A stretch of DNA of 64,000 nt. It comes from a phage. Below the pieces are notes generated by a model. The model did no database searches. It saw only the letters and a list, made by a program, of their open reading frames with translations, and was not told the DNA's origin. The translations under genes were made by a program, and so were the position numbers. Within the stretch, counting starts at the first letter, position 1; the number at the start of each line of letters is the position of its first letter. Of the stretch, positions 1 to 64,000 are shown piece by piece. Location of the stretch: assembly GCA_024682255.1 (NCBI GenBank), contig GCA_024682255.1_4716.1; one strand, written 5' to 3'.

Positions 1-1471
1 CATCCGCTTCCGGCATAACCTTTGCAGGCGCTAATTTCGCGGCTTTTGGTTTAACTTCAACATACTCGGCAAGTGTTAATCCAGAACCGTCGGGTGCTTC
101 GATTTCGTGAATGGCATCGGCGTTACGCATCGCTGCTTTATATTGGACACCGCTTAACTGACCCGCATCGGCCAGATCGCTCGCGCGTACCAACACCGCA
201 TCCGATAACGACTGAATATATTCACCATGTGTTTTTGGTAACGTTGTCGCATCAAAGACATCAACCTTTTCTTCTTCGGTATCGTCGGTAACGACTTCGA
301 AGAGATCGTCGGTAATGTCCTGATCTTCATCGGGTTGGAAATCCGGCTGTACTTCTACCCCGGGTACTTCACGGACATCTTCGAACGAGCGTTCTACAAT
401 GGCGTTCCACGCATCAGCGTCATCGTCTTCATCCGAACCACCGACCAACTCCGCTTCTAACTCATCGGGATCAAGAACGGTAGCCAGATCCTCACCGTTA
501 GGAAGCACGACGTCGCGATCATCGTACTCCGCATCCGGGCTGTCTGCAAGAATATCCCGCTCTTGACGAAGAACCTGTTCCTCTTCTTGTTTCTGTTCTT
601 CTTCATTCGCGCTCTGCGACCACAGACGTGTTACCGCCATCATCCAACGACGCTGGAAGGTTTCGAGTGTCGTTTTATCGAGTTCTTCCCCTTCCTTTAC
701 AAGTCCGGTACGCCATTCTTCCAGCAAGCCGAGATTCAGCGTAAAGAAGTACACACCGTCTGTAAATACAACGTTAAGCTTATCCAGCGTGGCCCTGTCT
801 AACGAAGCCATCGTGCTGTTCTCACGATCGGTTCCCAGCCAGCGGAAGAAGTCAAAGAACGACAGCTCCTCCGGTGTGGCGAAATTCATGAGGTTGTTAC
901 GGGTCGGTGCCTGTTGCGTGGTACGCATCAACGAAATCTTCGGCAATGTTGACGGTATACGGAACAACAAAAAGTGTTGACGATCGCTTTGCTGTGCGAT
1001 TTCGTTGGCTTTCGACCAAATTGTTTTACGTACGTTGAACCATTCATCATACCAACGGGTGAGCGTTGGACGATAAATGTACATGTGGTTAAGATGCGCG
1101 TAGTTAGCAACGATCTGAGCGTTGATGTTTTTCTCTACCGTGCTTAGATCGGTAACCAAACGAAAACGACGATGTGATGCACGATAATCCAATTTCGCTC
1201 GTGGGAGTTGGAATCGTTGATCGCGTCGAGGTGCGCCCTGTTTGGTTGCGAGATCATCAGCAAACGAAATCCATAGTTGAGCACTTTCTTTACTCAGCAT
1301 GTATTCGTTTTCTGGAGGACCTATCAACGATGGATCCGTTGCGGTGTAATGATAGACAGCATAACGCGGCAGCTGCAATAGCTGCACTAAACGTAATCTC
1401 GGTGATAGTAGCTCTTGGTAGCGTCTGACACCGAACTGTCGGTAGTAATCAAGGTATTTAAGTTTTGCCAT
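1..1471 (-). CDS. hypothetical protein, N-terminal part only (gene continues beyond window start)
   Basis: Open minus-strand frame from ATG at 1469-1471 to position 1 (starts MAKLKYLDYYRQFGVRRYQ); absent from ORF track because no stop in window. ATG lies 3 nt after the stop of beta-prime exon 2 with GGAG ~10 nt upstream. No recognisable motif. Confidence 0.5.
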   Translation of the reverse strand, partial: MAKLKYLDYYRQFGVRRYQELLSPRLRLVQLLQLPRYAVYHYTATDPSLIGPPENEYMLSKESAQLWISFADDLATKQGAPRRDQRFQLPRAKLDYRASHRRFRLVTDLSTVEKNINAQIVANYAHLNHMYIYRPTLTRWYDEWFNVRKTIWSKANEIAQQSDRQHFLLFRIPSTLPKISLMRTTQQAPTRNNLMNFATPEELSFFDFFRWLGTDRENSTMASLDRATLDKLNVVFTDGVYFFTLNLGLLEEWRTGLVKEGEELDKTTLETFQRRWMMAVTRLWSQSANEEEQKQEEEQVLRQERDILADSPDAEYDDRDVVLPNGEDLATVLDPDELEAELVGGSDEDDDADAWNAIVERSFEDVREVPGVEVQPDFQPDEDQDITDDLFEVVTDDTEEEKVDVFDATTLPKTHGEYIQSLSDAVLVRASDLADAGQLSGVQYKAAMRNADAIHEIEAPDGSGLTLAEYVEVKPKAAKLAPAKVMPEAD

Positions 1472-1474
1472 GGG

Positions 1475-1654
1475 TTAGGCTCCACGAGGTCCCGTTAAGT
1501 TGCGTAATAGGAACGCAACTGTATCGTAACCAATATCAATGTTGAATTTATTTTTACCGCTTACCCAAAAAGCACGCTTCTTGTGCGAGTTGGTAATTTC
1601 GTCAATGGCTTCCATGGAATAAAGAACGTTAACCGAGACCGTATCACCGTCGAA
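1475..1654 (-). CDS. RNA polymerase beta-prime-like subunit (N-terminal segment), exon 2 (59 codons + stop)
   Basis: Minus-strand translation FDGDTVSVNVLYSMEAIDEITNSHKKRAFWVSGKNKFNIDIGYDTVAFLLRNLTGPRGA* matches the bacterial beta-prime stretch [21 protein letters not shown]...; frame has no Met so it is absent from the ORF track; stop TAA at 1475-1477. Confidence 0.7.
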   Translation of the reverse strand, partial: FDGDTVSVNVLYSMEAIDEITNSHKKRAFWVSGKNKFNIDIGYDTVAFLLRNLTGPRGA

Positions 1655-2161
1655 CCTTTTCTTCGCCTCAGGTCGCTACGCTGAGACCGCCTGCGTGGAT
1701 ACGTACATCACAGGCTGCTTGCACTTTCATGCAAGAGGAGACTATATCAAACCGTCAGCTTCACCTTCTCGATCGTATCGAGAATGCGGTGCTGAAGTAT
1801 TCTTCAGCAGCACCTGCTACGGTAACCTACACTTCGAAGACGCTTGTCCTCTACAGGGTGGTAAATCCCTTAGTCGTTGAACCTGCGTTGTTTCACATTC
1901 TTGTTTGCAAGAATGCCGTATTGCTACGCAACAACCAGGCTGCTGATTGCCCATTATCACGCACCTTAGCACCGCTTACGCGGCTTTTCTTTCAGCCTAA
2001 GCCTCCGTGGGAGGTAATGTCTGATTAAATCAGACATCGCCAGGAGGTAGTGCATCTCAACTGTTGTTTCCGCCTTTCGGCACCTCATGGGTTGTTGAGC
2101 TTTAGGGGTTCCCAGCAATTCGTAGGTTTTTCAAGCACTCCCTTTCGGGAATACCGGACCA
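1655..2161 (-). ncRNA. group I intron ribozyme core (P3-P9 region)
   Basis: On the minus strand: P-like GAATTGCTGGGAACCCC (~2105-2121), Q-like AATCAGCAGCC (~1938-1948), R-like GGTTCAACGACTAAGGG (~1866-1883), S-like GATATAGTCTCC (~1737-1748). P4 pairing UGCUG/CAGCA and P7 pairing GACUA/UAGUC are present; GAAA tetraloop hairpins (~2070-2084, ~2139-2151). No long ORF. Confidence 0.7.
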
Positions 2162-3646
2162 TTACCCTTTAGCTAATTTATTTAAGTATCTGAAATCCCA
2201 CTTATCTTTGCGTCTATTTTCGCACTTAATAGCTTGGTTCTTTATTCTCCAAGCCACCTTTGTTTTAGGTAATTGGCTGTAATTGGCCGCTGACGCAGTA
2301 CCTAAAACAACGGTTACGGTACCATCGGGTTTAGTAATCTCTACAGCGCGATAATGCTTACGTAACACATTACGCCAATATTCACGGCGTTCTGGCTCAG
2401 CATACTCAAGCATATAACCGTTGGTATCGACCAGACCGTAACACTCGTTTAAACGAGAGGTAGCGGCCGGTCTACTAATACCGATTGCTTTAGCCGCGTC
2501 AACCACGGTTTTATACGGGGTTTCATTACCGTCTCTATCTACAACCACAATAAAATCTGGACGCGAATCGAGCAGCTGCTGTCTTCGTTCAAGGGCTTGT
2601 TGATGAAGCACCTTGTTAACATGTTCGAACCCGTAACCTTCTGGACCGCGCCACCCTGGATTGTTATTCGCTCGATAAAGTACCGTCGCTGATTTCACTC
2701 CAGTCTGACGTGACGCCTCGTTTGCACTATGAACAACCGTGGTAGAGCCGTCAGGGTGATATATCCGTATCTGGTTCATTATACCGGAACCAACAAAATT
2801 ACCATCAGCTGATTTAATATCCGGCCATGGTTGAGGATTATCCTTGAATTTAACCACCCAACGACTGTTAAACAATTTGACTTTCCGGGCATGTTTACCC
2901 ATTGTCGTATCCGTAACACCAGCTACAACAGAGGCTTGCGTGATACTCAGGTACTCAGTAACGGTATCGTCCCATGTATCCCAGAGCAGAACCGGTTTAT
3001 TGTCGTCGCGTAAACCGTGTTCGATAGCATGCAGGACATTACGACTTCTGGTTGCCCATTCAAGGTTGTCAAGAGAATAGTTCCACTTATCGGCATCAAG
3101 ATGGTTAACGTCCATCCTATCGACATCGGCTGGATACTCTCTCCACGCCAGCATTAGACAACGGTGTAATACCTTGCTACCGGCCTTCTGGCGACAATCA
3201 TGTTTCAAGCAGACAGTAACGTAACGGTTCGTTACGAAACACGGGCGACAAATGCTCCCGTCTTTTCTGTCCCTGATATCACCTACTTCGTTTATTACAT
3301 ATCTCGTCAGTCCTGGAATAACGCGATAGCCAGGATACTTAGCGATTTCATAAGCGGGCTCGAACCGATAGGATAAATTATCAACATCCCAGTTAGATTC
3401 GTCACCATCAACAAACATCGCTTTGACGTATTTCTGTGTTTCAATATCAACCAGGATGTTTTTGTGTGCGATACAAATCAATGCTGGGATATTGAATTCG
3501 CGACCGGCTAAGATAACCGTGTCGCCATCTCTCGGTACCTCGACGTGGGTATCGCGATACCGCAAGTTTCCATAGCCGTCTATTTCAATCCAGCTTAGAA
3601 ACGGAATAGATATAAATTCTTTTTCAGATACTCGCCATTTAAACAT
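2162..3646 (-). CDS. HNH homing endonuclease (intron-encoded)
   Basis: Track ORF, 494 aa; HNH_3-type motif VNHLDADKWNYSLDNLEWATRSRNVLHAIEHG; ATG with AGGGG SD; lies between the 5' splice site and the ribozyme core. Confidence 0.85.
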   Translation of the reverse strand: MFKWRVSEKEFISIPFLSWIEIDGYGNLRYRDTHVEVPRDGDTVILAGREFNIPALICIAHKNILVDIETQKYVKAMFVDGDESNWDVDNLSYRFEPAYEIAKYPGYRVIPGLTRYVINEVGDIRDRKDGSICRPCFVTNRYVTVCLKHDCRQKAGSKVLHRCLMLAWREYPADVDRMDVNHLDADKWNYSLDNLEWATRSRNVLHAIEHGLRDDNKPVLLWDTWDDTVTEYLSITQASVVAGVTDTTMGKHARKVKLFNSRWVVKFKDNPQPWPDIKSADGNFVGSGIMNQIRIYHPDGSTTVVHSANEASRQTGVKSATVLYRANNNPGWRGPEGYGFEHVNKVLHQQALERRQQLLDSRPDFIVVVDRDGNETPYKTVVDAAKAIGISRPAATSRLNECYGLVDTNGYMLEYAEPERREYWRNVLRKHYRAVEITKPDGTVTVVLGTASAANYSQLPKTKVAWRIKNQAIKCENRRKDKWDFRYLNKLAKG

Positions 3647-3731
3647 ATAAACCCCTGTATAACCTTACTGTCACACTAAGAGGTTTATCTGTAAATTCTT
3701 ACAGAATGGCGTAATTTTACTAAAAGGGCCG

Positions 3732-5198
3732 ATCACCGCCTAAACCGGCGAGGTATGGCGCAGGAACAATAGTCGTTTCTACGAACGAAGCATTAGGTAA
3801 CCAGTCGGGGTATTCCCATGCGATAAATCGTTCATCCGTTATTGGTTCCCAGTTACTATCCAGTTCGGTTTTCGGTTTTGCAGCGACGGTTGTACGCGCG
3901 TAACAGGTTAACGGGATAACGGATTGCATACCCGATACCGGATAACGTGTTACCATCGCAGCCAGGTTATTCCAGTACTTATATCCGGCGATATAGATAA
4001 GCTCGGTGTAAGTAATGGGGTGAACATCCGCACCAGGTTTATTCAACATCTCTGGGGGTAATTCACTCATACCACGGAATAACCGAAACGAATCGTTGTT
4101 CACATAGACGAGGCAAAGATAACGTCCATTGACCATGATAGGTTCATTACGCACACCAGGATCGCTTAAGGTGTTCAGTAAACGTTCGATACCGTCCCAG
4201 GTTGTAAAGTCATCGATGGTGTCTGGATCAAGCGTGACACGTTCACGTTCCATCGTTTCGGTATCGATAAGTTCAACTTCTGTAACATCACGGACAAATA
4301 TTTCCTGCAAAATCCCCGTACGTAACGCATGTTGCGTTACAGGGAGAGCAGCTTTACTCATCTGGTATAACCCTAACTGAACCGCGGTACAGGAAGGCTG
4401 GTTAGGCGACCCTAGTACCTCCGTTGTGGGGTTAATTGCCGAAATAACGTTACGGGTTGAGTTCCAAACGCGACGTGAACCGAACTTGCCTTGGAAGATC
4501 CCTTTCTTACCTTGGAACATATCCAACAACAAAGCGTAGATATCGTTAAATGTTCTCTGTAAGCTCCAGCGCTGGCCGTCGTAAACGGGATCAGAATAAT
4601 CTTTTAATCCATCAGGGACGGTGTTAGAAATTGCAAGGAAACGACGATACAACTCTGTGATTTCTTGCTCGCTTTCATACCCGCCTTCTTTTACTTCTAT
4701 TTCACGTAAGCCCGCAGGTAAAACCAGTAAGTGACGAGTCATCGCTTTGAACATGTTCTCTTCGACAACTTTAATTCGTAGCTCTCGTTGAGCTGAACCT
4801 GTTGAAACGAACTTGATATCCGCGACGTGTTGTGCAAAGAACCCATATCCTGTTTGTCCTGTTAACGCATCAGACGCAACGAAGTCGCGTTGTTCAGGAT
4901 CCCACCGAGCGTACGCCTTCCCCGACATGATATCGCCATAGAGGTGTTTTAGTCGAATGAGGCGATCGTAAATGACGGGATGCAGGATTTCAACCTTACA
5001 TTCAATCACCGCAAATCGACGGTCTCGATCTTCGCTACCCGCACTACCAAAGATGGTGTAAGAATAGAAACCATCATCGTGGAAATTACCGGTGCTTGGG
5101 TCACGGATGCTCATGCTCGTGATCTTGGGGAGAAAACGTAACTGCTGTTTATCGAGGTGTAAAATACTAATGTTAAACGGCTCTCTGACTTTAGCCAT
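3732..5198 (-). CDS. RNA polymerase beta-prime-like subunit (N-terminal segment), exon 1
   Basis: Track ORF 3720..5240. Start moved to ATG at 5196-5198 (M15, AGAGGAG SD). Beta-prime-like motifs: TIFGS (cf. RIFGP), LLVLPAGLRE (cf. LTVLPVLPPDLRP), ITELYRRFLAISN (cf. LNDLYRRVINRNN), GKKGIFQGKFGSRRVWNSTRNVI (cf. [23 protein letters not shown]), VTRYPV (cf. NRAPTLH). Ends ..PAPYLAGLGGD at the position of ..AAYNAD, so the last codons RPF plus the TAG/TAA stops are read as intronic. Confidence 0.75.
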
Positions 5199-5443
5199 GG
5201 AGACACTCCTCTTTACCACCACCGGCTGCGGCGGTATCATCTGAACACACGAGAGACGTAATGGGTGATGGCGTCACCCATCGCTTCCTTGCTTGAGGCG
5301 AGGAAGTTATTAGGTTACGTACCTGCCTGATTTTATCAGGTGGGCGATGTGTGAAGTTACGCTTCAACATTATCAATGCCGAAGGTAAACTTCGTGCATC
5401 ACGTTCCAACGTAACATGGGAACGTATCGAACTGGAGGTATAC
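5199..5443. promoter_or_regulatory. divergent intergenic region with palindromic hairpins
   Basis: Lies between divergent starts of beta-prime (5198, minus) and the giant virion protein (5444, plus). Inverted repeats GGGTGA-tggcg-TCACCC (~5263-5279), CTTCCT..AGGAAG (~5284-5306) and CGTTCC..GGAACG (~5400-5422). Confidence 0.35.
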
Positions 5444-8400
5444 ATGGTAGATAAAACCCGTGTTGAGGGTGATGATAATTGGGATAACTGGGATGAAGAC
5501 TTCTCCCTGGATCTCGATTTCAACGAACCCAAAGACGATCGTAAACCGATAACACGCTTTGCGGTAGGCGCGGTTAAAGGTGCCGCTGAGGATCTTACTT
5601 CCTACGAAAGAATGAAGGAGATCGCCAGAAACGCGTTGCCTAAGGGCTACAGCGACGGTATGGATCTTATCGATTCCGCCGTCGGATCCACGAAGGAACT
5701 ATACAATGAAGCCGTTCGTGACGTTCTTCCTAAGGTCCAAAGCTCAAAACGGTTAGCCGCACAACTAACCAAGAAATACCGTGCGAGCATGCCCGATTTC
5801 TCAAAGAAAATTCTCGAGCAATGGGAGCGAGAAGCCAAGGAAGAAGACGAACGTAAACAAGCTGAAGAAACCCTTCGTCAACGCATGGCGAGCGCTGGGG
5901 ACGATGAGATCGCCCGCAAGGTTGCCGAGGCATTAGGTGAATCAGCAAACCAAAGCGCGGATCAGTTCGCTGAACAGCAAGCAAAAGAAAGTATCCGTGA
6001 CGATATCGCTGACAAACGGTACGCTGTAACCAACAAACAAATGAGTGCGATGCAAGAAGGCGTCGCCAAGATGGTTGGTTTCAACAATGAATTCGCTGCA
6101 CGCTACATGCGTAAAAGCCTGGAACTGAAATATCGTTCCTTAGCGATTCAACGTGCGAGTTTTGATCAGCATAAAAAGTTAGCCGAAGTCTATATCGGTT
6201 TATTACAAAACATCCAGAAGAATACGGCTTTACCTGATGCGGCTAAAGCGAAAATGTCGGAAGAATTCCGTCGTAGCGCATACCAACGCTTCTTTGGTAA
6301 TGCGTTAGATGCGATGGGTTCTTTCGAGAACCGTTTCTTTGCCGATGTTAAGAAGAACCTTGCCACCAACGCATTAGGTGCTTTAAAAGGCGTCGTATCT
6401 GGCGCAAACGATGCGTTATACGGTTTAAACGAAGCGCGTGACTCGATGTCCATGATGGACGGGATGGGGTCAGAAGGCGATATTAAGGAAATGCAAGGAA
6501 AGATGTTGGGTCAGTTCATTGGCTCAACTGTCGCCCCATGGATGGCTAATAAAGGCAGGATGGCGTTACGCGATTTAGCAAAACGTCACCCCAATGCTAA
6601 ATTCGCTAGCGCGTTAAAAGCCGTGGATCAAGGTGGTGAGGCTGCCGCTTACACGACGCGTAATCTCGGTAAACTGCTCCAGGAAGATATTCGTAAAAAC
6701 GAATTCAATCTTAGCGATCCGTTTTACAAGCAATTAATACGTGGCGCAGGGCGTTGGGCGTTCAACATGGACAGCGGACGTAACTTCCGTGTGATGAACG
6801 ACACCGCTGAAACACTGGCGGAGCAAACGTCTTTCGACGGTTTAACTTACCGCAGCATCAACGAGGTTATTCCTGGCTTTCTTGCACGCATTCTGAAAAG
6901 CAGTGAAGGTATCCGCACCGGAAACAGCGATCCTGACTACGAGGTCTATGACGGCATCAGCGGGCAATTCGTGTCTCAGCGCACGCGTGAACAAAGCGTC
7001 AACGACACGCTGTTTAACAAACGTTCGTTTGGTTATTACGCAAGCCGTTTCAATGAGGTCATCTCGGTCATCGATCCTGATAAGCAATTATCGGAAAAAG
7101 CCAGAAAGGCGCTGGCTAAGCAGTTGGCACGAGATAGCGACGCAAATATCGCATTCGACCCGGCCCGTTTTACGGATGAAAGCAACTTCGATCGTAGTAT
7201 TGACCGCGACGCTATTAAGGAACTTTCCACGTACTTTCGTGACCGTTACGGTATTCGTGATGATGTCAACGATAAGGGCGAACGTCATCAGGTCATTGGA
7301 AACCGCGGGCAATATTACACGGAACGTAACCGAGCTGATCTTCGCTACGGAAATCTGAAATCGTTACAGCCGGATATCCAGCGTAACCTTAACCTACTGA
7401 AACGTACTGGCGACGTCCAATATCTGGAACGTATCGGTATTGTAACGAGAAATAGCGACGGAAGTTACTCGGTTAATCACGATCGGTATTTCTCTGAAAT
7501 CGATCGGTACATCGACCGACCGGAGTACGCTGAACGTAGTGATGTTAATACGCGATTAACCGCTCAGGAAACAAGAGCGCTGGCGCTAGGTTATCGTGAT
7601 GCAAAACCATCAGCTGGTGACGTCCAAAATGCGGGTCTGCCGAACATCGATCGTAAGGCTGTTGGCGCAGTAACCGTTGATGAAAACATCGGCTACGATA
7701 AATGGTGGAACGATACAGGTGTTATCACCACATCGCTTGAAGAACAGAATCGAGCATGGCAAGAGCTTTATCTCGAAGCGTTGTCTGAAGCATCCGAACA
7801 ACGTGTTGAAATGCTTACGTTACTGAAAGCCATTTCTGAGAAAGACTGGTCTAATAACGTTTCGCTGGATGGTGTAGATGTACCTGAAGGTGCGGCACCC
7901 ATTTCATTTATCGATCGTGCCAAACAAAAACTCGGTACACGCAACCTCTTTAAAGGTGGTCGTAATCTTCTCTGGAAAGGAATTAAAAATACCGCACGTT
8001 TGGGTGTTAAAGGCGCGCGCTGGGGTGCAGAACGCACGTTGGGTAGTTTGGTAAATTCTGGCCGACGCATTATCGATTTCAACCGCTTCGTGTTCGGCGC
8101 ATTATCCAAGGTTGATCAGGTTCCGTTTGACATTTACGTTAAAGGGGAATCCCAACCACGCATATTGGCGGCCAAACTTCGTCAGGGGTTATACTTCGAC
8201 GAAGCGACAGGAAAAGCCGTAAAACGGATGAAGGATATCAAAGGCCCACTCGTTGATGTGGATGGAAATATCGTAATCAGCAACGAGGATATCGAGAAAG
8301 GGTTGGTCACTCGCGCTGGTCGAGCCTTTGAGAATTCAGGACTTAAGGCGTGGGCACGTGAAGGTCTTAATGGAATCACGACGGTATTAAGTCTCCCACG

Positions 8401-11400
8401 GATGTTAAAACGCGGTGCGGTCGAGATCTACAAACAGCTCGACAAGACGCCCGACGTTTACGTCAAGGGAGAATCAACGCCTCGTCTGTTGTCCATGGTG
8501 TTAGCAGCGGGTGGGTATTTCCGTCGGTCGGATGGACAAGTCATCAAAAATCTTGAAGATATCGATGGTGATGTTGTTGATGCACAAGGTAACGTCGTAC
8601 TTACGCTTGCCGACATGCAGAAAGGACTTGTCGATAAATACGGTAAAGCGATTCGTCGCTTAAAAGAAAAGCTCATCAACTTCGGTGTAAAAGCTTTTAC
8701 GTTACCGTTAACGCTGCTACGTAAGACAAAGGACATCCTTAAAGCCCTTCCAGGTAAAACCGTTAACGGTCTACGACGGATGGGATTAAACTTCCAATCA
8801 CCTGACGCATTACTGGTGGGAACAACGTCGAGCATGGTAGATCGCCTCGATGCTATTTACCAGCTTCTTGACCAGCGTATGCCGGGAGGTGATAAGGATT
8901 ACCGCGATTGGAATGGTGATGGTGTTCGAGAAGGATCGTTGGAAGACCTGAAACGTAAGCGTGAAGCCAAGGAAAACGGTAAGGATGAATCAGGCAAAGA
9001 TTCCAATAAAGGAGAAGAAAAGGAGAAGAAACGAGGGTTACTCGGAAGCCTTTTCGATATGCTCGGCGATACCGCATTAGGCAAACGACTCATGGCGAGT
9101 CCGCTTGGAAAAATTCTGGGTGGTCTTGGGGCGGTGTTAAGCGGCGGAGCATCGTTAACCGGATTGTTAGGCAAGGGTCTCATTAGTGGAACCGGCGCGC
9201 TGGTCAAGGGAGGACTAAGTGCGGCAGGATGGTTAGGACGTGGTGCGTTAATGGCGGGCGGAGCCGCATTGAACGCTGTTGGTGGTTTATCGGGATTAGG
9301 CGCATTCCTTATATCACCTGTTGGGCTTGCTATTGCAGGTGGTGCATTGGCTGCTTATGCAGGATGGAAGATCTATCAGCATTTCGCCGAGAAGCCTGAC
9401 CCGATGCAGAAGCTCCGTCTTATTGCATACGGTGCAAAAGGGGACGATAAAGACTTCAATAAGAAGCTGCTTGCGACAGAAACATACCTCACCGATCACG
9501 TGGTTATGACCGGGGATACCATCGGATTCGATCCGAAAGCGGATTCTGAAAAGATTCTCGAAATCTGGGAATTGTCCCTGGAAGACTCCGACCGAATGAA
9601 CGAATGGAAACGCTGGTATCTGCATCGTTTTATTCCTGTTTTCGCTCGTGCGTACAAACTCTGGAAAGAGCATATGCCGGACGAGAAGAAATACATGGAA
9701 ATGGATAAATATCCGAACGGTGAGAACAAAGTGAAATGGTCGGAAGCGTTTATCTGGCCTTCCGATAGTCCTGACGGTCCGTATTACGTCGAAGCTAACC
9801 CGTTGGGTTCTTCTGGTGCGACGCGTTATATTGCTGGTCAAGACGTCAAAACCTTGATGCTGAAACAACTCGAAGCCATCAAGAAAGAGTACCAGAATCA
9901 GATCAAACAATACACTCATGATGAGGCTATTGCTGATTGGTCACGGATGTCTGACACACAACGTAAATCCGTTGCGCCTAACGCATTACGTGGTCAGAAA
10001 GCGTCGTTACGTTTTAACGATAAACGTTACAACAGCGCTGGCGCTAAAGGACGACAGAAGCTTGACGCGACCGCGGTTATTGAAAGCGTAGACCGTCGTG
10101 GTAGAAAATGGGTTGCCGGTGGATACATCGATGAACTCACCAGTCTCCGTGTTCGTGCGTACGGTATTAAGGTTCCGTTGTTAAGTCAGATAAAAGTGCT
10201 GATGGAACTCGAAGACGCTGTAGAACCCGGCGTTGTCGCTGAAGGTAAAGGTGTTAAATACGGTGGCGATCTTGTTGCGCTCTACAAGAAATTCGCGACG
10301 AAATTCGGAAGAGACGTTAACAGCAAGCGGGATCAGGATATCTGGTTCGCTTGGATGAATAACCGTTTCCTACCCGTCTTTTTAACCTATTACCAACAAG
10401 TTAGCGAAATGGGCGGTCAAGGGCTTCTGTCCGACGTGGTACAGAACCTGAAAGACAGCCAACGTTGGGAAATCGGTGAAGCACTTGTCGCAACGCAATA
10501 CCGTGATGAGAAAGGTACACTGCAGCCTGTATGGTCCTGGAATAGTTGTGGTTTCTCCGGTACTGAAGCTAACACCACCAGCAGTTCAACAAAGAGCCAG
10601 CTCGATCTGTTAAAAGAATATGCGGATAAAGAGAAGGTTCGTGAGAAGAACGCGGAAGCATCGCAAGAGGATGCCGATAAATTATCGAAGATCCAAGAGC
10701 TGATGATGAAGCAGGCTGGGTACGAGAAGAAAGACGGTGTCTGGCAGAAGAAATCTCGCATTACCGGTGGGATGAGTAACTCCGAAGCGAATTACAACCC
10801 CAATAGGAATAAGGTCGGTGAAAGCAGCTTTACGGCTTCGGCTACGTCCAATGCGGGATTGGGATCAACCGGCGATCTTACTGGATTGCCTAACATGGGC
10901 TTACAGAAACCTGCAATGGGACCAGGTCCTGAAGCTGGACGTCGTGCGCTTGTTAAATCCGCTGTAAAACGCGGCATTACCGATCCGATGGAAATGGCCA
11001 TGTTCCTTGCGAACATCGAACATGAATCGGGGAACTACACTCACGTACGTGAGGGGAACTATAAGACACCGGAGCGTCTTAAACAGGTCTTCCCTTACAA
11101 ATTCCGTGATGTGCAGGATGCCGCACAGACGATCAGCATGGGGCCGGAGGCGGTATTCGAACGTGTGTACGGTAATCGTAAAGATCTCGGAAACACACAG
11201 AAAGGAGACGGGGCGAAGTATTTAGGACGTGGCTTCATTCAGGTTACCGGTAAAGCTAACTACGCTCGTCTGTCTAAGACCTTGAATAAGGATCTTGTCA
11301 GCGATCCGACCTACCTGGAAACGCCGGAAGGTGCGGCGGAAGGTAGTGTCGCGTGGTGGCTCAACCGAGGTAATGTATTACGCGATCCCGCAAAACGGGG

Positions 11401-12109
11401 TGATGTGCGCCAAGTTCGTTATCTGGTTAACGGTGGTTTTAACGGATTACGTGATGTTGAACAGCGTTCAGCTTATTGGATTCAGGCGGCTAAGAATGGC
11501 ACCCTGAAGAAAATGATGGACGAGTTATCGGGGTCAACATCGGACGATCAAGTTGAAGGACCGACCACTGCCGAACAGGTGAAGAACGAAGCAGCCCAAG
11601 AGGCAAACGGAACACCTGCTGTAAGCAACGATCCGCAAGCCCCAGTATCTTCTACTACCCCTGAAGCTAAACCGTCTGCGGCTGCCGGTACTGCTCCAGC
11701 ACCTGGAGAAGCATCACCAACGCCTGGAAGTTTCGAAACAGCAAAAGCCGCGGCAGGACAACCGACATCAACACCAGCACCTAGCGATTTGCCGTCAAAC
11801 CCGGGTGCAAATCGAGGGATATCGGTTCCGAATACGCCTGCACAGGTTGCGCAGTCTGCGACACAAACATCGGTTGCGAGCGAGAACTTCTACGGCAGCG
11901 CAGGTGAAATTCTCCGACAGCAGCTGACCACACAGCAGAACATCGAGAAGAACACCGGTAGAACGAATGAACTTATTTCGGAATTAATCCAAGCCGTTAA
12001 GGGTTCTTCTATCGGTAAGGGTTCTGCAGGTCCTTCTCAACAACAGACGATGTCGCTACCTAATCGTCCGCAAGGAATCTCTCCAACACGGACAAGGTAC
12101 GCACAGTAG
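5444..12109 (+). CDS. giant virion-associated protein with C-terminal GH19 lysozyme-like domain (tape-measure/ejection-protein-like)
   Basis: Track ORF 5351..12109 (GTG start). Likely start is ATG 5444 with GGAGG SD. Coiled-coil-rich N-terminal half; Gly/Ala-rich hydrophobic segment (LGGLGAVLSGGASLTGLLGKGLISGTGALVKGGLSAAGWLG...); GH19 signature HESGNY ... YLGRGFIQVTGKANYARL (~nt 10970-11500); Pro/Ala/Ser/Thr-rich linker near the C-terminus. Confidence 0.85.
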   Translation: MVDKTRVEGDDNWDNWDEDFSLDLDFNEPKDDRKPITRFAVGAVKGAAEDLTSYERMKEIARNALPKGYSDGMDLIDSAVGSTKELYNEAVRDVLPKVQSSKRLAAQLTKKYRASMPDFSKKILEQWEREAKEEDERKQAEETLRQRMASAGDDEIARKVAEALGESANQSADQFAEQQAKESIRDDIADKRYAVTNKQMSAMQEGVAKMVGFNNEFAARYMRKSLELKYRSLAIQRASFDQHKKLAEVYIGLLQNIQKNTALPDAAKAKMSEEFRRSAYQRFFGNALDAMGSFENRFFADVKKNLATNALGALKGVVSGANDALYGLNEARDSMSMMDGMGSEGDIKEMQGKMLGQFIGSTVAPWMANKGRMALRDLAKRHPNAKFASALKAVDQGGEAAAYTTRNLGKLLQEDIRKNEFNLSDPFYKQLIRGAGRWAFNMDSGRNFRVMNDTAETLAEQTSFDGLTYRSINEVIPGFLARILKSSEGIRTGNSDPDYEVYDGISGQFVSQRTREQSVNDTLFNKRSFGYYASRFNEVISVIDPDKQLSEKARKALAKQLARDSDANIAFDPARFTDESNFDRSIDRDAIKELSTYFRDRYGIRDDVNDKGERHQVIGNRGQYYTERNRADLRYGNLKSLQPDIQRNLNLLKRTGDVQYLERIGIVTRNSDGSYSVNHDRYFSEIDRYIDRPEYAERSDVNTRLTAQETRALALGYRDAKPSAGDVQNAGLPNIDRKAVGAVTVDENIGYDKWWNDTGVITTSLEEQNRAWQELYLEALSEASEQRVEMLTLLKAISEKDWSNNVSLDGVDVPEGAAPISFIDRAKQKLGTRNLFKGGRNLLWKGIKNTARLGVKGARWGAERTLGSLVNSGRRIIDFNRFVFGALSKVDQVPFDIYVKGESQPRILAAKLRQGLYFDEATGKAVKRMKDIKGPLVDVDGNIVISNEDIEKGLVTRAGRAFENSGLKAWAREGLNGITTVLSLPRMLKRGAVEIYKQLDKTPDVYVKGESTPRLLSMVLAAGGYFRRSDGQVIKNLEDIDGDVVDAQGNVVLTLADMQKGLVDKYGKAIRRLKEKLINFGVKAFTLPLTLLRKTKDILKALPGKTVNGLRRMGLNFQSPDALLVGTTSSMVDRLDAIYQLLDQRMPGGDKDYRDWNGDGVREGSLEDLKRKREAKENGKDESGKDSNKGEEKEKKRGLLGSLFDMLGDTALGKRLMASPLGKILGGLGAVLSGGASLTGLLGKGLISGTGALVKGGLSAAGWLGRGALMAGGAALNAVGGLSGLGAFLISPVGLAIAGGALAAYAGWKIYQHFAEKPDPMQKLRLIAYGAKGDDKDFNKKLLATETYLTDHVVMTGDTIGFDPKADSEKILEIWELSLEDSDRMNEWKRWYLHRFIPVFARAYKLWKEHMPDEKKYMEMDKYPNGENKVKWSEAFIWPSDSPDGPYYVEANPLGSSGATRYIAGQDVKTLMLKQLEAIKKEYQNQIKQYTHDEAIADWSRMSDTQRKSVAPNALRGQKASLRFNDKRYNSAGAKGRQKLDATAVIESVDRRGRKWVAGGYIDELTSLRVRAYGIKVPLLSQIKVLMELEDAVEPGVVAEGKGVKYGGDLVALYKKFATKFGRDVNSKRDQDIWFAWMNNRFLPVFLTYYQQVSEMGGQGLLSDVVQNLKDSQRWEIGEALVATQYRDEKGTLQPVWSWNSCGFSGTEANTTSSSTKSQLDLLKEYADKEKVREKNAEASQEDADKLSKIQELMMKQAGYEKKDGVWQKKSRITGGMSNSEANYNPNRNKVGESSFTASATSNAGLGSTGDLTGLPNMGLQKPAMGPGPEAGRRALVKSAVKRGITDPMEMAMFLANIEHESGNYTHVREGNYKTPERLKQVFPYKFRDVQDAAQTISMGPEAVFERVYGNRKDLGNTQKGDGAKYLGRGFIQVTGKANYARLSKTLNKDLVSDPTYLETPEGAAEGSVAWWLNRGNVLRDPAKRGDVRQVRYLVNGGFNGLRDVEQRSAYWIQAAKNGTLKKMMDELSGSTSDDQVEGPTTAEQVKNEAAQEANGTPAVSNDPQAPVSSTTPEAKPSAAAGTAPAPGEASPTPGSFETAKAAAGQPTSTPAPSDLPSNPGANRGISVPNTPAQVAQSATQTSVASENFYGSAGEILRQQLTTQQNIEKNTGRTNELISELIQAVKGSSIGKGSAGPSQQQTMSLPNRPQGISPTRTRYAQ

Positions 12110-12120
12110 TCATTAGTTAA

Positions 12121-12139
12121 GGGCGGGAGATTCCCGCCC
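12121..12139 (+). terminator. stem-loop GGGCGGGA-gat-TCCCGCCC after the giant gene
   Basis: Perfect 8-bp GC-rich stem 12 nt after stop, followed by TCTTCTTG; next ATG at 12159. Confidence 0.55.
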
Positions 12140-12158
12140 TCTTCTTGAGGAATGTTAC

Positions 12159-14300
12159 ATGGGTATTCTTGTTCAAAACGCCCTAATAACCAAACAAGCG
12201 TTTTTATTACCTGGCGATAGCAGCACGCTTAGTGCTGACATGATTAAAGCGAGACATACACCGTATTCCTACGATAACGTCGATGATACCACCTTAGGTG
12301 GGAACTGGGTGCTTAACCCGCCACCGCAATATACTAAATTTGCCGACATCAAAGAACGCCGACGTGCGGTTATGCCGGGATCAACGGGCATGGGCCGAGG
12401 CTATAGTGAAAGCATTAACAGCTTTAAAGAAGTCGTTACGTTACGATTCGGTAAACCTCGCTTTACAGGCGCAAGTATCTTCTTTACCGATTTCTACGAC
12501 GCCGATGTTGCCGTAACGGTTAAAACCGGTCGCGATCCCGGTATTCTTTATTACGCAGCCAAAGCGTATACCACCGTTCTTTCTTACCTCACACCTCTAC
12601 CTTACCTGTATATGGTTGGACGTATTGGTCGATATTTCCTGGGTAAGCCTACCAGTCAATATTACTATCAAGTACCAACCATGCACGTGTATTGGGCGTC
12701 TTTCCAGACGCTGGTAAACCAAACAGCGATAAACATGGGTCTTATCGCCGGTGCCGGTAAAGATAAAGGCTATGTGGAAGAAGGGGGTACCGTACTCCAC
12801 CAATATTCAATCGGTGGTCAGAACGTTGAAGAATTCATCAACTACGCCTCTAAGACGCTACCGGGGATTTATAAGAAAGGTGGTGGGATCGATATCTATC
12901 AGATCGCAACACGCCGTCAGCGTATACAGAACGCATGGGTACGTCGTATTCAATCCATGATGGAAAACGATTACTCGTCTTACGAGGAGTTCTGGAACGA
13001 TCTTGATAAACGACTTGATAGCGGAGCATTTCCATCGGATGTAACCGGCCGTACGCTAACGCAGTATCTCGCCGATACGCAGAAGTCTGCTGTTTACAGT
13101 GCGACAGCCGGTGATAATAAACAAACGATGGACGACCTTTTATTTGGAAGAGCCTCGTACACCAATAAAGATGCCGATGCCAACTTCAATGTCTCGGCGG
13201 CTACCTCCGACGGCGGTACGTCAACACAGAGTCAGGGTACAACAGCCAATGTCGGTAATTCGACATCAGGGACAACGCAGGCTTCAACAGCAGCATCCAC
13301 GGCTGGAGGCGCGAACGTACAGAGCAAAGGAATCGGGCAAACGAACGCAGCCGAAGAAGCTACGTTTCTTGATCTGATGGATGCTGAACTGGCTGACGGT
13401 GCTCAGTTCATCAGTTTTCGAGTCGATTCTGTCACCAGTGTAACCGAAACGTTTTCAAACAGCGCTTCAGAAAGTTCAATCGCACAGACGATGAACAGCC
13501 GTGCACAAGCGAACATCGAACGTCGTTTCACCCTCTCCGGTGGTAATACAGGTTGGGCTGTACTAGACGAAGCCATCAAAGCCGGTTCCGATCTCGTCAA
13601 TGGTGCTATTTCCGGGATGGGTCTGGATGGTATTTTTGGTGCCTTCATGGGTTCCGGCTTCGCAGACATTCCGAAATTCTATTCTGGGTCGTCAGTAAGT
13701 CTACCGCGTGCCGATCTGACGATGGAATTGCGTTCCTGGAGTGGGGATCGCTGGTCGATCTTTACGAACCTCATGGTACCTCTTTTAGCCATTCTTGCGG
13801 GTGGTTTACCTCAGGCTACCGGTAAATCGTCCTACGGGATGCCGTTCATGTGTGAGTGTTATATTCCCGGTAAAGTCCAGATTAAAATGGGTCTTATCGA
13901 TAACATCACTGTGACGCGTCATGTTGGAAACGTGCCATCAACACGCGAGCGGTTACCGTTGGGTATCGATGTCAGCTTCAGTGTTTATGACCTGTCGTCC
14001 ATCGTCGCCATGCCGATCACAACGACAGCCGCATCGATCGCAAAACTGGATCCTCGTGGCTTCTTAAGTGATCTTCTTGCTGATGATACCCCACTCAACA
14101 ACTATCTTGCTGTATTATCGGCATTGACACTTACGGAACAAGTTTACATGATTCCGGATTTAAGTCGTCGCATGCATAAAACCATGGCCGATATCGATAG
14201 TTTCTGGAGCAAAGGTAATTTTGCTAGCTGGTTGTCTGACACCATGCCAGGCAGGATAGCATCAGGGCTGTTATGGAAACGCACAGAACGACCGTTCTGA
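12159..14300 (+). CDS. hypothetical protein (likely virion protein; co-oriented with giant gene)
   Basis: Track ORF, 713 aa, ATG start; Ser/Thr/Gly-rich low-complexity stretch mid-protein; no catalytic motif recognised. Confidence 0.7.
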   Translation: MGILVQNALITKQAFLLPGDSSTLSADMIKARHTPYSYDNVDDTTLGGNWVLNPPPQYTKFADIKERRRAVMPGSTGMGRGYSESINSFKEVVTLRFGKPRFTGASIFFTDFYDADVAVTVKTGRDPGILYYAAKAYTTVLSYLTPLPYLYMVGRIGRYFLGKPTSQYYYQVPTMHVYWASFQTLVNQTAINMGLIAGAGKDKGYVEEGGTVLHQYSIGGQNVEEFINYASKTLPGIYKKGGGIDIYQIATRRQRIQNAWVRRIQSMMENDYSSYEEFWNDLDKRLDSGAFPSDVTGRTLTQYLADTQKSAVYSATAGDNKQTMDDLLFGRASYTNKDADANFNVSAATSDGGTSTQSQGTTANVGNSTSGTTQASTAASTAGGANVQSKGIGQTNAAEEATFLDLMDAELADGAQFISFRVDSVTSVTETFSNSASESSIAQTMNSRAQANIERRFTLSGGNTGWAVLDEAIKAGSDLVNGAISGMGLDGIFGAFMGSGFADIPKFYSGSSVSLPRADLTMELRSWSGDRWSIFTNLMVPLLAILAGGLPQATGKSSYGMPFMCECYIPGKVQIKMGLIDNITVTRHVGNVPSTRERLPLGIDVSFSVYDLSSIVAMPITTTAASIAKLDPRGFLSDLLADDTPLNNYLAVLSALTLTEQVYMIPDLSRRMHKTMADIDSFWSKGNFASWLSDTMPGRIASGLLWKRTERPF

Positions 14301-14318
14301 TATTCACCGCATAAACCC

Positions 14319-14350
14319 CCCTCTCCCTTCCCTGATGGGTCGGGAGAGGG
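14319..14350. terminator. GGAGG-family hairpin CCCTCTCCC-TT-CCC-TGAT-GGG-TC-GGGAGAGGG between convergent genes
   Basis: Inverted repeat read directly; sits between stops at 14300 (+) and 14357 (-). Confidence 0.55.
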
Positions 14351-14356
14351 ATTATG

Positions 14357-15424
14357 TTAACCTAACGTCACTGTCGGTAAATCAGGATAAAGTTTCTTCA
14401 AGCCTGCCATCGTGGTGGTAGTCGTATAATTCTTACCCATCACAGCAAGAGATGCGTATTTCCTACTGCGGGAGAAAAGGGAATAAAACCCACTGGATGT
14501 TTCCATCCACATCGTGAGGAGTTCTGCATCCTTACCGTGATAGTTCGTTTTACCCCATCCGGGTTTAAACGCATCGGCAAAATCAATTAAACGCGAGGCT
14601 TCAGCGTCGTATTCTTTAAGGGTAAGGTACGATGGGATACGGTAGTTACGAAACAGCAACGTAATGAGTTCCGGAACAACGCTACGGGCACGTTCAGCTG
14701 TAATGAGTTCGGTGATCACAGCAGCTGTACGGAAATCGCCGTTAAGACCAACGCTGCTTAACGATTCCGCTAAAGTGGTTGCCATCGCCACTTTATCCTC
14801 CGCTGACCCGGAGTCATACAGACTACGTACATCGATATAGTTGCCTGCTAATGCGGCTTGACGAATCAACGACGTGACAACCGTTCGGTTCGTCTTATAG
14901 TCGTTGTAGTTGAATTCGGTTCGCGTTTTCCCTTGGTCGTCGAGATACCGATCAACGATTGTTGATAGTTTATAATACTCATCGCCCGACATCAGACTAT
15001 CGAGAAGCTTAACGTTTCCATCTTTATCGATAAGCTTCCCTAACGCACCATTGGATTGCTGGTTAATGGTGCTGTAAATCTGATCTTTTACTTGCGATAG
15101 AATGTTATCGGTTGACGATATATTCAGGCCGGTAACATCTTTGATCTTATTCATCAATGCGTTTTCATTCAGGGAGATTTTGCCTCCGCTGATATCGATG
15201 AACGAATTAAGATCGCTTATGGAAATCAGGTTTCCTGTTAACGCCGATAATGTACTATTGATACTGTTCGTGATACTGCTACGAAAACTGGTTAACGCAT
15301 CCGCCGCCGAAACAGCGGTACCGCTAACCGCTTTAAGGAGCGTATCACGCCCTGTCGAAAAATCGCTGGTGATGGTTTTGATCTTGGACGTATCTATACT
15401 CGGCAGTTTGTCGTAAAGACTCAT
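14357..15424 (-). CDS. hypothetical protein
   Basis: Track ORF 14357..15475 (GTG). Start moved to ATG 15422-15424 (MSLYDK..) with AGGAGG SD 5 nt upstream; the track N-terminus overlaps the upstream terminator. Confidence 0.65.
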   Translation of the reverse strand: MSLYDKLPSIDTSKIKTITSDFSTGRDTLLKAVSGTAVSAADALTSFRSSITNSINSTLSALTGNLISISDLNSFIDISGGKISLNENALMNKIKDVTGLNISSTDNILSQVKDQIYSTINQQSNGALGKLIDKDGNVKLLDSLMSGDEYYKLSTIVDRYLDDQGKTRTEFNYNDYKTNRTVVTSLIRQAALAGNYIDVRSLYDSGSAEDKVAMATTLAESLSSVGLNGDFRTAAVITELITAERARSVVPELITLLFRNYRIPSYLTLKEYDAEASRLIDFADAFKPGWGKTNYHGKDAELLTMWMETSSGFYSLFSRSRKYASLAVMGKNYTTTTTMAGLKKLYPDLPTVTLG

Positions 15425-15432
15425 CACGTCCT

Positions 15433-15490
15433 CCTGAAAAAGAAAAAAGAAATACGGCATAAAGCCTACCCACACAATGGTGGGTAGGCT
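15433..15490 (-). terminator. rho-independent-type terminator (11-bp stem AGCCTACCCAC/GTGGGTAGGCT followed by T-rich tract on minus strand)
   Basis: Hairpin ~15463-15490 followed on the minus strand by TTTATGCCGTATTTCTTTTTTCTTTTT; lies after the stop of 15507..16019. Confidence 0.6.
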
Positions 15491-15506
15491 AAGATTAACA
15501 TCGATG

Positions 15507-16019
15507 TTAAACTTCTTCGTTTTCTGAACCTAATGATTCAGCATCTGGATCGTCAACAGGAATTGTTGCGTCAAAATACCGTTTCGTATGCGTGGTTGTA
15601 TATCCTACGCTATCTGTGATAGAAATCGTAAACGTGACTTCCCTTGCACGGATTAAGCGTAGTTTATTCATGAAGTTACGGAACGGCATCGATCCCCGAT
15701 TCAACTCCTTAATGACGTTTCCCCGAATACTGGAAATGTCTTTATTCGTTTTATCAGGATGTCGTTTCTTCACATCACGCATGTGTCGGGTAATATACGA
15801 ATTGAGCTGATTTGCGCCGATCCCTCTCTCCGTATAAATCTGCAACAGGAACTCCGTAAGGAAATCCTGTCTACCCGTAGGCGTCCAGAAATTGTTACCG
15901 TGATTGTAGTTAGTCGCTCGTCCTCGATTGCTTTGAGGATTTTCATCATCGCTCTCGTCACGACGCTTAAGCGGATTAATGCGCGCGCGAAAAGAGACTT
16001 CATTATATTTATTTGTCAT
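15507..16019 (-). CDS. hypothetical protein
   Basis: Track ORF 15507..16064. Likely start is ATG 16017-16019, overlapping the upstream stop (ATGA coupling). Confidence 0.55.
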   Translation of the reverse strand: MTNKYNEVSFRARINPLKRRDESDDENPQSNRGRATNYNHGNNFWTPTGRQDFLTEFLLQIYTERGIGANQLNSYITRHMRDVKKRHPDKTNKDISSIRGNVIKELNRGSMPFRNFMNKLRLIRAREVTFTISITDSVGYTTTHTKRYFDATIPVDDPDAESLGSENEEV

Positions 16020-16531
16020 AATACACCAGTGTACTGACTGAGTGCGAAGGTTAGGAGTTCGCAACAGTCTCTCGCTAGTTTCCTTGTTTTGCGTAATCCA
16101 TAAGCCGCATCCAAATCGTCACGTTCCGCCAGCGCGTCTAACCACGTCGCAAGTATGCGTCCATACTCGATAACGTCACGCATGAGAACGTCGAACTGGA
16201 TAACACGACCATCGGCATCAGCAAGCCAACGATTGAATGTGATTTGTGGTGCTAGTATTGCATATGTTCTCTCCTCTAATGCTATTATGTTTATGTTGCC
16301 TTCGTTATCGAACGCTTGATGCCAACGGCGAAGGTCAAGCATCAACGACTCAGCGTCCATATACCACAACGGTAAATACGTTTTACGTGCAACGCGTATA
16401 TCGTAGATGTTGTGAACCCAGGACGTTGTTTTATAAAGCAACAAGAGTTCGTTTAACCGTTGCCTATCATCTTGAAACGTCTTCCTTTTATAACGTTGGA
16501 ACGCACGCCTCAAGAAAAAGCGATGTAACAT
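16016..16531 (-). CDS. hypothetical protein
   Basis: Track ORF, 171 aa; ATG with AGGTGA SD. Confidence 0.6.
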   Translation of the reverse strand: MLHRFFLRRAFQRYKRKTFQDDRQRLNELLLLYKTTSWVHNIYDIRVARKTYLPLWYMDAESLMLDLRRWHQAFDNEGNINIIALEERTYAILAPQITFNRWLADADGRVIQFDVLMRDVIEYGRILATWLDALAERDDLDAAYGLRKTRKLARDCCELLTFALSQYTGVL

Positions 16532-16580
16532 GGCATCACCTATGTATCATTCTTGCAGGCATCAATGAAGCCATCACAAG

Positions 16581-16635
16581 AAGGTAACGTTTACGTCACC
16601 TCCATGACAGTCATCATGAAGGTAATATAGTCCTG
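16581..16635. promoter_or_regulatory. promoter-like motif copy 1: AAGGTAACGTTTACG ... CATCATGAAGGTAATATAGTCC
   Basis: 19-mer CATCATGAAGGTAATATAG is identical to the copy at ~42285; lies in the divergent region between 16016..16531 (-) and 16664..17293 (+). Confidence 0.45.
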
Positions 16636-16663
16636 TTATTTTTTTCAATACGGAGAATGTAAA

Positions 16664-17293
16664 ATGAGCGAATATGGTGTTGCCCCCGTAGATGATGAAC
16701 CGCAAGAAGCACCTGATAAATTCGAGGTCCGTCTTGACGAAACCCGTAATATCCGTCAACGATTTATTCAACGTCTTGAAATGCTGTTAGATAGCGAATT
16801 CAAAGATTTCGAGCTTAATCCTGGCGCTGATAACAAAGCCATCGTCGACGTCGAAAACGTCGACCGAATAGGTAAGCTGTTGTTGAAATCGTTGGGTGAT
16901 AACGACAAAGTCGACTTAACATTGAAACGTATCAGTGCTGACCAGGCTATGAACGACAGCGCATTGAAAACAGCACAGGCCCTAACCGAAACCATGCTGC
17001 GCCGCTTAGGTCAGATGGATCAACATCCTCTCGCAGCAGGGGCTGTTTATGAAGGCGAAGTCGTGAAGCCAGTCACACCTGAAGAACGTGATCGTCGACT
17101 TGGTTTTGCGTCATTGGAAGAGTTCGATAGCAAGGAGTTTTCACCAGGCGTTCTCATCCAGGGACGTGTCGAAGAAACCAGTGATGCTTTCTACGCTAGA
17201 ATGGCTCAACTGACGGCGTCGGTTCGTGAGGAGGTATCTCAGAAGATGGCTGCAGATCATCAGTCTTCGGAGGCGTCACACGAGGAGGAATAA
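16664..17293 (+). CDS. hypothetical acidic protein
   Basis: Track ORF, 209 aa; ATG with GGAGA SD; 3' end overlaps convergent ORF 17196..17984 by ~98 nt. Confidence 0.6.
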   Translation: MSEYGVAPVDDEPQEAPDKFEVRLDETRNIRQRFIQRLEMLLDSEFKDFELNPGADNKAIVDVENVDRIGKLLLKSLGDNDKVDLTLKRISADQAMNDSALKTAQALTETMLRRLGQMDQHPLAAGAVYEGEVVKPVTPEERDRRLGFASLEEFDSKEFSPGVLIQGRVEETSDAFYARMAQLTASVREEVSQKMAADHQSSEASHEEE

Positions 17294-17984
17294 AATAACT
17301 GAACCATTTTATTCCAAAGAACCGCATGAACATCACAGGTGCGTTAGAAAGTTCGATTGCTTCGTAAAGTTTGTCATAAGCCAGATCGGAATCAGGGATG
17401 GTTTCGCTGATTCGTCTGGCTACAACCAGTACGTTACAAATCGGATTGTCTTCTAACAGCATCTGATTGGGGAGGTGCCAGCGTTTGAAATCGTAAAAGA
17501 ACATCGCATTATACGTCTTACGGATTTCTGACGGATGCAGTGTGGCCGGATGACGGTAAATAATTTCAACGCTATCTTGCGCACCGAGGTATTGCTGGAT
17601 GCCTTCTTTTAACGCCGTCGCTGCATCTCCCACAAATTCAAACGGGTACGTATTCACATGAACCGAAAAATCCGGTGCGGCAATCCCTGTCAAGCGGTCT
17701 TTCATGTAATCCGCGACCACGTAACATAATCGCCACATCAACTCCGTCGGAATGCATTTATCGAGAATGGTTTCATCGATATTTGCCAACGCACCCTTAA
17801 ACTCTTCGTAAGTGTAAGTAACACCCGCCTGCTTCTCCGGCTCCAGGTTATAGGGTCGGTAATGCCATTTCTTCCCCCACTTTCTGATAGCCTCCGGATC
17901 CAACGTTGTTGCTACCGCCATTTCGATATCAAGCAGCGCCTCGAGTTCTACGTACACCGTCACTAACGCCGCATTTCCAGTCAT
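17196..17984 (-). CDS. hypothetical protein
   Basis: Track ORF, 262 aa; ATGA overlap with upstream gene. Confidence 0.6.
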   Translation of the reverse strand: MTGNAALVTVYVELEALLDIEMAVATTLDPEAIRKWGKKWHYRPYNLEPEKQAGVTYTYEEFKGALANIDETILDKCIPTELMWRLCYVVADYMKDRLTGIAAPDFSVHVNTYPFEFVGDAATALKEGIQQYLGAQDSVEIIYRHPATLHPSEIRKTYNAMFFYDFKRWHLPNQMLLEDNPICNVLVVARRISETIPDSDLAYDKLYEAIELSNAPVMFMRFFGIKWFSYFIPPRVTPPKTDDLQPSSEIPPHEPTPSVEPF

Positions 17985-18688
17985 CGTTGCTCTCCAGCTT
18001 CACCGGTTAACATCTGCATATCGGGAGACGTTTTAATTTTCTTCTCGTACTCTTTTGTTTGTTTGAATACCAACTCACCGATTTCTTCCAATTCTTCAAC
18101 GGTGACGGTATGCAAATAAAGCAACGGAATAATCCAGGTATTCGCACGAAGCATATCCCGAATATCATCAACGGTGGGTAATTCCGTAAAGAACTGTTCA
18201 TCTACCGCGAATAAATCCCGGGCGATACCGTCCACCAGTTTATGATTGCTTTCATGGATCCATGCAAAACTTCCAGCAAGATGATCGATAAGCATATCGA
18301 TGTCCTCGTCCGTTGAGAACACTGTACGGCGAACATGCGTTGTGAGGTCCATCGTAAAACCCATTAACGAAGGGGTTTCCTCAGAACGAAGTTCACGCCA
18401 AAGACGGAGCATGTTTTCAGGGATAAACAAATCATGGATGAACGTCACACTGAATTTCGTAACCCAGTCACGAATTGTTGCACCTTTGGAATATTGTTGC
18501 GGTGGGGAATACAAATACACCCAACGTTTTGTGTACGCGATAACTTCCTTTCGCATCACCGCATCTAAAACAAGCACGTAACGATCGGAAGCAAGCTCTT
18601 CTAATAAAAGCTCGAACGCATCATCACTCTCTGGGGAGAACGATCGTTTTATTTCTGCGATACGTCGTGATAACCGACCACGTAACAT
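17981..18688 (-). CDS. hypothetical protein
   Basis: Track ORF, 235 aa; part of a tightly packed minus-strand operon. Confidence 0.6.
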   Translation of the reverse strand: MLRGRLSRRIAEIKRSFSPESDDAFELLLEELASDRYVLVLDAVMRKEVIAYTKRWVYLYSPPQQYSKGATIRDWVTKFSVTFIHDLFIPENMLRLWRELRSEETPSLMGFTMDLTTHVRRTVFSTDEDIDMLIDHLAGSFAWIHESNHKLVDGIARDLFAVDEQFFTELPTVDDIRDMLRANTWIIPLLYLHTVTVEELEEIGELVFKQTKEYEKKIKTSPDMQMLTGEAGEQR

Positions 18689-18690
18689 AA

Positions 18691-19365
18691 TTAGCCCTCA
18701 TCAAGGTTATTCTGGAGATGCATCGCGGTGAGGATAACACCAACCGCCGAAACCGATTTTGCCTTGCTGTCTTCAGGGAGCTGCTCCAAGCTTACGGTAC
18801 CTGTTTCTAACAGCATACGGTTCATCGCGTTGAACTTCTTATCGTCGCCACCACGAGCCTGCATCAACTCTCGGTTCACGTTCGGCATCGACCGTCCTAA
18901 CGTCGCCTGCATTTCCGGCTGGCTCCAAGTGGAACCTTTACTATCACCCGTCGGCTGATTGGTGAGCTGGTCCTTGGTGTTGTTGTTTTTCGGAATCGAT
19001 ATTTTAGCACTCAACGTTTCGGCTTGTCGGCGGTTTGGAATCAGGTACAATCGGGTTGGGCGGTCACGAAGCACCAACTGTCCTGTTTTCTGATCGGTAA
19101 GATAAATGCGCTGGAAGAAAGGGAAACCGTATTTCTTACCGACTTCCAACGCCCGTTTTATCGTCACCTCGTTTTTGTTCATGTTGGGTACCCAGATGGG
19201 TAGAATCTCTTTCTTATCCCGGCATAAACGCATATAGGCATCAAACGTCTCATCATCGATTTCGGCAAAACGTTTTTTGTAAATAGCGTAAGTTGGGCTC
19301 GATTCACCCACCAGGTCTTTGATATACCCAAGAATGAATTTTTCTGCTGCAGCGCGGTTGGACAT
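18691..19365 (-). CDS. hypothetical protein
   Basis: Track ORF, 224 aa. Confidence 0.6.
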   Translation of the reverse strand: MSNRAAAEKFILGYIKDLVGESSPTYAIYKKRFAEIDDETFDAYMRLCRDKKEILPIWVPNMNKNEVTIKRALEVGKKYGFPFFQRIYLTDQKTGQLVLRDRPTRLYLIPNRRQAETLSAKISIPKNNNTKDQLTNQPTGDSKGSTWSQPEMQATLGRSMPNVNRELMQARGGDDKKFNAMNRMLLETGTVSLEQLPEDSKAKSVSAVGVILTAMHLQNNLDEG

Positions 19366-19374
19366 AAACGTCTC

Positions 19375-19716
19375 CTATTGTCGTGTCTGTTGCGGAAATA
19401 CCCGAAACACCTGGACAATGATGTTCTTGTCCTCGCGGTTGGCGATGTCGATCATGTGTTTTGTTCCAGGACTTTTGAAATCCCAGAACGCAATTAGATG
19501 CGTAATGACATCACCCATCCACTCATTGCGTCTGAATCCAGCACCTTTACGATAAGGGCCATCCCAATCGGCAGGAAACGTGGTGTATTTAAACCCGTAA
19601 TCCTTCGCGTAGCGGCGCACATGCAAATCAGCGCCTGAATGCGCACCGCCAGCAATGAGATGAACTTTGTCGTGAGGAAGGTTGTGTAACATCTGGTTCA
19701 TACGCTTTTCGAACAA
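19375..19716 (-). CDS. hypothetical protein, possible Rossmann-like (SLOG/DprA-like) fold
   Basis: Track ORF, 113 aa; motif HLIAGGAHSGADLH ... FPADWD..GAGFRRN ... IAFWD; assignment is tentative. Confidence 0.4.
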   Translation of the reverse strand: MFEKRMNQMLHNLPHDKVHLIAGGAHSGADLHVRRYAKDYGFKYTTFPADWDGPYRKGAGFRRNEWMGDVITHLIAFWDFKSPGTKHMIDIANREDKNIIVQVFRVFPQQTRQ

Positions 19717-19769
19717 GGGATAATCATCCCAGTAGCGTGATCCTGATACCCCTACACGATAGGGTTCGC

Positions 19770-20090
19770 TTATCTTCCACCGCGCAATGACTTTACGTTG
19801 CGTGCAATAAAGGGCGCAACGTAATCACGGAAATTATGGATCCATCCTTTAATGGGTTGGTTGTCGAGTAAGCACTCACGTACCGAAAACGTACTTACTT
19901 CTAATACGCCGAACTGTAGTCGCCAATAGCGATTGATTTCAGCTTGGGTATGTTCTAATGTCATGTACTCAGGAACACGAGCCAATAGGTCGTGTTTAAA
20001 TTGCTCAGCAATTGCTGGTTGATGTGACGCAATTGTCTGCGTGATAACATCAATCAGTTCATGTGCATGCTTGATAGCAGGTGCGGTCAT
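19770..20090 (-). CDS. hypothetical protein
   Basis: Track ORF, 106 aa. Confidence 0.5.
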   Translation of the reverse strand: MTAPAIKHAHELIDVITQTIASHQPAIAEQFKHDLLARVPEYMTLEHTQAEINRYWRLQFGVLEVSTFSVRECLLDNQPIKGWIHNFRDYVAPFIARNVKSLRGGR

Positions 20091-20102
20091 TTATTTAGCC
20101 TT

Positions 20103-21593
20103 TTATTTTTTACTCGGACGATTTAATGCGGGTACCGGGTTCTTTGGTTGTTTTGTCTTTTCATCCATCCAGTACGGGAAGTACTCACCGGTACGCATAC
20201 GCAATAAGTCCATTGTAGACAAGAACGGCAGTGGGTTAGGATCGTCCAAATACGTCCAGTAACCACGCGTGTTTAACAATACATCCCAATCGAAACCTTT
20301 TGCTTTAAGATCGTCGTACAGTTCCTGTGGGGTGCAATACAGTTGTGGGTTTTCGTAAACCTCTTGACGCCAGAGATTATGCATCTGACACAGCTCCGAC
20401 GTGATTTCCAGAGCACGCTGTAAATACTCATCCTCTTCGCAGAGAGAACGAATGGTCGTACGCTGCAACGCAACATCCGGATAAATATCCAAGTATACCG
20501 TTGAAGCACCATCCGCTGATTTACCACCTGACGCATGCATACCCCAACCACGCATCCAATCTTTATCACGCAGGTAGTGGTATTCCGTTAATGATGGTTT
20601 AACCCCTTCGCTCTGACTAACCACAATCGGGAACGGTAAGCCGGTGGGTCCGTTTTTAGCGCGCATGTTAAAGACTTGGATCAACTGCAGATCGGTATCC
20701 CCGATAAGGTTGTCACCAGGCCCACGCGGATAAAGGACGCGTTTATCGGCGTTCTGAAGAATCGTCAGTTTATCGATTTTCCAGAGGTTATTCGTATAAA
20801 ACGTGAAGCGTTCCGGGACGTTCTTAAACTTCTCATCGCCCTTAAACCCTTTCAGTTTTCGTACCGGCTGCTGTCCCGGCATACCACCAACGTTTACACC
20901 ATCACCAAGGTGGGCGGTCATGGTAATGTAGATACCCGCCGACGCTGTGAGTACTGGCATCTGTGATAGAATCTGGCTTTTCGCTGCTGCTGAACGCATC
21001 GCTTCGGCATTCAGTTTTGCACCACCCGCGGTTTCTTTATCGAATAGTGCATCAACGGCATCGATTGGTAATCCAGAGAAACTGTCGATGAGCACAACGG
21101 TCGGCAACCACCAGGTATAGTTCTCACCATGTTTATTAATAAACGGAACGGCTTTGCGTTGAGATTTATCTTTGACCTTGTCGTCACGGAATTTCTTAAT
21201 CGCATCAAACCAAATGTTACCGCTCATCTGAACAGCATCGGTGATAAACACACGTTCTTCTTCGAAAAGATCGACACCTGCGATATTAGACATGTTCATC
21301 GCAAGCGTTAAGATACGTGTTGTCGTTAACGACATTTCTGTGTCGTAAACGCTACTATTGCTGTTTGCGTAACGATCGATAACGCGTAACAAGCGAAACA
21401 TTATGAACGTGGTTTTGTTCATGTTGCCGCGAGCGCCTGCGCCCTCAACAAGCATCATGCCGCCGTTACAAATGCTTTCACCGTGTTTACCGACATAGTA
21501 CCGACCACCAGATGTGGGAATATCCATTAAGCAACCAATGTTGAGATTAAAACGCATCTCTTCACCAGGAGAAAGGTACTTATTAAGATTCAT
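20103..21593 (-). CDS. RecA/UvsX-like recombinase-family ATPase
   Basis: Track ORF, 496 aa; deviant P-loop GAGARGNMNKTT; RecA-like Walker B VVLIDSFSGL (cf. IVVDSVAAL); following AEAMRSAAAKSQIL / IYITMTAHL segments align with RecA ARMMSQAMRKL / LIFINQIR. Confidence 0.5.
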   Translation of the reverse strand: MNLNKYLSPGEEMRFNLNIGCLMDIPTSGGRYYVGKHGESICNGGMMLVEGAGARGNMNKTTFIMFRLLRVIDRYANSNSSVYDTEMSLTTTRILTLAMNMSNIAGVDLFEEERVFITDAVQMSGNIWFDAIKKFRDDKVKDKSQRKAVPFINKHGENYTWWLPTVVLIDSFSGLPIDAVDALFDKETAGGAKLNAEAMRSAAAKSQILSQMPVLTASAGIYITMTAHLGDGVNVGGMPGQQPVRKLKGFKGDEKFKNVPERFTFYTNNLWKIDKLTILQNADKRVLYPRGPGDNLIGDTDLQLIQVFNMRAKNGPTGLPFPIVVSQSEGVKPSLTEYHYLRDKDWMRGWGMHASGGKSADGASTVYLDIYPDVALQRTTIRSLCEEDEYLQRALEITSELCQMHNLWRQEVYENPQLYCTPQELYDDLKAKGFDWDVLLNTRGYWTYLDDPNPLPFLSTMDLLRMRTGEYFPYWMDEKTKQPKNPVPALNRPSKK

Positions 21594-21691
21594 TGGGTAA
21601 AGACTCCTTCGATTCTTCGACTAATTCTTAGTGTTCAGAGAATAACTATTTTTAGTTAAGACTGACAACCGCTATTTCCACGAGGACAATC

Positions 21692-22534
21692 ATGCATAAA
21701 TTTACCATTCCTGAAGACCCGATTACACTGCAGACCCTTTGGGATTCACATCGTGCTTTATCAATGGAAGGCTTTGCGCAAGACTTCGCTTCACTTACCG
21801 CAGTAACGAATCTTCGCAGTATGTTTACCAATGGTAAGAAGTTTGTTACCGATTGGCTTAAGAAACGTGATGAGACGGTTTATCCTAAAGTTTTCGATGA
21901 CCTCGATACGATTTTTAGCAACAACGCTTACAGCGATCTCATTGGGTATCGTGCTTTTATTCCGAATGGTTTAAATGCGCCGATGTCAGATTATGTTGTT
22001 GCTTTAATCCAGAGTCTGGATAGCGTAATTGGCACCATCCTACCTGATTTGGATAAGTTGACCGTAACGTGCGCTAAAGCCGTCAACGACGTTAACTTCC
22101 GTCGCAGTAGTGGTATGGCTCAAACGCTACCTAAAAACGATCCAGAGAACGTTCTAGAGACGTTACGTGCGATGTTCAAACAAGGGACGGTAACACAGAC
22201 CACTGTAGGCCGTGCATATAAGAACGAAGATGATATTCGTCAGATCGGAAAAGATCTGGATGCTTCCCGTATCCGTGCGCTTGACGTTAATCCTAAAGAC
22301 GTGAAGAAGGCAATCGAACGTTTCATGGAAGTGGCTGACCGTTTAACCGAAATCCTGGTTCAAGACTACAATGAAGGTGCGGTGAGCAACGCGATGATTC
22401 GCGATATTAGCGACGCTATCTACCAAACAGCCAAGCAGGCTGAACTGTATGCGTTTCTCGTGAACGCTTTGGCTGAGGCGATCATCGCATATAACGACAC
22501 TTGGGACGCCGTTAAGAAGAACGCGAAAAAATAA
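21692..22534 (+). CDS. hypothetical protein
   Basis: Track ORF, 280 aa, ATG start; divergent from recA-like gene. Confidence 0.6.
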   Translation: MHKFTIPEDPITLQTLWDSHRALSMEGFAQDFASLTAVTNLRSMFTNGKKFVTDWLKKRDETVYPKVFDDLDTIFSNNAYSDLIGYRAFIPNGLNAPMSDYVVALIQSLDSVIGTILPDLDKLTVTCAKAVNDVNFRRSSGMAQTLPKNDPENVLETLRAMFKQGTVTQTTVGRAYKNEDDIRQIGKDLDASRIRALDVNPKDVKKAIERFMEVADRLTEILVQDYNEGAVSNAMIRDISDAIYQTAKQAELYAFLVNALAEAIIAYNDTWDAVKKNAKK

Positions 22535-22542
22535 CATAATAA

Positions 22543-22578
22543 CCCACCCTACTACCCCGTTAAGGGCGGTAGGGTGGG
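22543..22578. terminator. hairpin CCCACCCTAC ... GGGCGGTAGGGTGGG between convergent genes
   Basis: Imperfect ~12-bp GC-rich inverted repeat between stops at 22534 (+) and 22586 (-). Confidence 0.5.
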
Positions 22579-22585
22579 ATAAGGT

Positions 22586-23017
22586 TTATTTGCCGTATAG
22601 ATGTACCACTCGTTGTGTCGTAGGAACGCAGACTCTTACCAGAAGTTTCTTAATCTCCTGACGAATCGTTGCTTTATCGTCATAATAAAGCCACGGTGGA
22701 ACGCGCTGCATTATGCACTGCACGGCTTCATCGTAGTTCGCCGTCTCATTAAGTAACGTCTCACTATCCAGATCTTTCCATGCAGTAATACCAAGTCGCG
22801 CAGCAAACATCAACGCTGAAACCGACTCAGCTATCTCCAATCGCTCATTCATATCCGCAAGACCTTTTAGCATGATGTAATTATCATCATACTGATGTAA
22901 AGTGCCATACAAACTTCCGAAGAGAAGTATACGTTTAGCTTTTGCGGTTAAGAGGAACGACAGGAGAGCGTGTTTCAACGGTTGTTTCTCACGTTCTACC
23001 TGTTCGACCATCACCAT
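22586..23017 (-). CDS. hypothetical protein (weak nucleotidyltransferase-like GS..G..DD motif)
   Basis: Track ORF, 143 aa; LLFGSLYGTLHQYDDNY. Confidence 0.5.
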   Translation of the reverse strand: MVMVEQVEREKQPLKHALLSFLLTAKAKRILLFGSLYGTLHQYDDNYIMLKGLADMNERLEIAESVSALMFAARLGITAWKDLDSETLLNETANYDEAVQCIMQRVPPWLYYDDKATIRQEIKKLLVRVCVPTTQRVVHLYGK

Positions 23018-23020
23018 TGA

Positions 23021-24547
23021 TTACTCCAACACATAACGTGGGTTACTGTATATGTTAGCCCATATACCAACGTCGTCCCCCGACTCAATAATCACAGCGA
23101 AACGAAACGCAACATCAGACTCGCGATATGTTACCGCGTACGCTTTCGTTTCCGGTGATGCTAAATAGCTCAAGTTCAGGCGTTGAGGCAGGTCTAACCC
23201 CAAGGACATGGTACAAGACGTAACGCCCTGCTTATCAGGGTTCAGTCTGTAATTCACGTCCACCTTCAAGCTTTTCGTAACCTGCGTAATCGCACTATGC
23301 ACTTTGGTAACCGTTTTGCCTTTCTTATCCTTTTCTGTTTCGAAAAGAACGTCGGTAATTTCGGTTACGACCAGACGCGGTGTGGATTCGCGGTTAGCGT
23401 CAAGCCATTCATCCAGTAACGTCTTTAAGAAGTTCAAGGAATCAATCGCACGCCAAGCAAGGTTAGGCGGATTACATGCTTCCATTAAAATGGCTGTGTT
23501 CGATCCACCTAGCGGAAGATGCACGCTCTTACCGAGGCCTGTCGGACGCATCGTAAGATCGCACTCACCCTCAAGAATATCGCGATGATATTGACGATGA
23601 TGAAGGTTATCCGTGTATGCGATATACACTGACTCCGTTGTCCCATGCTCTAATACCCGAGATGCATGCGTACGCATAATCTCAACAGCATCATCCGGCT
23701 TGCTTAGATAGATAACACTGTACGCACTATCGCTAATCCTTTTCCCTAACTCAAGACGTCCCTTGTTGTCTTTATCGGTGTTACCACCGAAATAGATGTA
23801 GCGGCCATCTTTCGCACGCTCTTGCTGCTGGTTGGTGGTAAAGTAGCAGCGTGAGAACGTAAAGAACGGGCTTATTTCCGGTTCGGGGCTCCAATACCCC
23901 TTAGCCGGAAGTTCGCGGCGTATTTGGGTTCTTACAGCCCAGTCCTGGTTTTGTGACAGATATGTTCCACGCGTTGCCAGCATATCCGCACGTTCGTTAC
24001 CAACATTGCCCTCATGTCCAGGAACGTAGCGCAGCGAAATATCGATAGCGTCGCGCTTCGCATCCCTTATCGCGCTATCGAGTTTCCGCCACCGTTCCGC
24101 ATTCATTAACGGTTTATTGTCGGATTTAACCCAGTTGTTCTCTCGCCAGTTAGCAAGATGGTTGGTGGCACCTACAACAACATATTGGCTGTCCGACAAC
24201 AGCTGGATCCGTTTTGCCCCCTTTGCTTTTCCAAGTTCAATCGCACGTATTGCGGCATCCAACTCAGCCTGATTGTTCGTTACATTGAAACCCAAAGCCT
24301 CTAACTCATCCACGTATTCCTTGGGTTCGACCAGCACAGCGTCTTTAGGAAAGTCGAGTTTAGGGTCAACATAACCGTATTGCGTTGGTTTGGGCTTCCC
24401 ACTTTTTGAGGGTTCCAAGGTGCCTTTTATTTCTTTCACCATATCGTAGGTGTAGCCGTGCACGCCGTAACCACCATACCCACTCGATGTTGGACGGGAT
24501 CCTCCATCGCAGTAGAAAACGGCACCCAGCTCAGTATTTCCTGCCAT
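23021..24547 (-). CDS. RNase H (RNase HI-like) domain protein with ~300-aa C-terminal extension of unknown function
   Basis: Track ORF 23021..24559; likely start is the second ATG (24545-24547, GAGG SD). Motifs CDGG..GYG, TNNQAELDAAIRAIE, SDSQYVV, HEGNVGNERADMLA. Confidence 0.7.
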   Translation of the reverse strand: MAGNTELGAVFYCDGGSRPTSSGYGGYGVHGYTYDMVKEIKGTLEPSKSGKPKPTQYGYVDPKLDFPKDAVLVEPKEYVDELEALGFNVTNNQAELDAAIRAIELGKAKGAKRIQLLSDSQYVVVGATNHLANWRENNWVKSDNKPLMNAERWRKLDSAIRDAKRDAIDISLRYVPGHEGNVGNERADMLATRGTYLSQNQDWAVRTQIRRELPAKGYWSPEPEISPFFTFSRCYFTTNQQQERAKDGRYIYFGGNTDKDNKGRLELGKRISDSAYSVIYLSKPDDAVEIMRTHASRVLEHGTTESVYIAYTDNLHHRQYHRDILEGECDLTMRPTGLGKSVHLPLGGSNTAILMEACNPPNLAWRAIDSLNFLKTLLDEWLDANRESTPRLVVTEITDVLFETEKDKKGKTVTKVHSAITQVTKSLKVDVNYRLNPDKQGVTSCTMSLGLDLPQRLNLSYLASPETKAYAVTYRESDVAFRFAVIIESGDDVGIWANIYSNPRYVLE

Positions 24548-24597
24548 TGTAAACCTCATTAATCATTGTCCGTATGATAGCCCAAAGTTGTACGGTA

Positions 24598-25149
24598 TTA
24601 CCGATTACCGTCGGTTGACGTCGGTTGATCGCGATTGACTTTCATTGACTGCAGTTTTCCACCGTTAATTACGCATTGATTGCGTTGTTTGGCGGAGGTC
24701 AGACTATTACAGACGTAATAGGTATCGATAAAACGTTCAACGCGTTCTTGAAACTCCCTCTCGTCAACTTTCTCTTTTTCAAAAGTTCGTAACGCTCGAT
24801 CAACCTCACCCTGGAGAATCCGGTTCTGTTCAACCATACTGTCGATTAAACGGCCTCGTACTTCGTTCGATGTGTAGAGTTGACGAATCAGTTCTCGGTT
24901 GGTGTCTCGCGCATAACGCAATGTTGCATTTTCCTGACGTAAACTCGTCACGTCAGCCATCAAGGTAATGATTTTTTCGCCAGCGAATAACGTCACGATA
25001 CCCAATACGATGAAAAAGCCCGTAATCAAGAATATCGAGGACTGTCGGGCTCCATCTCGACGATAGCGTGTGGGCGGTCGCTTACTTCGCCGAAACAACT
25101 CGCGAAGAAAAGGGAAAAGCCAGGGCAACGCCTTGAGTGTAGTAAACAT
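24598..25149 (-). CDS. membrane protein with N-terminal TM helix and coiled-coil (spanin-like architecture)
   Basis: Track ORF 24598..25293 trimmed to ATG 25147-25149 (MFTTLKALPWLF..); TM segment SSIFLITGFFIVLGIVTLFAG followed by heptad-rich region. Confidence 0.45.
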   Translation of the reverse strand: MFTTLKALPWLFPFLRELFRRSKRPPTRYRRDGARQSSIFLITGFFIVLGIVTLFAGEKIITLMADVTSLRQENATLRYARDTNRELIRQLYTSNEVRGRLIDSMVEQNRILQGEVDRALRTFEKEKVDEREFQERVERFIDTYYVCNSLTSAKQRNQCVINGGKLQSMKVNRDQPTSTDGNR

Positions 25150-25203
25150 GCGTGTGTCCTTGATAGTATGAAATTTCCAATACAACTTAACCGAGGACGT
25201 CGA

Positions 25204-26544
25204 ATGATTAGTATTTTTGGTTTTTATACGTACAAAGGGTACGCTAATAACCACCCAAAAACCACGGCGAAATTCGGTGAGTTCAGTCAGCACAGTGCTA
25301 CGTTCAGTCGCGAAATCGGCATCTATACCAACACGGCGTACGCACGTACGACCTTATTAGTGTTGAATGCCGAAAACGAAGCTGGTGAAGCACAAACGCT
25401 GAATGACGACACCGCAGGCCGCATTCTTCAGGTTGGTCAATGGTTGCTGGAAAAAGCCGCATCGGGCGAAATCCAGGAAGACCGAGACCAAGTTATCAGT
25501 TACCTAAAAGACGACTTCACAACGTATCTGGATTCTATCGACATCCCAACACCCACCACCGATGGTACAGTCTATCTACCGGCGTGGATCAGTTTCAAGA
25601 TAACCGCCACCGGCGATGTTGTCAAGATTTGGTTGTCTGATAGCGTATTCCAAAGTCAATATCCAAAATACGAATATGAAGTCGTTCCCCCTGTTCCTAA
25701 GGATCAGTTAGACACCTTCTTCGAAGATCTGGCAACATTGAAGAAACTGGTTGACAGTCGAAGCAGCGAGAAACTGACCGAAGAAATCAACGAGGTGCGC
25801 GACCAATTCCCAGACACACAATTGTGGACGAAAACCTATAAAGCGTACGATTACACCGACGATTCGAAATACATTAATACCGATTGGACGGTGATTATCT
25901 ACGGTGCAGCAGGTAACAACATTGATAATATCAAGGAGTTCCTGCAAAACTGGATTCTTAGCAATAGCACACACGGACGTCCAGACTGGGAAATCGTTCT
26001 GCCGGATCTTTTTATTCCGACAGAACACATCTTCATCCCGATCTGGAACCGCCACAGTGCGCCAGAGATGACCAATCAGGCACGTATCTATAGTCCTATC
26101 TTCGATGATTCGTTGATGGATACCTACCTGAAAAACTTTGCTGACGGTTACGGTGAAACCGCCGAAGTCCGTAAATCGCTTCAAGCGGTGCCGACGTTGT
26201 GGCGTTCGATCGGTTTCTTAAGTGTTGGTAACTCACGTAACCGTGACGGTAAACTTAAGTTCTACGATCGTTGGCCGCAATACGCGCTCATCAGCACAAC
26301 CAGCATTGATATTAACCGTATCGACGACGCGACACGTGAATTCATCACGTTCACTTACGAAATGCTGAAACTGGCAGAATCGCTCACCGAAGACGACCCG
26401 GTACCGTTGGGTTATAGTCGTGTTACGCGTGGTAGCAATAGCTTCTTAGCGAAAAGCCACAACGATGTTCAGTATCTCTTCTTGACAAAAGAAGCGTTCC
26501 TGAAGAAAATGCCGGATGAAGCCGACACGCCTGTTGGAGGTTGA
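25204..26544 (+). CDS. hypothetical protein
   Basis: Track ORF 25168..26544; second ATG (25204) has GAGGA SD. Confidence 0.6.
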   Translation: MISIFGFYTYKGYANNHPKTTAKFGEFSQHSATFSREIGIYTNTAYARTTLLVLNAENEAGEAQTLNDDTAGRILQVGQWLLEKAASGEIQEDRDQVISYLKDDFTTYLDSIDIPTPTTDGTVYLPAWISFKITATGDVVKIWLSDSVFQSQYPKYEYEVVPPVPKDQLDTFFEDLATLKKLVDSRSSEKLTEEINEVRDQFPDTQLWTKTYKAYDYTDDSKYINTDWTVIIYGAAGNNIDNIKEFLQNWILSNSTHGRPDWEIVLPDLFIPTEHIFIPIWNRHSAPEMTNQARIYSPIFDDSLMDTYLKNFADGYGETAEVRKSLQAVPTLWRSIGFLSVGNSRNRDGKLKFYDRWPQYALISTTSIDINRIDDATREFITFTYEMLKLAESLTEDDPVPLGYSRVTRGSNSFLAKSHNDVQYLFLTKEAFLKKMPDEADTPVGG

Positions 26545-27173
26545 TTATGGCTGTAACACGCATGACGCCAAGTCCCGGTGCGGTCGGGGTATTCACAGTA
26601 TCAGCGCCGTTTACCGTTGGTGCGTCGACGCTATATACCGTTACAGCGTTGCGAAGATTTAGCGAAGTCATCGGTAGTGGAATCGACCTATTTACGGAAC
26701 TGTACGAACCGTTATCGATAGACAAATCCACTTTCGAAGCGCATCTCGAAGCGAATGCTTATCTCGTCACGTTGCAACCGGATTATGGTGCGCCCGTACT
26801 GGTACCCGACACGTATATCACGTCGTACCCAAAGAACGATTCCTTGCGGTATCGTCGCATTATTCTGGGTATCGATTTCGGGCCTCTTCCTCCCGGTCTT
26901 GACCTTTCGTATTTAACAACAATATTGAAAGGTAAGGCCAGTGATATTCTTGGTGTCGAACCTGAAGTTAAAACGATGGAAATCACTCTCGATGATACCG
27001 TTACTCAGGGACAACATCAGATAAACGAAGCCCGTCGTCAGGCTGCGATAAAAGAGCGGGATACCATTTACGCACGCTGTGAAACGCAAGAGAAGCAGAT
27101 AACGGCTTTACTTGCAACCCAAAAGCAACTTATCAAATTGCTTCAAGACGCCGGTATCAATCCGACACCTTAA
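26541..27173 (+). CDS. hypothetical protein
   Basis: Track ORF, 210 aa; start overlaps upstream stop. Confidence 0.55.
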   Translation: MIMAVTRMTPSPGAVGVFTVSAPFTVGASTLYTVTALRRFSEVIGSGIDLFTELYEPLSIDKSTFEAHLEANAYLVTLQPDYGAPVLVPDTYITSYPKNDSLRYRRIILGIDFGPLPPGLDLSYLTTILKGKASDILGVEPEVKTMEITLDDTVTQGQHQINEARRQAAIKERDTIYARCETQEKQITALLATQKQLIKLLQDAGINPTP

Positions 27174-27179
27174 CATATT

Positions 27180-27211
27180 CCCTCCTCCTTCCCTGTTGGG
27201 TTGGAGGAGGG
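27180..27211. repeat. GGAGG-family hairpin repeat (reverse orientation copy): CCCTCCTCC-TT-CCC-TGTT-GGG-TT-GGAGGAGGG
   Basis: Reverse complement is identical to the core of the copies at ~43048 and ~55009. Confidence 0.6.
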
Positions 27212-27225
27212 TTATGCCGTCAAGC

Positions 27226-27275
27226 AAAAAAAAAAAATGATAGTCACAGGCTCTCCAATGAAGGAGAGCCGTGAC
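27226..27275 (-). terminator. rho-independent-type terminator for gene 27283..27984 (13-bp stem GTCACGGCTCTCC + T12 on minus strand)
   Basis: Hairpin ~27243-27275 directly after the stop, followed on the minus strand by a 12-nt T run (A12 on plus strand, ~27226-27237). Confidence 0.6.
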
Positions 27276-27282
27276 CGTCAGT

Positions 27283-27984
27283 TTAGGATGCGGATAATCT
27301 CGCGTACTTCTGACGAACATGGTTCTTACGGCGAACTTCGTCGTCCTCGTCACGCCATTCGAGGTAAGCAACGAATCGACGTAACTGCGCCGCCGTCATC
27401 GTTGACGAGCGGTCTTCTACGTCCAGAACAACGTAACGAACATCACCAACATCATCGCAATCAACGTAACTGAATACCAAAAGACCATCACCATATTCAA
27501 CGATGGTAACTTCGAATCGTTTATCGAACAAATAAAACAGTTCCGATTCAATGATCATTGGAATGACGCATAAATCGGCACGATTGAGGATTTCCATCAT
27601 CACCCGTAACGCGCGAGGAGTATGACGAGCGAACTGGTCGTTAAAACGTTGTTTCATCGCTTGTTCCACGCCATCTGTTTTTGTTCCAAACCACGGACGT
27701 ACTACAGATTTCGGTGGTGTAAGACGAAAGCGATATGCTTGTATAAACAACAGAATATCAGCGACGTTGGGAAATTCTTCCTGGTCTTCGTATATCTTGC
27801 GGATAATATCCGGAATCGTAACCATCAAGTATTTCTTATCGCCTCCCACTTTCTCGAGATTAGCAATATGTCCTTCTACCACCGGCTGGTAAACGAAATT
27901 ATACCAATGACGGTATCTTTCGGTACGTTGGTAGTTTGGGATAAAATTAAGAATAATACTCACTGCGCGTTTTAACGGGTTCAT
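27283..27984 (-). CDS. hypothetical protein
   Basis: Track ORF, 233 aa. Confidence 0.6.
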   Translation of the reverse strand: MNPLKRAVSIILNFIPNYQRTERYRHWYNFVYQPVVEGHIANLEKVGGDKKYLMVTIPDIIRKIYEDQEEFPNVADILLFIQAYRFRLTPPKSVVRPWFGTKTDGVEQAMKQRFNDQFARHTPRALRVMMEILNRADLCVIPMIIESELFYLFDKRFEVTIVEYGDGLLVFSYVDCDDVGDVRYVVLDVEDRSSTMTAAQLRRFVAYLEWRDEDDEVRRKNHVRQKYARLSAS

Positions 27985-27998
27985 CGAAAGGATCCTTC

Positions 27999-28433
27999 TT
28001 ATGTTTTAATATGCACATCGTCAATCCCCTCGGTAATCCAGCCGATGGGAAGGACAATCGTTGTTATCGTGTTATGGGTGTAATGATTGAGAAAATGGAA
28101 ATAGTAATTTTTGTTAGACTGTTCAATCCGCAGGTCGAGGTGCGCGTCTTCAGGTAACCGTAACCATGCACCGTACAGTTCATTAAACTTACGCTGAATT
28201 TTACCGGGGTTCATTGGAACCCCACGACCACGACGATGTAGCTGACGTAATGATTCAATCAAACACTCAGAGATACCCGTTGTCGTTCCGTTATCGCTTG
28301 TATCAATAACGATGAACTCTCGTGACCCACGACCGAGATAAAAGCCAGCGACAAAAGCTGCAGCAACAAAAATTATCGTACCGATACCAATATACCAATA
28401 GTAAGTATCCATAACGACCTCACTTATACCCAA
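27999..28433 (-). CDS. membrane protein (N-terminal TM helix)
   Basis: Track ORF, 144 aa; YYWYIGIGTIIFVAAAFVAGFYLG. Confidence 0.5.
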   Translation of the reverse strand: MGISEVVMDTYYWYIGIGTIIFVAAAFVAGFYLGRGSREFIVIDTSDNGTTTGISECLIESLRQLHRRGRGVPMNPGKIQRKFNELYGAWLRLPEDAHLDLRIEQSNKNYYFHFLNHYTHNTITTIVLPIGWITEGIDDVHIKT

Positions 28434-28999
28434 TAATCGGCAAGCGGTTTTACCTTATTAATGGGCAACTGTACTTTACCGATGTTCTCTACACCCGCAT
28501 CCGCGTAGAGAACAATTTTATCGTCGTCTCTTTCCCAACGAATAATGAATCGACCAGGAAGAAGATTACTCTGTTCAAGAGACGCAGTAACCTGTTGTGT
28601 TAATACAGACAACCAAGCAGGCATCAGTGTTGCAATGTCTAAGTCATTTGACCATTCAGCACGTTGCTCCACTGGGCGTAACATACGTTCGACGGTGCGT
28701 TGAACCGTTGCGGTGATATAGCCTTTATCTTCGTCACTGATTGGATCAGGGCGAGACACGAAACGTTCAGCAGGTTTACGGGAAATATGCTCATGTAAAT
28801 CGATGAGTGGTGTTGTCATAGTACTCGCTCCATCAGAATGTAATTGGGTAACCCGTAGGGTTGTCTGCATGCTATTCAGAAGCGCAAAAGCGCCATAAAC
28901 AACAACGATACCAAGTATAGCCAAAACAGAAATCATTAACGTGTATTGCATTGTCATCTCCCCTACATACGCATCTTGAAGATCGGTTAAAAACAACAA
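28424..28999 (-). CDS. membrane protein (N-terminal TM helix)
   Basis: Track ORF, 191 aa; MQYTLMISVLAILGIVVVYGAFALL. Confidence 0.5.
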   Translation of the reverse strand: MLFLTDLQDAYVGEMTMQYTLMISVLAILGIVVVYGAFALLNSMQTTLRVTQLHSDGASTMTTPLIDLHEHISRKPAERFVSRPDPISDEDKGYITATVQRTVERMLRPVEQRAEWSNDLDIATLMPAWLSVLTQQVTASLEQSNLLPGRFIIRWERDDDKIVLYADAGVENIGKVQLPINKVKPLADYWV

Positions 29000-29052
29000 A
29001 AGAAAAAACGATATAAAGCAAGGTCCTCTGATATCAGAGGACCTTGGATCAA

Positions 29053-29709
29053 TCAGCTTGCAGCTTCTTCATTTGTATCAGGTTTGCTTCCCCCTAACAA
29101 ACCGTCAAATAGACCCGTATGTTTCAGGTAGAAGAGAGCGATAGCGCCCATTGCTGCTGCGCTCGTCGCCGTTAACGCAACCCCAGCACGATACTGCCAT
29201 TTACGGTCAGGCTTTTGATCAAGCGCCATACGTCGCATGTATTCAGCCTCTGCTTCATTCCGATGAATTTCGGATTCAGCCAAGCGGGCTAAGGTATCGC
29301 GGTCAAGGTTATCATAACGTACGTTCATGGTGGTTTCCTCTTGTTTGGAAGTTGATTGCTTAGTGGATTCTTGGTCAACAGTCGTTTCAGTTGGTTCAAA
29401 CGGCTGGTTGTTCATTTTCTGATCTTTATTGGTCATGATAGACTCCTTCGATTTTTGAGACGAAATTGATTTAAACCATCGTGGATGGCGGTATTCAGTT
29501 TTACATGTACAGTTAAGTTTCTCGTGCAGAAAAGCGTAAAAACGTTTTGCGCCTACACGTAAGGCTTTCAGCATTACCCATCCACGAGCACTCAAACGGT
29601 GTAGCTGTTGCGGTATGTCTAGTTTCCTAGCCAAGCGAAAGTATCTTTCAATCACTTCGATAGGAAACCATTGTTGTTCCACATCGGTGAGACTGAAAGT
29701 CTTATCCAT
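29053..29709 (-). CDS. hypothetical protein with C-terminal TM anchor
   Basis: Track ORF, 218 aa; C-terminal AGVALTATSAAAMGAIALFYL. Confidence 0.55.
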   Translation of the reverse strand: MDKTFSLTDVEQQWFPIEVIERYFRLARKLDIPQQLHRLSARGWVMLKALRVGAKRFYAFLHEKLNCTCKTEYRHPRWFKSISSQKSKESIMTNKDQKMNNQPFEPTETTVDQESTKQSTSKQEETTMNVRYDNLDRDTLARLAESEIHRNEAEAEYMRRMALDQKPDRKWQYRAGVALTATSAAAMGAIALFYLKHTGLFDGLLGGSKPDTNEEAAS

Positions 29710-29734
29710 GAATGAAATCTCGCTGGCTTACTTC

Positions 29735-29757
29735 ACTTAAGTAATATAGCCGTGAAA
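29735..29757. promoter_or_regulatory. promoter-like motif copy 2: CTTAAGTAATATAGCCGTGAAA
   Basis: Shares GTAATATAGCCGTGAAA with the copy at ~42294; 31 nt from the ATG of 29053..29709 (-) and ~110 nt from the ATG of 29860..30636 (+). Confidence 0.4.
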
Positions 29758-29859
29758 AATGATGGAATAAGTTAAATACCGCAACCGCCGCTAATTTTAT
29801 AGGCTTTTAGCCTAAACCAATCATCTTCGGAATCATCATCTTTGAAACAGGAACCTATC

Positions 29860-30636
29860 ATGGAAAAAGTATTTGTTTGTAAGTTGTTTACCAACGGCAA
29901 TAGCCAACCAATGTATCTGACCGATCCTGTTCTAGGTAATCGGAACAGTACCGTATTCAAAGAAGCTTTCGAATACGCTAAAAATAAAGCCGTGAGAACA
30001 CTGACGTCCGATGACTGTATCAATGGTATCACGTGGGCAGAGTTATTAGGTGATGCTGTTAGACACTTCGTTCGGGATGCAAGAAAACAGGAAATCGGTC
30101 TCACGACTATCGTTGTGCATGAAAACGCAGAAATTTTATCAAACGTTTTGGTTGATTTTAATGACGTTTGCGTGTTTAATCCAGAGAACACGTTTGAACA
30201 ATACCTTACTGCCCTGAACAACCAACTCGGTAAAGATATTCATCCCGAATTCGCCAAGTTAACGTATCAGGTACTTTTTGATAACGTCGATCCAAATACG
30301 AAGATCAATACCAGCACGTCACACCTGGTAAAGAAATACGGATCGGTTTTGGATAATCCATTAAAAGAACAAGAGCCTACTGGGGTTAGGGCGGTACATC
30401 ACAACCTCGTCGTTAAATCTGATGGATGCGATGAACATTACGCTATGATAAACGATGAAAACAATTACCGTTTAAGTCAAGCGATTGGTGTTCTACGCTA
30501 TACCGAACCCACTGTTGTAGACGATTATACATCGACAACAACACACACCACGTGTTTCATTTTCATCTATCCCAATGAAAGTGTATACATTACTGACTGC
30601 TATGGCAATACCGTAGATAGCTTACGTCGTTATTAA
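29860..30636 (+). CDS. hypothetical protein
   Basis: Track ORF 29842..30636 (TTG); in-frame ATG at 29860 preferred. Confidence 0.6.
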   Translation: MEKVFVCKLFTNGNSQPMYLTDPVLGNRNSTVFKEAFEYAKNKAVRTLTSDDCINGITWAELLGDAVRHFVRDARKQEIGLTTIVVHENAEILSNVLVDFNDVCVFNPENTFEQYLTALNNQLGKDIHPEFAKLTYQVLFDNVDPNTKINTSTSHLVKKYGSVLDNPLKEQEPTGVRAVHHNLVVKSDGCDEHYAMINDENNYRLSQAIGVLRYTEPTVVDDYTSTTTHTTCFIFIYPNESVYITDCYGNTVDSLRRY

Positions 30637-30642
30637 TCATCA

Positions 30643-30670
30643 AGCCTGTCCTTCGGGGCAGGCTTTTATG
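30643..30670 (+). terminator. rho-independent-type terminator AGCCTGTCC-TTCG-GGGCAGGCT + TTTTATG
   Basis: UUCG-tetraloop hairpin 7 nt after stop, followed by T-run. Confidence 0.65.
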
Positions 30671-30744
30671 CTGTTAAATATCAGGAATAAGAATTAACAA
30701 AATAGGAAAATGGTGTGAATATAACACAAAGGAGGGAGATGATT

Positions 30745-30861
30745 ATGTTACTCATTCTAATGGAGAGAGCGTTGCTGGCGGGTATCTGCGCATTCTCTGT
30801 TAAACACGCTGTTGCTATCATGGCTGAAGAAAGGCGTAATACGCATAATGTATTACGCTGA
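30745..30861 (+). CDS. small hydrophobic peptide (38 aa), not in ORF track
   Basis: Strong SD AAGGAGGGAG, then ATG 8 nt downstream; encodes MLLILMERALLAGICAFSVKHAVAIMAEERRNTHNVLR; single predicted TM helix. Confidence 0.35.
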   Translation: MLLILMERALLAGICAFSVKHAVAIMAEERRNTHNVLR

Positions 30862-30971
30862 AAACACTGTGTGCATTAGTGTATGACGAGAAATCGTCGA
30901 GGCCCCCGTCTTCACGAGGGCCAACACCTATGCATGATTATTCATCGTCTGTTAAACAAAAGGTTATAAAC

Positions 30972-31280
30972 ATGAGCAATTTGAACGTTGAATTTACTTC
31001 AACAACGCCTGTCATGAATGGTGTTGGCACTGAAACCAAAATCGTATTAGAACCCATTCCAGGGTTACGTGATCTCGGTGATTTTTATCCACTGATGCCG
31101 CGTATACGGAAGGCCTTAAACAGTATCGATCTTGATTCTAATAAAGATTTCCAACACGATACAGAAAATACCGATCATGTGTTGCTACCGTCAGGGATCG
31201 CAAAATTCACCTACACGCAAACATTGAAAGCCTCCGATGGTGAAATCCGTCGTTTTATCGTTGAAGTAGAAAGCGCATAA
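30972..31280 (+). CDS. hypothetical protein
   Basis: Track ORF 30879..31280 (GTG start overlapping a GC hairpin); internal ATG at 30972 chosen; start uncertain. Confidence 0.45.
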   Translation: MSNLNVEFTSTTPVMNGVGTETKIVLEPIPGLRDLGDFYPLMPRIRKALNSIDLDSNKDFQHDTENTDHVLLPSGIAKFTYTQTLKASDGEIRRFIVEVESA

Positions 31281-31284
31281 AAAC

Positions 31285-31316
31285 CATCCTCCCAACCCGT
31301 AAGGGAAGGGAGGATG
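31285..31316. terminator. GGAGG-family hairpin CATCCTCCC-AA-CCC-GTAA-GGG-AA-GGGAGGATG between convergent genes
   Basis: Inverted repeat between stops at 31280 (+) and 31334 (-). Confidence 0.55.
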
Positions 31317-31333
31317 AAATATGCCGTTAAACG

Positions 31334-31963
31334 TTATTCAACAAACCCCGCATTCAACAGATTGTCGTAAACACGATTAGCGACATCAACAGGAGAATGT
31401 GTGTTACTGGTATCTATACACAACGTTTTCGCGTCGCCGAGATAGTCCATAAAATCCATGTAACGATAACGTCGTTTATTGAATGTCGCTTCATCGATGT
31501 TATCAAACATCTGATGTTTAGCATGACGAACACGGAACCGTCTTAAATACGTAGGATAGTCAATATCCAGATAAACATAGTAAGACGGCATGATAATAGA
31601 CGGTAAGTTCGGCAACAACGCATCAAACAACTTAACGTTAGCATCATTAACCTGATAAACGTACGTCGAAGCAATCGAACGATCGCTAAGCACAGTCTTC
31701 CCTTCGTTAAGGGCTGGATGAATCACCTTGTTGAAGAGATGATTGCGTTGCGACATCATCGCCAATAGTTCGGTTTCTGGATCGAATCTGTTCGTTGGCG
31801 TCTGATCTTCCAGGATAAGTTTACGAATCGCTTCTCCGTAGAGTGTACCACCGGGTTCACGTACGACGCAGACGTTGTTTAAACGACTGTGTAAAGACGA
31901 GATAACCGAACTCTTTCCTGAATAATCCAGGCCTTCAATAACGATATATTTATTACGAGACAT
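31334..31963 (-). CDS. tmk: thymidylate kinase
   Basis: Track ORF 31334..31975 (TTG); start moved to ATG 31961-31963. KYIVIEGLDYSGKSS (cf. E. coli KYIVIEGLEGAGKTT), REPGGT, DR motif. Confidence 0.85.
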   Translation of the reverse strand: MSRNKYIVIEGLDYSGKSSVISSLHSRLNNVCVVREPGGTLYGEAIRKLILEDQTPTNRFDPETELLAMMSQRNHLFNKVIHPALNEGKTVLSDRSIASTYVYQVNDANVKLFDALLPNLPSIIMPSYYVYLDIDYPTYLRRFRVRHAKHQMFDNIDEATFNKRRYRYMDFMDYLGDAKTLCIDTSNTHSPVDVANRVYDNLLNAGFVE

Positions 31964-31979
31964 TCCCCGCTCCAATTAA

Positions 31980-33257
31980 CTATTTCGTTTTTGCCGTCAG
32001 CGGCTGCGATACCGTAATCTCCACCCGATCGACATCGGTACGTTTAACGATGATAAGGCTACGTTCATCACCGAATGGTTCTGAGACCTTACAAGCCTCT
32101 TTAAGATTTTCGAGAATCGTGCCATGGGGTTCAAACACCGCAAAACCGGAACTAGCATCGATTCTTATTAGACTTACACGCGTGCCGTTTACGGTGATGG
32201 TGTCATCCGTCTTGAATTCACAACAGGAGGGTAGGCGGAACTGACCATTAACGCAATTAGCTAAGTATGCCTCACCACCAAACATTTCTATTAATGTCAC
32301 CGGTTTGAATGTTTTCTCTGGGAAAGCATTATTAAGAATATCGTTTCCATTCACGAACCAGATCGTTACTTTATCTTCGGAATACGCTAGTCTGTACGGT
32401 TGGGTTGCGGACGCTTGCGCTTTATGCTGGTTAAATAACTTTGATTTTGTCGCAATCGCAGCACGACCTTCGGCGTCGAAGTACAGAACTTCATATCCTA
32501 CACATCCGATAAACACGCGACGGTTATTAAGTTCCGGAATTCTGACTAATAATGCTTCACCGTTGTATCCAGTAGGAACAATACCACGTAGGATGATAGA
32601 TTCATTGTTCAATACCGAATTTTTCATGGTGATGCTTCGCATTATCGCTGGCGTCACTATTTTATCTTCGACAGGTTCAAGCTGCTCTGCTGTTACAGTC
32701 ATGGATCTGTCTTCGTTTTCAACCGACCGATTAAAGACTATTTTATTAAGACAAACAATCGGTAGAATCCGGTCTACACACACGGTCTCATCGAAATGTG
32801 CAGGAAAGCGAAAAATATACGGAACAAAAACATCAATATCGTCGGTTGCTTTTTCAAGCATATTAGCATATTCAACTGCTTTAGAACGACCGTTGAGAAG
32901 AATAACCGCATAGATAACACTATCTTCCAACCATGCGCGGGTCGTACGCCCGATAATACGATTGGTGTCTATTTCAGCGCGCTGAGACTCCGGCGACCAC
33001 TTTACTGAGTTGACACCATCTACAACCACGTCGGCACCATCATCACACAAACTTCGTATGAACCGACTGACGGTCGCTGCATCGATCTGAATCCCAGCAA
33101 CCTCAATTTTCATCAATGGGATAACAAACTCATTATTACCGCACTTCTTTGCTCCGCGAATAATAGGAGTACTCTTCTTGTTTTCACCCGACCCCCAGAT
33201 AACTTTAGTCATTTTCTGTTTCCTTCTGAGTTTTGTACTAAGCTCTGACGACATCAT
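31980..33257 (-). CDS. hypothetical protein
   Basis: Track ORF, 425 aa; no recognisable motif. Confidence 0.6.
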   Translation of the reverse strand: MMSSELSTKLRRKQKMTKVIWGSGENKKSTPIIRGAKKCGNNEFVIPLMKIEVAGIQIDAATVSRFIRSLCDDGADVVVDGVNSVKWSPESQRAEIDTNRIIGRTTRAWLEDSVIYAVILLNGRSKAVEYANMLEKATDDIDVFVPYIFRFPAHFDETVCVDRILPIVCLNKIVFNRSVENEDRSMTVTAEQLEPVEDKIVTPAIMRSITMKNSVLNNESIILRGIVPTGYNGEALLVRIPELNNRRVFIGCVGYEVLYFDAEGRAAIATKSKLFNQHKAQASATQPYRLAYSEDKVTIWFVNGNDILNNAFPEKTFKPVTLIEMFGGEAYLANCVNGQFRLPSCCEFKTDDTITVNGTRVSLIRIDASSGFAVFEPHGTILENLKEACKVSEPFGDERSLIIVKRTDVDRVEITVSQPLTAKTK

Positions 33258-33868
33258 CGACGTTTCGTACCGACCTTCCCGTTTCGATGGTCATCAAGAA
33301 TACGCCATTCTTCGAACAGGAGTTCAGCAGCGAAATAACCTACGGCGATGCTGTCTATTGCATGCTCATCAAGATTCGCTAACACAACACCGTTCTTGGG
33401 TGTGATGTTCATGAGGTTCAATACTTTCTGGCGAACATCGTCCTTACCAACACGGGACGTCATAATCCCAACAGCGCGCTTTGCGCTTCGGTTATCAACC
33501 CCTAAGAAAGACACCGTAGGATCAAAATCGATAACCGTTGTCTGAATCGCTGAAAACAGCTCGCTGAGCGCCATACCGCTTTGCTTGAAACGACCGATGA
33601 ACGGTGTCTCACAAGCGACCGCTTGCGGCTGGTACTCTTGCAATAACGTTGTCAGCGAACGACGGTGTTCTTGGATACGTGCGGCACGATTACCGTATCC
33701 AAGCGCAATATCGCCATCGGGATCATATCGACGTGAAGCGTGCCATGTCCCCGCATACAGCAGTTCAATATCTTCGACACGCACGTCCAAACGTAGTAAC
33801 GACGCACCGAGCGTATCGGTGCCAGGGTCGATTGCCAGAATATCGTAAGCGTATTCTGGTGGGATCAT
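33254..33868 (-). CDS. RuvC-like Holliday junction resolvase
   Basis: Track ORF 33254..33895; likely start is ATG 33866-33868 (ATGA overlap). Motifs ILAIDPGTDTLGA, ACETPF, DEHAIDSIAVGY. Confidence 0.7.
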   Translation of the reverse strand: MIPPEYAYDILAIDPGTDTLGASLLRLDVRVEDIELLYAGTWHASRRYDPDGDIALGYGNRAARIQEHRRSLTTLLQEYQPQAVACETPFIGRFKQSGMALSELFSAIQTTVIDFDPTVSFLGVDNRSAKRAVGIMTSRVGKDDVRQKVLNLMNITPKNGVVLANLDEHAIDSIAVGYFAAELLFEEWRILDDHRNGKVGTKRR

Positions 33869-34680
33869 GGTGTTACAACAGCCTCTACTGACCATGGGAA
33901 GGTTTTCGCAATAACGCCTTCCAGGAAGCGTTCAACTTCGGCTTGCTCATACACCGAAAGCTTTTCAAACGGTGTTTGGTCTTCGGTTAAACCTACCGCA
34001 TGAATAGGACCCAGGTCTTTAACCAGGGTAACTTCGCCTTTAACGCCTTCGCGTTTAACGATGATCGCGTGGTCATTAACCTTAGGATCATACAACACAC
34101 GCATCATGGTTACCGCGTCATCCGGTTCATAACCGAAATCGATAGCGACACGAGCATTCGTCCCTTCATCGTCCAGAAGCTTGCTTAGCGCTTTACAACG
34201 GTCTTCAATCCAATCCAACGCAACCACGGTTTCTTGGCGTAGCTGAACCTCAACTTCTTTTCCTTGTTCGTCGATACGTTTCACGGTAACAAAATCGTGT
34301 AATAAACGGTCAGGGAGGAGGGAAGCGATAAGCTCAACGTTGGGTTCAGGTTTTTCGTTTTCCAGAATGATGGTCGCTTGTGCGTCCAAATGTTCTTTAA
34401 AACGGATGTAACGTGTTAATCGAAGAACTTCGTCTTGGGATTTTGCGTCTTCAGGAATAATCTCCGTCATGACGTTATAGATCTTTTCAGCGAACGTCGG
34501 AATGACGGTGATTGTAATTCGTGCTGGCGTACCACGCTCTTGGTACTCATCGGCTAACTTCTTCGCCATCCCGTTAAAATAAGTCTGGAGAAACGGTTGC
34601 TGTGTTAAAAACATTTTCTCCAGATCGGAATAGCGATGCTTGCGTGCGTGGCCTAGCTTCTTCATGGGCTTTTTCATCAA
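33865..34680 (-). CDS. hypothetical protein
   Basis: Track ORF, 271 aa; no Mre11/SbcD phosphoesterase motifs. Confidence 0.6.
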   Translation of the reverse strand: MMKKPMKKLGHARKHRYSDLEKMFLTQQPFLQTYFNGMAKKLADEYQERGTPARITITVIPTFAEKIYNVMTEIIPEDAKSQDEVLRLTRYIRFKEHLDAQATIILENEKPEPNVELIASLLPDRLLHDFVTVKRIDEQGKEVEVQLRQETVVALDWIEDRCKALSKLLDDEGTNARVAIDFGYEPDDAVTMMRVLYDPKVNDHAIIVKREGVKGEVTLVKDLGPIHAVGLTEDQTPFEKLSVYEQAEVERFLEGVIAKTFPWSVEAVVTP

Positions 34681-34698
34681 CAGAAATCCTTATTTGTC

Positions 34699-37155
34699 TT
34701 AAATAATCGTGACGTGTTCGTTATATGTTTCAGGGAGAATGATGTTCGTTTTATCAAGAACCATACACTCGGCTTTACGGAATGACGCATGGTTGATTAC
34801 ATAGTGGCTGATGAACCACACTTGGCTTACACGGTGACCATCAACCAGACGACGAACAAAATCCATGGCATTAGATTGGTGCTGAGGATCAAATGTTGAT
34901 GCAAATTCATCTAACATCAACGGATAATCCGTGAACCCTTTGTAGTGCATCATCGCGATGATGAACGCGATGTTGATAATTTCCTTTTGTCCCTTACTCC
35001 CACAAACAATATCTTTTCGCGGTGTCGGATACTTCTCAGTTAAAAGCGGAAAACGATAGTTCAATCCTTGCGCGTCGATAGCACACGGAAGTATCTGAAG
35101 TTGGTATTCCCAAATACTCGCAATGATACCGTTCATGTACTCAACGAACGCGTTGATGGGACCCGCAATTGTTTCGGCAATCAGTCCGTTAGATGGACTT
35201 AACTCATCCAGAACAAGTTGTGCATAACCGAGTTGTTCTTCCACCTCTTTTTGTGTCGTTTCCAGCTGAGCCAGAAGCTGTTGGTCGGTTTTAGCTTCTT
35301 GTAGTTGCTGTTCGACATGACTTATTCGACGAACCGTATCAGACATCGCAGCACGTAACGATTTCGTGTAGAGGTGTTGCAGATACTCTAACCACAGTTG
35401 GGTTAACGCTTTATCGCTGTTATCAGAACGCACTTGATCTTCCATAATCGCCGTAATGGTTTCCAATCTACCTTCCGTAGCTGTAATGGCTTGTGTTAAC
35501 CGCTCAACGGTTGTTAACAACTCTGTCCTGTTCTTATAAAGCAATTCCCGACGTTGCTGTAACGGTTCAACATCAACTGCTTGTACACGTTCGAGCATGC
35601 CTTGAAGATGCTTCCGTTCTTGCTCGGCTTGTGTGTAACGCGCAAGTTTCTCGAACGCAAGCAACCAATCGTTAATGATTCCAATACTGCGGAATCCTAA
35701 ACCGTTTTTACGTCCTTCTTCCAGCAGATTATCCCACATGGGTTTAATGGCGTAATAATCCTTCGTCCAACGCGTTAACTGACGATGCTGTTCCATCCAG
35801 AGCGTATAGCGCTGAACCTTCTCGCTAAGCTCAGCTAACGATTTTTCTTGCTCTTCAACCCAAGCACGGCCCTTCTGAATACGCTGTTCAATACCCGCTT
35901 TGCTGGTCTTTTCTGTTTCACCAACATGAAAGCGATAGTTGCATTTTGGACAGCTGGTCTGGGGTTGATGGTTAAGGTGGTCGAGATGCGCTTCCAAATC
36001 GGCTAACGCATGTTTCGCGTTACGCAAACGCATTCTTGCCGCCTCTTCCTCCTTGATGTAAGCTTCAGCATCGTAGACGTGATAGGTGTTGTCGGTATCA
36101 ATCCATTCTTGGAGTAATTCCGTTAATGGAGCCTGAACTTGCGTGAGCTGCTGTAAACAAACCGCAGCGTCCAGATTCATCGTTAAAAGCTCACCTGGAT
36201 GATCATGCTGGAGTTGTTCGTCCAAACGTGCAAGGCGGGCTTTAATCTGATCGATATCACCTTCTCCAGACTGTTTCAACTGGTCAAGGATATTATCGAT
36301 GCCCAACAGCTCGTCAACCTGACTTTCGAGTTTCGCGTTCGCATTCGCGAGTTGTTCTCTTAGTTCTGCCAGATTCTGCTGTTCTTGTTGCGATGTTCCT
36401 CCTTGGTAACGAACAACCGCACGAAGAAGCTCGCGATTAAAATGATGGGCACGTTGTGCGGATTCCAGAAGCTGTCGTTGATCAACATCGCTGTCAAATA
36501 ACGGCAATCCCATCATCGCTTCGAGCGCTGAGCGTTGCTGTTTTAACTCTGCTTCCAATCCCTGGTGGTCGGTGCCCGTGTATTTCGCTTCAATGCGTTG
36601 TGATGTTTCAACCAACTTATTCAGTGTATGTTCGTTCACCGCTTTCAGTGAACGTACTTGTTGCTTAACAACCTGAAACAACTCGAGCGCGTAATCGACG
36701 TTAACCGGACATATCTGCGTTAATCGTTCACGACGTTTCATCGGCCCCATTTCGGTGAACTGGTAAGCTGTTTCGTAACCTAACAACAAACGAATGGTAT
36801 CGTCATTAAGTTCGAAATGTTCTTCAATCAGTTTCCATTGGGCCGGTTGTGTGCCACCACCGTTCAGGTTCTCGCTGTCGTTAACGTAGAACTCATGCTT
36901 AAACCCTTTTTCTAAACGACTGATAAGACGGTATTGTTTATTACGGTGTTCACAGCGGTACTCGTAATACCCGTCTTTATCAAAATCGGCACGCTCAGGA
37001 ACGGTCGGATACAGCAAAGGCAATAGACTACTCTTACCGGAACCATTACTGCCTAAAATGAGTTGTACGGGATTATCTGGCCGGATGACCAGCTCCCGAA
37101 TCATCCCGGTATCAAAACGATTGAATCCACGTAAGTGGAGATAGGTGCATCGCAT
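34699..37155 (-). CDS. SbcC/Rad50-like SMC-family ATPase
   Basis: Track ORF 34699..37218; M22 (ATG 37153-37155) may be the true start because the first 21 codons overlap two hairpins. Walker A LGSNGSGKSSLL, long coiled coil, zinc-hook CPKCNY, C-terminal Walker B/D-loop LMLDEFASTFD. Confidence 0.8.
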   Translation of the reverse strand: MRCTYLHLRGFNRFDTGMIRELVIRPDNPVQLILGSNGSGKSSLLPLLYPTVPERADFDKDGYYEYRCEHRNKQYRLISRLEKGFKHEFYVNDSENLNGGGTQPAQWKLIEEHFELNDDTIRLLLGYETAYQFTEMGPMKRRERLTQICPVNVDYALELFQVVKQQVRSLKAVNEHTLNKLVETSQRIEAKYTGTDHQGLEAELKQQRSALEAMMGLPLFDSDVDQRQLLESAQRAHHFNRELLRAVVRYQGGTSQQEQQNLAELREQLANANAKLESQVDELLGIDNILDQLKQSGEGDIDQIKARLARLDEQLQHDHPGELLTMNLDAAVCLQQLTQVQAPLTELLQEWIDTDNTYHVYDAEAYIKEEEAARMRLRNAKHALADLEAHLDHLNHQPQTSCPKCNYRFHVGETEKTSKAGIEQRIQKGRAWVEEQEKSLAELSEKVQRYTLWMEQHRQLTRWTKDYYAIKPMWDNLLEEGRKNGLGFRSIGIINDWLLAFEKLARYTQAEQERKHLQGMLERVQAVDVEPLQQRRELLYKNRTELLTTVERLTQAITATEGRLETITAIMEDQVRSDNSDKALTQLWLEYLQHLYTKSLRAAMSDTVRRISHVEQQLQEAKTDQQLLAQLETTQKEVEEQLGYAQLVLDELSPSNGLIAETIAGPINAFVEYMNGIIASIWEYQLQILPCAIDAQGLNYRFPLLTEKYPTPRKDIVCGSKGQKEIINIAFIIAMMHYKGFTDYPLMLDEFASTFDPQHQSNAMDFVRRLVDGHRVSQVWFISHYVINHASFRKAECMVLDKTNIILPETYNEHVTII

Positions 37156-37269
37156 GCTATGATAATCCTTCTTCGATACCTTCTGAACCACGGGTTCAGA
37201 ATGCGAAGCTGAAGACATACTTCAGCGTTATTTTCTATATCGTTATTTAAATCAGTAGGAGATTACAGC

Positions 37270-38358
37270 ATGAGCGACCTGGCAACAGACAATCGCACAA
37301 AAGGGAGTCAGCTAGCTCCAGACAACAACGTAAGCGTTTTCCGTATCTATGCCTTGGGTACTGTTGCTGCCGACTTTTCCAATAAAAGTCTGGAGGAAGA
37401 TCCTAACCAAACGCTGGAGGTCTTTCTTGATGAGATGATGTCAGGCGCTGATGGGAAAGTTGAAGCGGCGGGAAGCGTTAAAGAAGTCAGTGCAACAGAC
37501 GCTCAAGGGAACAGCTATACGGCGAAAGCGGCAACAACAACCAGCGTACAGTGTTACTGGTTACCTTTCGGCAGTAACCGGATGACAGCACCTAACTTGA
37601 GGAAAGGTCAGCGTGTGGTGGTTTGGCGAACCGCGGATGAAGAACAACTCTACTGGCAACCCAAAGGTGGGGATAGTGAGCTGATGACCATGGAATCGGT
37701 TATCCTCACCGTCAGCGCACGTCCTAGCGCTAAGAAGGACCGTAAATCGATTTCAACGGAAGACTGCTATTACCTAATGGTTGATACCTTTCTTAAGAAA
37801 GCGGTTATCGGTACCAGCGCACAGCTTGGTGAAGTTACCCAAGTTTACATGGAACTTAATCTGGACGAGGGTTACCTACAGGTTGCGGACAGCGTTCATC
37901 AAAATCTGCTGTTACTCCATTTCGTTGAACATATGCTGCGTTATCAAAACCAGGACGACAGCATCATCGACGTGACAAAAAAGAACATCACATTCCAATG
38001 CGAGGATACGCTCAAAGCAATTGCTAAGAACGATATCCGAATGAAAGCAAAAAACATTTATACCGAATGTGAGAACTTCGAGCGTACCAGCAAAACAGAA
38101 AGCGTTACGAGTCAGAATGTTTCTTTGAAGTGTGATCGTTACACCGCGCAAGTATCAGGACAGACCACGTTTAAATGTCCGAATACGGTATTCACTGGAG
38201 CTGTAAGCTTCACAGGTGAAGACGGAAACACGATGACGTTGAATGGGAACTTCATACACATCGCAGGCTCTTGGCGTTCACCAACCGGAACAAACGTATA
38301 CACTCACGACCACGGTGGCGTTAAATCCGGTAGTAGTAGAACCGACCCGTTCCAATAA
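37270..38358 (+). CDS. hypothetical protein
   Basis: Track ORF, 362 aa; ATG with AGGAGA SD. Confidence 0.6.
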   Translation: MSDLATDNRTKGSQLAPDNNVSVFRIYALGTVAADFSNKSLEEDPNQTLEVFLDEMMSGADGKVEAAGSVKEVSATDAQGNSYTAKAATTTSVQCYWLPFGSNRMTAPNLRKGQRVVVWRTADEEQLYWQPKGGDSELMTMESVILTVSARPSAKKDRKSISTEDCYYLMVDTFLKKAVIGTSAQLGEVTQVYMELNLDEGYLQVADSVHQNLLLLHFVEHMLRYQNQDDSIIDVTKKNITFQCEDTLKAIAKNDIRMKAKNIYTECENFERTSKTESVTSQNVSLKCDRYTAQVSGQTTFKCPNTVFTGAVSFTGEDGNTMTLNGNFIHIAGSWRSPTGTNVYTHDHGGVKSGSSRTDPFQ

Positions 38359-38379
38359 AAAAAAAGAAATGCTATACAA

Positions 38380-38414
38380 CCTCCTTCCCTAGCCATCAAG
38401 GCCGGGGAAGGAGG
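38380..38414. terminator. GGAGG-family hairpin CCTCCTTCCC ... GGGAAGGAGG flanked by A-run and T-run
   Basis: 10-bp stem; A9 upstream and T-rich downstream; between convergent stops 38358 (+) and 38430 (-). Confidence 0.6.
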
Positions 38415-38429
38415 ATTATAGTTTATTTA

Positions 38430-38819
38430 TTAACGCGTTGCGTTCTGGATGATTTCTTTTCCGATCTTAACCAAAGCGGGTATCTGCACAGCGGTTGCGC
38501 CTCGATGACGAAACGCGGTCGTTAACGCAGTATCGATACTCACCGCACGTCCATGAAGACGATCGAAATAGACTTGAGTGATTGCGGTAGCGTAATCCTT
38601 TCGCTGTTTCTTGGTTTGGCTCAACAGCGCCGCACTACGACTAACGATGAAGTAAGCGATTAAGAAGAACGCCGCTGACCGCGAACCAGGTAGAAAACCT
38701 TGTCGCTTAGGAAGCATCTCACAATCGCGAACAGAATTATCGTTCGCGAGCTCTTCCATGTCAACACGGCATAATTTTGCATAGGTGTGGAGATAGTGGG
38801 TAAAAGTTGAATTTAACAT
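38430..38819 (-). CDS. hypothetical protein (one predicted TM segment)
   Basis: Track ORF, 129 aa. Confidence 0.5.
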   Translation of the reverse strand: MLNSTFTHYLHTYAKLCRVDMEELANDNSVRDCEMLPKRQGFLPGSRSAAFFLIAYFIVSRSAALLSQTKKQRKDYATAITQVYFDRLHGRAVSIDTALTTAFRHRGATAVQIPALVKIGKEIIQNATR

Positions 38820-38924
38820 TTTCTTTCCTCGATTACAATGAGTTCAATGTATAGCTTAAACGTCACAGAACGACGTATAACGGTTTGTTTTAATTTCTAA
38901 GGGGTTTCCTTATCTACGATTGAA

Positions 38925-39287
38925 TTAAAGCGTTCTGAAGAGTTCTGTAGCGTTCTCGTCACGTAAACAGGCTTCGTTCAACAATTCAGCTAACAGCTTC
39001 GACCGAACTTCAACAAATGTCCTGAGGCGATGCTCCCATTCTAAACGGATAGTGTAAGTATTATCCAGGTTTTTGTAGTCAACGACAGATACCGAGCAGC
39101 GGGGTTCACGTTTGTTCACAGCATCCCAAACATCACGGATAACCGTCACGCCTTTCTTGGTACACGTAAACGTTAAAATAAAGCGATTATTCGCTGCTTC
39201 TTCACGGACATGACTAAATTCACTTCGTAACGATGAGACTTTGATAAGTCGGTCAATAGCTAACGATAAACCGATACGTTGTTGCAT
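38925..39287 (-). CDS. hypothetical protein
   Basis: Track ORF, 120 aa. Confidence 0.5.
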   Translation of the reverse strand: MQQRIGLSLAIDRLIKVSSLRSEFSHVREEAANNRFILTFTCTKKGVTVIRDVWDAVNKREPRCSVSVVDYKNLDNTYTIRLEWEHRLRTFVEVRSKLLAELLNEACLRDENATELFRTL

Positions 39288-39288
39288 A

Positions 39289-39714
39289 TCAAATCCCCTC
39301 TTTCAGAATCTCATTAAGACCGTCAGTAATCCAGTCGAACTTCGTCTTAATCATGGCTGGGTTCAATCCATATACTTCCCACACAAGCTGGGGTTTATGT
39401 GTTCCATCGTCCAAACAAAGCACATCGATTGAGAGTACCATACCACCCGTCAATTTCATGTTCTCGCAACTACGAAGATATGCGGATTCTAGCAATACTT
39501 TCCCTAACGCAGTGCAAGCAAATGTTAACCGGGAAGAGTACAGGTACGATGACGTTTTACAGTAGGTTGCTGATATCGGTTGAATATGTTTGCGGAGTTT
39601 GGCGTCTTCACGTAAAAGCAATAACGTGTGATGTAACCGCGTATGCTCGGTAACCGATGAGCTATACTCACCGATACACTCTTCGGCGACTGATTTAGGC
39701 CATTTAATTTTCAT
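39289..39714 (-). CDS. hypothetical protein (paralog of 39730..40173)
   Basis: Track ORF; N-terminus MKIKWPKSVAEE vs MEIKFCKSIAIV in the neighbour. Confidence 0.5.
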   Translation of the reverse strand: MKIKWPKSVAEECIGEYSSSVTEHTRLHHTLLLLREDAKLRKHIQPISATYCKTSSYLYSSRLTFACTALGKVLLESAYLRSCENMKLTGGMVLSIDVLCLDDGTHKPQLVWEVYGLNPAMIKTKFDWITDGLNEILKEGI

Positions 39715-39729
39715 GTTCGATTCCTCGTA

Positions 39730-40173
39730 TTAACACTGTGTTCCATTCGATAAGCGGGTGGTATCAAAACGATCCAGTTGGTGTACAATGCTATCAGCAA
39801 CACGATGCAAATAGTGTATTTTGTCCATTCGTGAAATCGCAGAAATCGTCCAGCAAGCCTCTGACGTCCAATAGGTGCCGTCTTCACTAAGGCTAACGTT
39901 ATAAACTAACTTCGTCATCACATTTCTCGCCTTATGCTCAGCAGACCAGAATATGTTTTCTAACACATCCTTCCCCGTTTGTGAAAACACGAACCCAAGC
40001 TTCACGTCGAAGTCGGATGCTTCAAGATTAACGCAGTGAAGATGATTCTCTAACGGCGCAAAAGAGGCTAAACGTTCCAGCGTATGTTGCAGTGTGGGAT
40101 GATCGAGCTTTTCGAGATCATCCACAGGTCGTTCAGGTACAATCGCGATCGATTTACAGAATTTAATTTCCAT
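39730..40173 (-). CDS. hypothetical protein (paralog of 39289..39714)
   Basis: Track ORF, 147 aa. Confidence 0.5.
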   Translation of the reverse strand: MEIKFCKSIAIVPERPVDDLEKLDHPTLQHTLERLASFAPLENHLHCVNLEASDFDVKLGFVFSQTGKDVLENIFWSAEHKARNVMTKLVYNVSLSEDGTYWTSEACWTISAISRMDKIHYLHRVADSIVHQLDRFDTTRLSNGTQC

Positions 40174-40209
40174 GGTAGGTTCCTCTTGATAGTGGTTGAT
40201 GATAGTAAC

Positions 40210-40272
40210 GGGGACGGCGATGTCCCCTTGGTTTCTTATTGCCCCGCCCGAACCCGATGGGGTACAGGCGGG
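40210..40272 (-). terminator. pair of GC-rich hairpins (GGGGAC..GTCCCC; CCCGCC..GGCGGG)
   Basis: Inverted repeats read directly, between 40286..40693 stop and 39730..40173 start. Confidence 0.4.
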
Positions 40273-40285
40273 TGATGTTGATGCG

Positions 40286-40693
40286 TTATAGCGGCATCAG
40301 ACGTTCTTTAAGTTGGGTTAACTTATTCGCAACGATGGTCTCAACATCGATCATCTTGTTCATGTTGTCGAGGGTATCCTGCCAGATGAAAATATCCACG
40401 GAACCGGTTCCGACTAACGCGTTCTCAGGACGATGGTCGCGGGTCACGTAGCGTGGTCTCTGCGGGCAGGTTTGTAACTCGATCCAAAGCGCATCTAACG
40501 GACCGTGGTCCGTGACACCTAAGGCGAAGAATTCACCTCTTACGACCAGAACATCATCAGCCGTCCTGACACGGGTTGATCCTTCGTACACCAATTCCAT
40601 CTTTGCTCGGCAGGCCGGGTTCCCGTTCCACGCCTGGACGGCATCGGCAAGGGCTATTGACGTTGCGGTGGTGTTCGTTTGATCATGTTGCAT
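40286..40693 (-). CDS. hypothetical protein
   Basis: Track ORF, 135 aa. Confidence 0.5.
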   Translation of the reverse strand: MQHDQTNTTATSIALADAVQAWNGNPACRAKMELVYEGSTRVRTADDVLVVRGEFFALGVTDHGPLDALWIELQTCPQRPRYVTRDHRPENALVGTGSVDIFIWQDTLDNMNKMIDVETIVANKLTQLKERLMPL

Positions 40694-40771
40694 TCTAAGC
40701 TCCTCAATCGTTCTACAACGAACTTTTAATGGAAGGGAATATGTTTCCCTTCTTTGGATTCGTTTATTGCG

Positions 40772-41047
40772 TTATACGGCTTTTCTGTGCGCGTAGAACG
40801 CCTTCGTTCCGTTGTTGATTGCTTCAACCACATCCCGGGTTAACACAACGGCGTTATCGCTTCGAGACGACGGTGCGTAATACCCTTCACCGTTCTCGGT
40901 AATCAGGCGATAACGGACTAAGCCTATGCTCGGTTCAACACGTAGCACCTTTTCAAGTTTGTATTTGATGATCTTCGTCAGGCTGACTGTGTCTGACGCG
41001 TAGATTGCTTTATAAACCTTGTTCTTTGTTGTCGGTTTCATCAACAT
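40772..41047 (-). CDS. hypothetical protein
   Basis: Track ORF, 91 aa. Confidence 0.45.
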   Translation of the reverse strand: MLMKPTTKNKVYKAIYASDTVSLTKIIKYKLEKVLRVEPSIGLVRYRLITENGEGYYAPSSRSDNAVVLTRDVVEAINNGTKAFYAHRKAV

Positions 41048-41087
41048 GATTTCTGTTGTATTTTCCTTTTCGCTTGTTGGTGTTGGA

Positions 41088-41441
41088 TTAAGGTTTAGGT
41101 TCCGTTTTGTGTTGTGCGAGTAGTATGTTGATCTGCTCCCGTTGTTCTTTTAAGCATGCGGGAAGCTGGTCTTCCCGTACCGTTCCGATTTCCAACGTGA
41201 TGTACCAGCGTTGTTCGGAAGCCTGCCATTGAAAACTGCTCTGTAAACGAAGGATGCTAGGATCACGTACCTTGTTTGCGCTGTAGCGGTTGAACCAAAC
41301 CAGGTAAGCGGCTTTTCCTTCCTCGTCGGCAACGTAACGCTGCACGCTGTTCTTGCCTTTGTTCTCGTATCCTGTTGTACGTATCATGCGAACGTTTCTC
41401 CTGCAGCGTGTTGCGGATGGCGTAGCATGGTAGCATCCCAT
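41088..41441 (-). CDS. hypothetical protein
   Basis: Track ORF, 117 aa; N-terminus overlaps upstream gene, start uncertain. Confidence 0.4.
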   Translation of the reverse strand: MGCYHATPSATRCRRNVRMIRTTGYENKGKNSVQRYVADEEGKAAYLVWFNRYSANKVRDPSILRLQSSFQWQASEQRWYITLEIGTVREDQLPACLKEQREQINILLAQHKTEPKP

Positions 41442-42166
41442 TGTACGAACCGGCTCCGGCTTACCCGCATCATGATGGATTCATCGTCAAGCCCTGGTTG
41501 CACAACCGGTAACCAACGTTCGTTAAGCACCTTCGCTTCAACGCGTTTCTTGCGTGGGTTGTAACGCACCCCGCTAACCCAAGCGAATCCAAGTGGATGC
41601 ACAACCCGTGGATAATACATGCGAAGCAATTGATGCATCCGATCCGTTGCCTCCAAGCTCGCATCCGCCATGTAAGGTTTCACCATGGTAAGCTTTTTGG
41701 TATAATACGTACCAACGGTATGGTTACGCCAACTTGGCAAGGCATGATCCCCTTCTCTCAGTTTGCTATCCGGGTTCATCGGCCAGACCTGCTGTTTACC
41801 GGCCAGCATCGCGTACTGCCGATCAACGCAACGAACCTGATCGGCGAACAATGGATCCAGGATATCATCCACCGCACCCTTATTGCGATAACCGTGATGT
41901 ACCACCAACCTGCTTGCGCTCATCCGTTGCGGATGCTGGCTCTTATGCGCATACAGTCCTCCGTCACCGCGAGCGTCGTAAAGATAACCGCATGCGCCAC
42001 GCCATATCACCTTGCCTACGGTTCTCTCGTCTTCAAGCAGCATCGTCGGTCCATCAAGCAAATTGGTGAACCATTGCACCTTCACGCATTCCGCTTGAAC
42101 GCACTCAGGTAATGCCTGATACTCTTTTTGGGTGTATAAGGTATCAAAAATGATTTCATCGTTCAT
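41384..42166 (-). CDS. hypothetical protein
   Basis: Track ORF, 260 aa; ATG with GAGGAA SD. Confidence 0.6.
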   Translation of the reverse strand: MNDEIIFDTLYTQKEYQALPECVQAECVKVQWFTNLLDGPTMLLEDERTVGKVIWRGACGYLYDARGDGGLYAHKSQHPQRMSASRLVVHHGYRNKGAVDDILDPLFADQVRCVDRQYAMLAGKQQVWPMNPDSKLREGDHALPSWRNHTVGTYYTKKLTMVKPYMADASLEATDRMHQLLRMYYPRVVHPLGFAWVSGVRYNPRKKRVEAKVLNERWLPVVQPGLDDESIMMRVSRSRFVQWDATMLRHPQHAAGETFA

Positions 42167-43047
42167 CTAAAAAGTTCCTCTGTTTCACGTTAATTAAACA
42201 ACGTATTGATTTCTGGTAACGATAACAATCCTAGTGATGTTATCAAAAAGGTAACGCTTACGCGTCGCGTTCATGATGCCATGCATCATGAAGGTAATAT
42301 AGCCGTGAAAGGATTTGTGTTACAGAAAGGGTTTTGTTGTTTTTAAGAAGAGATGGATTTAGAAGAGGTGTTGCAAGCAAGGAAGGTAAACGAGGATAGG
42401 TATTTTGATTTAAGTAAGTAAGATGTTATCTGTATTCGTTAAAAATGTATTGTCTAAGTTATCTTGTTTATCTTAGGTTATGTCTTATTGTTTAATCGTT
42501 TAATATTTTTATCTAAGTAGGTTTAACTCTATCTTGTTTGTATATTTAAATTAATTTAAAGTAGATCAATAAGCTTATCTTCAAAACAATGGATAACATG
42601 TGTTTACTACCTTAACGGTAACACATGTCATCTGTGCATTCACTCCGTTATCACTTCGTTACATGCTTATCAACGTTTTGTCTTCACAAAACGTTCAACT
42701 CAAAAAACCATTTGTGATACTCTTCTTCACGTTGTTCATCAGAGTATCTCGTCTATACTCATTGCATTCGTATACGACATAACCGTTATACGCTAACGCT
42801 ACGCTTATAGCTTGATAACTCTAAGGATAAAAACATAAACTCGCTTCGCTCGTTTAGTTTTTCTTTTTCTTAGAGTTATCCTGTTGCTCGTCTCTAAAGG
42901 ACTTCGCTCCTCCCCCGTCCCCCGAAGGGGCCGAGGTCGTGGAAATTTTACTTTCCAAATACATTTACAACATCTGTAAACTTTTACTCCAGGTACTTAA
43001 TCTTATCATTAGAAATTATAAAAGAGAAGAATAAACACAAACATAAA
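42167..43047. other. AT-rich gene-free region (~0.9 kb) with TTATCTT-type repeats
   Basis: No ORF with SD. Repeated TTATCTT/TTATCTA units (~42459-42540); promoter-like motif copy 3 at ~42248-42310; hairpin AACGTTTTG-tcttca-CAAAACGTT (~42672-42695); CCCC-UUCG-GGGG hairpin on minus strand (~42915-42930). Confidence 0.5.
42248..42310. promoter_or_regulatory. promoter-like motif copy 3: AAGGTAACGCTTACG ... CATCATGAAGGTAATATAGCCGTGAAA
   Basis: Same bipartite motif as copy 1; ~127 nt from the ATG of 41384..42166 (-). Confidence 0.45.
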
Positions 43048-43082
43048 CCTTCCTCCAACCCAACAGGGAAGGAGGAAGGGGG
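43048..43082 (-). terminator. GGAGG-family hairpin (CCTTCCTCC-AA-CCC-AACA-GGG-AA-GGAGGAAGG) downstream of 43094..43993
   Basis: Near-identical to the copy at ~55009, including the AACATAA flank; followed on the minus strand by T-rich sequence. Confidence 0.6.
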
Positions 43083-43093
43083 ATTAATTAAAA

Positions 43094-43993
43094 TTATACG
43101 GGAGCGTTAACGTTATAACCGAATACTGCTTTACCGTAGGTGTGAGTACCGTCAGCTAACGACAGCACCAGCACATTGCCGTACGTAGCGTTAACGCCCT
43201 TGTCGGTAGACTCGAGGGTATCACCGTTATAGACAAAGGTAGCTGTTTGCAGATTGGCTTTCAGTTCATTGATGATCTCATCACTTACACCGGTCTGCTC
43301 TTTGATCAGGGTGGTCAGGTTACCTGCCAGGCTTTCATCGATCTTGGTTTCGTTACTGGTAATCGCCTGTAAACCTACGCCGTAGATGCTGAAGTCTAAC
43401 GGATAGGTTAACAGACGCGCTGACGTTTTGGTACCATCGCCTTCATCAACGTAGGTTAAGTTACCCAGGTTGGTAACCTTGATGATGTTAGCCAGATCCA
43501 GCGTGGTGTTATAAACTTTAACTTGAACCGAGCCATACCACGCCAACGAATCTTCTTTGGCTTCCAGGGTGATCGTCTGGATACCATGCTGGTCGAAGGT
43601 AACCGGCGTAGCTAACGTTTCGGCTTTGATGTCTTTCGCTTTATCCAGGAACTTCTCACCGGAAGGCGTGATCATACCGTAGCGTTGAGCTACAAGGTCA
43701 ACCACGTCACCAATAGTGGTGTTCGCATTAACGTTAACACGTACAGCGATTTTCTGGAACCACTTAGCCAGATCCAGACGATGGTAGGTAACATCGCGTT
43801 CATTGAAGTAAGGGGTACCTTCACCTGGGCTAAGCGTTAAAGTTGCTTCTGGAGCAGAAGGATTCTTTTCTTTAAGAACGTATTTAAGGTCGGTGTATTT
43901 GAAGCTGGCACCAGTGTCGGCGTTGAGTTTGTTAATCTCATCAACGATAAGTTGCCAAGGTGTTTTTAAAGTAAGCGATACTTGAGCTGTCAT
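43094..43993 (-). CDS. paralog-family protein (YxRLDL ... LAWYGSV motif family), function unknown
   Basis: Track ORF, 299 aa; shares TYHRLDLAKWF and LAWYGSVQV motifs with 44135..44677, 55050..55955, 56872..57723 and 57734..58681. Confidence 0.6.
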   Translation of the reverse strand: MTAQVSLTLKTPWQLIVDEINKLNADTGASFKYTDLKYVLKEKNPSAPEATLTLSPGEGTPYFNERDVTYHRLDLAKWFQKIAVRVNVNANTTIGDVVDLVAQRYGMITPSGEKFLDKAKDIKAETLATPVTFDQHGIQTITLEAKEDSLAWYGSVQVKVYNTTLDLANIIKVTNLGNLTYVDEGDGTKTSARLLTYPLDFSIYGVGLQAITSNETKIDESLAGNLTTLIKEQTGVSDEIINELKANLQTATFVYNGDTLESTDKGVNATYGNVLVLSLADGTHTYGKAVFGYNVNAPV

Positions 43994-44134
43994 TTTCTAC
44001 CTCTATGGTTGTTACATCACTCTCAAAAGATGTAAGTGTTTACAGAAATTAATATATTTTATATTAGTGTGAATAGTATGGAGAACGACTCCGAATCTCC
44101 TTTTCGACCATCAAAAATCAGAGGACACATAATC

Positions 44135-44677
44135 ATGGACTTAAACTTTAACAAAGCAGCGAAATCCCTTCTGCTTGATCTTATCAACACCAAAGCAACC
44201 CGCACACTGTCTGAAGAAGAACTGCAGTTCGGTACTCCGGCGACATCTTCCGAACATGGAAAGAACACCGTTATTCAGCTGGACGCTGCGCCTGAAGCAG
44301 CTAACCTGCAGGGTAGTCAGCAGTTCTACTACGATCGTCTGGCTCTGTCCGAAGTTTTCGCTGAAGTAACCGGCGATGTTACTTTCGAACTGCCGCACGG
44401 CACTGACAGCATTAAGGCTTCTGAACTGGTAAGCAAGCTGGTCACCAAATTCGGCCTGGCTTCCCTGACCGGTGAAATCAAAGAAGAAACCTTCCAGCTG
44501 TCTGCAGGTACTGTTGGTCGGGTAACCCTGACTGCGATCGAGGGTGGCCTGGTATATACCGGCACTCTGCAGGTTGCACTGACCTACGCAGCTGCACCGA
44601 AAGACCAACTGGCAACCGTTCTGGCGAATAACGTAGCTGATGGCTTCGTGAAACCGACCGTTAGCGCTGTTGGCTAA
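44135..44677 (+). CDS. paralog-family protein, function unknown
   Basis: Track ORF 44036..44677 (GTG); ATG 44135 with GAGGA SD preferred; motifs FYYDRLALSEVF and LVYTGTLQV. Confidence 0.55.
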   Translation: MDLNFNKAAKSLLLDLINTKATRTLSEEELQFGTPATSSEHGKNTVIQLDAAPEAANLQGSQQFYYDRLALSEVFAEVTGDVTFELPHGTDSIKASELVSKLVTKFGLASLTGEIKEETFQLSAGTVGRVTLTAIEGGLVYTGTLQVALTYAAAPKDQLATVLANNVADGFVKPTVSAVG

Positions 44678-44682
44678 TAAGC

Positions 44683-44733
44683 GTGTAGAGCAATAGTATG
44701 GGTTTTGTACAGCTCGGCTATTGCTCTTCTACA
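44683..44733 (+). terminator. long hairpin GTGTAGAGCAATAG ... CTATTGCTCTTCTACA
   Basis: ~13-bp inverted repeat starting 6 nt after stop of 44135..44677. Confidence 0.5.
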
Positions 44734-44876
44734 ATTTGGTTGTAACAATCTGCGTGGTTGCACGCTTATCTTTCTCATTGAGCGCTTCGTATGAAGCGTG
44801 GTGTTGAAAGGGTTGTGGATCTCCTCAAGCGGCCAGGGACCCAGACCAACCCGAATAAACACGAACACCTGTTAAG

Positions 44877-44908
44877 CCCCTCCTCATCCGTTATTGGGTG
44901 GGGAGGGG
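44877..44908. terminator. degenerate GGAGG-family hairpin CCCCTCCTCATCCG-TTAT-TGGGTGGGGAGGGG
   Basis: Imperfect inverted repeat in the 44678-44971 intergenic region. Confidence 0.4.
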
Positions 44909-44971
44909 TCTTATACGTCTTTATACGTTCCGTTCGTTCTGGAGCGTTTTAGGACGGTTTACGGCGGGGTT

Positions 44972-45607
44972 TTACTCAACACTGAACCCGTTCAAACGAA
45001 TAGCTTCATAACGCTTACGTTCACGACGTTTACGTGCCTGCCAACCGTAAATGAACTTCTCGTCTTTCTCACGACGTTCAGCTAATTCGATGTAGTAAGT
45101 GCTCTGCATATCCAGCATCGCGTCGATGAGATAATCTTTACCGGTTTCTCCGCGTTTAGCGATGTAAGCATCAATAGCTGCCAGTGATTTGGGACCCATT
45201 GCACCATCAGCGTCAATATCTTTCCAGTAAGTTTGACGGTTGTTCATGACGTTGAGATAACGCTGGAGGTTCTTAACCGCAACGGTTTTGCCTGCGTTGA
45301 TACCCAGGTCAAAGAGACGGTCAGCTAAAAACACAGAACGTTTCATGACTTCGTCAAGCTTCATCTTATCCCAGAAGTGGGTCTTGTAAATAAAGAACGC
45401 CATGTCGTAAGTAAGGTCACGCATGTTACCGTTCCAGCCGAATTTCGTTTTCAGCGTGGTTTTGTACTGATCGGCGAGTGCTTTCGTGATCCCCATCATG
45501 GTTTCATTTCCACTATCGTCAGGATCGTTAACATATCCTGCTTCGATACTGGTTTTGTCACGAATGATGAATTCGCAGGTAAAATCTTTTTCAGTAATCT
45601 TAGCCAT
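44972..45607 (-). CDS. GH108-family muramidase-like protein (candidate endolysin or virion-associated lysin)
   Basis: Track ORF, 211 aa; N-terminal EAGYVNDPDDSGNETMMGIT matches the GH108 signature EGGYxxDPxDxGGxTxxGIT; ATG with GAGGAG SD. Confidence 0.65.
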   Translation of the reverse strand: MAKITEKDFTCEFIIRDKTSIEAGYVNDPDDSGNETMMGITKALADQYKTTLKTKFGWNGNMRDLTYDMAFFIYKTHFWDKMKLDEVMKRSVFLADRLFDLGINAGKTVAVKNLQRYLNVMNNRQTYWKDIDADGAMGPKSLAAIDAYIAKRGETGKDYLIDAMLDMQSTYYIELAERREKDEKFIYGWQARKRRERKRYEAIRLNGFSVE

Positions 45608-45649
45608 TAGAACTCCTCGTTGGAATAACGATTTAGAGGAACAGGAAGG

Positions 45650-45727
45650 GTCTAGAACGCGATAAACGATTTAAACCAGGTAAACCCCAGGTTAAACTTT
45701 TCGAAGCGTTACAACGCGTTCTAGAAC
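45650..45727. promoter_or_regulatory. 11-bp inverted repeat TCTAGAACGCG ... CGCGTTCTAGA (54-nt spacer), 3' arm within 12-bp palindrome CGTTCTAGAACG
   Basis: Read directly; between the tail-fibre stop (45734) and the GH108 gene start (45607). Confidence 0.35.
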
Positions 45728-45733
45728 GTTGAA

Positions 45734-47782
45734 TTACATACCCTTGGTTCCTTTCACGTGATGTGCAATTTCTTCAACCATTGCACGCAGAGCACGAAGC
45801 TGTTGATCATGTTCGTACCAACCGCCTAACAGAACCCCACTATACACCATGGTGTCAAGACTTAACAGCCCTTTATCTGATACGTTGATCATTTCAGGGA
45901 ACTGTTCTTGAACACGCTGTGCAATAACACCGATCTTCTCGACATCAGGATCGTAGTTGTGACGGAAACGGGCAAGCCCGCTGCGCGCCATTTCACGTAA
46001 ACGTTCACTGAGAGATTCCGGATGGTCTTTCAGATAACGGATGTCGTGTTTACTACGCTCATCTGAACGGATGTATGCGTTAGGAACATCGATGTTGCTG
46101 TTGAAGTACAGCGCACTACCACCACCTGCAGAGTTCCCCCAATAGAAGCGTGTGATCTCACCGCCACCATTTTCCGTGATGATAACATGTTTACCTAAAC
46201 GTGTACCACCATTACCATCAACGAAGACCAGTTTGTTTCCGCTGTAAGAACCCCAGAACAAACGCGTATCGATGATGTGCGTTGCGGCGAGGCGGGCGTT
46301 ACGTGGTGTAGAATACACGGTGTTAACATCTTGCTGCGCATGCGCATCGGAAGCGATACCATAGTTCTGTACGTTACCCAACCCAACCTGCGCTTTCGTA
46401 ACAGCGTGAGGGTTGTCTCGACGGTTAGCGTGAGCGTTAACCAGATCACCCGCTAATTTCTGAATTGCCCAGTTGGTAGACTGTGGCGTCATGTAACGGT
46501 TAGTTGCAGAACCACCTTGCGCTTCAGCTTGGTTAGCGGTTGGGTAGTTCTCAACACTTCCTAACCCTACTTGTGCTTTAGACACTTGGTGCGGGTTATT
46601 CTTGTCGGCTTTATGCGCATTAAGCGGAACTAACGCAAAGGTCTCAATGGACGCTTTGGTTGTGTTCGGTGCCATTAATCGGTTAGCTGCAACACCGGCA
46701 CGCGCTTCTTCTTCAGAAGCCATCGGATAGTCTTGCACATTACCTAATCCCACCTGCGCCTTGGTCACTCTGTGTGGGTTGTTATAATCGGCTTTGTGCG
46801 CATTAAGTGGAATCAATGCGAATTGTTCAATCGCGGCAACGGTACGTAGCGGTGTCATGAAACGGTTGTTCGCTGTTCCGGCTTTCGCCTCATCATCCGA
46901 AGCGGTCGGGAAGTTATCAACGTTCCCAAGGTTAACCTGTGCTTTGGTGACGCTGTGTGGGTTATCCCGGCGGTTAGCGTGAGCATCGACTAGATCGCCC
47001 GCCAGTTTAGCAATTGCCCATCCAACCGTTTGTGCGGTCATGTATCGGTCAGGTGCGGTACCGGCTTCTGCCTCCGCCTTGTTTGCAGTAGGATAGTTCT
47101 GTACGTTACCTAGTCCGACTTGGGCTTTTGTTACTTCGTGCGGGTTATCGGTACGGTTAGCGTGTGCGTAATGCAGATCGGTCAGATCTTTATCCGCTGC
47201 TTGCATGTCTTTGCGTAGCTGATCGATTGCCGCCCAGAGACGGTTATCGGATGCAGCATCACCGATAAGTATTGCGGCTTTCAGTGAATAGATCGCTAAG
47301 CAAAGATGTTCGGTACCGTAAATAGCACTAACGTGGTGGATGTGTGGTTCAGGCGGATAAAGTTCCGGTTTGTTCTTGATGTCGTCCCAGTTGATCGGAC
47401 GATCGTCAAGTTTGAGTTCTTCGATAGCCTGATACAACGCGTCAATAAGACTTACGTAAACACCACCGATGATACGATAGTCGTTAACTAATGTCCCCTC
47501 GATATCATCGTTGATGATGGCGATGGCTGCACAGATTTCTTTACCTGCGTAAAGCGTCGCATCCTGATACAAGAAAATGGGTTTATAATCCACGCCTCGT
47601 ACCAGTGTCTTACCGGTAAGCTTTTCAGTGATGACCAGACTTTCGGTGAAGAACGGTCCGCCATCAAGGGCGTAACATTTATTCTCGGTTCGTGGAACGG
47701 TATGCTCTTCACCAACGATGTGGTTGCTGGCGAGTGTACCGGTCCAGTCCTCGGGGTACTTCAGGGTAATTGGTGTCGACAT
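45734..47782 (-). CDS. tail fibre protein with five NPHxVTKAQVGLGNV repeats and a C-terminal S74-type intramolecular chaperone domain
   Basis: Track ORF, 682 aa; five ~45-aa repeats of the Phage_fiber_2 type; C-terminus RSDERSKHDIRYL ... IGVIAQRVQEQFPEMI matches the endosialidase-chaperone autocleavage region (SDxRLK ... GFIAQEVEEVLPE). Confidence 0.8.
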   Translation of the reverse strand: MSTPITLKYPEDWTGTLASNHIVGEEHTVPRTENKCYALDGGPFFTESLVITEKLTGKTLVRGVDYKPIFLYQDATLYAGKEICAAIAIINDDIEGTLVNDYRIIGGVYVSLIDALYQAIEELKLDDRPINWDDIKNKPELYPPEPHIHHVSAIYGTEHLCLAIYSLKAAILIGDAASDNRLWAAIDQLRKDMQAADKDLTDLHYAHANRTDNPHEVTKAQVGLGNVQNYPTANKAEAEAGTAPDRYMTAQTVGWAIAKLAGDLVDAHANRRDNPHSVTKAQVNLGNVDNFPTASDDEAKAGTANNRFMTPLRTVAAIEQFALIPLNAHKADYNNPHRVTKAQVGLGNVQDYPMASEEEARAGVAANRLMAPNTTKASIETFALVPLNAHKADKNNPHQVSKAQVGLGSVENYPTANQAEAQGGSATNRYMTPQSTNWAIQKLAGDLVNAHANRRDNPHAVTKAQVGLGNVQNYGIASDAHAQQDVNTVYSTPRNARLAATHIIDTRLFWGSYSGNKLVFVDGNGGTRLGKHVIITENGGGEITRFYWGNSAGGGSALYFNSNIDVPNAYIRSDERSKHDIRYLKDHPESLSERLREMARSGLARFRHNYDPDVEKIGVIAQRVQEQFPEMINVSDKGLLSLDTMVYSGVLLGGWYEHDQQLRALRAMVEEIAHHVKGTKGM
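45737..46115 (-). other. S74-like intramolecular chaperone (autoproteolytic) domain of tail fibre
   Basis: C-terminal ~125 aa beginning at the SDERSK motif. Confidence 0.6.
46330..47200 (-). repeat. in-frame tandem coding repeats (~135 nt unit) encoding NPHxVTKAQVGLGNV modules
   Basis: Recurring DNA segments (e.g. ..gttacccaacccaacctgcgcttt.. on the plus strand) and five protein repeats. Confidence 0.7.
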
Positions 47783-47795
47783 AACCTGGAGGTCC

Positions 47796-50390
47796 TTATA
47801 ACGTGACTGTACCTAATTTGGTTGTCTTATTGAGATTAATGACAGAGATCTGGGTATCGCTGGTCGTAATCGTTCCGATATTAACGCGCTGTCCTTTATC
47901 ATCTTCTTGCTTGTAGATGGTTAACTCCAGTTCTAACTGGTCGCCATTAGGAACAACGGAAACGTACCATGTTTTATTACCTGGTGAGCTATTATAGTCT
48001 TTTAGGTTATAATGGCCTTTAGGTAAGGTCATGACCTTACCGGCAAACAAGCAAGTGATGTCTTCGTTGATGTAGATATCGTAACCGGAAGCAGCAACGA
48101 CCGTAGAAACCATGTAGACATGTTTGACGGTACCTGCGAGGTATTCGGCTACGCTTGGCCCATATGCTCTGAATACCTGTCCGCCATTGGATAAACGGTA
48201 CGCTTCCCCAAGGTCAACGTACCCCAGACCCCATACCGGATGGACGTTGTAACGACGTCCGCTGCTGGCCAAATACTCATAAAGCTCATCTACCGATAAC
48301 CCAACCCACGCACCACTGGCGTTCTTAGCACCACGGAATTGAAAATCGTTTGCGTTTCCTGGAGTAGCAACGCGCACGGACATCGCCCCGGCGATTAACC
48401 AGCCATCAGCGCATTTACGATACCCTAATGGTCCCCACGCCCCCAGAGTGTTATCAATGTTATTGATTTGGTCCCGAGGCGTGTAAGTTACCGTTGTGAC
48501 GACCCCCGTTACGGTAATGTTCCCTTCCCGAGCGCTAGTCGTTACTTCAGACGTCATGATAGCCGCCTTCCTGGAGACAGGATCGTACACCGATATGAAC
48601 ATCAAGCAGGGGGCCCCTGTGGACGCTGGAGGAACCACGATAGAGCCGCGTATAACGGAGTATCTCTCAAGCTTCGGCGACGTGTAGGTATCCCAACAAA
48701 GTTTGGCCGCTCTGTCGAGTTCTGCCTGCGTGATGCTTATCGATGCCCCCTTTAAGGCTAACGTATCAGGGTCGACCTCAACCCTGCTGCTTAATCTCCC
48801 TTCCTGTAACCAGCTACCAGTCACTATCGTCTGGTCGTCGCTCATGTGAATTGTCGCGAAACGTTCGCTCACTGAACCGCCTACGTGGACGCGACTGGTT
48901 GGCGGGAATCCCGTCACATCGACCACGCTGTTCTTATAGCGATAACTCAAATCCCAATCAGTGGTTATTAACCGCTTTTCGAAATTGCTCTGACCCCCTG
49001 GGATGCGGGATAAGACATAGACCTTGTTCTTCGCCGTGAAGCCAACGAAGCCGTGTGGACCACAGGACCCAACAACGCGGTCCATGATGTTAATCCAGTT
49101 CCCCACCTCGTACGCGGATATTGGGGTGAGTTTCGCAAGTTCGTCGAAGACATTACCAGCGTAGTCACCAATGCGATACGATCGAACCATCGGCGAGGCC
49201 AGGTTATCATTCACACAGCTGGTAACCAGACCGTCCTCGCGAATGACCATGTTCCCGGTAAGGTTGCCCCCACCCCATGCCCAGAATCCGTCTTTATAAT
49301 CACGGTCACGAGTTGACATCGTACAAGGGCCACGAAAGGACACCGAACCATCGGAGTTCACTTGTAATGACGGCGTTCCAGCATTGGGACTTAATGTCCA
49401 TTGCTTCGTATCCAGGTTCAAATCGACGTACCAGATCGTTGTCCCCTGGTCGGCGATATTCACGGTACTGTTAGTGTACCATGCCGTCGTGCAGTAGATT
49501 CGCGCAATGTTACCTCTTACAACAGCGTAATTTCGAACACCCGCACGAATAGGGATAAACGTCGTTAATTGACTAGGGTACGCTGTATGGTTTAACACTT
49601 CCCAGAAAAGAATGTGGTCGAGGTTGGTTTTCGTCGTTCCCTCAAAAATCTTTCCACTAAACCCGGTTTCTTTGGTGAACTGTACAGCCGCACCATTTTT
49701 AATGTCCGATAACATACAGGTATGTACATCGAGCCCGTGTTTCCCTTCATATTCCCACCAGACTAACAGGTACACTTTGTTTTTGTAGACGAACGTACTA
49801 CAGCGCGCCATGCTGTTGGTAATACCCTCTACCGACCCGGTACACATAGCGGCGACATGCATCTCTACGTTGAATGTGCCGTTAGTCAGAACGATGTAGG
49901 GCTGTGTGTTCTCGTCGTTTGCGTCCATCGCGATACCCATCATCACGCCGTGGTTATGACACCAGACCGATTGTGGGATTTTAGGTAGTGCTGTAGGGTT
50001 GTACTGGCGACTGGTACCTATGGCGGTATCGAGCAACCCTTCACCATTGTTTTTACAGATAGCGTAATACACCCCGTTTTTCATGCTGTTGGATGCAGAG
50101 CGAAGGATGGAAACACTCCCGTCTGCTTCCTGACAGATTCCGTAGGTACGACGTTCGGTCATGGCTATCGCGCCATCAGCTGACCCTTCGATGGCGAGAG
50201 GGAAGTAACTTTGATCGCCAATTTGTTCGATATCGGTTACGTCAATATCAATGTACTTTTCCATCTCGGTGTTGAACTCTGCAGTGCTGTACGCGCCGAG
50301 ATCGCCAGCCTTTAACCCTGTTGGATTGCTTCTGCTAGCGATGCGCTCGGTAACACTGGTCACCAGTTCGCTAAATTTTTTCATTGCCAT
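47796..50390 (-). CDS. large tail-associated protein (putative tail fibre/tailspike), function unknown
   Basis: Track ORF, 864 aa, ATG start; embedded in fibre operon; no catalytic motif recognised. Confidence 0.45.
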   Translation of the reverse strand: MAMKKFSELVTSVTERIASRSNPTGLKAGDLGAYSTAEFNTEMEKYIDIDVTDIEQIGDQSYFPLAIEGSADGAIAMTERRTYGICQEADGSVSILRSASNSMKNGVYYAICKNNGEGLLDTAIGTSRQYNPTALPKIPQSVWCHNHGVMMGIAMDANDENTQPYIVLTNGTFNVEMHVAAMCTGSVEGITNSMARCSTFVYKNKVYLLVWWEYEGKHGLDVHTCMLSDIKNGAAVQFTKETGFSGKIFEGTTKTNLDHILFWEVLNHTAYPSQLTTFIPIRAGVRNYAVVRGNIARIYCTTAWYTNSTVNIADQGTTIWYVDLNLDTKQWTLSPNAGTPSLQVNSDGSVSFRGPCTMSTRDRDYKDGFWAWGGGNLTGNMVIREDGLVTSCVNDNLASPMVRSYRIGDYAGNVFDELAKLTPISAYEVGNWINIMDRVVGSCGPHGFVGFTAKNKVYVLSRIPGGQSNFEKRLITTDWDLSYRYKNSVVDVTGFPPTSRVHVGGSVSERFATIHMSDDQTIVTGSWLQEGRLSSRVEVDPDTLALKGASISITQAELDRAAKLCWDTYTSPKLERYSVIRGSIVVPPASTGAPCLMFISVYDPVSRKAAIMTSEVTTSAREGNITVTGVVTTVTYTPRDQINNIDNTLGAWGPLGYRKCADGWLIAGAMSVRVATPGNANDFQFRGAKNASGAWVGLSVDELYEYLASSGRRYNVHPVWGLGYVDLGEAYRLSNGGQVFRAYGPSVAEYLAGTVKHVYMVSTVVAASGYDIYINEDITCLFAGKVMTLPKGHYNLKDYNSSPGNKTWYVSVVPNGDQLELELTIYKQEDDKGQRVNIGTITTSDTQISVINLNKTTKLGTVTL

Positions 50391-50402
50391 TATTCACCTC
50401 AG

Positions 50403-50888
50403 TTAAATCGGCGAATCAGGTAATTGACCATCGACAATCTCGATAGTGGCCACTTTACGTGTCGCAGCAAGATGTGCTGTGCCCTGAACTTTGTTCCAGG
50501 TACCGATACGCATCACGTTTTTATAGCTGCTGTTACTGTCGCTCAATGTGTAAACAAAACCGTTATCCGTGACAGCAAGATAGATCCAACCGGTTGATGC
50601 GCTAACACCAGAAACATCCAACGTGGTCGCGGGAACCGTTCCTGTTATCGTGTTGTATTCCGCTTCACCTTGGCCGATGCTGATCCTCCCGTTGTTGTAG
50701 CTGGCTGCTGGAATTATTTTATTTCGGCTGAAGAAAAGGAACGGAAGATAACGTTGTGTAACAAGAGGCGTAAGTTTAGGAGCCACTTCTGTCTTAGCGT
50801 ACACGTTTGTCTGTGTCGTTGTTACTGAATGAGGATTCTTCTTGGCCAGGTAGGCTCCCCATTCAGAAAGCAATGTCGATAACTTCAT
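50403..50888 (-). CDS. short fibre-associated protein with single NPxxVT motif
   Basis: Track ORF, 161 aa; N-terminus LSEWGAYLAKKNPHSVTTTQT resembles one fibre repeat. Confidence 0.5.
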   Translation of the reverse strand: MKLSTLLSEWGAYLAKKNPHSVTTTQTNVYAKTEVAPKLTPLVTQRYLPFLFFSRNKIIPAASYNNGRISIGQGEAEYNTITGTVPATTLDVSGVSASTGWIYLAVTDNGFVYTLSDSNSSYKNVMRIGTWNKVQGTAHLAATRKVATIEIVDGQLPDSPI

Positions 50889-50892
50889 ACGG

Positions 50893-51408
50893 CTACCCCA
50901 TGTAACGTTTTTGGCCGAGGATGAAGACCTTGTTAAGGACCACCGAGGTAATGCCTGACGCGTTGCAACTCACCTGCCCAACACGAATCGCTGTTGATGA
51001 ATCAGCCCCAGCACTACTGTTCCAACTCCAGCCGACCGACCCACCTTTCTGATGAATGAAAAGATAACCGGTTCTGTTCGCCCAGTCGGAAGTAAGATTT
51101 TTGATGTCTAGCGTTCCTTTCGCCAGAATATAGTCGGTACCGGAGATCATGACGGGGATTTCAGGATACGAGATTACCGTACCGCTAGCGGTAACGTTGC
51201 TGATGCGATCACTACGGATATCAGTGCAATCACCGAAATACGCTACAGGGAGTATCCCCTTAGGTAGCTTTTTGTCGATTTTTGTATCGACCGTGCTTTT
51301 ATCGGGTGCGTCGATTTGCGCTGCAGTGACTTGGTTAGGGTTATCCTTCCTTGTGTACCATGTCGTCATGCGAGCACCCAATTCACTCATTTTTGTGCCC
51401 ATTTTCAC
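50893..51408 (-). CDS. short fibre-associated protein with single NPxxVT motif
   Basis: Track ORF, 171 aa; N-terminus WYTRKDNPNQVTAAQI. Confidence 0.5.
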   Translation of the reverse strand: MKMGTKMSELGARMTTWYTRKDNPNQVTAAQIDAPDKSTVDTKIDKKLPKGILPVAYFGDCTDIRSDRISNVTASGTVISYPEIPVMISGTDYILAKGTLDIKNLTSDWANRTGYLFIHQKGGSVGWSWNSSAGADSSTAIRVGQVSCNASGITSVVLNKVFILGQKRYMG

Positions 51409-51417
51409 ATCCTATCG

Positions 51418-51453
51418 AAAAATAAAAAGAAGGAAAGGTGGGTAGAACCCACC
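51418..51453 (-). terminator. rho-independent-type terminator (GGTGGGT-aga-ACCCACC + U-rich tract on minus strand)
   Basis: 7-bp stem; followed on the minus strand by TTTCCTTCTTTTTATTTTT; directly after stop of 51460..53613. Confidence 0.65.
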
Positions 51454-51459
51454 CATCCG

Positions 51460-53613
51460 TTATAACGTTTCGAAGTCGGTTGCTTTGATAACCGCGTTGA
51501 AGTTAGCAAGGAATTCCTTAAGCAGTGCTTGGAAGACATCACGAAACGCTGTGTTCGTCTGCAAGCTGGTTAAATAATCGTTCTTAAGGTAATCGCTCAG
51601 CTTACCGATCTTCTGCATCTTCTCGCCGTCTTGGTTCTCTCCAGGTTCTTGGCTGTTGATGTTAACCCATTTGATCCCTTCGAGATCGCCATCGGCAAGG
51701 AAGTTAGCAGGTGTCTCATCGTCGTTCAGGATTTTAATTGTGTCGCTGGATTCAATGCCACCGTAAGCTTCCAGAAGCTGGTTGATGGTCAACTTATTGA
51801 CGTTGATTGAACCATTGACACCATCAATACCGATGCCTGCACCTGTGATGGATGTCGCCGAAAGATCGATCGGTCCGGTTAACTTACCACCGTTGATCGG
51901 TAACGCACCAACTTGCTCAGCGGTGTGTGTATGGTCGGCTAACGCCGCAAACGCCACGATAGACTTATACGTCGAATACGGCGTCATATACGCTGAATGG
52001 TTGGTGTTGTCAACCGCTTCGGTATCGGTAGCGACATTAAAGTTCTGCACGTTGCTGAGACCGACCTGCACCTTCGTTACTTCATGCGGGTTGCTCTTAT
52101 TGACAACGTGTGCTGCAAAACCGTCACCAGCTAAAGCAGTGATTGCCGCTTTTGTCGCAGCCGGTGTCATATAGCGGTTGGTTGCTTCACCCGTTTGCGC
52201 CTCTTCGTCGGAAGCAACAGGATAGTTCTCAACGCTCCCCAAACCGACCTGAGATTTTGTTACTTGGTGTGGGTTTTCGGTATTCGCGATGTGACTACTG
52301 AACCCTTGACCAGCCAGTTGCTCGATTGCGTAACGAACAAGTATTGGTGTCATGTACTTGTTGTTAACTTGACCATCGATAGCTTCTTGGGTGGTAGCAA
52401 CCCCGAAGTTTTGCACGCTCCCCAACCCAACCTGCGCTTTCGTAACGGCGTGAGGGTTATTGGTGTTACCGATGTGATCGGTAACCGTTGGCGTGATTAA
52501 TGCTGCGATAGCGGCTGCCGTGGTCGCAGGGGTCATGTATTTATCGTTAGCAACACCCGCACCAGCTTCTACGTTAGATGCTACACTGTAGTTCGATACA
52601 TTTCCCAACCCAACTTGAGCTTTGGTTACCCCATGAGGGTTATTGGTGTTACCGGTATGGGTTGTCAACGTAGCGTCGACATGATCGATACGCGTGCTTA
52701 AGCCATCGGTGATCGCTCTGATTGCGGCTCGTACACCCGCTGGAGTCGTGTACAGATTTGTGGCCGTACCGGTAATGGTTGCATTACTATCGGCTGTACC
52801 GTAGTTCTCAACGTTTCCGAGTCCCACCTGGGCTTTAGTTACCTTGTGTGGGTTGTTGCGGTTACTGATGTGTGCAGCGGCACTATCACCACTAAGGTTA
52901 GCGATCATCTTACGTGTCATCGCCAACGTCATGTACAGATTTTCACCGACAGTTTCCAGATCGCTCTCGGTCGCTGTTGTGAAGTTCTGCACATTCCCCA
53001 ACCCAACCTGCGCTTTCGTAACGCCATGGGGATTATCGCGACGATTCTCGTGCTGCAGCAATGCGGTCATTGCTTTATTGAACCCTTCTTCAAGCGGTTC
53101 TTTCAATGATTCGATTGCCGCCACCACATCGTCCCACGTCATTGTGTCGGTTTCGACATTATGTTGGTGGTTGATTGGCGGGAATACGGAAGGAACGTCG
53201 GCAACCTTTTCCCAGAACGTAACGCGAGGATCGTAAAGGTTGTTGGCTAAAACGTTAAGAATTTGTTGTTGATCAAGTGTAAACTCACCCCCCAGTGAAT
53301 AGTAGTTCAGTTGCAACTGTCCACTGAATGCGGTGTCCAACAGCATGATGGAACCGTATAATTCCAGGCCGGTCAGCGCAGCCATGGCACGGAAGGGGTG
53401 AGTGCATAAAAAGTCAACGCCTTCTTCCAGATACGCGTTTGTTTCAGGGTTGTAGATCTTTAACCCATTACGAAAATATGGCGCGTATTTAGGAACGAGA
53501 AAGTTAAATCCGGTCCCCGTGGAAGGACGGACAGTGACGAGTTCTTCTGGAACCCATGCGCCATCCAAATTCCCCTGCGGGTTATACGGAAGGCGTTTAA
53601 TTTCATCTGTCAT
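51460..53613 (-). CDS. tail fibre protein with six NPHxVTKAQVGLGNV repeats
   Basis: Track ORF, 717 aa; six ~46-aa repeats; N-terminal domain related to that of 45734..47782. Confidence 0.8.
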   Translation of the reverse strand: MTDEIKRLPYNPQGNLDGAWVPEELVTVRPSTGTGFNFLVPKYAPYFRNGLKIYNPETNAYLEEGVDFLCTHPFRAMAALTGLELYGSIMLLDTAFSGQLQLNYYSLGGEFTLDQQQILNVLANNLYDPRVTFWEKVADVPSVFPPINHQHNVETDTMTWDDVVAAIESLKEPLEEGFNKAMTALLQHENRRDNPHGVTKAQVGLGNVQNFTTATESDLETVGENLYMTLAMTRKMIANLSGDSAAAHISNRNNPHKVTKAQVGLGNVENYGTADSNATITGTATNLYTTPAGVRAAIRAITDGLSTRIDHVDATLTTHTGNTNNPHGVTKAQVGLGNVSNYSVASNVEAGAGVANDKYMTPATTAAAIAALITPTVTDHIGNTNNPHAVTKAQVGLGSVQNFGVATTQEAIDGQVNNKYMTPILVRYAIEQLAGQGFSSHIANTENPHQVTKSQVGLGSVENYPVASDEEAQTGEATNRYMTPAATKAAITALAGDGFAAHVVNKSNPHEVTKVQVGLSNVQNFNVATDTEAVDNTNHSAYMTPYSTYKSIVAFAALADHTHTAEQVGALPINGGKLTGPIDLSATSITGAGIGIDGVNGSINVNKLTINQLLEAYGGIESSDTIKILNDDETPANFLADGDLEGIKWVNINSQEPGENQDGEKMQKIGKLSDYLKNDYLTSLQTNTAFRDVFQALLKEFLANFNAVIKATDFETL
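52050..53040 (-). repeat. in-frame tandem coding repeats encoding NPHxVTKAQVGLGNV modules
   Basis: Six protein repeats; recurring DNA segments. Confidence 0.7.
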
Positions 53614-53645
53614 GATGCGCCCTTTACAAGTTGTTAGTAAGTATG

Positions 53646-53663
53646 GGATACCCTGGGGTATCC
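53646..53663. promoter_or_regulatory. 18-bp palindrome GGATACCC-TG-GGGTATCC in divergent promoter region
   Basis: Perfect 8-bp inverted arms with 2-nt spacer, between 51460..53613 (-) start and 53718 (+) start; followed by AAATATTACTG resembling the TATATTAC core. Confidence 0.4.
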
Positions 53664-53717
53664 TGTGTTAACAGCGGTAAAATATTACTGTAACTATAAA
53701 ATAAGGGGGCCTCTCCC

Positions 53718-54998
53718 ATGTATACATTGGTAAAAACTTACGGGTTACCCGTAGGTTCTGGCACGGCCTGGACAGCGCTTGAGGCGGGTGAAAGTGTCCT
53801 GAGTACGTTGTTCTCAACGTATCAAAAACTCAAGATCCAGGTCCATGAAAGCTACGCTGACCAGCAACAAGTTATTGATCTGTACACATTTCAATCCGAG
53901 CTTCAAAACAGCAGTGATACGCTCAATGCGTGGTTGAAAGCGAAATCGGATGCACATACCAACCTTCGAGGACAGCCTGGTGAGCTGTCGATTAAAACCC
54001 ACAAGCTTTATTGTCATGACGCTATTACGGTAGGCTTTCTCCCTAAAGTCGGTAATAGCGGTTATCATCCGAGCAATGCGATCCCTGAGTCGGAACGCAC
54101 TGATATCCTGTTGACGAAAGCGAATACGAATTACGAAAATATCGGCAAACACTGCTTGTTCACCGTAGGCGGTTATGTTCATCCTCACGTCTACGGTAAA
54201 GACGTTGGTGTCTATATCCTGGGTGGGTTCGAGACAGCACAGCGTAGCCAAGAAAACGATATCGGCATGATTGATTTTAGCCGTATCGGGAGTTTGGAAA
54301 TTCATGCTATCACAGAAGAGATGATTGCTGATTCCACGAAGCTCTTGCCGTATAAGGACGAGATGTACTTGCGGTTACCGCGCAAGGTCGCCGAAGATGA
54401 AACCGTTGCGCTGGTGTTCGGGGGATATTTACATCTTCTTGACGATTGTTACACGATCGTTAGCGACACGACAGCAAAAATAAACTGCATTAACATGTTT
54501 CTCTATGAAAGATACTTCCGTTCCCGCAAATACCTTGATCTAACATCTCTTGGTATTCTGTTGAACGAAGAAGACCCACAGTCCGACATTGTTGCCAATC
54601 GTTTATTGTCGGATAAAGCATTAAAAGCGTGGGTGACGCATCCTTGCAGTTTCTGGGTGTATATCAAAGCAACATCGATTCGGGTTACGCAAGAACCTTT
54701 ACCACGAAGTGGTGTACCAGGACAGTATTTCTTAGGTAAGAAACCGGAAGGATTGATTCGGGCCGATCTTGGTGAGTTACCGGCTTACGTGCAGACCTAT
54801 GAAAAACCGTTATGGGTACTTCACTCGCGCTGGGGACTTCGTAAGAACATGTTGTTTGAAAATACGTTGTACAAACATACCCGCGTTAAGCGGCTTAACG
54901 ATACGCCTTATCTTCACCAGGTCTGGTTGGAAACGCATGCGACGTTGCAGACAGTACACAAGCTCGAATTGATCGATTCCAGTCAGAAAAACAAATAA
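53718..54998 (+). CDS. hypothetical protein
   Basis: Track ORF, 426 aa, ATG start. Confidence 0.6.
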   Translation: MYTLVKTYGLPVGSGTAWTALEAGESVLSTLFSTYQKLKIQVHESYADQQQVIDLYTFQSELQNSSDTLNAWLKAKSDAHTNLRGQPGELSIKTHKLYCHDAITVGFLPKVGNSGYHPSNAIPESERTDILLTKANTNYENIGKHCLFTVGGYVHPHVYGKDVGVYILGGFETAQRSQENDIGMIDFSRIGSLEIHAITEEMIADSTKLLPYKDEMYLRLPRKVAEDETVALVFGGYLHLLDDCYTIVSDTTAKINCINMFLYERYFRSRKYLDLTSLGILLNEEDPQSDIVANRLLSDKALKAWVTHPCSFWVYIKATSIRVTQEPLPRSGVPGQYFLGKKPEGLIRADLGELPAYVQTYEKPLWVLHSRWGLRKNMLFENTLYKHTRVKRLNDTPYLHQVWLETHATLQTVHKLELIDSSQKNK

Positions 54999-55008
54999 CC
55001 AAACATAA

Positions 55009-55040
55009 CCCTCCTCCAACCCAACAGGGAAGGAGGAGGG
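55009..55040. terminator. GGAGG-family hairpin CCCTCCTCC-AA-CCC-AACA-GGG-AA-GGAGGAGGG between convergent genes
   Basis: Perfect 9-bp outer and 3-bp inner stems; near-identical to the copies at ~43048 and ~27180 (reverse complement). Confidence 0.6.
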
Positions 55041-55049
55041 AATATGCTG

Positions 55050-55955
55050 TTATGCTACATATAGCGTTAGATAACCATCGATGAGCGTATTCATCACACT
55101 GAGTTGGAGTACGACAGCTTTACTAACATCTGTGCGTACACCGAACGGTAGTGTTTTGAATTGCTCTGGATCGGCTATTACTCTCGCATTCTGCAAGTTG
55201 AGTGGTCCAGGCATTGCTGACAGTACCCAGCGATCGTTGACCGTAAGACCGTCGATCTCTTCAGAGAGACCCAATTGCAGCATGTTCATTTCTGCAATTA
55301 GTGCCTCCGATTGCGTATCACCTGAGGTTAACGTATACCCATCGGTAAGTGATGCCAGAACACCAGCAGATACGAACCAGTTGTACGAAACAATAGCGCC
55401 AGGGAGTTTATCACTATCTCGATCGATGAGATAATTCAACCCAGCCAACATATTGTTGCGAATGAGGTTGTTGAGGTCATTATGTCCTGAGGTTAACTCA
55501 ATGAGTAATTGACCAACCCATACTTGGTTACCGGGTTTAGGTGTTATCACAACCTGTATCGGTGACTTGGACTTATCCAGATCCGCGTCGACAATCTCGG
55601 TTTTGTTGAGAAGGATACCGTACGTCGATGCTAAGACAGGTAGGATCTCAGAGACCTTGGTTAGCGCATCTAAGGTTTCGATCTCGATGGGCCAGTGGTG
55701 CTGTCCGCCAGACCAAGTACCTAGTTTACCAAGATCGATACGGTTATAATAGATGTCGACAGAGTTCACCAGCCCTGAACCCGGTTGGGGATGCACGGTT
55801 AACTTGCTGTTACGCTTGTACCCGGTGCTTTCAGAAGCCTCACCGATAACCAGTTTATCCAGCGTTACGCCTCGAGCATCGAAATCGCTATGCTTTCGAA
55901 TCAGCCGAAAGAGGATTTCTTTCGATTCTAACCCCAGGATTTCACTGTACTCCAT
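55050..55955 (-). CDS. paralog-family protein, function unknown
   Basis: Track ORF, 301 aa; motifs YKRNSK, IYYNRIDLGKL, STYGIL. Confidence 0.6.
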   Translation of the reverse strand: MEYSEILGLESKEILFRLIRKHSDFDARGVTLDKLVIGEASESTGYKRNSKLTVHPQPGSGLVNSVDIYYNRIDLGKLGTWSGGQHHWPIEIETLDALTKVSEILPVLASTYGILLNKTEIVDADLDKSKSPIQVVITPKPGNQVWVGQLLIELTSGHNDLNNLIRNNMLAGLNYLIDRDSDKLPGAIVSYNWFVSAGVLASLTDGYTLTSGDTQSEALIAEMNMLQLGLSEEIDGLTVNDRWVLSAMPGPLNLQNARVIADPEQFKTLPFGVRTDVSKAVVLQLSVMNTLIDGYLTLYVA

Positions 55956-55970
55956 TTAACACCCCTTAGG

Positions 55971-56855
55971 TTACGGTAGGATTTCTGCGCCCGTCGGGCC
56001 TGCCTTACGAGCTTCCAACGCACCAAGGTCGTATTTCAGTGTCAGCGTATCGTTGGTAGTATAAAGGTTGTGGTAAGTCGAAATCAGATCGGTAACCTGC
56101 GCGCCGACGATTTCGTTCATGTCGAAGGTAGAACCTTGACCATCATCAGCACGAACGATTTTGTCACCAGCAGAGACCATCCCAATTTCAGAAATAACCG
56201 CGTACTCTTCACCACCTTCGGTGAGTTTAGCCACATTGAGATATTCGTTAATATCCCACGGCGTCCAAACCAAAGAGACTTTACAGCTATAGTCGTAGTA
56301 CTCCCCGGTCGCTACCAGAATTCCGGTTGTTGGAATATCTGGTCGGGTGGGGTTGAGGTTCGCGTCGGTTGGATGCCATTCGATGGTCTGAGCGACGCCG
56401 TCGACGTATTTGGTATAACGCATGGAGCGGACAACGTTATCGAAATCGATGCGACGACCGTAATAACAGATATACTTTTTACCGCTTTCCAGTGTCTCAA
56501 TACGACGTAACCCAAATCTAGCGCGTTCGTCCGTGGTCAAATCGTTACCAACTTCACGCATCACGAAAGGCTTGATTTTCCACGGTGATAGATCGCTTGC
56601 TTCGTGAGCGATCGGCATCGAGGAAGGGATACCGTTAGCGTTGCGGATGAATTCATGACCTTGGTTGCCGATACAGAAGTAACGTACAGCAGGATTACCC
56701 TCGGGGTAAACCTTTGATTGAATCTGAAGCTTTTCATTCAAGGTGCTGTGTTCTTCCCACGCATGAGGAAGACCGAGCGTAAGATTAGTTTGTACTTGAC
56801 CGCCGATAATCGTACGGACGATACGATCGGTAGCACGGATTTGTGTAGAAGCCAT
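55971..56855 (-). CDS. hypothetical protein (not of the paralog family)
   Basis: Track ORF, 294 aa, ATG start. Confidence 0.6.
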   Translation of the reverse strand: MASTQIRATDRIVRTIIGGQVQTNLTLGLPHAWEEHSTLNEKLQIQSKVYPEGNPAVRYFCIGNQGHEFIRNANGIPSSMPIAHEASDLSPWKIKPFVMREVGNDLTTDERARFGLRRIETLESGKKYICYYGRRIDFDNVVRSMRYTKYVDGVAQTIEWHPTDANLNPTRPDIPTTGILVATGEYYDYSCKVSLVWTPWDINEYLNVAKLTEGGEEYAVISEIGMVSAGDKIVRADDGQGSTFDMNEIVGAQVTDLISTYHNLYTTNDTLTLKYDLGALEARKAGPTGAEILP

Positions 56856-56871
56856 GTCTTTTCCTATTTAA

Positions 56872-57723
56872 TCAGTTATATTGCATCAACAGGATACCGC
56901 CGTAGTTCGTGCAGTAATCTTGGCTAAGCGTAACGATAACAGCGTTAGCGAACGCTGGGTTAACAGGATAACCCTGTGCGATAAGTTCTGTTGTTTTACC
57001 GGTCGCGAGCACGGTGGCTCCGTAAAGGTTGTTTTCATCTTCACGGCCGTTATACACCCACGGGGTTGGCGCAACGTTGTTGAATAAGCTAACCAATGCG
57101 CTTAAGTTACCACCAACTTTTAACCCAGCAAGATCGGAACGGATCGCTGTACAGTCTATAGCGTAACTGTAGACCAGTGCTTGGATACGATTTGCGGTGT
57201 AGTACGGGAAATTGAGACCGGTCATCACCGTGGTCTTCATCATCCCCGCAATATCGTGGGCGCTATCGAGGAGATAGAACGTAACACTTCCTGTCCAAGC
57301 CAATCCGGTTGTTTTCAATTCTACGGTGTGAGGGAACGGATATTCATCACCTCGTACAATCGGAGAATCGACGCAGCTATCCTGATCGATAACGATACCG
57401 TACGTTGATTGGATCAGAGGGATAAGATCGTGCGTCGTTTTAACCCCGGCATCGATAGCAAGCTTCGGTTCCATTCCCAAGAAGAAGTCTTGAATAGGGA
57501 TACGATCGTACCACACGTAGCTGCTTTCACGGTATTGTGCTGGTGTTACTGTTGCCGAAGGCGATACTTTCGCGCGCGTGTTCCGTTTATACGCGTGGTT
57601 TCCGTTTTCAGCAACATCCGTGATATCAATTGCATCGAAGTTAAAGTCGAAGTCAGGATTGGCTGCCTGAATAAGTTCAGCGACCAGTACTTTAGGACTT
57701 TTGTTTAACAATTTCTGACTCAT
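56872..57723 (-). CDS. paralog-family protein, function unknown
   Basis: Track ORF, 283 aa; motifs YKRNTR, VWYDRIPI, STYGIV, LAWTGSV, DYCTNYGG. Confidence 0.6.
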   Translation of the reverse strand: MSQKLLNKSPKVLVAELIQAANPDFDFNFDAIDITDVAENGNHAYKRNTRAKVSPSATVTPAQYRESSYVWYDRIPIQDFFLGMEPKLAIDAGVKTTHDLIPLIQSTYGIVIDQDSCVDSPIVRGDEYPFPHTVELKTTGLAWTGSVTFYLLDSAHDIAGMMKTTVMTGLNFPYYTANRIQALVYSYAIDCTAIRSDLAGLKVGGNLSALVSLFNNVAPTPWVYNGREDENNLYGATVLATGKTTELIAQGYPVNPAFANAVIVTLSQDYCTNYGGILLMQYN

Positions 57724-57733
57724 TGTTTATTCC

Positions 57734-58681
57734 TTAGCCTTGTTCTTCTGGAGAACGACCCTGGAGGCTTGCGGTATGTCCGTCGACATTGTAATAGAAA
57801 ATCAATGGACCGCCAACGGCAGTACAGTAGTTTTCATCCAGACTGATCTCGATACCGTATTGGTAACCTGCTCTTGCTGGAATACGTCCGCCTAACTCAC
57901 CGTTGAAAGCCACTTTAGCATTATACAGGTTATACGGTGCGGCGTTGTCGTCTAATACCCAACGATCGGTAGTCATTTCAGCCAGAAGATCGGCGACCAC
58001 CACATCGCTAATAACGGTACCTGTTACCAGCGAAGCCAGCAGTTCACCGTAATCAGAAGTATCACGACTGTAACTGTAGATCTCGCCGCTAGCGCGTACG
58101 CCTTGACCGAAGAACTTAAGACCATCCAGCTCTTTGATCGCGATAATATCATCAAGATTCGGTACACGCGACTTCATCAAGATACGAACGCTCCCCGTCC
58201 AAGCCAGGCAGCTAGATGAAACACGAAGCAATTGTCCGTTAACGGTATCCCAGCTAAGTTCGTCGTTGACGATTTCTTCCGCGGTAAGGCCAAGACCGAA
58301 ACGTTCTTTGATGATAGGCCAGATATCACGCATCTTGGTAGCGTCTGGCGCATCGATAAGAATAGGCGCTACGTTACGCAGATACGCACCGATGTTAATA
58401 CGATCGTAATACAGCGTCGTCGAACCTTCATAATCGTCTAACTCGGTAAGCTTAGCGGTTGCCGTTGCCGTAATCTGGGTGTCGCGCTCATAGGCGCTTT
58501 GGTTGGTGGTTGGTGTTCCTAAAACCAATAATTCAGGGGTTAGAACATGCTCTCCGTTCTGAGGTGGGTTATCGTGGTTGATAAGACCATACACGAGATC
58601 GGATGAGGGTAAAGAGACGTCGACCGGGTAAAGTTCGGTGTCGTCAATAATTGTTACCGTATCACTCACGGTGACCTCCAC
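57734..58681 (-). CDS. paralog-family protein, function unknown
   Basis: Track ORF, 315 aa; motifs YERDTQ, LYYDRINI, LAWTGSV, ENYCTAVGG. Confidence 0.6.
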   Translation of the reverse strand: MEVTVSDTVTIIDDTELYPVDVSLPSSDLVYGLINHDNPPQNGEHVLTPELLVLGTPTTNQSAYERDTQITATATAKLTELDDYEGSTTLYYDRINIGAYLRNVAPILIDAPDATKMRDIWPIIKERFGLGLTAEEIVNDELSWDTVNGQLLRVSSSCLAWTGSVRILMKSRVPNLDDIIAIKELDGLKFFGQGVRASGEIYSYSRDTSDYGELLASLVTGTVISDVVVADLLAEMTTDRWVLDDNAAPYNLYNAKVAFNGELGGRIPARAGYQYGIEISLDENYCTAVGGPLIFYYNVDGHTASLQGRSPEEQG

Positions 58682-58728
58682 GCCAGGAATTAATTAAAAA
58701 AGACTTTACGATTTGCTGCACTATCACG

Positions 58729-61209
58729 TTAAGCGTCCTCGATAGGCAAAGGTTTAACAATCAAACGATTGAGCGGATTCGATAGACGCATACTGACAGG
58801 CTTATACGCAACATGATTCGTCTCACTTAGAGCCACCGATCTGAAACGACCGTTCAACTGTTTGTAGATTGGTTCTATCCAAAGACCTCGAAGGTCGTGT
58901 TTGCGGAAACGTTGTTCGAACGGTTTGATCGGGTTTATAGTCAGCCCATGCAACGACTCCGACAGTAAACGCTCACGAAGGTCGCGCGGTGCCCGACCTG
59001 GGAATGGTGCAAGCCACAAACCATCAAGTGGGTTTTTACGGAAACGTAACGAGATAGGATCACTGATGACTTGTACCCAATATTGCGTACTGAATCGAAC
59101 GGTTTGAGTATTCTCGTAACCGCTACAATCACACCAGGTTGGTTTCGGAGGCGCTTCCAAACTTTCAACCGCCGATTCACGCCAGTTCGTCATCGGGTTG
59201 TTATCATGCACGAATTTGATAACTTCCGTAGCCTGGTTATCCGTATCATGAACGTTTGCCTGTGCCCAGTCTTCCCACAGTTCTTCACTACCGCTTACTA
59301 AACTCGAACCGAGACGAACGGCGATTTTGTTTAGTGGTTTGATTGGATCGCTGTTGATTGTCTGGATAAAATGGATGGTGTAACTGCTCAATGTCTTAAG
59401 CAGCTGCAACATTCCGTATTGAATATCCTTAAGACTGGTGACATCTTCCAAATCTTGGCCGGTGGCCTTTGTGAAGATATCGAGAGCCAGAATTCCCGCC
59501 TCTTCTTGACTGATTGCGTCAAGCTCCCAATCCATCGCTAAGAACCATTCCTTGTAAAGCTGCCCAATACCGAAGTCGACGCCAACATCCATGTAGAAGT
59601 TTTCAACGATTGCTTCAGCCATACCTCGAGCTTGATAATGCTCTTGGAGCTGGTACATGAACTGATGACGACGCCAACCCTGGTAAATCTCGGTAACGGC
59701 GGTCAGAAACTCTTCAGTACTGACGACAGCACGCAGCGTCACTTGCTTATCCAAACACCACCAGATCAGTTTATCGGGAATGATAGCCGGATCGGTAATG
59801 CTACGGAGATGGTCGAATGTCGGTAGCGTTAACACCCTGACGTGGTTAGCATGGATCTTAGGTACTTCAATCAGCGTCATACCCATCGAATAGTTCAGCA
59901 AGTACAAGAACAGCTTGTATGCATCTTTCATCGACATCGTCATGGTATCACCCGTCACCGGGTTGGTTGTCGTTAACCGTGACTGATACATGCCTATTGC
60001 GCTAAGATGAATCCATTCGTTCAGCAGGAAATCATACTTAGGATACAATTCACTGTCTGTAAGGTCTTCGGCTTCACTTTCCAACACCTTGGTCGTTAAG
60101 GTATTGTTGTCGTGCATTGACATCTTCTCTATCGTGCGGTTAAGCTCGGTATAATACTCCGCTTCGTTATCCCGCGCTAGAGGGAACTGTTGCTGCATCA
60201 CGGTAGTGACCTTACGTCTTACCGTGCCATTACCGACGATCTCTTGAAGGTTAAGCGGTTTACGCTCCATGTAAACTGCGGGTTTTAACGTCTGGGGTAT
60301 CTCGGAAGCGTCTTGTTTGATCGAGAACGCCCCGATTGGAATTCCACGATCGGTTAATACCTTTTGAATGAGCTTATCGTAGTTTTCCGTTCTGCCCATG
60401 TTTCTTTCAACGTAAGCGATGTTACGATAGAACCAGAGCATTTGGGATTCGGTCATGTACCGCTTGAATCGATCAAGGCCTTGATGGCTTGCCAGATAAC
60501 TCCAGATATGGAAGCTATGGGCATAATGGGTATGACAGTTTTCCCAACGAATACCTTTTATCATCTCAGGTATTTGTGTGAATAGGATGGCGTATAGCGC
60601 AGGCCAATGAAGCATATCGACGCTCTCATATGCCGGATGTTCCCAGCGTCTGAAGTAATCGTCGATTTCTTGCTGTAAACGCGGAATAAGATTGGCCTCG
60701 CGTGACTCAACCTCTTGTGTATCGTACCAGAGAATCTCATGATTGCGTGCCGCAATTGCTTTCTCGATATCGATGGGGTTAAGGATACCCAAGATCAACA
60801 TACGTTGTTCCGGGTACCGCGCAATTAAACGATTGAAATAATCTCCACCATACGCGTATTCCCTTGCTGTCATGCGATGCCGTAACATGTTTTCCTTGGT
60901 GAACTCGATCTCTTCGAGCGTATCCAGGGAATTTACGGTCATCATTGTCTGACAAGGATGATACTCGCCAGCGAGATTCATGTAGTATAACCACGTGCGT
61001 GGGTCGTCCCCGACGGCCATCTGGTAGACTTCGGAAACCTTGAGGTTTAACCGTTCTGCCGTGATGTCGCTTTTAATAATCAGGGTGTCCGTTAGACGCT
61101 GCACGCTTTCCGAATAAAGCTGATAGTCAGTGTTGGACACGATCGGTCCTCCAAGGAGCCAGTGTAAATGAACGATATAAATAAAGGGCGCGTCGCCCTC
61201 GAACGTCAA
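58729..61209 (-). CDS. large hypothetical protein with C-terminal internal repeat
   Basis: Track ORF, 826 aa, TTG start as listed (true start uncertain); C-terminal repeats LRFRKNPLDGLWLAP / QRFRKHDLRGLWIEP. Confidence 0.6.
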   Translation of the reverse strand: MTFEGDAPFIYIVHLHWLLGGPIVSNTDYQLYSESVQRLTDTLIIKSDITAERLNLKVSEVYQMAVGDDPRTWLYYMNLAGEYHPCQTMMTVNSLDTLEEIEFTKENMLRHRMTAREYAYGGDYFNRLIARYPEQRMLILGILNPIDIEKAIAARNHEILWYDTQEVESREANLIPRLQQEIDDYFRRWEHPAYESVDMLHWPALYAILFTQIPEMIKGIRWENCHTHYAHSFHIWSYLASHQGLDRFKRYMTESQMLWFYRNIAYVERNMGRTENYDKLIQKVLTDRGIPIGAFSIKQDASEIPQTLKPAVYMERKPLNLQEIVGNGTVRRKVTTVMQQQFPLARDNEAEYYTELNRTIEKMSMHDNNTLTTKVLESEAEDLTDSELYPKYDFLLNEWIHLSAIGMYQSRLTTTNPVTGDTMTMSMKDAYKLFLYLLNYSMGMTLIEVPKIHANHVRVLTLPTFDHLRSITDPAIIPDKLIWWCLDKQVTLRAVVSTEEFLTAVTEIYQGWRRHQFMYQLQEHYQARGMAEAIVENFYMDVGVDFGIGQLYKEWFLAMDWELDAISQEEAGILALDIFTKATGQDLEDVTSLKDIQYGMLQLLKTLSSYTIHFIQTINSDPIKPLNKIAVRLGSSLVSGSEELWEDWAQANVHDTDNQATEVIKFVHDNNPMTNWRESAVESLEAPPKPTWCDCSGYENTQTVRFSTQYWVQVISDPISLRFRKNPLDGLWLAPFPGRAPRDLRERLLSESLHGLTINPIKPFEQRFRKHDLRGLWIEPIYKQLNGRFRSVALSETNHVAYKPVSMRLSNPLNRLIVKPLPIEDA

Positions 61210-64000
61210 ATGAGCAATAATGACGTTGCGAAGGCACTCATGAACAAATTTGTCGCTCCTGCTCCGCAGTCACGTCTTTATAACACACGTGATGCGGAAG
61301 GAGCGAGCGGTCGTTTCGGGTTAGTTGTTCCCGACCAAATGACGATGAACACGGTTACGCGTGCGACCGCGACAAACATCGAGGATAATAAAAACATCCT
61401 CGAGCTGTTCCCTGAACTTAAACGCGTGATGCAGATCTATGTTGCCGCGTTGACGAACCCTAACGATCTTAAGACGGTCGAGATGTTTATCGACAGCGAA
61501 GATTTCCCCGGCAGAGTCGCAGAAATCGTTCAGCCGATGATCGATACCATCGACACGCATTTTAAGAATATCTATAAAATAAAGACGCTTATCCCTCGTA
61601 TCATCGAAGACGTCTTCTTTATCAAGGGCAGTTATAACTTCGTTGTTCTGCCAGAAAGCACACTCGACCGCGCGATTAATGGTAACGGTCAACTGAAACT
61701 TGAAGAATACGGATTTAAAGACAACCATTTTGCAAGTTGGGGGCTTCTAGGTAACGACAGTCGCAAACGCCACGAAAATCAATTACCTGCGACGGTTTCG
61801 ATGGAAGATTATTTCTCAGGCGTTAATGAAACCATACCGTACGATCCTGTTGTTCGCATAGACAGTATCAAGTTTACCAATACCCTGCTTCGCGATAAGG
61901 ACGGTAAATTCATTGAAGCGAAGATCGATATTCCGGATATGGTTACGGTGGTCGATAACCCAGATATCCTCCGCATGCCCATTCTGCATCAGCGTCGAGC
62001 GGCGACAGCGGTACAACGTGCGTTACGTGCAAACACGTTAGGTGGTAGTGGTTTGGTAACACTGTCAGGTGACCCAACCCTAACCGCTAACCGACGTGAG
62101 CTGACGCAAGAACAGGTTAACGAGATCTGGAATAAGCTCAACATCCAGCGCCACACCAAGGTATCTCCCGTTTACGCGCTGGCAACCCCAGATACGCTCG
62201 ATCGTCAAAGCGTCGGTCATCCTGGCGTGATGCACGTACCACCTGAGGCATTAGAACCCGTACATGCGCCTGGTGATCCGGAGAACCATATCGGATATTT
62301 GGTTCAGTTGGATGAGTTTGGTTATCCGGTACGTTTGGTTGAAGATGCAGCGTATTACAAGCAGTTGGAAGGTCGGTTGTCGAAGATCACCGCAGATATC
62401 GCAGGTACGTCAAGCAACGGCATGGCGAGCGAGATGATCGGCGCGGCCAAGAACATGATCCAAGGTACGTCATGTAATCAGGTAGACATGTCGGCCTTCG
62501 TATCGTCGTACGAATCGCTGATGCAACGTTACATCGTTGAACGTATCGTTAACGGTTATCTCGGCAGTGCTGTGGAAATCGGCGCGACATCATCGTTTTA
62601 TCTGTCGATGCTTGCCCGTAGCCTCGCTCACAAGCAGACCCGTGTTTTGTTTATTCCTCGAGAGATGGTGACTTACATCGCCTATGAATACAACAAATAC
62701 GGTATCGGTCGTTCGCTGCTTGAAAGTACGAAGATGATCTCGTCGCAACGAGCCATGCTCATGGTTCAAGAACTGATGGCGAAAATCAAAAGTTCGTTGA
62801 ACTATACGACGCTAAGCGTAATGCTTGAAGACACCGACAGAAACCCGGTCGATACCGTCGAACAAGCACTGCATAGTTTCGCTCGTGTCTACCAGTCTGG
62901 TTTCCCGTTGGGTGAAACTAACCCGATGGATATCATCAATGCGTACGAACGAAGCTCGATTCGATTGAAGGTCGAGGGGAATAACCCACGCTTCCCGAAA
63001 TTGAACACAGACGTCAGTGTTGAGCAGCGTAACTATCAGTCTCCTGATAATGAGCTGATGGATCGTTACCGTCGTGACCATTTCATGGGCTTGGGCGTTT
63101 CTCCGGAGATTATCGATACTTCCTACCAATCTGAATTCGCAGCTTCTGTGATTACAGCTAACGCGATGCAAGAGAAACAGTTCACGGTTTGTCGTGAGGT
63201 GATCACGAATGGATTAACCGATCACATCAAGAAGTACACGGCATACAGTCCTGTGTTGTTGACGTCGTTACGAAACACGGTTCGTGCGAACATGTCTAAG
63301 CTCTCCCAAGCGCAATTGAAGCAACTTTTTGGTAGCGATTTCGAAAACGGTGTTATCCGTAACGTTAACGCTTATCAGGAGATTGACGATCAATCAGCAA
63401 CAATGGATCTGGATTACACTAAACCAGAAGTCCAGGAAGTTATTGCCGATGCTTATGTGTCCATGTTCTTAAACAGCCTGTGTGTGCGTTTACCGGATAG
63501 CAATGCTCGTCGCCTTGAAGATCAGGTACGTGAATATAATCAGTACAAGGAAGCGATTACTGCGCAACTTGATGATTATTTAACGCCTGATTACGTCATG
63601 GGTCTGGGTGGGGTTGATGAAACAACGCTGCAGATGATCCGCGCATGCATTATTGGTACCGCGATGCGTACGTGGGCAAAAGAGAACAACTTCAATCAGG
63701 AGCTGGCTGATCTCTTCAGTCTTGACGATAAGAAGAATGCCGTGCAAGATTGGAAACGTATGTCCATGGAACATATTGAAGTCATGGGTAAATGCATGGG
63801 TGATTTTGCATTGTATATTCAGAATCTGACGAAGAAGATTGAAGAGAAGATGGGAGCTCAAGCACAGGACGGCAGCGTTTCATCTGACGGTTCGTGGTCA
63901 TCCGATTCAAGTAGCGATACCGGTTCTTCTGATGACTTCGGTGGCGGTGACGATTTCGGAGATACCGATTTCGATACCGAAACGATGGAGGAAACCTCAA
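61210..64000 (+). CDS. large hypothetical protein, N-terminal 930 aa (continues beyond window end); acidic Ser/Asp-rich tail region
   Basis: Open plus-strand frame from ATG 61210 (MSNNDVAKALMNKF..) to window end; not in track because no stop; divergent from 58729..61209. Confidence 0.6.
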   Translation, partial: MSNNDVAKALMNKFVAPAPQSRLYNTRDAEGASGRFGLVVPDQMTMNTVTRATATNIEDNKNILELFPELKRVMQIYVAALTNPNDLKTVEMFIDSEDFPGRVAEIVQPMIDTIDTHFKNIYKIKTLIPRIIEDVFFIKGSYNFVVLPESTLDRAINGNGQLKLEEYGFKDNHFASWGLLGNDSRKRHENQLPATVSMEDYFSGVNETIPYDPVVRIDSIKFTNTLLRDKDGKFIEAKIDIPDMVTVVDNPDILRMPILHQRRAATAVQRALRANTLGGSGLVTLSGDPTLTANRRELTQEQVNEIWNKLNIQRHTKVSPVYALATPDTLDRQSVGHPGVMHVPPEALEPVHAPGDPENHIGYLVQLDEFGYPVRLVEDAAYYKQLEGRLSKITADIAGTSSNGMASEMIGAAKNMIQGTSCNQVDMSAFVSSYESLMQRYIVERIVNGYLGSAVEIGATSSFYLSMLARSLAHKQTRVLFIPREMVTYIAYEYNKYGIGRSLLESTKMISSQRAMLMVQELMAKIKSSLNYTTLSVMLEDTDRNPVDTVEQALHSFARVYQSGFPLGETNPMDIINAYERSSIRLKVEGNNPRFPKLNTDVSVEQRNYQSPDNELMDRYRRDHFMGLGVSPEIIDTSYQSEFAASVITANAMQEKQFTVCREVITNGLTDHIKKYTAYSPVLLTSLRNTVRANMSKLSQAQLKQLFGSDFENGVIRNVNAYQEIDDQSATMDLDYTKPEVQEVIADAYVSMFLNSLCVRLPDSNARRLEDQVREYNQYKEAITAQLDDYLTPDYVMGLGGVDETTLQMIRACIIGTAMRTWAKENNFNQELADLFSLDDKKNAVQDWKRMSMEHIEVMGKCMGDFALYIQNLTKKIEEKMGAQAQDGSVSSDGSWSSDSSSDTGSSDDFGGGDDFGDTDFDTETMEETS

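Follow-up and report, generated by a model that had tools for sequence, protein, structure and literature searches.

Three sites in the analysed window, a stretch of 64,000 nucleotides of phage DNA, are very probably early promoters of a Goslar-like chimallivirus, directed along the minus strand and serving the injected virion RNA polymerase (vRNAP). The window is 96.8–97.8% identical to the genome of Escherichia phage Goslar (Chimalliviridae), and judging by this identity its source is a Goslar-like chimallivirus, that is, a nucleus-forming jumbo phage. The assignment of the 3 sites (P1, P2, and P3; Table 1) follows from an ungapped alignment with promoter sites of phiKZ together with the geometry reported for AR9, phiKZ, and phiR1-37. 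The promoter type itself is already known from the phiKZ family, of which the Goslar-like copies are real but ordinary representatives.

Table 1. Predicted promoters, leaders, and associated genes in the 64,000-nt window.
Feature	Coordinates	Strand	Basis or remark
Large vRNAP subunit gene, 5' part, Goslar gp207 homologue	1..1471	-	cut by window edge
vRNAP subunit gene, Goslar gp205 homologue	3720..5240	-	homology to Goslar gp205
Chance copy of TATATTAC, not a promoter	15790..15797	-	intragenic; without upstream or downstream consensus; outside the 45 best matrix hits
First gene after P1, Goslar gp200 homologue, 171 aa	16016..16531	-	99% nucleotide identity
P1 transcribed leader (predicted)	16564..16614	-	fold of 60 nt with MFE -22.4 kcal/mol and z = -3.0
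Early promoter P1 (predicted), upstream of gp200 homologue	16615..16655	-	leave-one-out score 32.1
vRNAP subunit gene, Goslar gp196 homologue	18691..19365	-	96.7% nucleotide identity
First gene after P3, Goslar gp004 homologue, 218 aa	29053..29709	-	homology to Goslar gp004
Early promoter P3 (predicted), upstream of gp004 homologue	29734..29774	-	leave-one-out score 42.4
First gene after P2, Goslar gp021 homologue, 260 aa	41384..42166	-	homology to Goslar gp021
P2 leader module	42248..42286	-	fold and alignments; terminator-like score at 42266->42253
Early promoter P2 (predicted), upstream of gp021 homologue	42287..42327	-	leave-one-out score 40.1

The original prediction rested on a 19-mer, CATCATGAAGGTAATATAG, said to be identical at 2 sites. 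Indeed, it occurs in exactly 2 copies, at 16612–16630 and 42284–42302 in plus-strand coordinates, compared to 0.02 copies expected by chance from shuffled sequences, and a scan of the window at up to 3 mismatches revealed no further copies. The third, partial copy at 29741 is also present, having GTAATATAGCCGTGAAA in common with the copy at 42294. All 3 sites had been placed 31–130 nt upstream of minus-strand gene starts, in agreement with the measured distances from the core of 91, 128, and 32 nt to the starts at 16531, 42166, and 29709, respectively. On that strand the core reads CTATATTAC, which is found 3 times in the window and 6 times in Goslar, in every case as a minus-strand, intergenic copy upstream of a minus-strand gene, and the motif can be retained as promoter-type and functional on the minus strand. 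Considered alone, the octamer TATATTAC shows no significant enrichment within the window (4 copies versus 2.1 expected), with 4 of 4 copies located on the minus strand. The copy at 15790..15797 was rejected as a promoter, being inside a coding region and missing both parts of the flanking consensus. Weaker TATATT-like cores had also been pointed out upstream of 53718 and 37270; their plus-strand sequences are AATATTAC and CTATATCG, and they are devoid of the flanking consensus, score at background level, and are not members of the family.

The distribution of the motif was assessed with a matrix built from 9 sites and run on a 237-kb hybrid Goslar-type genome. Twelve matches scored at least 30.6, the next best scoring 9.9, and the leave-one-out scores of the 12 copies ranged from 25.8 to 50.5, whereas 30 shuffled genomes reached 14.3 at most, so that the extended motif stands well above chance. 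Three of the 12, upstream of gp040, gp046, and gp075, were outside the training set and carry the variant core TACATTAC, the other 9 having exact TATATTAC. All 12 lie on the minus strand, which is the gene strand, and none on the plus strand; similarly, TATATTAC occurs 10 times on the minus and 0 times on the plus strand of the full Goslar-type genome. By the Goslar annotation, 11 matches are intergenic and just upstream of minus-strand genes (P about 6e-12, based on a greedy ORF model in which 7.7% of the genome falls outside genes). The copies share the consensus ..TAAT.CAAAA..TTTCACG.C-TA(T/C)ATTAC-CTA.GT-G(+1)A, which on the minus strand takes the form ..TTTCACGGC-TATATTAC-(6N)-G; the G located 7 nt after the core is invariant (12/12 copies) and is followed by A in 11. 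Such over-representation and sense orientation upstream of operons are characteristic of phiKZ-like vRNAP early promoters. The adjacent plus-strand genes, which 2 of the sites had been noted to precede, are incidental: the 12 copies share one orientation, and no more than 4 are in divergent intergenic regions.

The last observation also bears on whether the sites are host sigma-70 promoters, possibly bidirectional, in which TATATT or TATAGT would act as the -10 element for the neighbouring genes on both strands. The core does include TATATT, and sigma-70-like arrangements can be found at individual sites, namely ATGACA-16-TATAGT on the plus strand of site 1 (10/12 matches), which overlaps the motif and is positioned 33 nt upstream of the plus-strand gene at 16664, and GTAACA-16-TATATT on the minus strand of site 2 (9/12 matches). 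However, sigma-70-like sites occur as often as shuffling predicts (1 versus 0.8, 3 versus 3.4, and 0 versus 0.7), and no -35 element at fixed spacing is common to the 12 copies, nor is a TTGACA/TATAAT pair separated by 16–18 nt conserved over them. The conserved positions are unlike those of sigma-70 promoters, with TTTCACGGC directly 5' of the core, C at core position 8, and G 7 nt downstream, orientation is identical in all copies, and 8 of the 12 have no divergent gene. Furthermore, phiKZ-type phages have been described as encoding their own rifampicin-resistant RNA polymerases (PMC12908238). We consider recognition by the host enzyme highly improbable; the earlier remark that the spacing does not fit a sigma-70 -35/-10 pair was correct, with no consistent architecture and scans at chance level.

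By contrast, the motif closely matches known or predicted promoters of other jumbo phages. The octamer TATATTAC is the tabulated predicted promoter of phiKZ (PMC7058600, Table 2), and 4 intergenic phiKZ copies align without gaps with the Goslar-type motif, yielding the common pattern GTAT.-GAAAAAAATTT-.AG..-TATATTAC-(6N)-G, whereas the flanks are missing around intragenic phiKZ copies. Compared to the 28–32 mapped early promoters of phiKZ (PMC8244752), the Goslar-type sites have an identical 8-nt core and the G at an equal distance from it, and the upstream A-tract/TTT.AG element is present in the gp200, chmA, gp214, and gp040 copies. Both phages also have a site ahead of the nuclear-shell gene chmA, 80 nt upstream in phiKZ (gp54), where it is one of the aligned sites, and 73–80 nt upstream in Goslar (gp246). 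The differences are that most Goslar-type copies have ..CA....TTTTCACGGC in place of the A-tract, that 3 or 4 copies use TACATTAC, that the host is E. coli, and that there are about 12–13 copies per genome, known from sequence alone, rather than about 30 mapped ones. Agreement is nearly position for position between the Goslar-type TTAAT.CA...TTTCACGG-C-TATATTAC-TTA.-GTG and the predicted promoter of 201phi2-1, TTAWTAVAA_HYWTTTRARR_BTATATTACDWHDGTG (PMC7058600), although TTTCACGGC is 1 base longer than TTTRARRB and both motifs are bioinformatic predictions. The predicted promoters of EL (..CCTACATTATY) and OBP/N1M2 (..AKATATTATYWWADTG) differ in flanking consensus but have GTG at equal distance, and EL's core variant, TACATTA, is met again at the Goslar sites upstream of gp021 (in Goslar itself), gp040, gp046, and gp075.

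The geometry of the sites is likewise that of AR9, in which the early consensus is AAATATATATTAT-(6N)-G(+1), while in phiKZ and phiR1-37 the conserved start site is 6 nt downstream of the element (PMC5312081). AR9 and the Goslar-type sites both combine the AT-rich core TATATTA(T/C) with a spacer of 6 nt and a starting G, but AR9 has the upstream half AAATA instead of TTTCACGGC, uracil-containing DNA, and a Bacillus host, and is not nucleus-forming. AR9 early transcripts are independent of protein synthesis (PMC5312081), and the use of its promoters without new protein synthesis points to the injected vRNAP. More generally, a motif of this sort is located at about -10 of the early operons in every jumbo phage encoding RNA polymerases (PMC7598289). 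The Goslar-type sites display hallmarks of phiKZ-like vRNAP promoters, namely an AT-rich 8-nt core near -10 and a fixed distance from the core to the G. The enzyme concerned is encoded by this phage: all 5 vRNAP subunits of Goslar (gp78, gp196, gp205, gp207, and gp210) were detected by mass spectrometry of virions (bioRxiv 10.64898/2026.04.21.720040), and genes for 3 of them, gp196, gp205, and gp207, are inside the window (95.5–96.7% nucleotide identity), consistent with a virion-packaged multisubunit polymerase. The vRNAP is very probably the enzyme reading the motif. The original prediction had proposed either a phage RNA polymerase or a phage-modified host enzyme; given the phiKZ alignment and the core-(6N)-G(+1) rule, the former is the likeliest and the latter less likely.

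Both polymerases of such phages being phage-encoded, the motif might instead serve the non-virion enzyme as a middle or late promoter, and phiKZ chmA has 1 early and 1 middle promoter (PMC8244752). Yet the late motif of phiKZ consists only of TATG at the start site and the middle one, centred at about -22 to -24, is weak and of AT-rich/TACT type, neither being similar to the Goslar-type motif. The latter is missing upstream of structural-gene blocks, whereas chmA and clusters of small genes without detectable homologues have it upstream. Accordingly, we regard the non-virion polymerase as a very unlikely reader. RNA-seq of Goslar reveals expression of chmA, which has the motif, at 5 min post-infection, with its start site placed by a figure legend within a sequence beginning 91 nt upstream of the ATG (10.1101/2023.09.20.558163), and it is also expressed in cells arrested at the early-infection-vesicle stage, which supports early use of the motif indirectly. 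At 5 min, 175 of Goslar's 249 genes were detected, versus about 12–13 motif copies, implying very long operons or the presence of additional early promoters.

Under the vRNAP reading, start sites were predicted by the core-(6N)-G(+1) rule (PMC5312081). The 8-nt AT-rich core would occupy about -14 to -7, and the first transcribed nucleotide would be the invariant G situated 7 nt past the core, at minus-strand positions 16615 (P1), 42287 (P2), and 29734 (P3). In P1, the core TATATTAC spans 16629->16622, preceded by the A-tract upstream element TTGAAAAAAAT at about 16648->16638, and the 19-mer corresponds to positions -15 to +4. P2 reads TTTCACGGC-TATATTAC (core 42301->42294) and P3 reads TTTTTCACGGC-TATATTAC (core 29748->29741). 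The predicted 5' UTRs are 84, 121, and 25 nt long for P1, P2, and P3, respectively. None of the first genes, the gp200, gp021, and gp004 homologues, gave a family match; the gp021 homologue is the first of a run of small minus-strand ORFs (homologues of gp020–gp014). The mRNAs from the 3 promoters would span operons of small genes without detectable homologues, and the gp200, gp004, and gp021 homologues are expected to be expressed early.

A box, AAGGTAACGNTTACG, had been noted 31–37 nt from the 19-mer, and the spacing was confirmed: the box lies at 16581–16595 and 42248–42262, 31 and 36 nt before the 19-mer in plus coordinates. By itself it constitutes weak evidence, with 0.47 matches expected at up to 2 mismatches and 5 of 100 shuffles reaching 2. 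Its interpretation as an upstream promoter element has to be abandoned, as the box is downstream of the predicted start, in the 5' leader, and is absent from the same promoter of Goslar. The P1 leader (+1 to +52) can form one long imperfect hairpin with the tip GGUGACG-UAAA-CGUUACC followed by UUCUUGUG; it contains the box as AAGGTAACGTTTACG (+21 to +35), and the initiation region is partly repeated within it in direct orientation (TTACCTTC..TGATGG). In P2, a 5'-terminal hairpin, GAUGC-AUG-GCAUC (+1 to +13), precedes a second hairpin, ACGC-GUAA-GCGU, followed by ACCUUUUUGA, with the box at +26 to +40. A simple terminator scan accepts the site-2 hairpin (as GACGC-GUAA-GCGUU with ACCUUUUUGA) but does not report that of site 1. 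The site-1 stem has a C-A mismatch in 3 of 4 Goslar-like genomes, and no compensatory changes were seen in the leader stems among the homologous sites compared.

Sites 1 and 2 are identical beyond the promoter consensus, over CCTTCATGATG and the AAGGTAACGNTTACG box, because they share this leader module of hairpin, U-rich tail, and partial repeat of the initiation region. The long identity could in principle reflect nothing but a recent duplication or gene conversion between 2 intergenic regions, with no sequence-specific function. Indeed, by alignment, Goslar itself lacks the P2 leader module at the corresponding site, and a direct repeat of 15 nt, TTACCTTCATGATGC, lies on either side of the module in IMG/VR contig 3300011560. 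Duplication explains the additional identity but leaves the core unexplained, since the 12 dispersed copies have the same 30-nt consensus, orientation, and position amid unrelated flanks, and phiKZ, with no flanking DNA in common, carries this motif too. We therefore consider it extremely improbable as the sole explanation. The leader module displays indel polymorphism between homologous sites and has probably been spread or lost by recombination between promoters.

5'-UTR terminators and short leader RNAs have been described in phiKZ (Putzeys et al. 2024, PMC10914365), and the P1 and P2 leaders have a hairpin followed by a U-rich tract 20–45 nt after the predicted start, similar in appearance to a leader terminator. 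Unlike the phiKZ elements, they have short stems (4–7 bp), do not carry the conserved phiKZ terminator motif, are missing from the P2 of Goslar itself, and are known here from sequence only. A 5'-terminal stem-loop is found in 6–7 of the 12 predicted Goslar early mRNAs. We tentatively raise the possibility, which we consider rather unlikely, that the P1/P2 module, made up of a hairpin from +1, a second hairpin with a U-rich tail, and the partial repeat, is a functional, transferable cassette as opposed to neutral shared ancestry, and that early chimallivirus transcripts are designed to carry a stem-loop at their 5' end. If so, the stem-loop would protect the transcripts from 5'-end-dependent decay, tag them for export out of the early-infection vesicle, or cause attenuation of early transcription, and the cassette would move between promoters through recombination at the conserved promoter core.

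The window corresponds to positions 210100-237303 and then 1-36737 of the genome of Escherichia phage vB_EcoM_Goslar (Goslar; NC_048170, 237,307 bp), a nucleus-forming jumbo phage in the family Chimalliviridae, with 96.8-97.8% identity. Goslar, represented by two records, was the sole match in the phage collection, and IMG/VR contained two other Goslar-like contigs. The motif described in the original prediction was reproduced: the 19-mer CATCATGAAGGTAATATAG is present in two exact copies (shuffle expectation, 0.02), with no further copies in the window even at ≤3 mismatches; the second box, AAGGTAACG(T/C)TTACG, also occurs twice and on its own is not strongly above chance; GTAATATAGCCGTGAAA is common to the site at 42294 and a third one, at 29741; and the cores are located 91, 128, and 32 nt from the starts of minus-strand ORFs. 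Exact copies of CTATATTAC, of which there are 3 in the window and 6 in Goslar, are all on the minus strand, in annotated intergenic DNA directly upstream of a minus-strand gene.

Alignment of the sites on the minus strand yielded a longer consensus, TTAAT.CA.....TTTCACGGC-TATATTAC-TTA.GTGA, which includes the 8-nt AT-rich core TATATTAC. In a hybrid genome composed of the window and Goslar 36738-210099 (237,362 bp), this core occurs 10 times on the minus strand and never on the plus strand. A position weight matrix trained on 9 sites produced 12 matches with scores of at least 30.6 (leave-one-out scores, 25.8-50.5), compared with 9.9 for the next-best match, 9.3 for the best plus-strand match, and 14.3 for the best match among 30 block-shuffled genomes. 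Three of the 12 matches, all outside the training set, carry the core variant TACATTAC and are located upstream of the minus-strand Goslar genes gp040, gp046, and gp075. According to the Goslar annotation, 11 matches are intergenic (P about 6e-12, under a greedy ORF model in which 7.7% of the genome lies outside genes). The twelfth falls within the annotated coding sequence of gp047, a 62-codon hypothetical gene, which is either mis-annotated or contains an embedded promoter. The TACATTAC sites form a sub-class preceded by TTTC(A/G)CGAC and resembling the tabulated core of phage EL, ..CCTACATTATY; their strength or timing might be different. The weaker cores originally proposed upstream of 53718 and 37270 have matrix scores at background and were not retained as members of the motif.

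The window sites are very probably Goslar-type members of a well-known promoter class and imply no new mechanism. The predicted promoter of phiKZ in a published table is TATATTAC, and that of 201phi2-1 in the same table, TTAWTAVAA_HYWTTTRARR_BTATATTACDWHDGTG (PMC7058600), matches the Goslar-type consensus almost position for position. In 35 kb of phiKZ, we found 6 copies of TATATTAC, all on the gene strand. Four of these are intergenic, and one of the four lies 80 nt upstream of the phiKZ nuclear-shell gene, chmA. The 4 intergenic sites align without gaps to those of the window and Goslar, the common pattern being GTAT.-GAAAAAAATTT-.AG..-TATATTAC-(6N)-G, whereas the 2 intragenic copies have only the core in common with the Goslar-type sites. 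The early operons of every jumbo phage that encodes an RNA polymerase carry an AT-rich motif around position −10, which corresponds to an early promoter wherever transcripts have been profiled (PMC7598289). Early promoters of AR9, AAATATATATTAT-(6N)-G(+1), are active without protein synthesis, and in phiKZ and phiR1-37 transcription begins at a conserved site 6 nt past the element (PMC5312081). Our literature searches for a published Goslar-type early-promoter motif found none. Scanning of IMG/VR with the extended motif recovered only 3 Goslar-like contigs, and the version with the A-tract recovered one additional contig of 266.7 kb.

In all 12 Goslar-type copies, a G is found 7 nt after the core, followed in 11 of them by an A. 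This invariant G and the published core-to-start geometry allowed us to predict the transcription starts of the 3 window promoters (P1, P2, and P3), the 19-mer covering positions −15 to +4. Motif copies precede chmA (gp246), itself followed by a gene for a subunit of the non-virion RNA polymerase (nvRNAP); they also precede gp159, encoding an HD-domain protein, and runs of small genes without detectable homologues; the 3 first genes in the window had no match in Pfam and matched only "unknown function" families in PHROGs. The start predicted for chmA, at Goslar 172964 and 66 nt upstream of the ATG, agrees with a figure legend in which the start site lies inside a displayed sequence beginning 91 nt upstream of the ATG, and the same RNA-seq study detected chmA transcription at 5 min, and also where infection had been halted at the vesicle stage (10.1101/2023.09.20.558163).

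Coordinates of the promoter sites and neighboring features (window positions unless labeled otherwise)
Feature	Position	Strand	Details
19-mer CATCATGAAGGTAATATAG	16612-16630; 42284-42302		exact copies
Second box	16581-16595; 42248-42262		
Predicted start, P1 (site 1)	16615	-	ahead of gp200 homologue; predicted 5' UTR 84 nt
Predicted start, P2 (site 2)	42287	-	ahead of gp021 homologue; predicted 5' UTR 121 nt
Predicted start, P3 (third site)	29734	-	ahead of gp004 homologue; predicted 5' UTR 25 nt
+1-hairpin leaders	16586-16615; 42258-42287	-	also Goslar gp046, gp075, gp105, gp182, chmA
Sigma-70-like match	16604-16631	+	ATGACA-16 nt-TATAGT
gp047	Goslar 49584-49772		predicted start within gene, 49718
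TACATTAC sub-class	Goslar 43266, 49732, 86705; L002 (Goslar) about 15058	-	
Group I intron	1718-2180	-	Rfam RF00028, 57.9 bits
ORF adjoining the intron	2162-3646	-	Goslar annotation: similar to phiKZ ORF179 (gp206)
Part of intron/ORF stretch	2043-3148		88-92% identity to Goslar
Stretch directly upstream of P2	42310-43090		no convincing ORF
Inverted repeat	42814-42880		20-nt arms
G+C-rich hairpin	43048-43079		beside stop codon of minus-strand gene 43094-43993

We infer that these promoters are read by the virion RNA polymerase (vRNAP), which is injected with the DNA. The Goslar vRNAP subunits gp78, gp196, gp205, gp207, and gp210 are present in virions (bioRxiv 10.64898/2026.04.21.720040), and the genes for 3 of the 5 are within the window. 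Recognition by nvRNAP, as middle or late promoters, is very unlikely, given that the motif resembles neither the late phiKZ signal, TATG at the start site, nor the middle one, a weak AT-rich/TACT element around −22 to −24 (PMC7598289; PMC8244752). Sigma-70 promoters are a highly improbable explanation: the plus-strand sigma-70-like sequence at site 1 has 10 of 12 matches, overlaps P1, and precedes by 33 nt a gene on the plus strand at 16664, but such a match is no more frequent than chance predicts for the region and has no counterpart at the other sites, consensus scans are at chance level, and the copies have no −35 element in common. A total of 175 of Goslar's 249 genes were detected at 5 min post-infection in the published RNA-seq (10.1101/2023.09.20.558163), against 12-13 motif copies, which implies either very long early transcripts or unrecognized additional early promoters. 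Between the vRNAP subunit genes of the window, there is also a group I intron with an adjoining ORF; part of this stretch has the lowest identity to Goslar in the window, compared with about 97% elsewhere.

A plus-strand reading, with the second box as an upstream element, was rejected: all genome copies are minus-oriented, and in the functional orientation the box, AAGGTAACGNTTACG, is within the leader, downstream of the predicted start (+21..+35 at site 1 and +26..+40 at site 2). The site 1 leader (+1..+52) folds into a single long, imperfectly paired hairpin (z = −3.0; −22.4 kcal/mol across 60 nt) with the tip GGUGACG-UAAA-CGUUACC followed by UUCUUGUG. At site 2, a short hairpin begins at +1, and a second one, ACGC-GUAA-GCGU, is followed by ACCUUUUUGA and appears terminator-like in a simple scan. 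Part of the initiation region also recurs within the leader module as a direct repeat (TTACCTTC..TGATG). At site 1, the module is present in all 4 Goslar-like genomes, 3 of which have a C-A mismatch in the stem, with no compensatory changes. At site 2 (window 42154-42347 compared with L002 14960-15110 of Goslar and L026 3000-3193 of IMGVR_UViG_3300011560), these nearly identical phages differ: the core is TATATTAC in the window and in the IMG/VR contig, both with the roughly 40-nt module, which in the latter lies between copies of a 15-nt direct repeat, TTACCTTCATGATGC, whereas Goslar itself has the TACATTAC core and no module. This uneven distribution indicates that the long identity of the 19-mer and box is the sum of a promoter consensus and a leader segment. 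Pure duplication would account for the identity of the leaders but leaves unexplained the 12 dispersed, co-oriented copies and the match to phiKZ; it is an extremely improbable alternative. The leader segment looks like one gained or lost by events between promoter copies, whether recombination, slippage, or gene conversion. Its hairpins may attenuate transcription, stabilize the mRNA, or have no role.

Six of the 12 predicted transcripts have a hairpin exactly at +1 within their first 30 nt, compared with 16% of background 30-mers starting with GA (binomial P about 0.006, post hoc), and site 1 becomes the seventh when 60 nt are folded. Such hairpins may protect the 5' ends of early mRNAs, and they lend indirect support to the predicted start sites. 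The polymorphic leader module and this tendency toward +1 hairpins in predicted early mRNAs are mildly unexpected. Directly upstream of P2, approximately 800 nt are devoid of a convincing ORF, which is unusual for a genome that is otherwise 92% coding. This stretch is AT-rich (41% G+C) and contains an inverted repeat and a G+C-rich hairpin; it has no Rfam or tRNA match, and a repeat search found only trivial repeats.

That the motif is nearly identical in two phages with little DNA in common, one of Pseudomonas and one of E. coli, points to strongly conserved promoter specificity of vRNAP. The sites provide a predicted early-transcription map of a Goslar-type coliphage, with 12-13 promoters genome-wide, 3 of them in the window, and starts at single-nucleotide resolution. 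Since Goslar serves as the E. coli model both for phages that form a nucleus and for the early-infection vesicle, the sites could be of practical use for expressing reporters or selectable genes early from within the phage genome, a purpose for which the phiKZ consensus promoter has been used (PMC12676376), and for in vitro study of DNA recognition by a sigma-less, split-subunit RNA polymerase. They may also help to define the first-wave gene set, which consists mostly of genes without detectable homologues.

Follow-up and report, generated by a model that had tools for sequence, protein, structure and literature searches.

The gp006 locus and its neighbours

Between positions 30637 and 30971 of the window, the whole 64,000-nucleotide stretch of phage DNA analysed here, lie a terminator, a 38-codon open reading frame (ORF) preceded by a Shine-Dalgarno (SD) sequence, and a structured RNA element that ends shortly before the next gene. 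Escherichia phage vB_EcoM_Goslar, a nucleus-forming jumbo phage of the Chimalliviridae (genus Goslarvirus), is the closest known relative of this region: Megablast of 29800-31400 aligned it over its full length with the Goslar genome (MK327938 / NC_048170) at 97.1% identity and returned no other match from the phage collection. Window position 30637 corresponds to Goslar position 3501. The window belongs to the same phage group as Goslar, as a further isolate or a metagenomic member.

The ORF occupies 30745-30861 on the plus strand, with its ATG at 30745 and a TGA stop at 30859-30861. Its translation on direct reading is MLLILMERALLAGICAFSVKHAVAIMAEERRNTHNVLR, an exact match to the peptide given in an earlier sequence-only reading of this DNA, which also placed the ORF after a UUCG-loop terminator. 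That reading called the gene unannotated, which is wrong: the same ORF stands in GenBank and RefSeq as gene gp006 of Goslar (Goslar_00006 / HOV27_gp006, "hypothetical protein"; QBO63799.1, YP_009820691.1, UniRef100_A0A482GK72). The window peptide is identical to QBO63799.1 over all 38 aa, and the DNA differs by one synonymous change. The gene is thus already in the public record, at GenBank, RefSeq and UniRef, with no assigned function; Goslar gene names are used in what follows.

Synteny is the same in the window and in Goslar, running gp005, terminator, gp006, gp007 and a convergent thymidylate kinase (Tmk) gene. The only plus-strand genes of the region are gp005, gp006 and gp007, and minus-strand genes flank them on either side. 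All loci that show both flanks have this gene order, and gp005 is missing only in lineage L008 (2633-3001; ENA ERZ28649724 scaffold_1), where almost all of it is deleted but its terminator and the two genes that follow are retained, which makes gp005 a dispensable gene or, at the least, a variable one. Goslar genes within about 3 kb of gp006 encode hypothetical proteins, thymidylate kinase and a RuvC-like resolvase, and no lysis gene (endolysin, spanin) is annotated within +/-3 kb.

Downstream, gp007 (102 aa, 30972-31280, plus strand) is an ORFan that always co-occurs with gp006. Its AlphaFold (AF2) model has a pLDDT of 81, and a PDB fold search with this model gave no significant match. An in-frame ATG at 30930 would extend it to 116 aa and is used by gene callers in some contigs; we place the start at 30972 because a 1-nt indel in an A run at 30958 breaks the 30930 frame in Goslar and many other lineages. 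A tblastn search of phage genomes with gp007 found Goslar only, and one with gp005 found only very weak Erwinia-phage matches; with no clear distant syntenic relatives from either search, gp006 is untraceable beyond Goslar-like phages.

Several observations concern the surrounding genes. The C-terminal ~60 residues of gp005 (29842-30636, plus strand) match phrog_17697 and phrog_1453, both of unknown function, with E about 5e-8, and the C-terminal part of the protein also gives a weak match to 'goF mRNA metabolism modulator' (E = 0.02). On the minus strand, the gp003 homolog (28424-28957) has an apparent N-terminal hydrophobic segment and the gp004 homolog (29053-29709) an apparent C-terminal one, both seen by eye; accessory proteins associated with the membrane may be common at this locus. 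A PHROG endolysin match of gp004 is not significant (E = 0.52). Further downstream, the homolog of Goslar gp009 (425 aa, 31980-33257, minus strand) is hypervariable between lineages in its N-terminal half (~32540-33250), differing from Goslar at up to 43 positions in 60 nt, with lineage L009 close to the window. The pattern resembles an exchange of two or more alleles by recombination.

The terminator of gp005 follows its TAA stop (30634-30636) at 30642-30669 on the plus strand. Direct reading and folding give a 10-bp stem with a UUCG loop (30642-30665), then a U tract, TTTTAT in the DNA. The Goslar counterpart is annotated as a terminator at 3508-3527 (-18.8 kcal/mol), and the stem is invariant across relatives, so this part of the sequence-only reading stands. 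A simple terminator scan of the window did not flag it, maybe because T4 rather than T5 follows the stem in the window copy.

From alignment and lists of variable sites, a conserved block of 45 nt (30684-30728, plus strand) directly precedes the SD sequence, and its first part, 30684-30702, shows no variation in the 12 sequences that were aligned across it. The block could be a promoter or 5′ UTR. It contains no TATATTAC early-promoter-like core, and a promoter scan found no sigma-70 promoter upstream of gp006. Elsewhere in the window the motif GGCTATATTAC precedes gp004 (29741, minus strand) and is likewise found upstream of 16016(-) and 41384(-), and the motif (c)acGGCTATATTACyTT is seen in spacers before leftward genes at 16622-16629, 29741-29748 and 42294-42301 (minus strand). 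TATATTA is enriched 17-fold in upstream spacers. Jumbo phages have a conserved AT-rich early promoter motif of ~10 nt, used by the virion RNA polymerase, upstream of early operons (PMC7598289), and by analogy the TATATTA motif is probably the core of the Goslar early (virion RNA polymerase) promoter. Neither GGCTATATTAC nor TATATTA occurs upstream of gp006. The late promoter core of phiKZ is 5′-T(-3)ATG(+1)-3′, a TATG overlapping the transcription start (PMC7598289). Two TATG copies, at 30667-30670 and 30928-30931, are invariant, which is a lead only, as a 4-nt motif is not diagnostic. A shared GGAATAAG in the upstream regions of gp005 and gp006 was dismissed as coincidence, the gp005 copy not being conserved in relatives.

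The SD sequence itself, AAGGAGGGAG, was read directly at 30729-30738 on the plus strand. Its GGAGG core (30731-30735) is 9 nt from the gp006 ATG, a normal spacing; counted from the end of the 10-mer, the ATG follows after 6 nt (ATGATT) and not after 8 nt as first given. The description of a strong ribosome-binding site is borne out, and the site is conserved: a GGAG-containing purine run is retained in most relatives, with weakened forms in two lineages (AGAGGAGAGAG in L006 and AAAAGAGGGAA in L031). By folding, it falls within a weak local hairpin and is not strongly sequestered. GGAGG followed 4-10 nt on by ATG nevertheless has 17 occurrences in the window, mostly inside terminator palindromes. 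Such pairs were seen on both strands of short GC-rich intergenic palindromes, at 27176/27214, 31278/31321 and 55006/55044; the palindrome at 31281-31333 lies between convergent genes. Another site, at 57776, opens a 39-codon ORF within an opposite-strand gene. Because the combination arises spuriously in so many palindromes, the motif alone is untrustworthy as a ribosome-binding signal in this genome. It does no better than chance, and it is conservation that marks the gp006 ORF as non-random.

Selection on the reading frame and properties of the peptide

Relatives were gathered in three ways, through gp005, through variants of the peptide and their contigs, and through gp007 in metagenomes, yielding 31 distinct sequences. 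The search for peptide homologues used a 40-aa form that begins at an upstream in-frame ATG. Conservation of the small ORF in related phages had been proposed as a check in the sequence-only reading, and the ORF is intact in 31/31 of these Goslar-like sequences, always with 38 codons and free of indels, which are present in the neighbouring spacer. The start codon is ATG in 30 sequences and GTG in one. The exact peptide was found in 433 contigs, and the index lists it in 814 collection blocks. The common alleles (A27T; A24T+A27T; M26I+A27T+R30K) all fall within positions 21-30, where variation is concentrated, and residues 1-20 and 31-38 are nearly invariant.

Segregating sites and changes were counted in the 12 sequences found independently of the peptide, since loci fetched by peptide variant are biased to non-synonymous changes. 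In this set, segregating sites at codon positions 1, 2 and 3 number 5, 2 and 13 (P = 0.004), and there are 14 synonymous to 5 non-synonymous changes, with P between 6e-6 and 3e-4 when 0.24-0.32 of changes are expected to be synonymous under neutrality. In the comparison with L033, the most divergent lineage, gp006 has a pS of 0.23, a pN of 0.034 and an omega of 0.15, and the flanking genes have a pS of 0.57-0.63. Omega is 0.15-0.30 in most pairs; the exception is L006, with about 0.9. Most relatives have diverged by only 2-7%. These alignments show purifying selection acting on the amino-acid sequence of gp006. With the ORF intact in all relatives and synonymous changes in excess, gp006 is very probably translated.

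A second frame complicates such tests. An antisense ORF of 46 codons (30681-30821, minus strand) is also intact in 31/31 sequences, and it shares its wobble positions with gp006, so that codon-position bias alone cannot fix the coding strand, a trap for tests of this kind. As a gene it was rejected: it has no SD sequence, and its stop position varies among relatives. A hand count of variable sites in its non-overlapping part gave 5, 3 and 6 by codon position, showing no third-position bias, and within the overlap the ratio of synonymous to non-synonymous changes is 12:2 in the plus frame versus 9:5 in the antisense frame. On these counts we judge the antisense ORF to be a by-product of gp006 and not a gene.

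The AlphaFold (AF2) model of gp006 is one helix spanning residues 2-37 (pLDDT 84). Residues 1-19 have a mean Kyte-Doolittle value of 1.97, and the net charge of +2 is concentrated in the C-terminal tail (EERRNTHNVLR). A simple sum on the Hessa scale comes to about +2 kcal/mol, positive because E7/R8 and K20/H21 break up the hydrophobic stretch. Of the earlier description as a single transmembrane helix with a charged tail, the predicted helix, the hydrophobicity and the basic tail hold up, but the transmembrane call is marginal, given the positive Hessa sum. Membrane insertion as predicted from these scales is plausible but marginal.

Searches with the peptide against Pfam, PHROGs, NCBIfam, PADLOC and PDB sequences gave no match, those of Pfam, NCBIfam and PADLOC being run at E <= 1-10. 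A profile search run exhaustively over 1.84 billion representative proteins returned only gp006's own cluster and one further match (E = 5e-4) in a 492-aa protein, at residues 159-180; we take this match to be a chance similarity to a hydrophobic stretch. Complete E. coli genomes and plasmids, searched for a host origin, likewise gave no match. Within the reach of these searches gp006 is a genus-restricted ORFan, without relatives beyond Goslar-like phages, and no function can therefore be transferred to it from relatives.

Conserved RNA structure at the 3′ end

The region as a whole (30637-30975) folds far better than shuffled sequences (z = -4.23), and two structures stand out at the 3′ end of gp006. 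One is a perfect hairpin of 9-11 bp at 30833-30859 (plus strand), found in the folds, which covers codons 30-38 and extends one base into the stop codon. None of the 9 sites in its stem where a synonymous change could occur varies, against 14/32 such sites in codons 2-29 (Fisher p = 0.017). The sole synonymous change in the hairpin is in the loop, and the two stem substitutions seen, C-G to U-G and G-U to A-U, keep the pairing.

The other structure is a three-way junction at 30871-30935 (plus strand), with a minimum free energy (MFE) of -29.8 kcal/mol, z = -4.06 and an MFE frequency of 22%. Its outer stem is formed by UGCAU/AUGCA plus GUGU/ACAC, and its arms are GACGA-GAAA-UCGUC and GGCCC.CGU-CUUC-ACG.GGGCC, the latter at 30901-30922. 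This second arm is the GC hairpin noted from the sequence at ~30890-30915: the hairpin exists, but it sits further downstream and is one arm of a larger element. Variable sites in 30862-30933 number 6/72, and within 30872-30933 only 30906 and 30923 vary, whereas 27 of the 38 sites in the adjacent 30934-30971 do (71%). A nearly invariant junction beside a highly variable 38 nt argues that the element is under constraint of its own.

A covariation test gave no support for RNA structure in the gp006 region; it is uninformative here because the helices do not vary. In Rfam, searched at permissive E-values with the hairpins of 30833-30935, the best matches were of 12-21 bits with E > 1, below the gathering threshold. 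Neither an unfiltered covariance model nor a BLAST self-search detected a second copy of the junction in the window. The junction element is conserved and unannotated, a new observation and a more unusual one than gp006 itself.

Synonymous divergence bears on the same question. The pS of gp006 is 2-3 times below that of the flanking genes, and together with the unusually good folding this would suggest that part of the conservation is at the level of nucleotides and not of the peptide. We downgraded this reading of the low pS because divergence is a mosaic along the region and other coding stretches, for example gp004, are equally conserved.

Interpretation of gp006 and its RNA

The explanation we prefer, with a probability of roughly 0.55, is that gp006 is a genuine, translated, lineage-restricted gene whose product is an accessory micropeptide associated with the membrane and whose 3′ region is conserved and structured. 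The peptide would form a single alpha-helix whose N-terminal 19-27 residues, which are hydrophobic, insert into the inner membrane of E. coli or associate with it. Its orientation would be N-out/C-in with the basic tail EERRNTHNVLR in the cytoplasm, as the positive-inside rule predicts from the positive charge of the tail. Its role may be an accessory one, modulating some host or phage process located at the membrane, as distinct from a core function in replication or structure. Beyond the gp005 terminator the gene would form a short expression unit of its own, gp005 being deletable without loss of gp006 and gp007, and its mRNA would end in the hairpin over the stop codon followed by the three-way junction. 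The most likely role of these 3′ hairpins would be to govern where the gp006 message ends, how stable it is or how it is processed, or else to keep it apart from that of gp007. Counting against this explanation are the high omega of L006, the wobble positions shared with the antisense ORF, the lack of an assignable promoter, the marginal transmembrane prediction, the absence of homologues that could lend it a function, and the share of the conservation that the low pS and the unusually good folding would place at the nucleotide level.

That the frame is a chance ORF in an intergenic spacer, conserved only through recent common ancestry, is highly improbable and was already disfavoured. GGAGG, ATG and a short ORF do come together elsewhere (the 39 codons at 57776), and most relatives are little diverged; yet the frame is intact where the pS of flanking genes reaches 0.57-0.63, the synonymous excess has P <= 3e-4, and the ORF is free of the indels found in the neighbouring spacer. 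An unlikely alternative, though one with more in its favour, is that the functional unit is mainly RNA, with ~30670-30935 acting as a regulatory or dual-function RNA or a cis element and the peptide secondary or incidental. The fold z-scores of the region and the junction, the near invariance of 30872-30933 beside 38 nt that vary at 71% of sites, the 0/9 synonymous-capable stem sites that vary and the low pS would all fit such a unit. The synonymous excess of 14:5 and the third-position bias, however, show selection on the reading frame, and the SD sequence and start codon are conserved as well; the structure has neither covariation support nor an Rfam family, and mosaic divergence, with gp004 equally conserved, makes the low pS weak evidence. 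Dual-function RNAs that encode a small peptide are known from SgrS/SgrT, RNAIII/hld and SR1/SR1P. Like these, gp006 would be a short transcription unit that pairs a small ORF with strongly conserved RNA structure, though one with no known target, base-pairing region or transcript boundaries. We give quite low odds to gp006 being a leader peptide, an upstream ORF whose translation through the stop-codon hairpin remodels the structure and tunes expression of gp007. It has the orientation of gp007, ends 110 nt upstream of it and always co-occurs with it, and the last stem position of the 11-bp hairpin is also the first base of its stop codon, with the conserved multi-stem element directly after. 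Purifying selection along most of the peptide speaks against this, as does the position of the gp007 ribosome-binding site and start in the variable 30934-30971, mostly unpaired in the consensus fold; lying outside the conserved structure, they are not sequestered by it. The invariant TATG at 30928-30931 could moreover be a separate start site for gp007 (motif: PMC7598289).

The sequence-only reading had compared the peptide with type I toxins and small holin- or antiholin-like peptides, and neither class found support in the family searches, the neighbouring genes, the search for an antisense promoter or the marginal transmembrane prediction. A membrane-damaging role, as a type I toxin-like peptide, holin, antiholin or lysis-timing peptide, is very unlikely. 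With type I toxins (Hok/Gef, Ldr, TisB, Ibs, ShoB, ZorO, DinQ) gp006 shares its size (below the <60 aa limit for these toxins), a predicted helix, hydrophobic and charged residues and a structured mRNA, and its Kyte-Doolittle hydrophobicity passes while its Hessa-scale sum is positive. It differs from them in matching no family in Pfam, NCBIfam or PADLOC, in belonging to an operon of a lytic jumbo phage and in having an SD sequence that is only weakly paired; no minus-strand promoter for an antisense antitoxin was found near it by a scan for sigma-70-type promoters. Phage holins and antiholins resemble gp006 in having a C-terminal tail that is basic and charged behind a hydrophobic segment. 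Here, however, the hydrophobic stretch is interrupted by the charged residues E7/R8 and K20/H21, no PHROG or Pfam lysis family is matched, and no endolysin or spanin is annotated nearby in Goslar. At 38 aa, gp006 is also shorter than known holins, to our knowledge about half the size of the smallest.

More speculatively, and with little weight attached to it, gp006 and its 3′ hairpins may form one dual-function module of Goslar-like phages, in which the micropeptide would act, for example, at the inner membrane or the early-infection vesicle and the three-way junction would carry an mRNA signal for protein binding, processing or export. A literature search found no such dual-function element described for chimalliviruses.

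As a genuine micropeptide gene, the reading that we prefer, gp006 would be of modest import in itself, since the databases already list it, as a hypothetical protein, and its relatives are confined to a single phage genus. Among the micropeptide genes of this model nucleus-forming phage of E. coli, gp006 is nevertheless one of those with the better support, its evidence being at the level of populations. Genetics in Goslar is now possible by CRISPRi-ART and antisense oligomers, which makes gp006 cheap to test. The conserved junction RNA, for its part, could bear on how Goslar-like phages define, stabilise or export their mRNAs.

Follow-up and report, generated by a model that had tools for sequence, protein, structure and literature searches.

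The window, a stretch of 64,000 nucleotides of contig GCA_024682255.1_4716.1, is Goslar-like chimallivirus DNA, that is, it represents a nucleus-forming jumbo phage of E. coli, and is 90% identical to Goslar. It contains one long gene-free segment, which a first-pass annotation had listed as a candidate origin, regulatory hub or non-coding RNA locus. Which of these functions does the gap serve? The comparison with related genomes makes a composite control region fairly probable. Its elements would be read on the minus strand and include a separate non-coding RNA unit and an early promoter. The best reading is a putative new phage non-coding RNA gene that adjoins a promoter control zone.

The absence of a plausible gene was confirmed. 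The extent of the gap had been set slightly short, at 42167-43047; its true end is 43093, which gives 927 nt. In the order in which they are read on the minus strand, the gap and its borders consist of the following elements:

43094-43993, minus: homolog of gp022, whose stop borders the gap

43048-43079, minus: hairpin CCTTCCTCCTTCCCTGTTGGGTTGGAGGAAGG with a U-rich tail, the intrinsic terminator of the gp022 homolog (inverted repeat I10)

42989-43047, minus: U-rich terminator tail and semi-conserved spacer, identified by the comparison of clades A and B

42974-42987, minus: palindromic promoter-like box GTAAAAGTTTACAG of the class GTAA-N4-TTAC-WG, identified by motif statistics

42702-42988, minus: hairpin-rich non-coding block of about 287 nt, a candidate non-coding RNA gene, identified by conservation and folding

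42302-42701, no strand assigned: fast-evolving AT-rich zone (GC 0.31) with AGATAA words and the inverted repeats I9 and I17

42293-42310, minus: putative phiKZ-type early promoter TTTCACGGC-TATATTAC-C, with TATATTAC exact at 42301-42294

42167-42292, minus: 5' UTR of the gp021 homolog (inverted repeat I16)

41384-42166, minus: homolog of gp021, whose start borders the gap

The AT-richness noted earlier is real: the GC content is 0.366 over 42001-43000, compared to about 0.47 in the whole window. The equivalent gap of Goslar (NC_048170, 14972-15825) is the largest annotated intergenic gap of that genome and contains its lowest-GC 300-nt windows (0.28 versus 0.465 for the 237-kb genome). The Goslar record lists no annotation within this gap and annotates no RNAs other than two group I introns. 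When the entire gap was compared with the phage collection by means of blastn, Goslar was the sole match. ARAGORN found no tRNA or tmRNA gene in the window, and a group I intron at 1718-2180 was the only Rfam match in the window at the gathering score. Scanning 41000-44500 against Rfam gave no match inside the gap, and thus none for the block, even at E <= 10; the two matches obtained (each E = 1.1) lie within flanking genes. The relatives L008-L010 likewise gave no Rfam match, and a sigma-70 promoter scan remained at chance level. The gap is flanked by a hypervariable and a conserved gene: The gp021 protein of the window is 44-62% identical to those of three close relatives and matches no Pfam family, and gp022, a DUF7941 virion protein, shares 75-83% identity with its clade-B homologs. 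With the gp022 terminator, a putative early promoter and a second promoter-like box all located in the gap, the term regulatory hub is supported.

Two ORFs are candidates for small protein genes hidden in the gap, which contains ORFs of 30-60 aa:

42600-42782, plus: ORF of 60 aa with a GTG start

42854-42964, minus: ORF of 36 aa

The GTG-start ORF had been judged not to be a plausible gene. In agreement with this, it is frameshifted in Goslar by indels of 10 nt and 16 nt and has no match to a protein family. The AUG of the 36-aa ORF falls within an 11-mer that the distant relative L009 has conserved, which favours a gene. However, the ORF lacks a Shine-Dalgarno sequence and is not conserved in L009, where the frame starting from the same AUG encodes an unrelated peptide of 19 aa; moreover, all substitutions found in clade B and in L034 are non-synonymous. 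The small ORFs of the gap have no matches in PHROGs or Pfam, and no conserved ORF was found in the block. A protein gene in the gap is therefore most improbable.

The conservation of the block differs markedly from that of its surroundings. It is about 100% identical in four close genomes. Since other patches of 99-100% identity are present among these closest genomes, which are mosaics, most of the weight rests on clade B and L009. In clade B, the block is about 96% identical, compared to 65-88% nucleotide identity for the surrounding non-coding segments; spacer, AT-rich zone and UTR diverge, whereas the block stays. For example, the spacer at 42989-43047 differs between clades A and B by many substitutions and a 5-nt indel, unlike the adjoining block. 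At the opposite end, near-perfect conservation stops exactly at the terminal T-run of the block, the length of which varies from 5 to 9. A covariance model (R1) identified one copy in the window (363.8 bits) and detected L009 weakly (E = 0.12). The block alone had no match in complete E. coli genomes or in plasmids. A search for antisense targets in the Goslar genome returned, apart from the promoter box, 11-12-mers at chance level only.

L009, whose gp022 homolog is only 55% identical at the protein level, retains the box, the adjacent 11-mer and, with one compensatory exchange of a base pair, hairpin H3. On the same strand, a strong GC-rich hairpin with a U-rich tail, i.e. a canonical terminator, follows the box at a distance of about 250 nt. 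The AT-rich repeat zone is missing in L009, which argues that the block is a separable unit. The syntenic site of L008 contains neither the block nor the repeat zone. IMG/VR scans and pattern scans of metagenomes and genomes found no further L009-like genomes; the pattern scans detected Goslar-like copies plus random matches only. A protein of 149 aa neighbouring the L009 locus had no homologs.

Folding of the block yielded an MFE of -85 kcal/mol (z = -5.1), and its consensus fold comprises eight hairpins with 84 predicted pairs. The hairpins that are informative for the comparison are:

42913-42936, minus: H3, CCUCG-G-CCCC-UUCG-GGGG-A-CGGGG, with pair switches

42809-42888, minus: H5, a composite hairpin with outer stem GAUAACUCUAAG/CUUAGAGUUAUC and an inner stem capped GC-GAA-GC (inverted repeat I1)

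42751-42778, minus: H7, with the covarying apex AU-GCA-AU / AC-GCA-GU / GC-GCA-GU / GC-GAA-GC

42702-42748, minus: H8, GAUACUCU...AGAGUAUC followed by ACAAAUGG and a U-run, the presumed 3' end at the conservation boundary

The variation in the block is concentrated in loops or preserves pairing. Most pairs are invariant, and three of the 84 change on both sides (helices 4 and 11). Five further stem transitions are one-sided, and each of them produces a G.U pair if the minus strand is read but an A.C mismatch if the plus strand is read. In one helix (columns 181-210), breaks are the only changes. The CCCC-UUCG-GGGG hairpin that had been noticed on the minus strand is indeed present at 42919-42930 and conserved in relatives. 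In H3, the pairs 54:75 and 55:74 alternate among C-G, U.G and U-A. In L034, its loop is flipped to CGAA and a G/A mismatch is replaced by U-A, such that mismatch and wobble pair are repaired; in L009, the hairpin is retained, with one C-G pair turned into G-C and one U.G into U-A. The both-sided changes of H7 affect the pairs 222:228 (AU 6, GC 4, GU 1) and 223:227 (CG 7, UA 4), and its pair 217:233 is altered from U-A to U.G in L034. In H5, none of the 27 pairs varies among 11 distinct sequences, which neither supports nor opposes pairing. The stem of H8 has 8 bp and is AU-rich. Its U6 begins 8-9 nt past the stem, which is atypical for an intrinsic terminator, and a simple terminator scan did not call H8 with its U-run. 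Stable-loop hairpins and tolerance of G.T would equally fit a single-stranded DNA element. Taken together, the near-invariant structured block, some compensatory and wobble-preserving changes that agree with the minus strand only, the promoter-like box, the U-run and the lack of a conserved ORF lend comparative support to the proposal of a non-coding RNA locus.

Upstream of the block, the gp022 gene is closed by a GC-rich stem with UUUAUGUUUGUGUUUAUU directly after it, as expected for an intrinsic terminator. In clade B, this stem carries a compensatory change from CCTTCC/GGAAGG to CCTCC/GGAGG. The hairpin belongs to a repeated family that is also placed after other genes; near-identical copies are found at 27183-27213 and 55007-55037, and Goslar contains eight.

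The box class has five matches at four sites in the window compared to 0.24 expected, and none of the shuffles reached five. All of these sites are intergenic, and two are located 28-90 nt upstream of plus-strand genes. In Goslar, nine matches were found (0.9 expected), all nine intergenic, among them sites upstream of the genes for the major head protein, chmA, gp023 and gp030. The enrichment is seen only for the palindrome formulation; the halves GTAAATGTATT and AAAGTTTACAG, searched with up to two mismatches, occur in the window at chance level. In the middle promoter of phiKZ, which lies about 22 nt before the start site, TACT comes after a run rich in A (PMC8244752). The box GTAAAAGTTTAC(T/A)G resembles this promoter in being an A-run followed by TTTAC(T/A), and in Goslar it precedes structural genes and chmA. 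Unlike the phiKZ promoter, it is a 5+5 palindrome, and for two to three of the Goslar copies, no gene follows on the matched strand. Furthermore, the box is located only 27-28 nt from the start codon of the gp030 homolog, and the distance to the start site must therefore differ from that of phiKZ. Judged by resemblance, the box may be a middle promoter of the phiKZ type; its palindromic form and the copies lacking a downstream gene indicate that it may instead be the binding site of a regulator.

Downstream of the block, the AT-rich zone contains the following elements:

42426-42431, 42459-42464, 42468-42473, 42509-42514 and 42575-42580, minus: five exact copies of AGATAA (TTATCT on the plus strand)

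42529-42534, minus: the variant AGATAG; the variant AGACAA also occurs in the zone

42592-42632: inverted repeat

42672-42695: hairpin, present in some relatives and absent in others

The reported cluster of TTATCTT-type units withstood a statistical assessment: there are five exact TTATCT words on one strand, dinucleotide shuffles give 0.30, and none of 2000 reaches five. For seven relatives with 4-7 AGATAA words each, about 0.3 were expected, and again none of 2000 shuffles matched the observed count. Across 15 relatives, the length of the zone varies between 261 and 437 nt, with 2-7 AGATAA words on the minus-equivalent strand and 0-1 on the other. The zone changes mainly through indels and is partly deleted in relatives. 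The number of repeats is kept across clades, their positions are not, and AGATAA ranks first among the hexamers of both clades despite surroundings that do not align. In Goslar, the sole AGATAA cluster of the genome sits here, together with the GC minimum. By these sequence statistics, the TTATCT repeats are real, selected and unique in the genome. Their interpretation as DnaA-box-like half sites fails: TTATNCACA does not occur inside the gap at up to one mismatch, and DnaA boxes are at chance level window-wide.

The promoter-like motif GTAATATA described at 42294-42301 exists and recurs, but its functional reading would be TATATTAC on the minus strand. The window copies at 16622 and 29741 are likewise read on the minus strand, from 16629 and 29748; they are located upstream of minus-strand genes, one of them 31 nt from an ATG. 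Goslar contains ten perfect TATATTAC copies, all on the minus strand, and one of these is found 73-80 nt upstream of the chmA start. At the gap locus, Goslar and L008 have the variant TACATTAC instead. The octamer TATATTAC is the early promoter consensus of phiKZ (PMC7058600), and the extended consensus of 201phi2-1 is WTTTRARR-B-TATATTAC (PMC7598289). The early promoters used by the virion RNA polymerases of these phages are AT-rich and have their centre about 10 nt before the start site. The motif in the gap has the identical core octamer, its upstream TTTCACGGC resembles the extended consensus, and the motif precedes small hypothetical genes and chmA; host and genus are different. These similarities support the assignment of 42301-42294 as a putative phiKZ-type early promoter driving the gp021 gene block.

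The elements of the gap can be combined in the following model. The late gene gp022 would end at its strong intrinsic terminator. About 60 nt past it, the box GTAAAAGTTTACAG would start a separate, ORF-less transcription unit. Its predicted product is an RNA of about 265-287 nt with about seven or eight hairpins, one of them UUCG-capped; its 3' end would be formed by a hairpin with a U-run behind it. The conservation of almost all bases and the lack of any extended complementarity to the phage genome suggest a stable RNA acting in trans, folded and probably protein-bound, rather than via long antisense pairing. In the downstream AT-rich zone, which undergoes rapid indel change, several same-strand AAGATAA(C) words are always kept; these are putative binding sites for a DNA-binding protein of the phage. 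From the early promoter at the end of the zone, the injected virion RNA polymerase would transcribe the small-gene block from gp021 to gp014. Intergenic and 5'-UTR small RNAs have been mapped in 201phi2-1 and phiKZ by ONT-cappable-seq (PMC11512511), and the published strand-specific RNA-seq time course of Goslar, covering 5-60 min after infection, gives counts for annotated genes only (bioRxiv 10.1101/2023.09.20.558163). Like the candidate block, the small RNAs of 201phi2-1 and phiKZ are short ORF-less units in chimallivirus genomes, in which the start is soon followed by termination; unlike it, they were filtered to <250 bp and stem from Pseudomonas phages (PMC11512511). They were found by expression, whereas the block of about 265-287 nt was found by conservation.

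Could the gap be a replication origin instead? The AAGATAA(C) words would then be iterons for a phage initiator, the lowest-GC stretch an unwinding element, and the block may be transcribed from the box promoter to serve as a primer or form an R-loop, as with ColE1 RNA II and T4 oriF/oriG, or act as a single-strand priming signal. Plasmid iterons, the octamer repeats of P4 ori and the T7 primary origin are further comparators. The largest non-coding gap, the lowest GC content and the sole AGATAA cluster of the 237-kb Goslar genome coincide here, and, as in iteron-based and transcription-primed origins, short repeats of one orientation (five AGATAA plus variants) are located in the most AT-rich DNA beside a putative promoter and a predicted structured transcript. 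Their conservation in number rather than position, the direction of the promoter-like box, which points toward the AT-rich zone, and the strand-asymmetric G.U (or G.T) tolerance, which suits single-stranded DNA as well as RNA, would also fit. In addition, the phage has its own genes for helicase, polymerases, RNase H and ligase. Nevertheless, we regard an origin as rather unlikely, albeit as a rival to be taken seriously. In contrast to such origins, the gap has neither DnaA boxes nor a recognisable adjoining initiator gene, and the GC skew, calculated for the window and for the complete Goslar genome, tracks the direction of the genes without an origin-like switch near 15 kb. In L009, the box and the 5' portion of the block occur without the repeat zone, and L008 has neither block nor zone at the syntenic site; repeat zone and block can therefore be separated, and relatives can do without them at this locus. 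GCGAAGC mini-hairpins are a lead toward single-stranded DNA origins; this word was rejected as an origin signal, as it occurs at chance frequency across the genome.

Alternatively, the block might be the long structured leader of a middle-phase transcript that runs from the box through the AT-rich zone into gp021, with H8 and its U-run as attenuator. The chmA gene shows the same tandem order: the 16-mer box variant AGTAAAAGTTTACAGA, common only to the gap and the chmA upstream region, precedes the early promoter motif there by about 115 nt, and chmA of phiKZ has both early and middle start sites (PMC8244752). The weakness of H8 as a terminator agrees with read-through. However, with about 800 nt, such a leader would be exceptionally long, given that 5' UTRs of phiKZ typically have 31-40 nt (PMC8244752). 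In L009, a strong terminator and small ORFs on the opposite strand separate the element from the downstream early promoter, and the intervening AT-rich zone varies from 261 to 437 nt, which together make a leader quite improbable. We consider it very improbable that the gap is mostly spacer without function, located where gene modules were joined by recombination, with block identity due to recent horizontal exchange and repeats due to slippage. The mosaic genomes with their other near-identical patches, the position between hypervariable gp021 and a conserved gene, and the indel-driven change of the AT-rich zone are compatible with such a junction, but not the divergence of both immediate flanks of a block that keeps its pairing in clade B, the top rank of AGATAA in both clades, or the persistence of box and H3 in L009.

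The candidate non-coding RNA gene with its promoter control zone is of interest because Goslar serves as the model of nucleus-forming jumbo phages in E. coli. The locus offers a candidate structured RNA of about 287 nt, which is conserved in every Goslar-like genome examined, a promoter-like box common to the genes of chmA and the major head protein, and a repeat cluster that is unique in the genome and located in its most AT-rich DNA. Should the repeats prove to be an origin or the binding platform of a regulator, this would give access to the replication and regulation biology of these phages. We found no report of a replication origin for this group in the literature. [quoted passage not shown]

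The leader between the putative early promoter and gp021 contains the following elements:

42270-42292, minus: hairpin

42253-42266, minus: terminator-like hairpin

42175-42180, minus: Shine-Dalgarno sequence GAGGAA of the gp021 homolog, read directly from the sequence

Compared to Goslar, this 5' UTR carries an insertion of 39 nt, which is shared with L003.

A 1-kb query around the gene-free stretch at 42167-43093 (the gap) matched Escherichia phage vB_EcoM_Goslar at 90% identity. Goslar is a chimallivirus, i.e. a nucleus-forming jumbo phage of E. coli, and was also the sole match of the whole gap in the phage collection. The Goslar record has no feature annotated at the equivalent gap, which is the largest annotated intergenic gap of that genome and contains its lowest-GC 300-nt windows (0.28 vs a genome mean of 0.465). 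The AT-richness noted in the first-pass annotation is borne out by the composition of the window, and repeat counts confirmed TTATCT repeats on one strand. The recurring promoter-like motif it had described has further copies in the window, and its UUCG hairpin is present both in the gap sequence and in the consensus fold. It had proposed an origin, a regulatory hub or a non-coding RNA (ncRNA) locus. The region is most likely a composite control region consisting of a terminator, a box-driven candidate ncRNA gene (the block), a repeat-bearing AT zone and an early promoter; the origin is kept as the main rival, without skew or initiator support. The features are as follows.

41384..42166, minus strand, gp021 homolog, hypothetical protein without Pfam family match
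42167-43093, gap between gp021 homolog start and gp022 homolog stop
42175-42180, Shine-Dalgarno sequence in the 5' UTR of the gp021 homolog
42253-42266, terminator-like hairpin in the same 5' UTR
42270-42292, UTR hairpin in the same 5' UTR
43048-43079, terminator hairpin in minus-strand reading, then a U-rich tail, ends gp022
43094..43993, minus strand, gp022 homolog, DUF7941 virion protein
3689-3704, 44032-44045 and 53677-53690, further sites of the palindromic box

Judged from its sequence, the gap is not coding. The plus-strand 60-aa GTG ORF is broken in Goslar by indels of 10 nt and 16 nt, and the minus-strand 36-aa ORF has no Shine-Dalgarno sequence; in the distant relative L009, the same conserved AUG starts an unrelated 19-aa peptide. 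The small ORFs of the gap gave no matches in PHROGs and Pfam.

Relatives were gathered by means of the gp022 protein (72 homologs, 50-96% identity), their contigs and a DNA pattern scan. The minus strand from ~43079 to 42700 is essentially identical in four close genomes, whose gp021 proteins are just 44-62% identical to that of the window. These genomes are mosaics with further patches of 99-100% identity elsewhere, and the more divergent clade B, with gp022 proteins of 75-83% identity, is therefore the sharper test of conservation. In clade B, the block (42988-42702, minus strand) is still ~96% identical to the window, although the AT zone, the UTR and the 60 nt past the terminator have diverged strongly. 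The block was collected in 14 distinct sequence variants. The gp021 homolog (41384-42166, minus strand) is hypervariable, as its protein identity is 44-62% vs genomes otherwise ~91-99% identical in DNA, and is perhaps an early gene that is diversifying. Its coding region contains a weak match of the ToxI antitoxin type (41705-41735, minus strand; 21.8 bits where the gathering score is 50; E = 1.1), most likely due to chance. A second strongly divergent patch (~46400-47200; DNA identity 65-74% to relatives) lies inside a large virion protein gene (45734..47782); it may reflect host-range variation, because the Goslar homolog has a Peptidase_S74 domain.

The block folds with -85 kcal/mol (z = -5.1), and RNAalifold yielded a consensus of eight hairpins, with variation clustered in loops. 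Both partners changed in three pairs: two at the apex of hairpin H7 (alignment columns 222:228 and 223:227) and one, 54:75, in the UUCG hairpin. Each of the five one-sided stem transitions leads to a G.U pair on the minus strand and would be an A.C mismatch on the plus strand; were strand irrelevant, this would be a ~1-in-32 outcome, so it is no more than suggestive. The helix at columns 181-210 shows breaks only, and the majority of the pairs are invariant. In the relative L034 the UUCG loop is flipped to CGAA, and U-A pairs replace a G/A mismatch as well as a U.G pair. Near-perfect conservation ends at a T-run of length 5-9 downstream of hairpin H8, which is AU-rich and lies 8-9 nt ahead of the U-run and would therefore be an atypical terminator. 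A covariance model found one copy of the block in the window; searches of Rfam, E. coli complete genomes and plasmids gave zero matches. Elsewhere in the window, Rfam identified a group I catalytic intron (RF00028, 57.9 bits; 1718-2180, minus strand), the counterpart of the Goslar Intron_gpI feature beside an RNA polymerase beta-subunit gene.

Through indels, the length of the AT zone (42701-42302) ranges between 261 and 437 nt in the relatives. The word AGATAA (TTATCT on the plus strand) occurs two to seven times on the minus strand of every relative examined and at most once on the other. Dinucleotide shuffles, run for seven relatives with 4-7 copies, gave ~0.3 copies, and 0/2000 reached the observed count. 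In each clade AGATAA ranks first among hexamers, although the surrounding sequence cannot be aligned; no second cluster was found across the Goslar genome. The words are absent from the remaining early promoters of the window and are therefore not a general promoter element. Nor are they DnaA boxes; they are read as putative binding sites for a phage protein.

L009, whose gp022 homolog is 55% identical to that of the window, retains the box (GTAAGAGTTTACAG), the adjoining 11-mer and the UUCG-capped hairpin H3, where, read directly from the sequence, one C-G pair is swapped to G-C and one U.G pair has become U-A. A strong GC-rich terminator in the same orientation follows after ~250 nt. The remainder of the element differs in sequence (weak covariance model match, E = 0.12), and ordinary-GC DNA without the repeat cluster lies between it and the early promoter. 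Where Goslar-like phages have the AT-rich repeat zone, L009 carries four tiny hydrophobic ORFs on the opposite strand (2290-2720; 25-32 aa), each like a single membrane-spanning segment. In L008 (51% identical), the terminator is directly followed by the early promoter.

The structured block can therefore stand as a unit of its own, and this favours an RNA gene rather than an integrated origin. An origin, in which the repeats would serve as iterons, the block providing a primer RNA or a single-strand signal, is the main rival and would fit the genome-unique composition of the gap; however, GC skew gives no signal at the site, no initiator gene adjoins it, and the parts are separable in L009 and L008. 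Thirdly, the region might provide a long, attenuated leader for middle-phase expression of gp021. As a candidate ncRNA, the block would act in trans as a folded and probably protein-bound molecule, because constraint extends to nearly all of its bases and no antisense target of extended length was found in the phage genome. Published studies report mapped small RNAs for 201phi2-1 and phiKZ (PMC11512511; PMC8244752). In our literature search, neither a non-coding RNA of Goslar nor a replication origin of a chimallivirus was found described; in published Goslar RNA-seq, reads were counted over annotated genes only (bioRxiv 10.1101/2023.09.20.558163).

In minus-strand reading, the repeated plus-strand motif GTAATATA is TATATTAC, the early-promoter core published for phiKZ (PMC7058600; PMC7598289). 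All three window copies are oriented toward minus-strand genes, one of them 31 nt from an ATG, and all ten perfect Goslar copies are on the minus strand, one being located 73-80 nt upstream of the start codon of chmA (nuclear shell). On the basis of this core and orientation, 42310-42293 was assigned as early promoter of the gp021-to-gp014 block and 42292-42167 as its 5' UTR. The other two window copies are at 16622-16629 and 29741-29748 (minus strand). The early promoter at 16629 and that of the gap have a downstream module CTTCATGATG...CGTAAACGTTACCTT in common, which at the gap is an insertion relative to Goslar.

The gp022 terminator stem has a compensatory change in clade B. It belongs to a hairpin family of ~31 nt (CCTCCTCCTTCCCT-loop-GGGTTGGAGGAGG, then TTATG) found in the window at 27183-27213, 43048-43079 and 55007-55037 and in eight copies in Goslar; near-identical copies lie 3' of other genes in both. 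Several Logan contigs (L011, L014, L019) stop 34-47 nt past gp022, probably due to assembly breaks at this repeat.

The 5' edge of the block is the promoter-like box GTAAAAGTTTACAG. Its class, GTAA-N4-TTAC-WG, has five matches at four sites in the window (0.24 expected), all intergenic, two sites being 28-90 nt upstream of plus-strand genes. In Goslar, nine matches (0.9 expected) are all intergenic, though ~92% of the genome is coding; listed sites are 45757, 173098, 134255, 176758 and 188961. Boxes precede the genes of the major head protein (82 nt upstream), chmA (186 nt), gp023 and gp030, and the 16-mer form is common only to the gap and the chmA upstream region. In phiKZ, middle promoters are described as an A-rich run and then TACT, and chmA is transcribed from early as well as middle start sites (PMC8244752). 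We infer a resemblance of the box to the phiKZ middle promoter; the box is palindromic, and a few copies have no downstream gene. It may serve as the middle/late promoter of Goslar or as a site bound by a regulator. Convergent genes flank a second orphan box, GTAAAACTTTACTG (Goslar 188961-189135, plus strand; 38961-39135 in the genome piece L048). A strong plus-strand terminator hairpin follows after ~130 nt, and box and terminator could delimit another small non-coding transcript.

What the first reader, a model, noticed from the sequence alone, without database searches (positions are those of the whole stretch)
43094..58681. Five-member paralogous protein family, three in tandem, flanking the tail-fibre module
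Proteins from 43094..43993, 44135..44677, 55050..55955, 56872..57723 and 57734..58681 share ordered motifs (YKRN/YERD ... YYDRI(D/N)(L/I) ... STYGI ... LAWTGSV ... (D)ENYCTxxGG) but are otherwise diverged. Their position next to the fibre genes and the shared GGAGG hairpins suggest structural or host-range roles diversified by duplication. Function is unknown.
Basis: seen in the sequence. Interest (0 to 1): 0.55.

Follow-up and report, generated by a model that had tools for sequence, protein, structure and literature searches.

The report
Known jumbo-phage virion filament protein family
The five genes are real, ancient paralogues of DUF7941, a virion-protein family already described in nucleus-forming jumbo phages and thought to build chains at the tail baseplate; the finding is correct but not new.

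Summary
The window is a close relative of E. coli jumbo phage Goslar. The five ORFs correspond to Goslar gp22, gp23, gp31, gp33 and gp34.

Corrections:
- The "three in tandem" are interrupted by the unrelated baseplate spoke gene (DUF7208).
- The gp34 homologue probably starts at 58669.
- The GGAGG hairpins are generic terminators.

Findings here that I did not see in those papers:
- gp31/33/34 evolve slowly (dN/dS 0.04-0.16) and sit in an ancient wedge-DUF7941-DUF7941-spoke-DUF7941 cassette.
- The high-copy gp22/gp23 evolve fast (dN/dS 0.4-0.7), and gp23 has two allele classes.
- The inter-domain linker is conserved, which fits head-to-tail polymerisation.

Where the bulk copies sit is unresolved: baseplate "fibre cloud", or head as in SPN3US tailless particles.

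The parts
43094..43993 (-). Full-length DUF7941 paralogue (299 aa). It is the orthologue of Goslar gp22, the high-copy, filament-forming member.
   Evidence: Pfam PF25613 at E 8e-51. 88% aa identity to Goslar gp22. dN/dS 0.43-0.54 against close relatives. Linker residues 161-200 are the most conserved segment among 57 orthologue clusters.
44135..44677 (+). Short DUF7941 paralogue (180 aa) with the N-terminal domain plus linker tail only. It is the orthologue of Goslar gp23, the most abundant member, and is convergent with the endolysin gene.
   Evidence: Pfam PF25613 at E 7e-22, covering profile positions 4-174 of 276. AF2 mean pLDDT 89.7. dN/dS 0.51-0.71. Two allele classes at about 49% identity, with a conserved N-terminal helix and tail.
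55050..55955 (-). Full-length DUF7941 paralogue (301 aa). It is the orthologue of Goslar gp31 and the last gene of the baseplate operon.
   Evidence: Pfam at E 2e-55. 92-97% identity across Goslar-like phages. dN/dS 0.11-0.16.
55971..56855 (-). Not a family member. This is the DUF7208 baseplate spoke protein (Goslar gp32, phiKZ gp139). It interrupts the 'tandem' trio and is the likely docking partner.
   Evidence: Pfam PF23838 at E 8e-97. 35% identity to phiKZ gp139. In phiKZ the gp139 band ends at the DUF7941 protein gp127 (PMC13250141).
56872..57723 (-). Full-length DUF7941 paralogue (283 aa). It is the orthologue of Goslar gp33.
   Evidence: Pfam at E 5.5e-48. 96-99% identity among relatives. 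dN/dS 0.04-0.07. A positional orthologue exists in the distant contig L014.
57734..58669 (-). Full-length DUF7941 paralogue. It is the orthologue of Goslar gp34 and lies next to the wedge gene, the same position as phiKZ gp127. The start is most likely the GTG at 58669 (311 aa); the ORF runs on to 58681.
58729..61137 (-). Context: the baseplate upper-wedge protein (Goslar gp35, phiKZ gp128) at the head of the wedge-DUF7941-DUF7941-spoke-DUF7941 cassette.
   Evidence: 35% identity over 619 aa to phiKZ gp128. 99% identity to Goslar gp35. The same gene order is found in L014.
43048..43079 (.). Terminator-type hairpin CCTTCCTCC-AA-CCC-AACA-GGG-AA-GGAGGAAGG, 3' of the gp22 homologue.
44876..44910 (.). 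Bidirectional terminator hairpin between the convergent gp23 homologue and the endolysin gene.
   Evidence: A terminator is annotated at the same place in Goslar.
55009..55040 (.). Terminator hairpin between the convergent gp30 and gp31 homologues. It is nearly identical to the copies at 43048 and 27180.
   Evidence: A terminator is annotated here in Goslar.

Best explanation
The five ORFs are paralogous members of the chimallivirus-specific DUF7941 virion-protein family, also known as SPN3US 'paralog family B'.

Each protein has an N-terminal globular domain of about 150 aa and a conserved linker of about 30 aa that does not fold with confidence on its own in the full-length gp34 model. Four of the five also have a C-terminal globular domain. 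[quoted passage not shown]

The family divides into two groups:
- The gp31, gp33 and gp34 homologues are encoded around the spoke gene, directly after the wedge gene. They are low-copy, slowly evolving components or adaptors of the peripheral baseplate, like phiKZ gp127 at the end of the spoke band.
- The gp22 and gp23 homologues form a divergent gene pair at the other end of the fibre module. They are the high-copy, fast-evolving chain-building subunits that make flexible filaments associated with the virion.

Status of each step:
- Shown here: homology, domain architecture, fold match to phiKZ gp127, conserved synteny, linker conservation, and the contrast in evolutionary rate.
- Taken from papers on orthologues: virion copy numbers, gp22 filaments by EM, and gp127 in the baseplate.
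- Inferred: that these particular proteins polymerise through the linker, that the trio anchors the chains, and that the filaments help find the host.
For: Family membership:
- Pfam E 7e-22 to 6e-64.
- An exhaustive profile search finds 2381 cluster representatives, mostly 265-310 aa.

Architecture and fold:
- AF2 model of the gp34 homologue: two confident domains joined by a low-pLDDT linker.

Linker conservation:
- Across 114 diverse members the linker carries 1.3-1.7 bits per column, the same as the domain cores.
- Among 57 gp22 orthologue clusters the linker is the least variable segment.
- Between the two gp23 allele classes (~49% identity), only the N-terminal helix and the linker tail stay conserved.

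Synteny:
- wedge-DUF7941-DUF7941-DUF7208-DUF7941 recurs in a phage with 31-38% identical proteins.
- The order parallels phiKZ portal-gp128-gp127-gp126.

Evolutionary rate:
- At equal dS (~0.1-0.16), dN/dS is 0.43-0.71 for gp22/gp23. It is 0.04-0.16 for gp31/33/34 and 0.03-0.08 for the spoke and wedge proteins.

Literature:
- Goslar virion copy numbers, gp22 filaments in negative stain, and AF3 head-to-tail dimers (10.64898/2026.04.21.720040).
- phiKZ gp127 caps the gp139 band (PMC13250141).
Against:
- No density for DUF7941 proteins was seen in the Goslar baseplate map (preprint).
- In SPN3US the homologous family, including high-copy gp141 and gp160 at more than 300 copies each, was recovered with purified tailless heads and assigned to the head (PMC5105663, PMC5694885). 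This conflicts with an exclusively baseplate-anchored location.
- Because gp22 self-assembles in vitro, free filaments might simply co-purify with particles.
- None of the five carries a receptor-binding or carbohydrate-binding domain.
- High dN/dS could reflect relaxed constraint rather than diversifying selection.
Confidence: 0.6

Rival explanations
1. The high-copy members (the gp22 and gp23 homologues) are head-associated proteins, either inside the capsid or on the capsid or neck surface, rather than baseplate filaments. Only a few low-copy members sit in the baseplate.
For: - SPN3US paralog family B is the same family: my HMM and Pfam hit SPN3US gp138-145, 148, 151, 154, 155 and 160.
- That family was detected in tailless particles, with more than 300 copies each of gp141 and gp160 per capsid (PMC5694885; PMC5105663).
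- About 2700 copies per Goslar virion have no assigned density.
- PHROG files the family under 'head and packaging'.
Against: - The only member located by cryo-EM, phiKZ gp127, is in the outer baseplate.
- In PMC10052503 family B proteins are marked separately from the protease-cleaved head proteins.
- The genes lie in the baseplate and fibre module, not the inner-body region.
- gp22 forms filaments hundreds of nm long on its own, which is hard to fit inside a DNA-filled head.
- Self-assembled filaments could co-purify with tailless heads.
Confidence: 0.2
2. The short paralogue (44135..44677, the gp23 homologue) is primarily a cytoplasmic regulator of lysis timing that binds the holin, as reported for phiKZ gp143. 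On this reading it is not a structural protein.
For: - phiKZ gp143 is 177 aa, lies next to endolysin gp144, and is listed as DUF7941 in the Goslar preprint. It accelerates or blocks holin gp142 triggering (PMC12894885).
- The window's short paralogue is 180 aa and lies next to the GH108 endolysin at 44972-45607.
- SPN3US has a short member, gp160, four genes from its endolysin homologue gp156.
Against: - Sequence similarity to gp143 is marginal: hhalign probability 4% at E 0.01, BLASTP not significant, and Pfam 18 bits against a 27-bit cut-off.
- No homologue of the phiKZ holin or spanins is found in the window.
- The gene is convergent with the endolysin, not co-transcribed with it.
- The Goslar orthologue is the most abundant DUF7941 protein in virions, at about 2140 copies.
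- phiKZ gp143 is itself annotated as a virion protein.
Confidence: 0.07
3. The family is a recently duplicated set of receptor-binding or host-range proteins.
For: - The genes are positioned on both sides of the fibre genes.
- gp22/gp23 evolve fast and gp23 has two allele classes.
- Other Goslar members, outside this window, fuse DUF7941 to carbohydrate-binding or LRR domains (preprint).
Against: - The paralogues share only 22-27% identity.
- The gp34 and gp33 types have separate orthologues in a distant phage, so the duplications are old.
- gp31/33/34 are among the most conserved proteins of the module, while the real hypervariable gene is gp26 at 52% identity.
- No binding domain is detected in any of the five.
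Confidence: 0.1

Closest known systems
Goslar gp22, gp23, gp31, gp33 and gp34 (DUF7941 proteins; Basu et al., bioRxiv 10.64898/2026.04.21.720040, April 2026)
   Same: - These are direct orthologues at 88, 88, 97, 98 and 98% aa identity, in the same order and orientation.
- They share the NTD-linker-CTD architecture, with gp23 lacking the CTD.
   Different: - The window comes from a different Goslar-like phage. Its gp26 is only 52% identical and its gp21 63%.
- The gp22/gp23 alleles differ at about 12% of residues.
- The preprint lists ten members in the whole genome; only five fall in this window.
phiKZ gp127 (with gp126); PDB 9xqd, outer peripheral baseplate (PMC13250141)
   Same: - Same Pfam family.
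- Same gene position, directly after the wedge gene (gp128 in phiKZ, gp35 in Goslar) and near the spoke gene.
   Different: - Only 14-22% sequence identity.
- phiKZ has two genes there (gp127 full-length, gp126 NTD-only), whereas this phage has three full-length genes interleaved with the spoke gene.
- One-to-one orthology to gp127 cannot be resolved by sequence: the best BLAST hit is the gp22 homologue.
SPN3US 'Paralog family B' (gp83, gp138-154, gp161, gp237; PMC5105663, PMC5694885)
   Same: - Homologous family: Pfam E as low as 1e-84 for gp141, and HMM hits to many members.
- Virion-associated, with one full-length and one short member at high copy.
   Different: - 17-20 copies, mostly in one long tandem array, against 10 dispersed copies in Goslar.
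- Assigned to the head on the basis of tailless mutants.
- No clear one-to-one orthology with the five proteins here.
phiKZ gp143, holin-specific lysis regulator (PMC12894885)
   Same: A short protein of about 177-180 aa encoded next to the endolysin. The Goslar preprint counts it as DUF7941 on structural grounds.
   Different: - Sequence relation to the window proteins is not significant.
- It is embedded in a co-directional spanin-holin-endolysin cassette that is absent here.

Membership tests
Pfam DUF7941 (PF25613) | Match to the family HMM above the 27-bit gathering score | tested here: met
   173.5, 78.6, 188.6, 164.3 and 216.5 bits for the five ORFs.
Pfam DUF7941 (PF25613) | N-terminal globular domain, flexible linker and C-terminal globular domain; short members keep the NTD plus linker | tested here: met
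   AF2 of the gp34 homologue: confident 20-170 and 195-300, linker 172-193 at pLDDT below 50. AF2 of the gp23 homologue: a single domain plus tail. The alignment shows the short member ending in the linker.
Pfam DUF7941 (PF25613) | Same fold as the only solved member, phiKZ gp127 (PDB 9xqd) | tested here: met
Pfam DUF7941 (PF25613) | Encoded by a chimallivirus (nucleus-forming jumbo phage), in several copies per genome | tested here: met
   The window is 94.5% identical in DNA to Goslar over 87% of the region. There are five copies in the window. tblastn finds 1-6 places per genome in 117 jumbo-phage records.
Pfam DUF7941 (PF25613) | Present in purified virions | not testable with these tools
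   Shown by mass spectrometry only for the Goslar orthologues (Table S4 of the preprint) and for SPN3US homologues.
Pfam DUF7941 (PF25613) | Head-to-tail self-association through the linker, forming filaments | not testable with these tools
   No multimer prediction was available. Indirect support comes from the linker being as conserved as the domain cores family-wide and being the least variable part of gp22 and gp23 orthologues. Filaments were seen for Goslar gp22.
SPN3US Paralog family B | Detectable homology to SPN3US gp138-gp154 | tested here: met
   The five-protein HMM hits SPN3US gp138-145, 148, 151, 154, 155 and 160 at E 1e-8 to 6e-48. Pfam DUF7941 matches gp141, gp145 and gp148.
phiKZ gp143-type lysis regulator (considered for 44135..44677 only) | Significant sequence similarity to phiKZ gp143 | tested here: inconclusive
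   hhalign E 0.01 with probability 4%, although the alignment is collinear. BLASTP is not significant. gp143 itself falls below the Pfam threshold at 18.3 bits.
phiKZ gp143-type lysis regulator (considered for 44135..44677 only) | Lies inside a spanin-holin-regulator-endolysin cassette | tested here: not met
   An endolysin (GH108 plus PG_binding_3) is adjacent but convergent. No homologue of phiKZ gp141, gp141.1 or gp142 is found in the window.
Tail fibre / receptor-binding proteins | Fibre repeats, an intramolecular chaperone, or carbohydrate-binding or beta-helix domains | tested here: not met
   No such Pfam domain occurs in any of the five. In contrast the neighbouring fibre gene 45734-47782 has Peptidase_S74. 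No fibre-like fold match was found.

The most novel reading that the evidence does not exclude
Within one structural family, the two high-copy polymerising subunits (the gp22 and gp23 homologues) may form an exposed, diversifying coat. On otherwise ~98% identical phage backbones they evolve at dN/dS 0.4-0.7, and gp23 occurs as two ~49% identical allele classes. Only the polymerisation interfaces (the N-terminal helix and the linker) stay fixed. This would mean the filaments are under host-driven selection, through receptor or surface-glycan contact or through recognition by a defence system. It would make them a serotype-like, swappable determinant, distinct from the classical fibres.
Probability: 0.2. 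Interest if true: 0.6.

Novelty: already known. Interest (0 to 1): 0.25.

Why it matters
As stated, the finding re-discovers a documented family, so it adds little by itself.

What is still open is the biology. Thousands of copies per virion have no assigned density. Published locations conflict: baseplate in phiKZ and Goslar, head in SPN3US, and a cytoplasmic lysis regulator in the case of phiKZ gp143. The host-recognition role remains a proposal.

Two results here give concrete handles for experiments:
- The family splits into a slow-evolving baseplate trio and a fast-evolving high-copy pair.
- The linker is conserved.

Both point to linker mutants and gp23 allele swaps as direct tests.

Tried and rejected
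- I looked for further family members in the window with an HMM of the five against all six-frame ORFs. There were none.
- I tried to assign one-to-one orthology. phiKZ gp127 best matches the gp22 homologue and SPN3US gp141 best matches the gp33 homologue, so it is not resolvable by BLAST. Only the gp34 and gp33 types could be matched, and only to a distant metagenomic phage.
- I tested the link between the short paralogue and the phiKZ gp143 lysis regulator. The similarity is not significant and there is no holin or spanin homologue nearby.
- I tested the idea that the GGAGG hairpins tie the family together. It is rejected: the same hairpin occurs at unrelated operon ends.
- I first read some ~150-205 aa hits as 'C-terminal-domain-only' members. 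They are 89-92% identical fragments of gp22 orthologues, probably truncated calls.
- I checked the ORF-free 0.9 kb next to the gp22 homologue for tRNA and Rfam families. None were found.
Full report
**What the window is**

Region 43000-59000 is 94.5% identical in DNA to Escherichia phage vB_EcoM_Goslar over 87% of its length. Goslar is a nucleus-forming jumbo phage (Chimalliviridae). Its annotation lets each ORF be matched to a Goslar gene:

| Window ORF | Goslar gene | aa identity |
|---|---|---|
| 43094-43993 (-) | gp22 | 88% |
| 44135-44677 (+) | gp23 | 88% |
| 55050-55955 (-) | gp31 | 97% |
| 56872-57723 (-) | gp33 | 98% |
| 57734-58681 (-) | gp34 | 98% |

Between the two groups lie the endolysin (GH108 plus PG_binding_3), fibre genes gp25-gp29 and gp30. 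The short protein is 100% identical to one encoded on a 240,846-bp contig deposited under E. coli. The window is therefore a Goslar-like phage, not Goslar itself.

**Checking the observation**

- The five proteins align collinearly at 22-27% identity and 35-77 bits.
- Each matches Pfam DUF7941 (PF25613) at 78.6-216.5 bits against a 27-bit cut-off, and PHROG 1037 'virion structural protein'.
- No sixth member is present in the window.

Four details need correcting:

1. The 'three in tandem' are interrupted by 55971-56855, an unrelated DUF7208 protein (E 8e-97).
2. The 44135 gene is on the other strand and contains only the N-terminal domain and linker.
3. The 57734 gene most likely starts at the GTG at 58669. 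A GGAGG Shine-Dalgarno precedes it, giving 311 aa as in Goslar.
4. The GGAGG hairpins are a recurrent terminator-type hairpin at operon ends throughout the window (27184, 31285, 38380, 43052, 44876, 55013). They correspond to terminators annotated in Goslar and say nothing about the family.

**Anatomy**

- An AlphaFold2 model of the gp34 homologue has mean pLDDT 79. It shows a confident N-terminal domain (about 20-170), a low-confidence linker (172-193) and a confident C-terminal domain (195-300).
- The gp23 homologue models as one domain plus a tail, with mean pLDDT 89.7.
- An exhaustive profile search finds 2381 cluster representatives at E ≤ 1e-3. Most are 265-310 aa. Others are short NTD-only forms, proteins with two or three tandem N-terminal domains, and long fusions of up to 1970 aa.

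**What is already published**

- The family was first noticed in Salmonella phage SPN3US as a '17-member paralog family' and later as 'Paralog family B' with 20 members (PMC5105663, PMC5694885). I confirmed it is the same family.
- The phiKZ structural atlas places gp127 at the end of the band of five gp139 dimers in each baseplate star lobe (PMC13250141). phiKZ gp139 is the homologue of the DUF7208 protein encoded at 55971-56855 (35% identity).
- The April 2026 Goslar preprint (10.64898/2026.04.21.720040) names gp22, gp23, gp31, gp33 and gp34, plus five members elsewhere in the genome, as DUF7941 proteins.
- That preprint estimates about 2140, 580, 110, 27 and 8 copies per virion for gp23, gp22, gp33, gp34 and gp31. 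It also shows gp22 filaments by negative stain, predicts head-to-tail dimers through the linker, and proposes a baseplate-anchored 'fibre cloud' for host recognition.
- A further paper reports that phiKZ gp143, a short protein next to the endolysin which the preprint counts as DUF7941, modulates holin triggering (PMC12894885).

The finding is therefore already known.

**What I can add**

1. The family splits into two evolutionary regimes.
   - Across eight Goslar-like loci the gp31/33/34 homologues are 92-99% identical to the window. The gp22 homologue is 85-97% identical and the gp23 homologue 50-89%.
   - Against Goslar and a second close relative, synonymous divergence is the same for all genes (dS about 0.1-0.16). 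However, dN/dS is 0.43-0.71 for gp22/gp23, 0.04-0.16 for gp31/33/34 and 0.03-0.08 for the spoke and wedge proteins.
   - gp23 exists as two allele classes that are about 49% identical.
2. The linker is conserved.
   - It carries 1.3-1.7 bits per column across 114 diverse members, like the domain cores, even though its pLDDT is 44-65 in the gp34 monomer model. In the model of the short gp23 homologue the tail has pLDDT 80-86.
   - It is the least variable part of 57 gp22 orthologue clusters.
   - With the N-terminal helix, it is the only conserved part between the gp23 allele classes.
   - This is the pattern expected if the linker is a binding interface and the rest of the surface is free to vary. 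It supports the head-to-tail model indirectly.
3. The cassette wedge-DUF7941-DUF7941-DUF7208-DUF7941 is ancient.
   - It recurs in the same order on a 190-kb metagenomic contig whose proteins are only 31-38% identical. The first two DUF7941 genes there match the gp34 and gp33 types specifically.
   - The order parallels phiKZ portal-gp128-gp127-gp126.
   - The duplications are therefore old. The trio behaves like core baseplate components, not like host-range cassettes.

**Most likely mechanism**

The five are subunits of a linker-mediated, head-to-tail assembling system.

- The conserved low-copy trio probably belongs to or caps the spoke and peripheral baseplate, as gp127 does in phiKZ.
- The divergent pair gp22/gp23 supplies the bulk chain-forming subunits.

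I rate this at about 0.6. The steps involving polymerisation of these particular proteins, anchoring by the trio and host finding are inferred.

**Conflicts and rivals**

- The main conflict is the SPN3US result. Family members, including more than 300 copies each of gp141 and of the short gp160, stay with purified tailless heads. Either the bulk copies are head- or neck-associated, or self-assembled filaments co-purify with particles. I give head association about 0.2.
- The lysis-regulator reading for the short paralogue is weak here. Similarity to phiKZ gp143 is not significant, no holin or spanin homologue is nearby, and the orthologue is the most abundant DUF7941 protein in virions. I give it about 0.07.
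- A literal 'recent duplication for host range' reading is contradicted by the age and conservation of the trio. The really hypervariable gene of the module is gp26, at 52% identity to Goslar and 98% to one metagenomic relative.

**Verdict**

Interest is low to moderate. What remains of value is the unresolved location and function of the high-copy members, and the fast, allele-structured evolution of gp22/gp23 reported here.

Noticed in passing
window 1718-2180 (-) and ORF 2162-3646 (-): A group I intron (Rfam RF00028, 57.9 bits, E 4e-12) abuts a 494-aa ORF that carries an HNH_3 endonuclease domain. This probably marks an intron-interrupted phage gene with a homing endonuclease. The host gene was not identified.
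   Followed up: partly
window 42167-43093: A stretch of about 0.9 kb between the gp21 and gp22 homologues is AT-rich (GC ~0.41) and has no ORF above 60 aa. No tRNA or Rfam family was found there. It is conserved at 85-99% nt identity in other Goslar-like phages and includes a GC-rich hairpin near 42913-42935. It could hold promoters or an undescribed RNA.
   Followed up: partly
window 47796-50390 (-), gp26 homologue: This is the most divergent protein of the fibre module: 52% aa identity to Goslar and most relatives, but 98% to one metagenomic phage (L011). The flanking gp27 and gp28 co-vary with it. This looks like a swapped receptor-binding cassette, and it has no Pfam domain.
   Followed up: partly
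window 50403-50888 and 50893-51408 (-), gp27 and gp28 homologues: Two small adjacent proteins (161 and 171 aa) begin with the same 'NPH/NPN.VT..Q' motif that repeats in the large fibre proteins gp25 and gp29. They look like a further small paralogue pair related to the fibre N-termini.
   Followed up: no
L006 15842-16951 (a Goslar-like IMG/VR contig): One relative carries an extra 369-aa cysteine-rich ORF with an HNH-like motif, inserted between the fibre gene gp25 and the endolysin. It is absent from the window and from Goslar, and is probably a free-standing homing endonuclease.
   Followed up: partly
protein hits P0023, P0024, P0030, P0036, P0057 and P0231: Many gp22 and gp23 orthologues sit on ~236-249-kb contigs deposited as E. 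coli, Salmonella or Shigella isolate assemblies. Goslar-like jumbo phages therefore seem to be carried along in bacterial isolate sequencing, which may reflect a carrier state or contamination.
   Followed up: no
representatives P0092, P0101, P0209, P0227 and P0130: Some family members of 341-556 aa contain two or three tandem copies of the DUF7941 N-terminal domain in one polypeptide. These are covalent versions of the proposed chain. They were not examined further.
   Followed up: no
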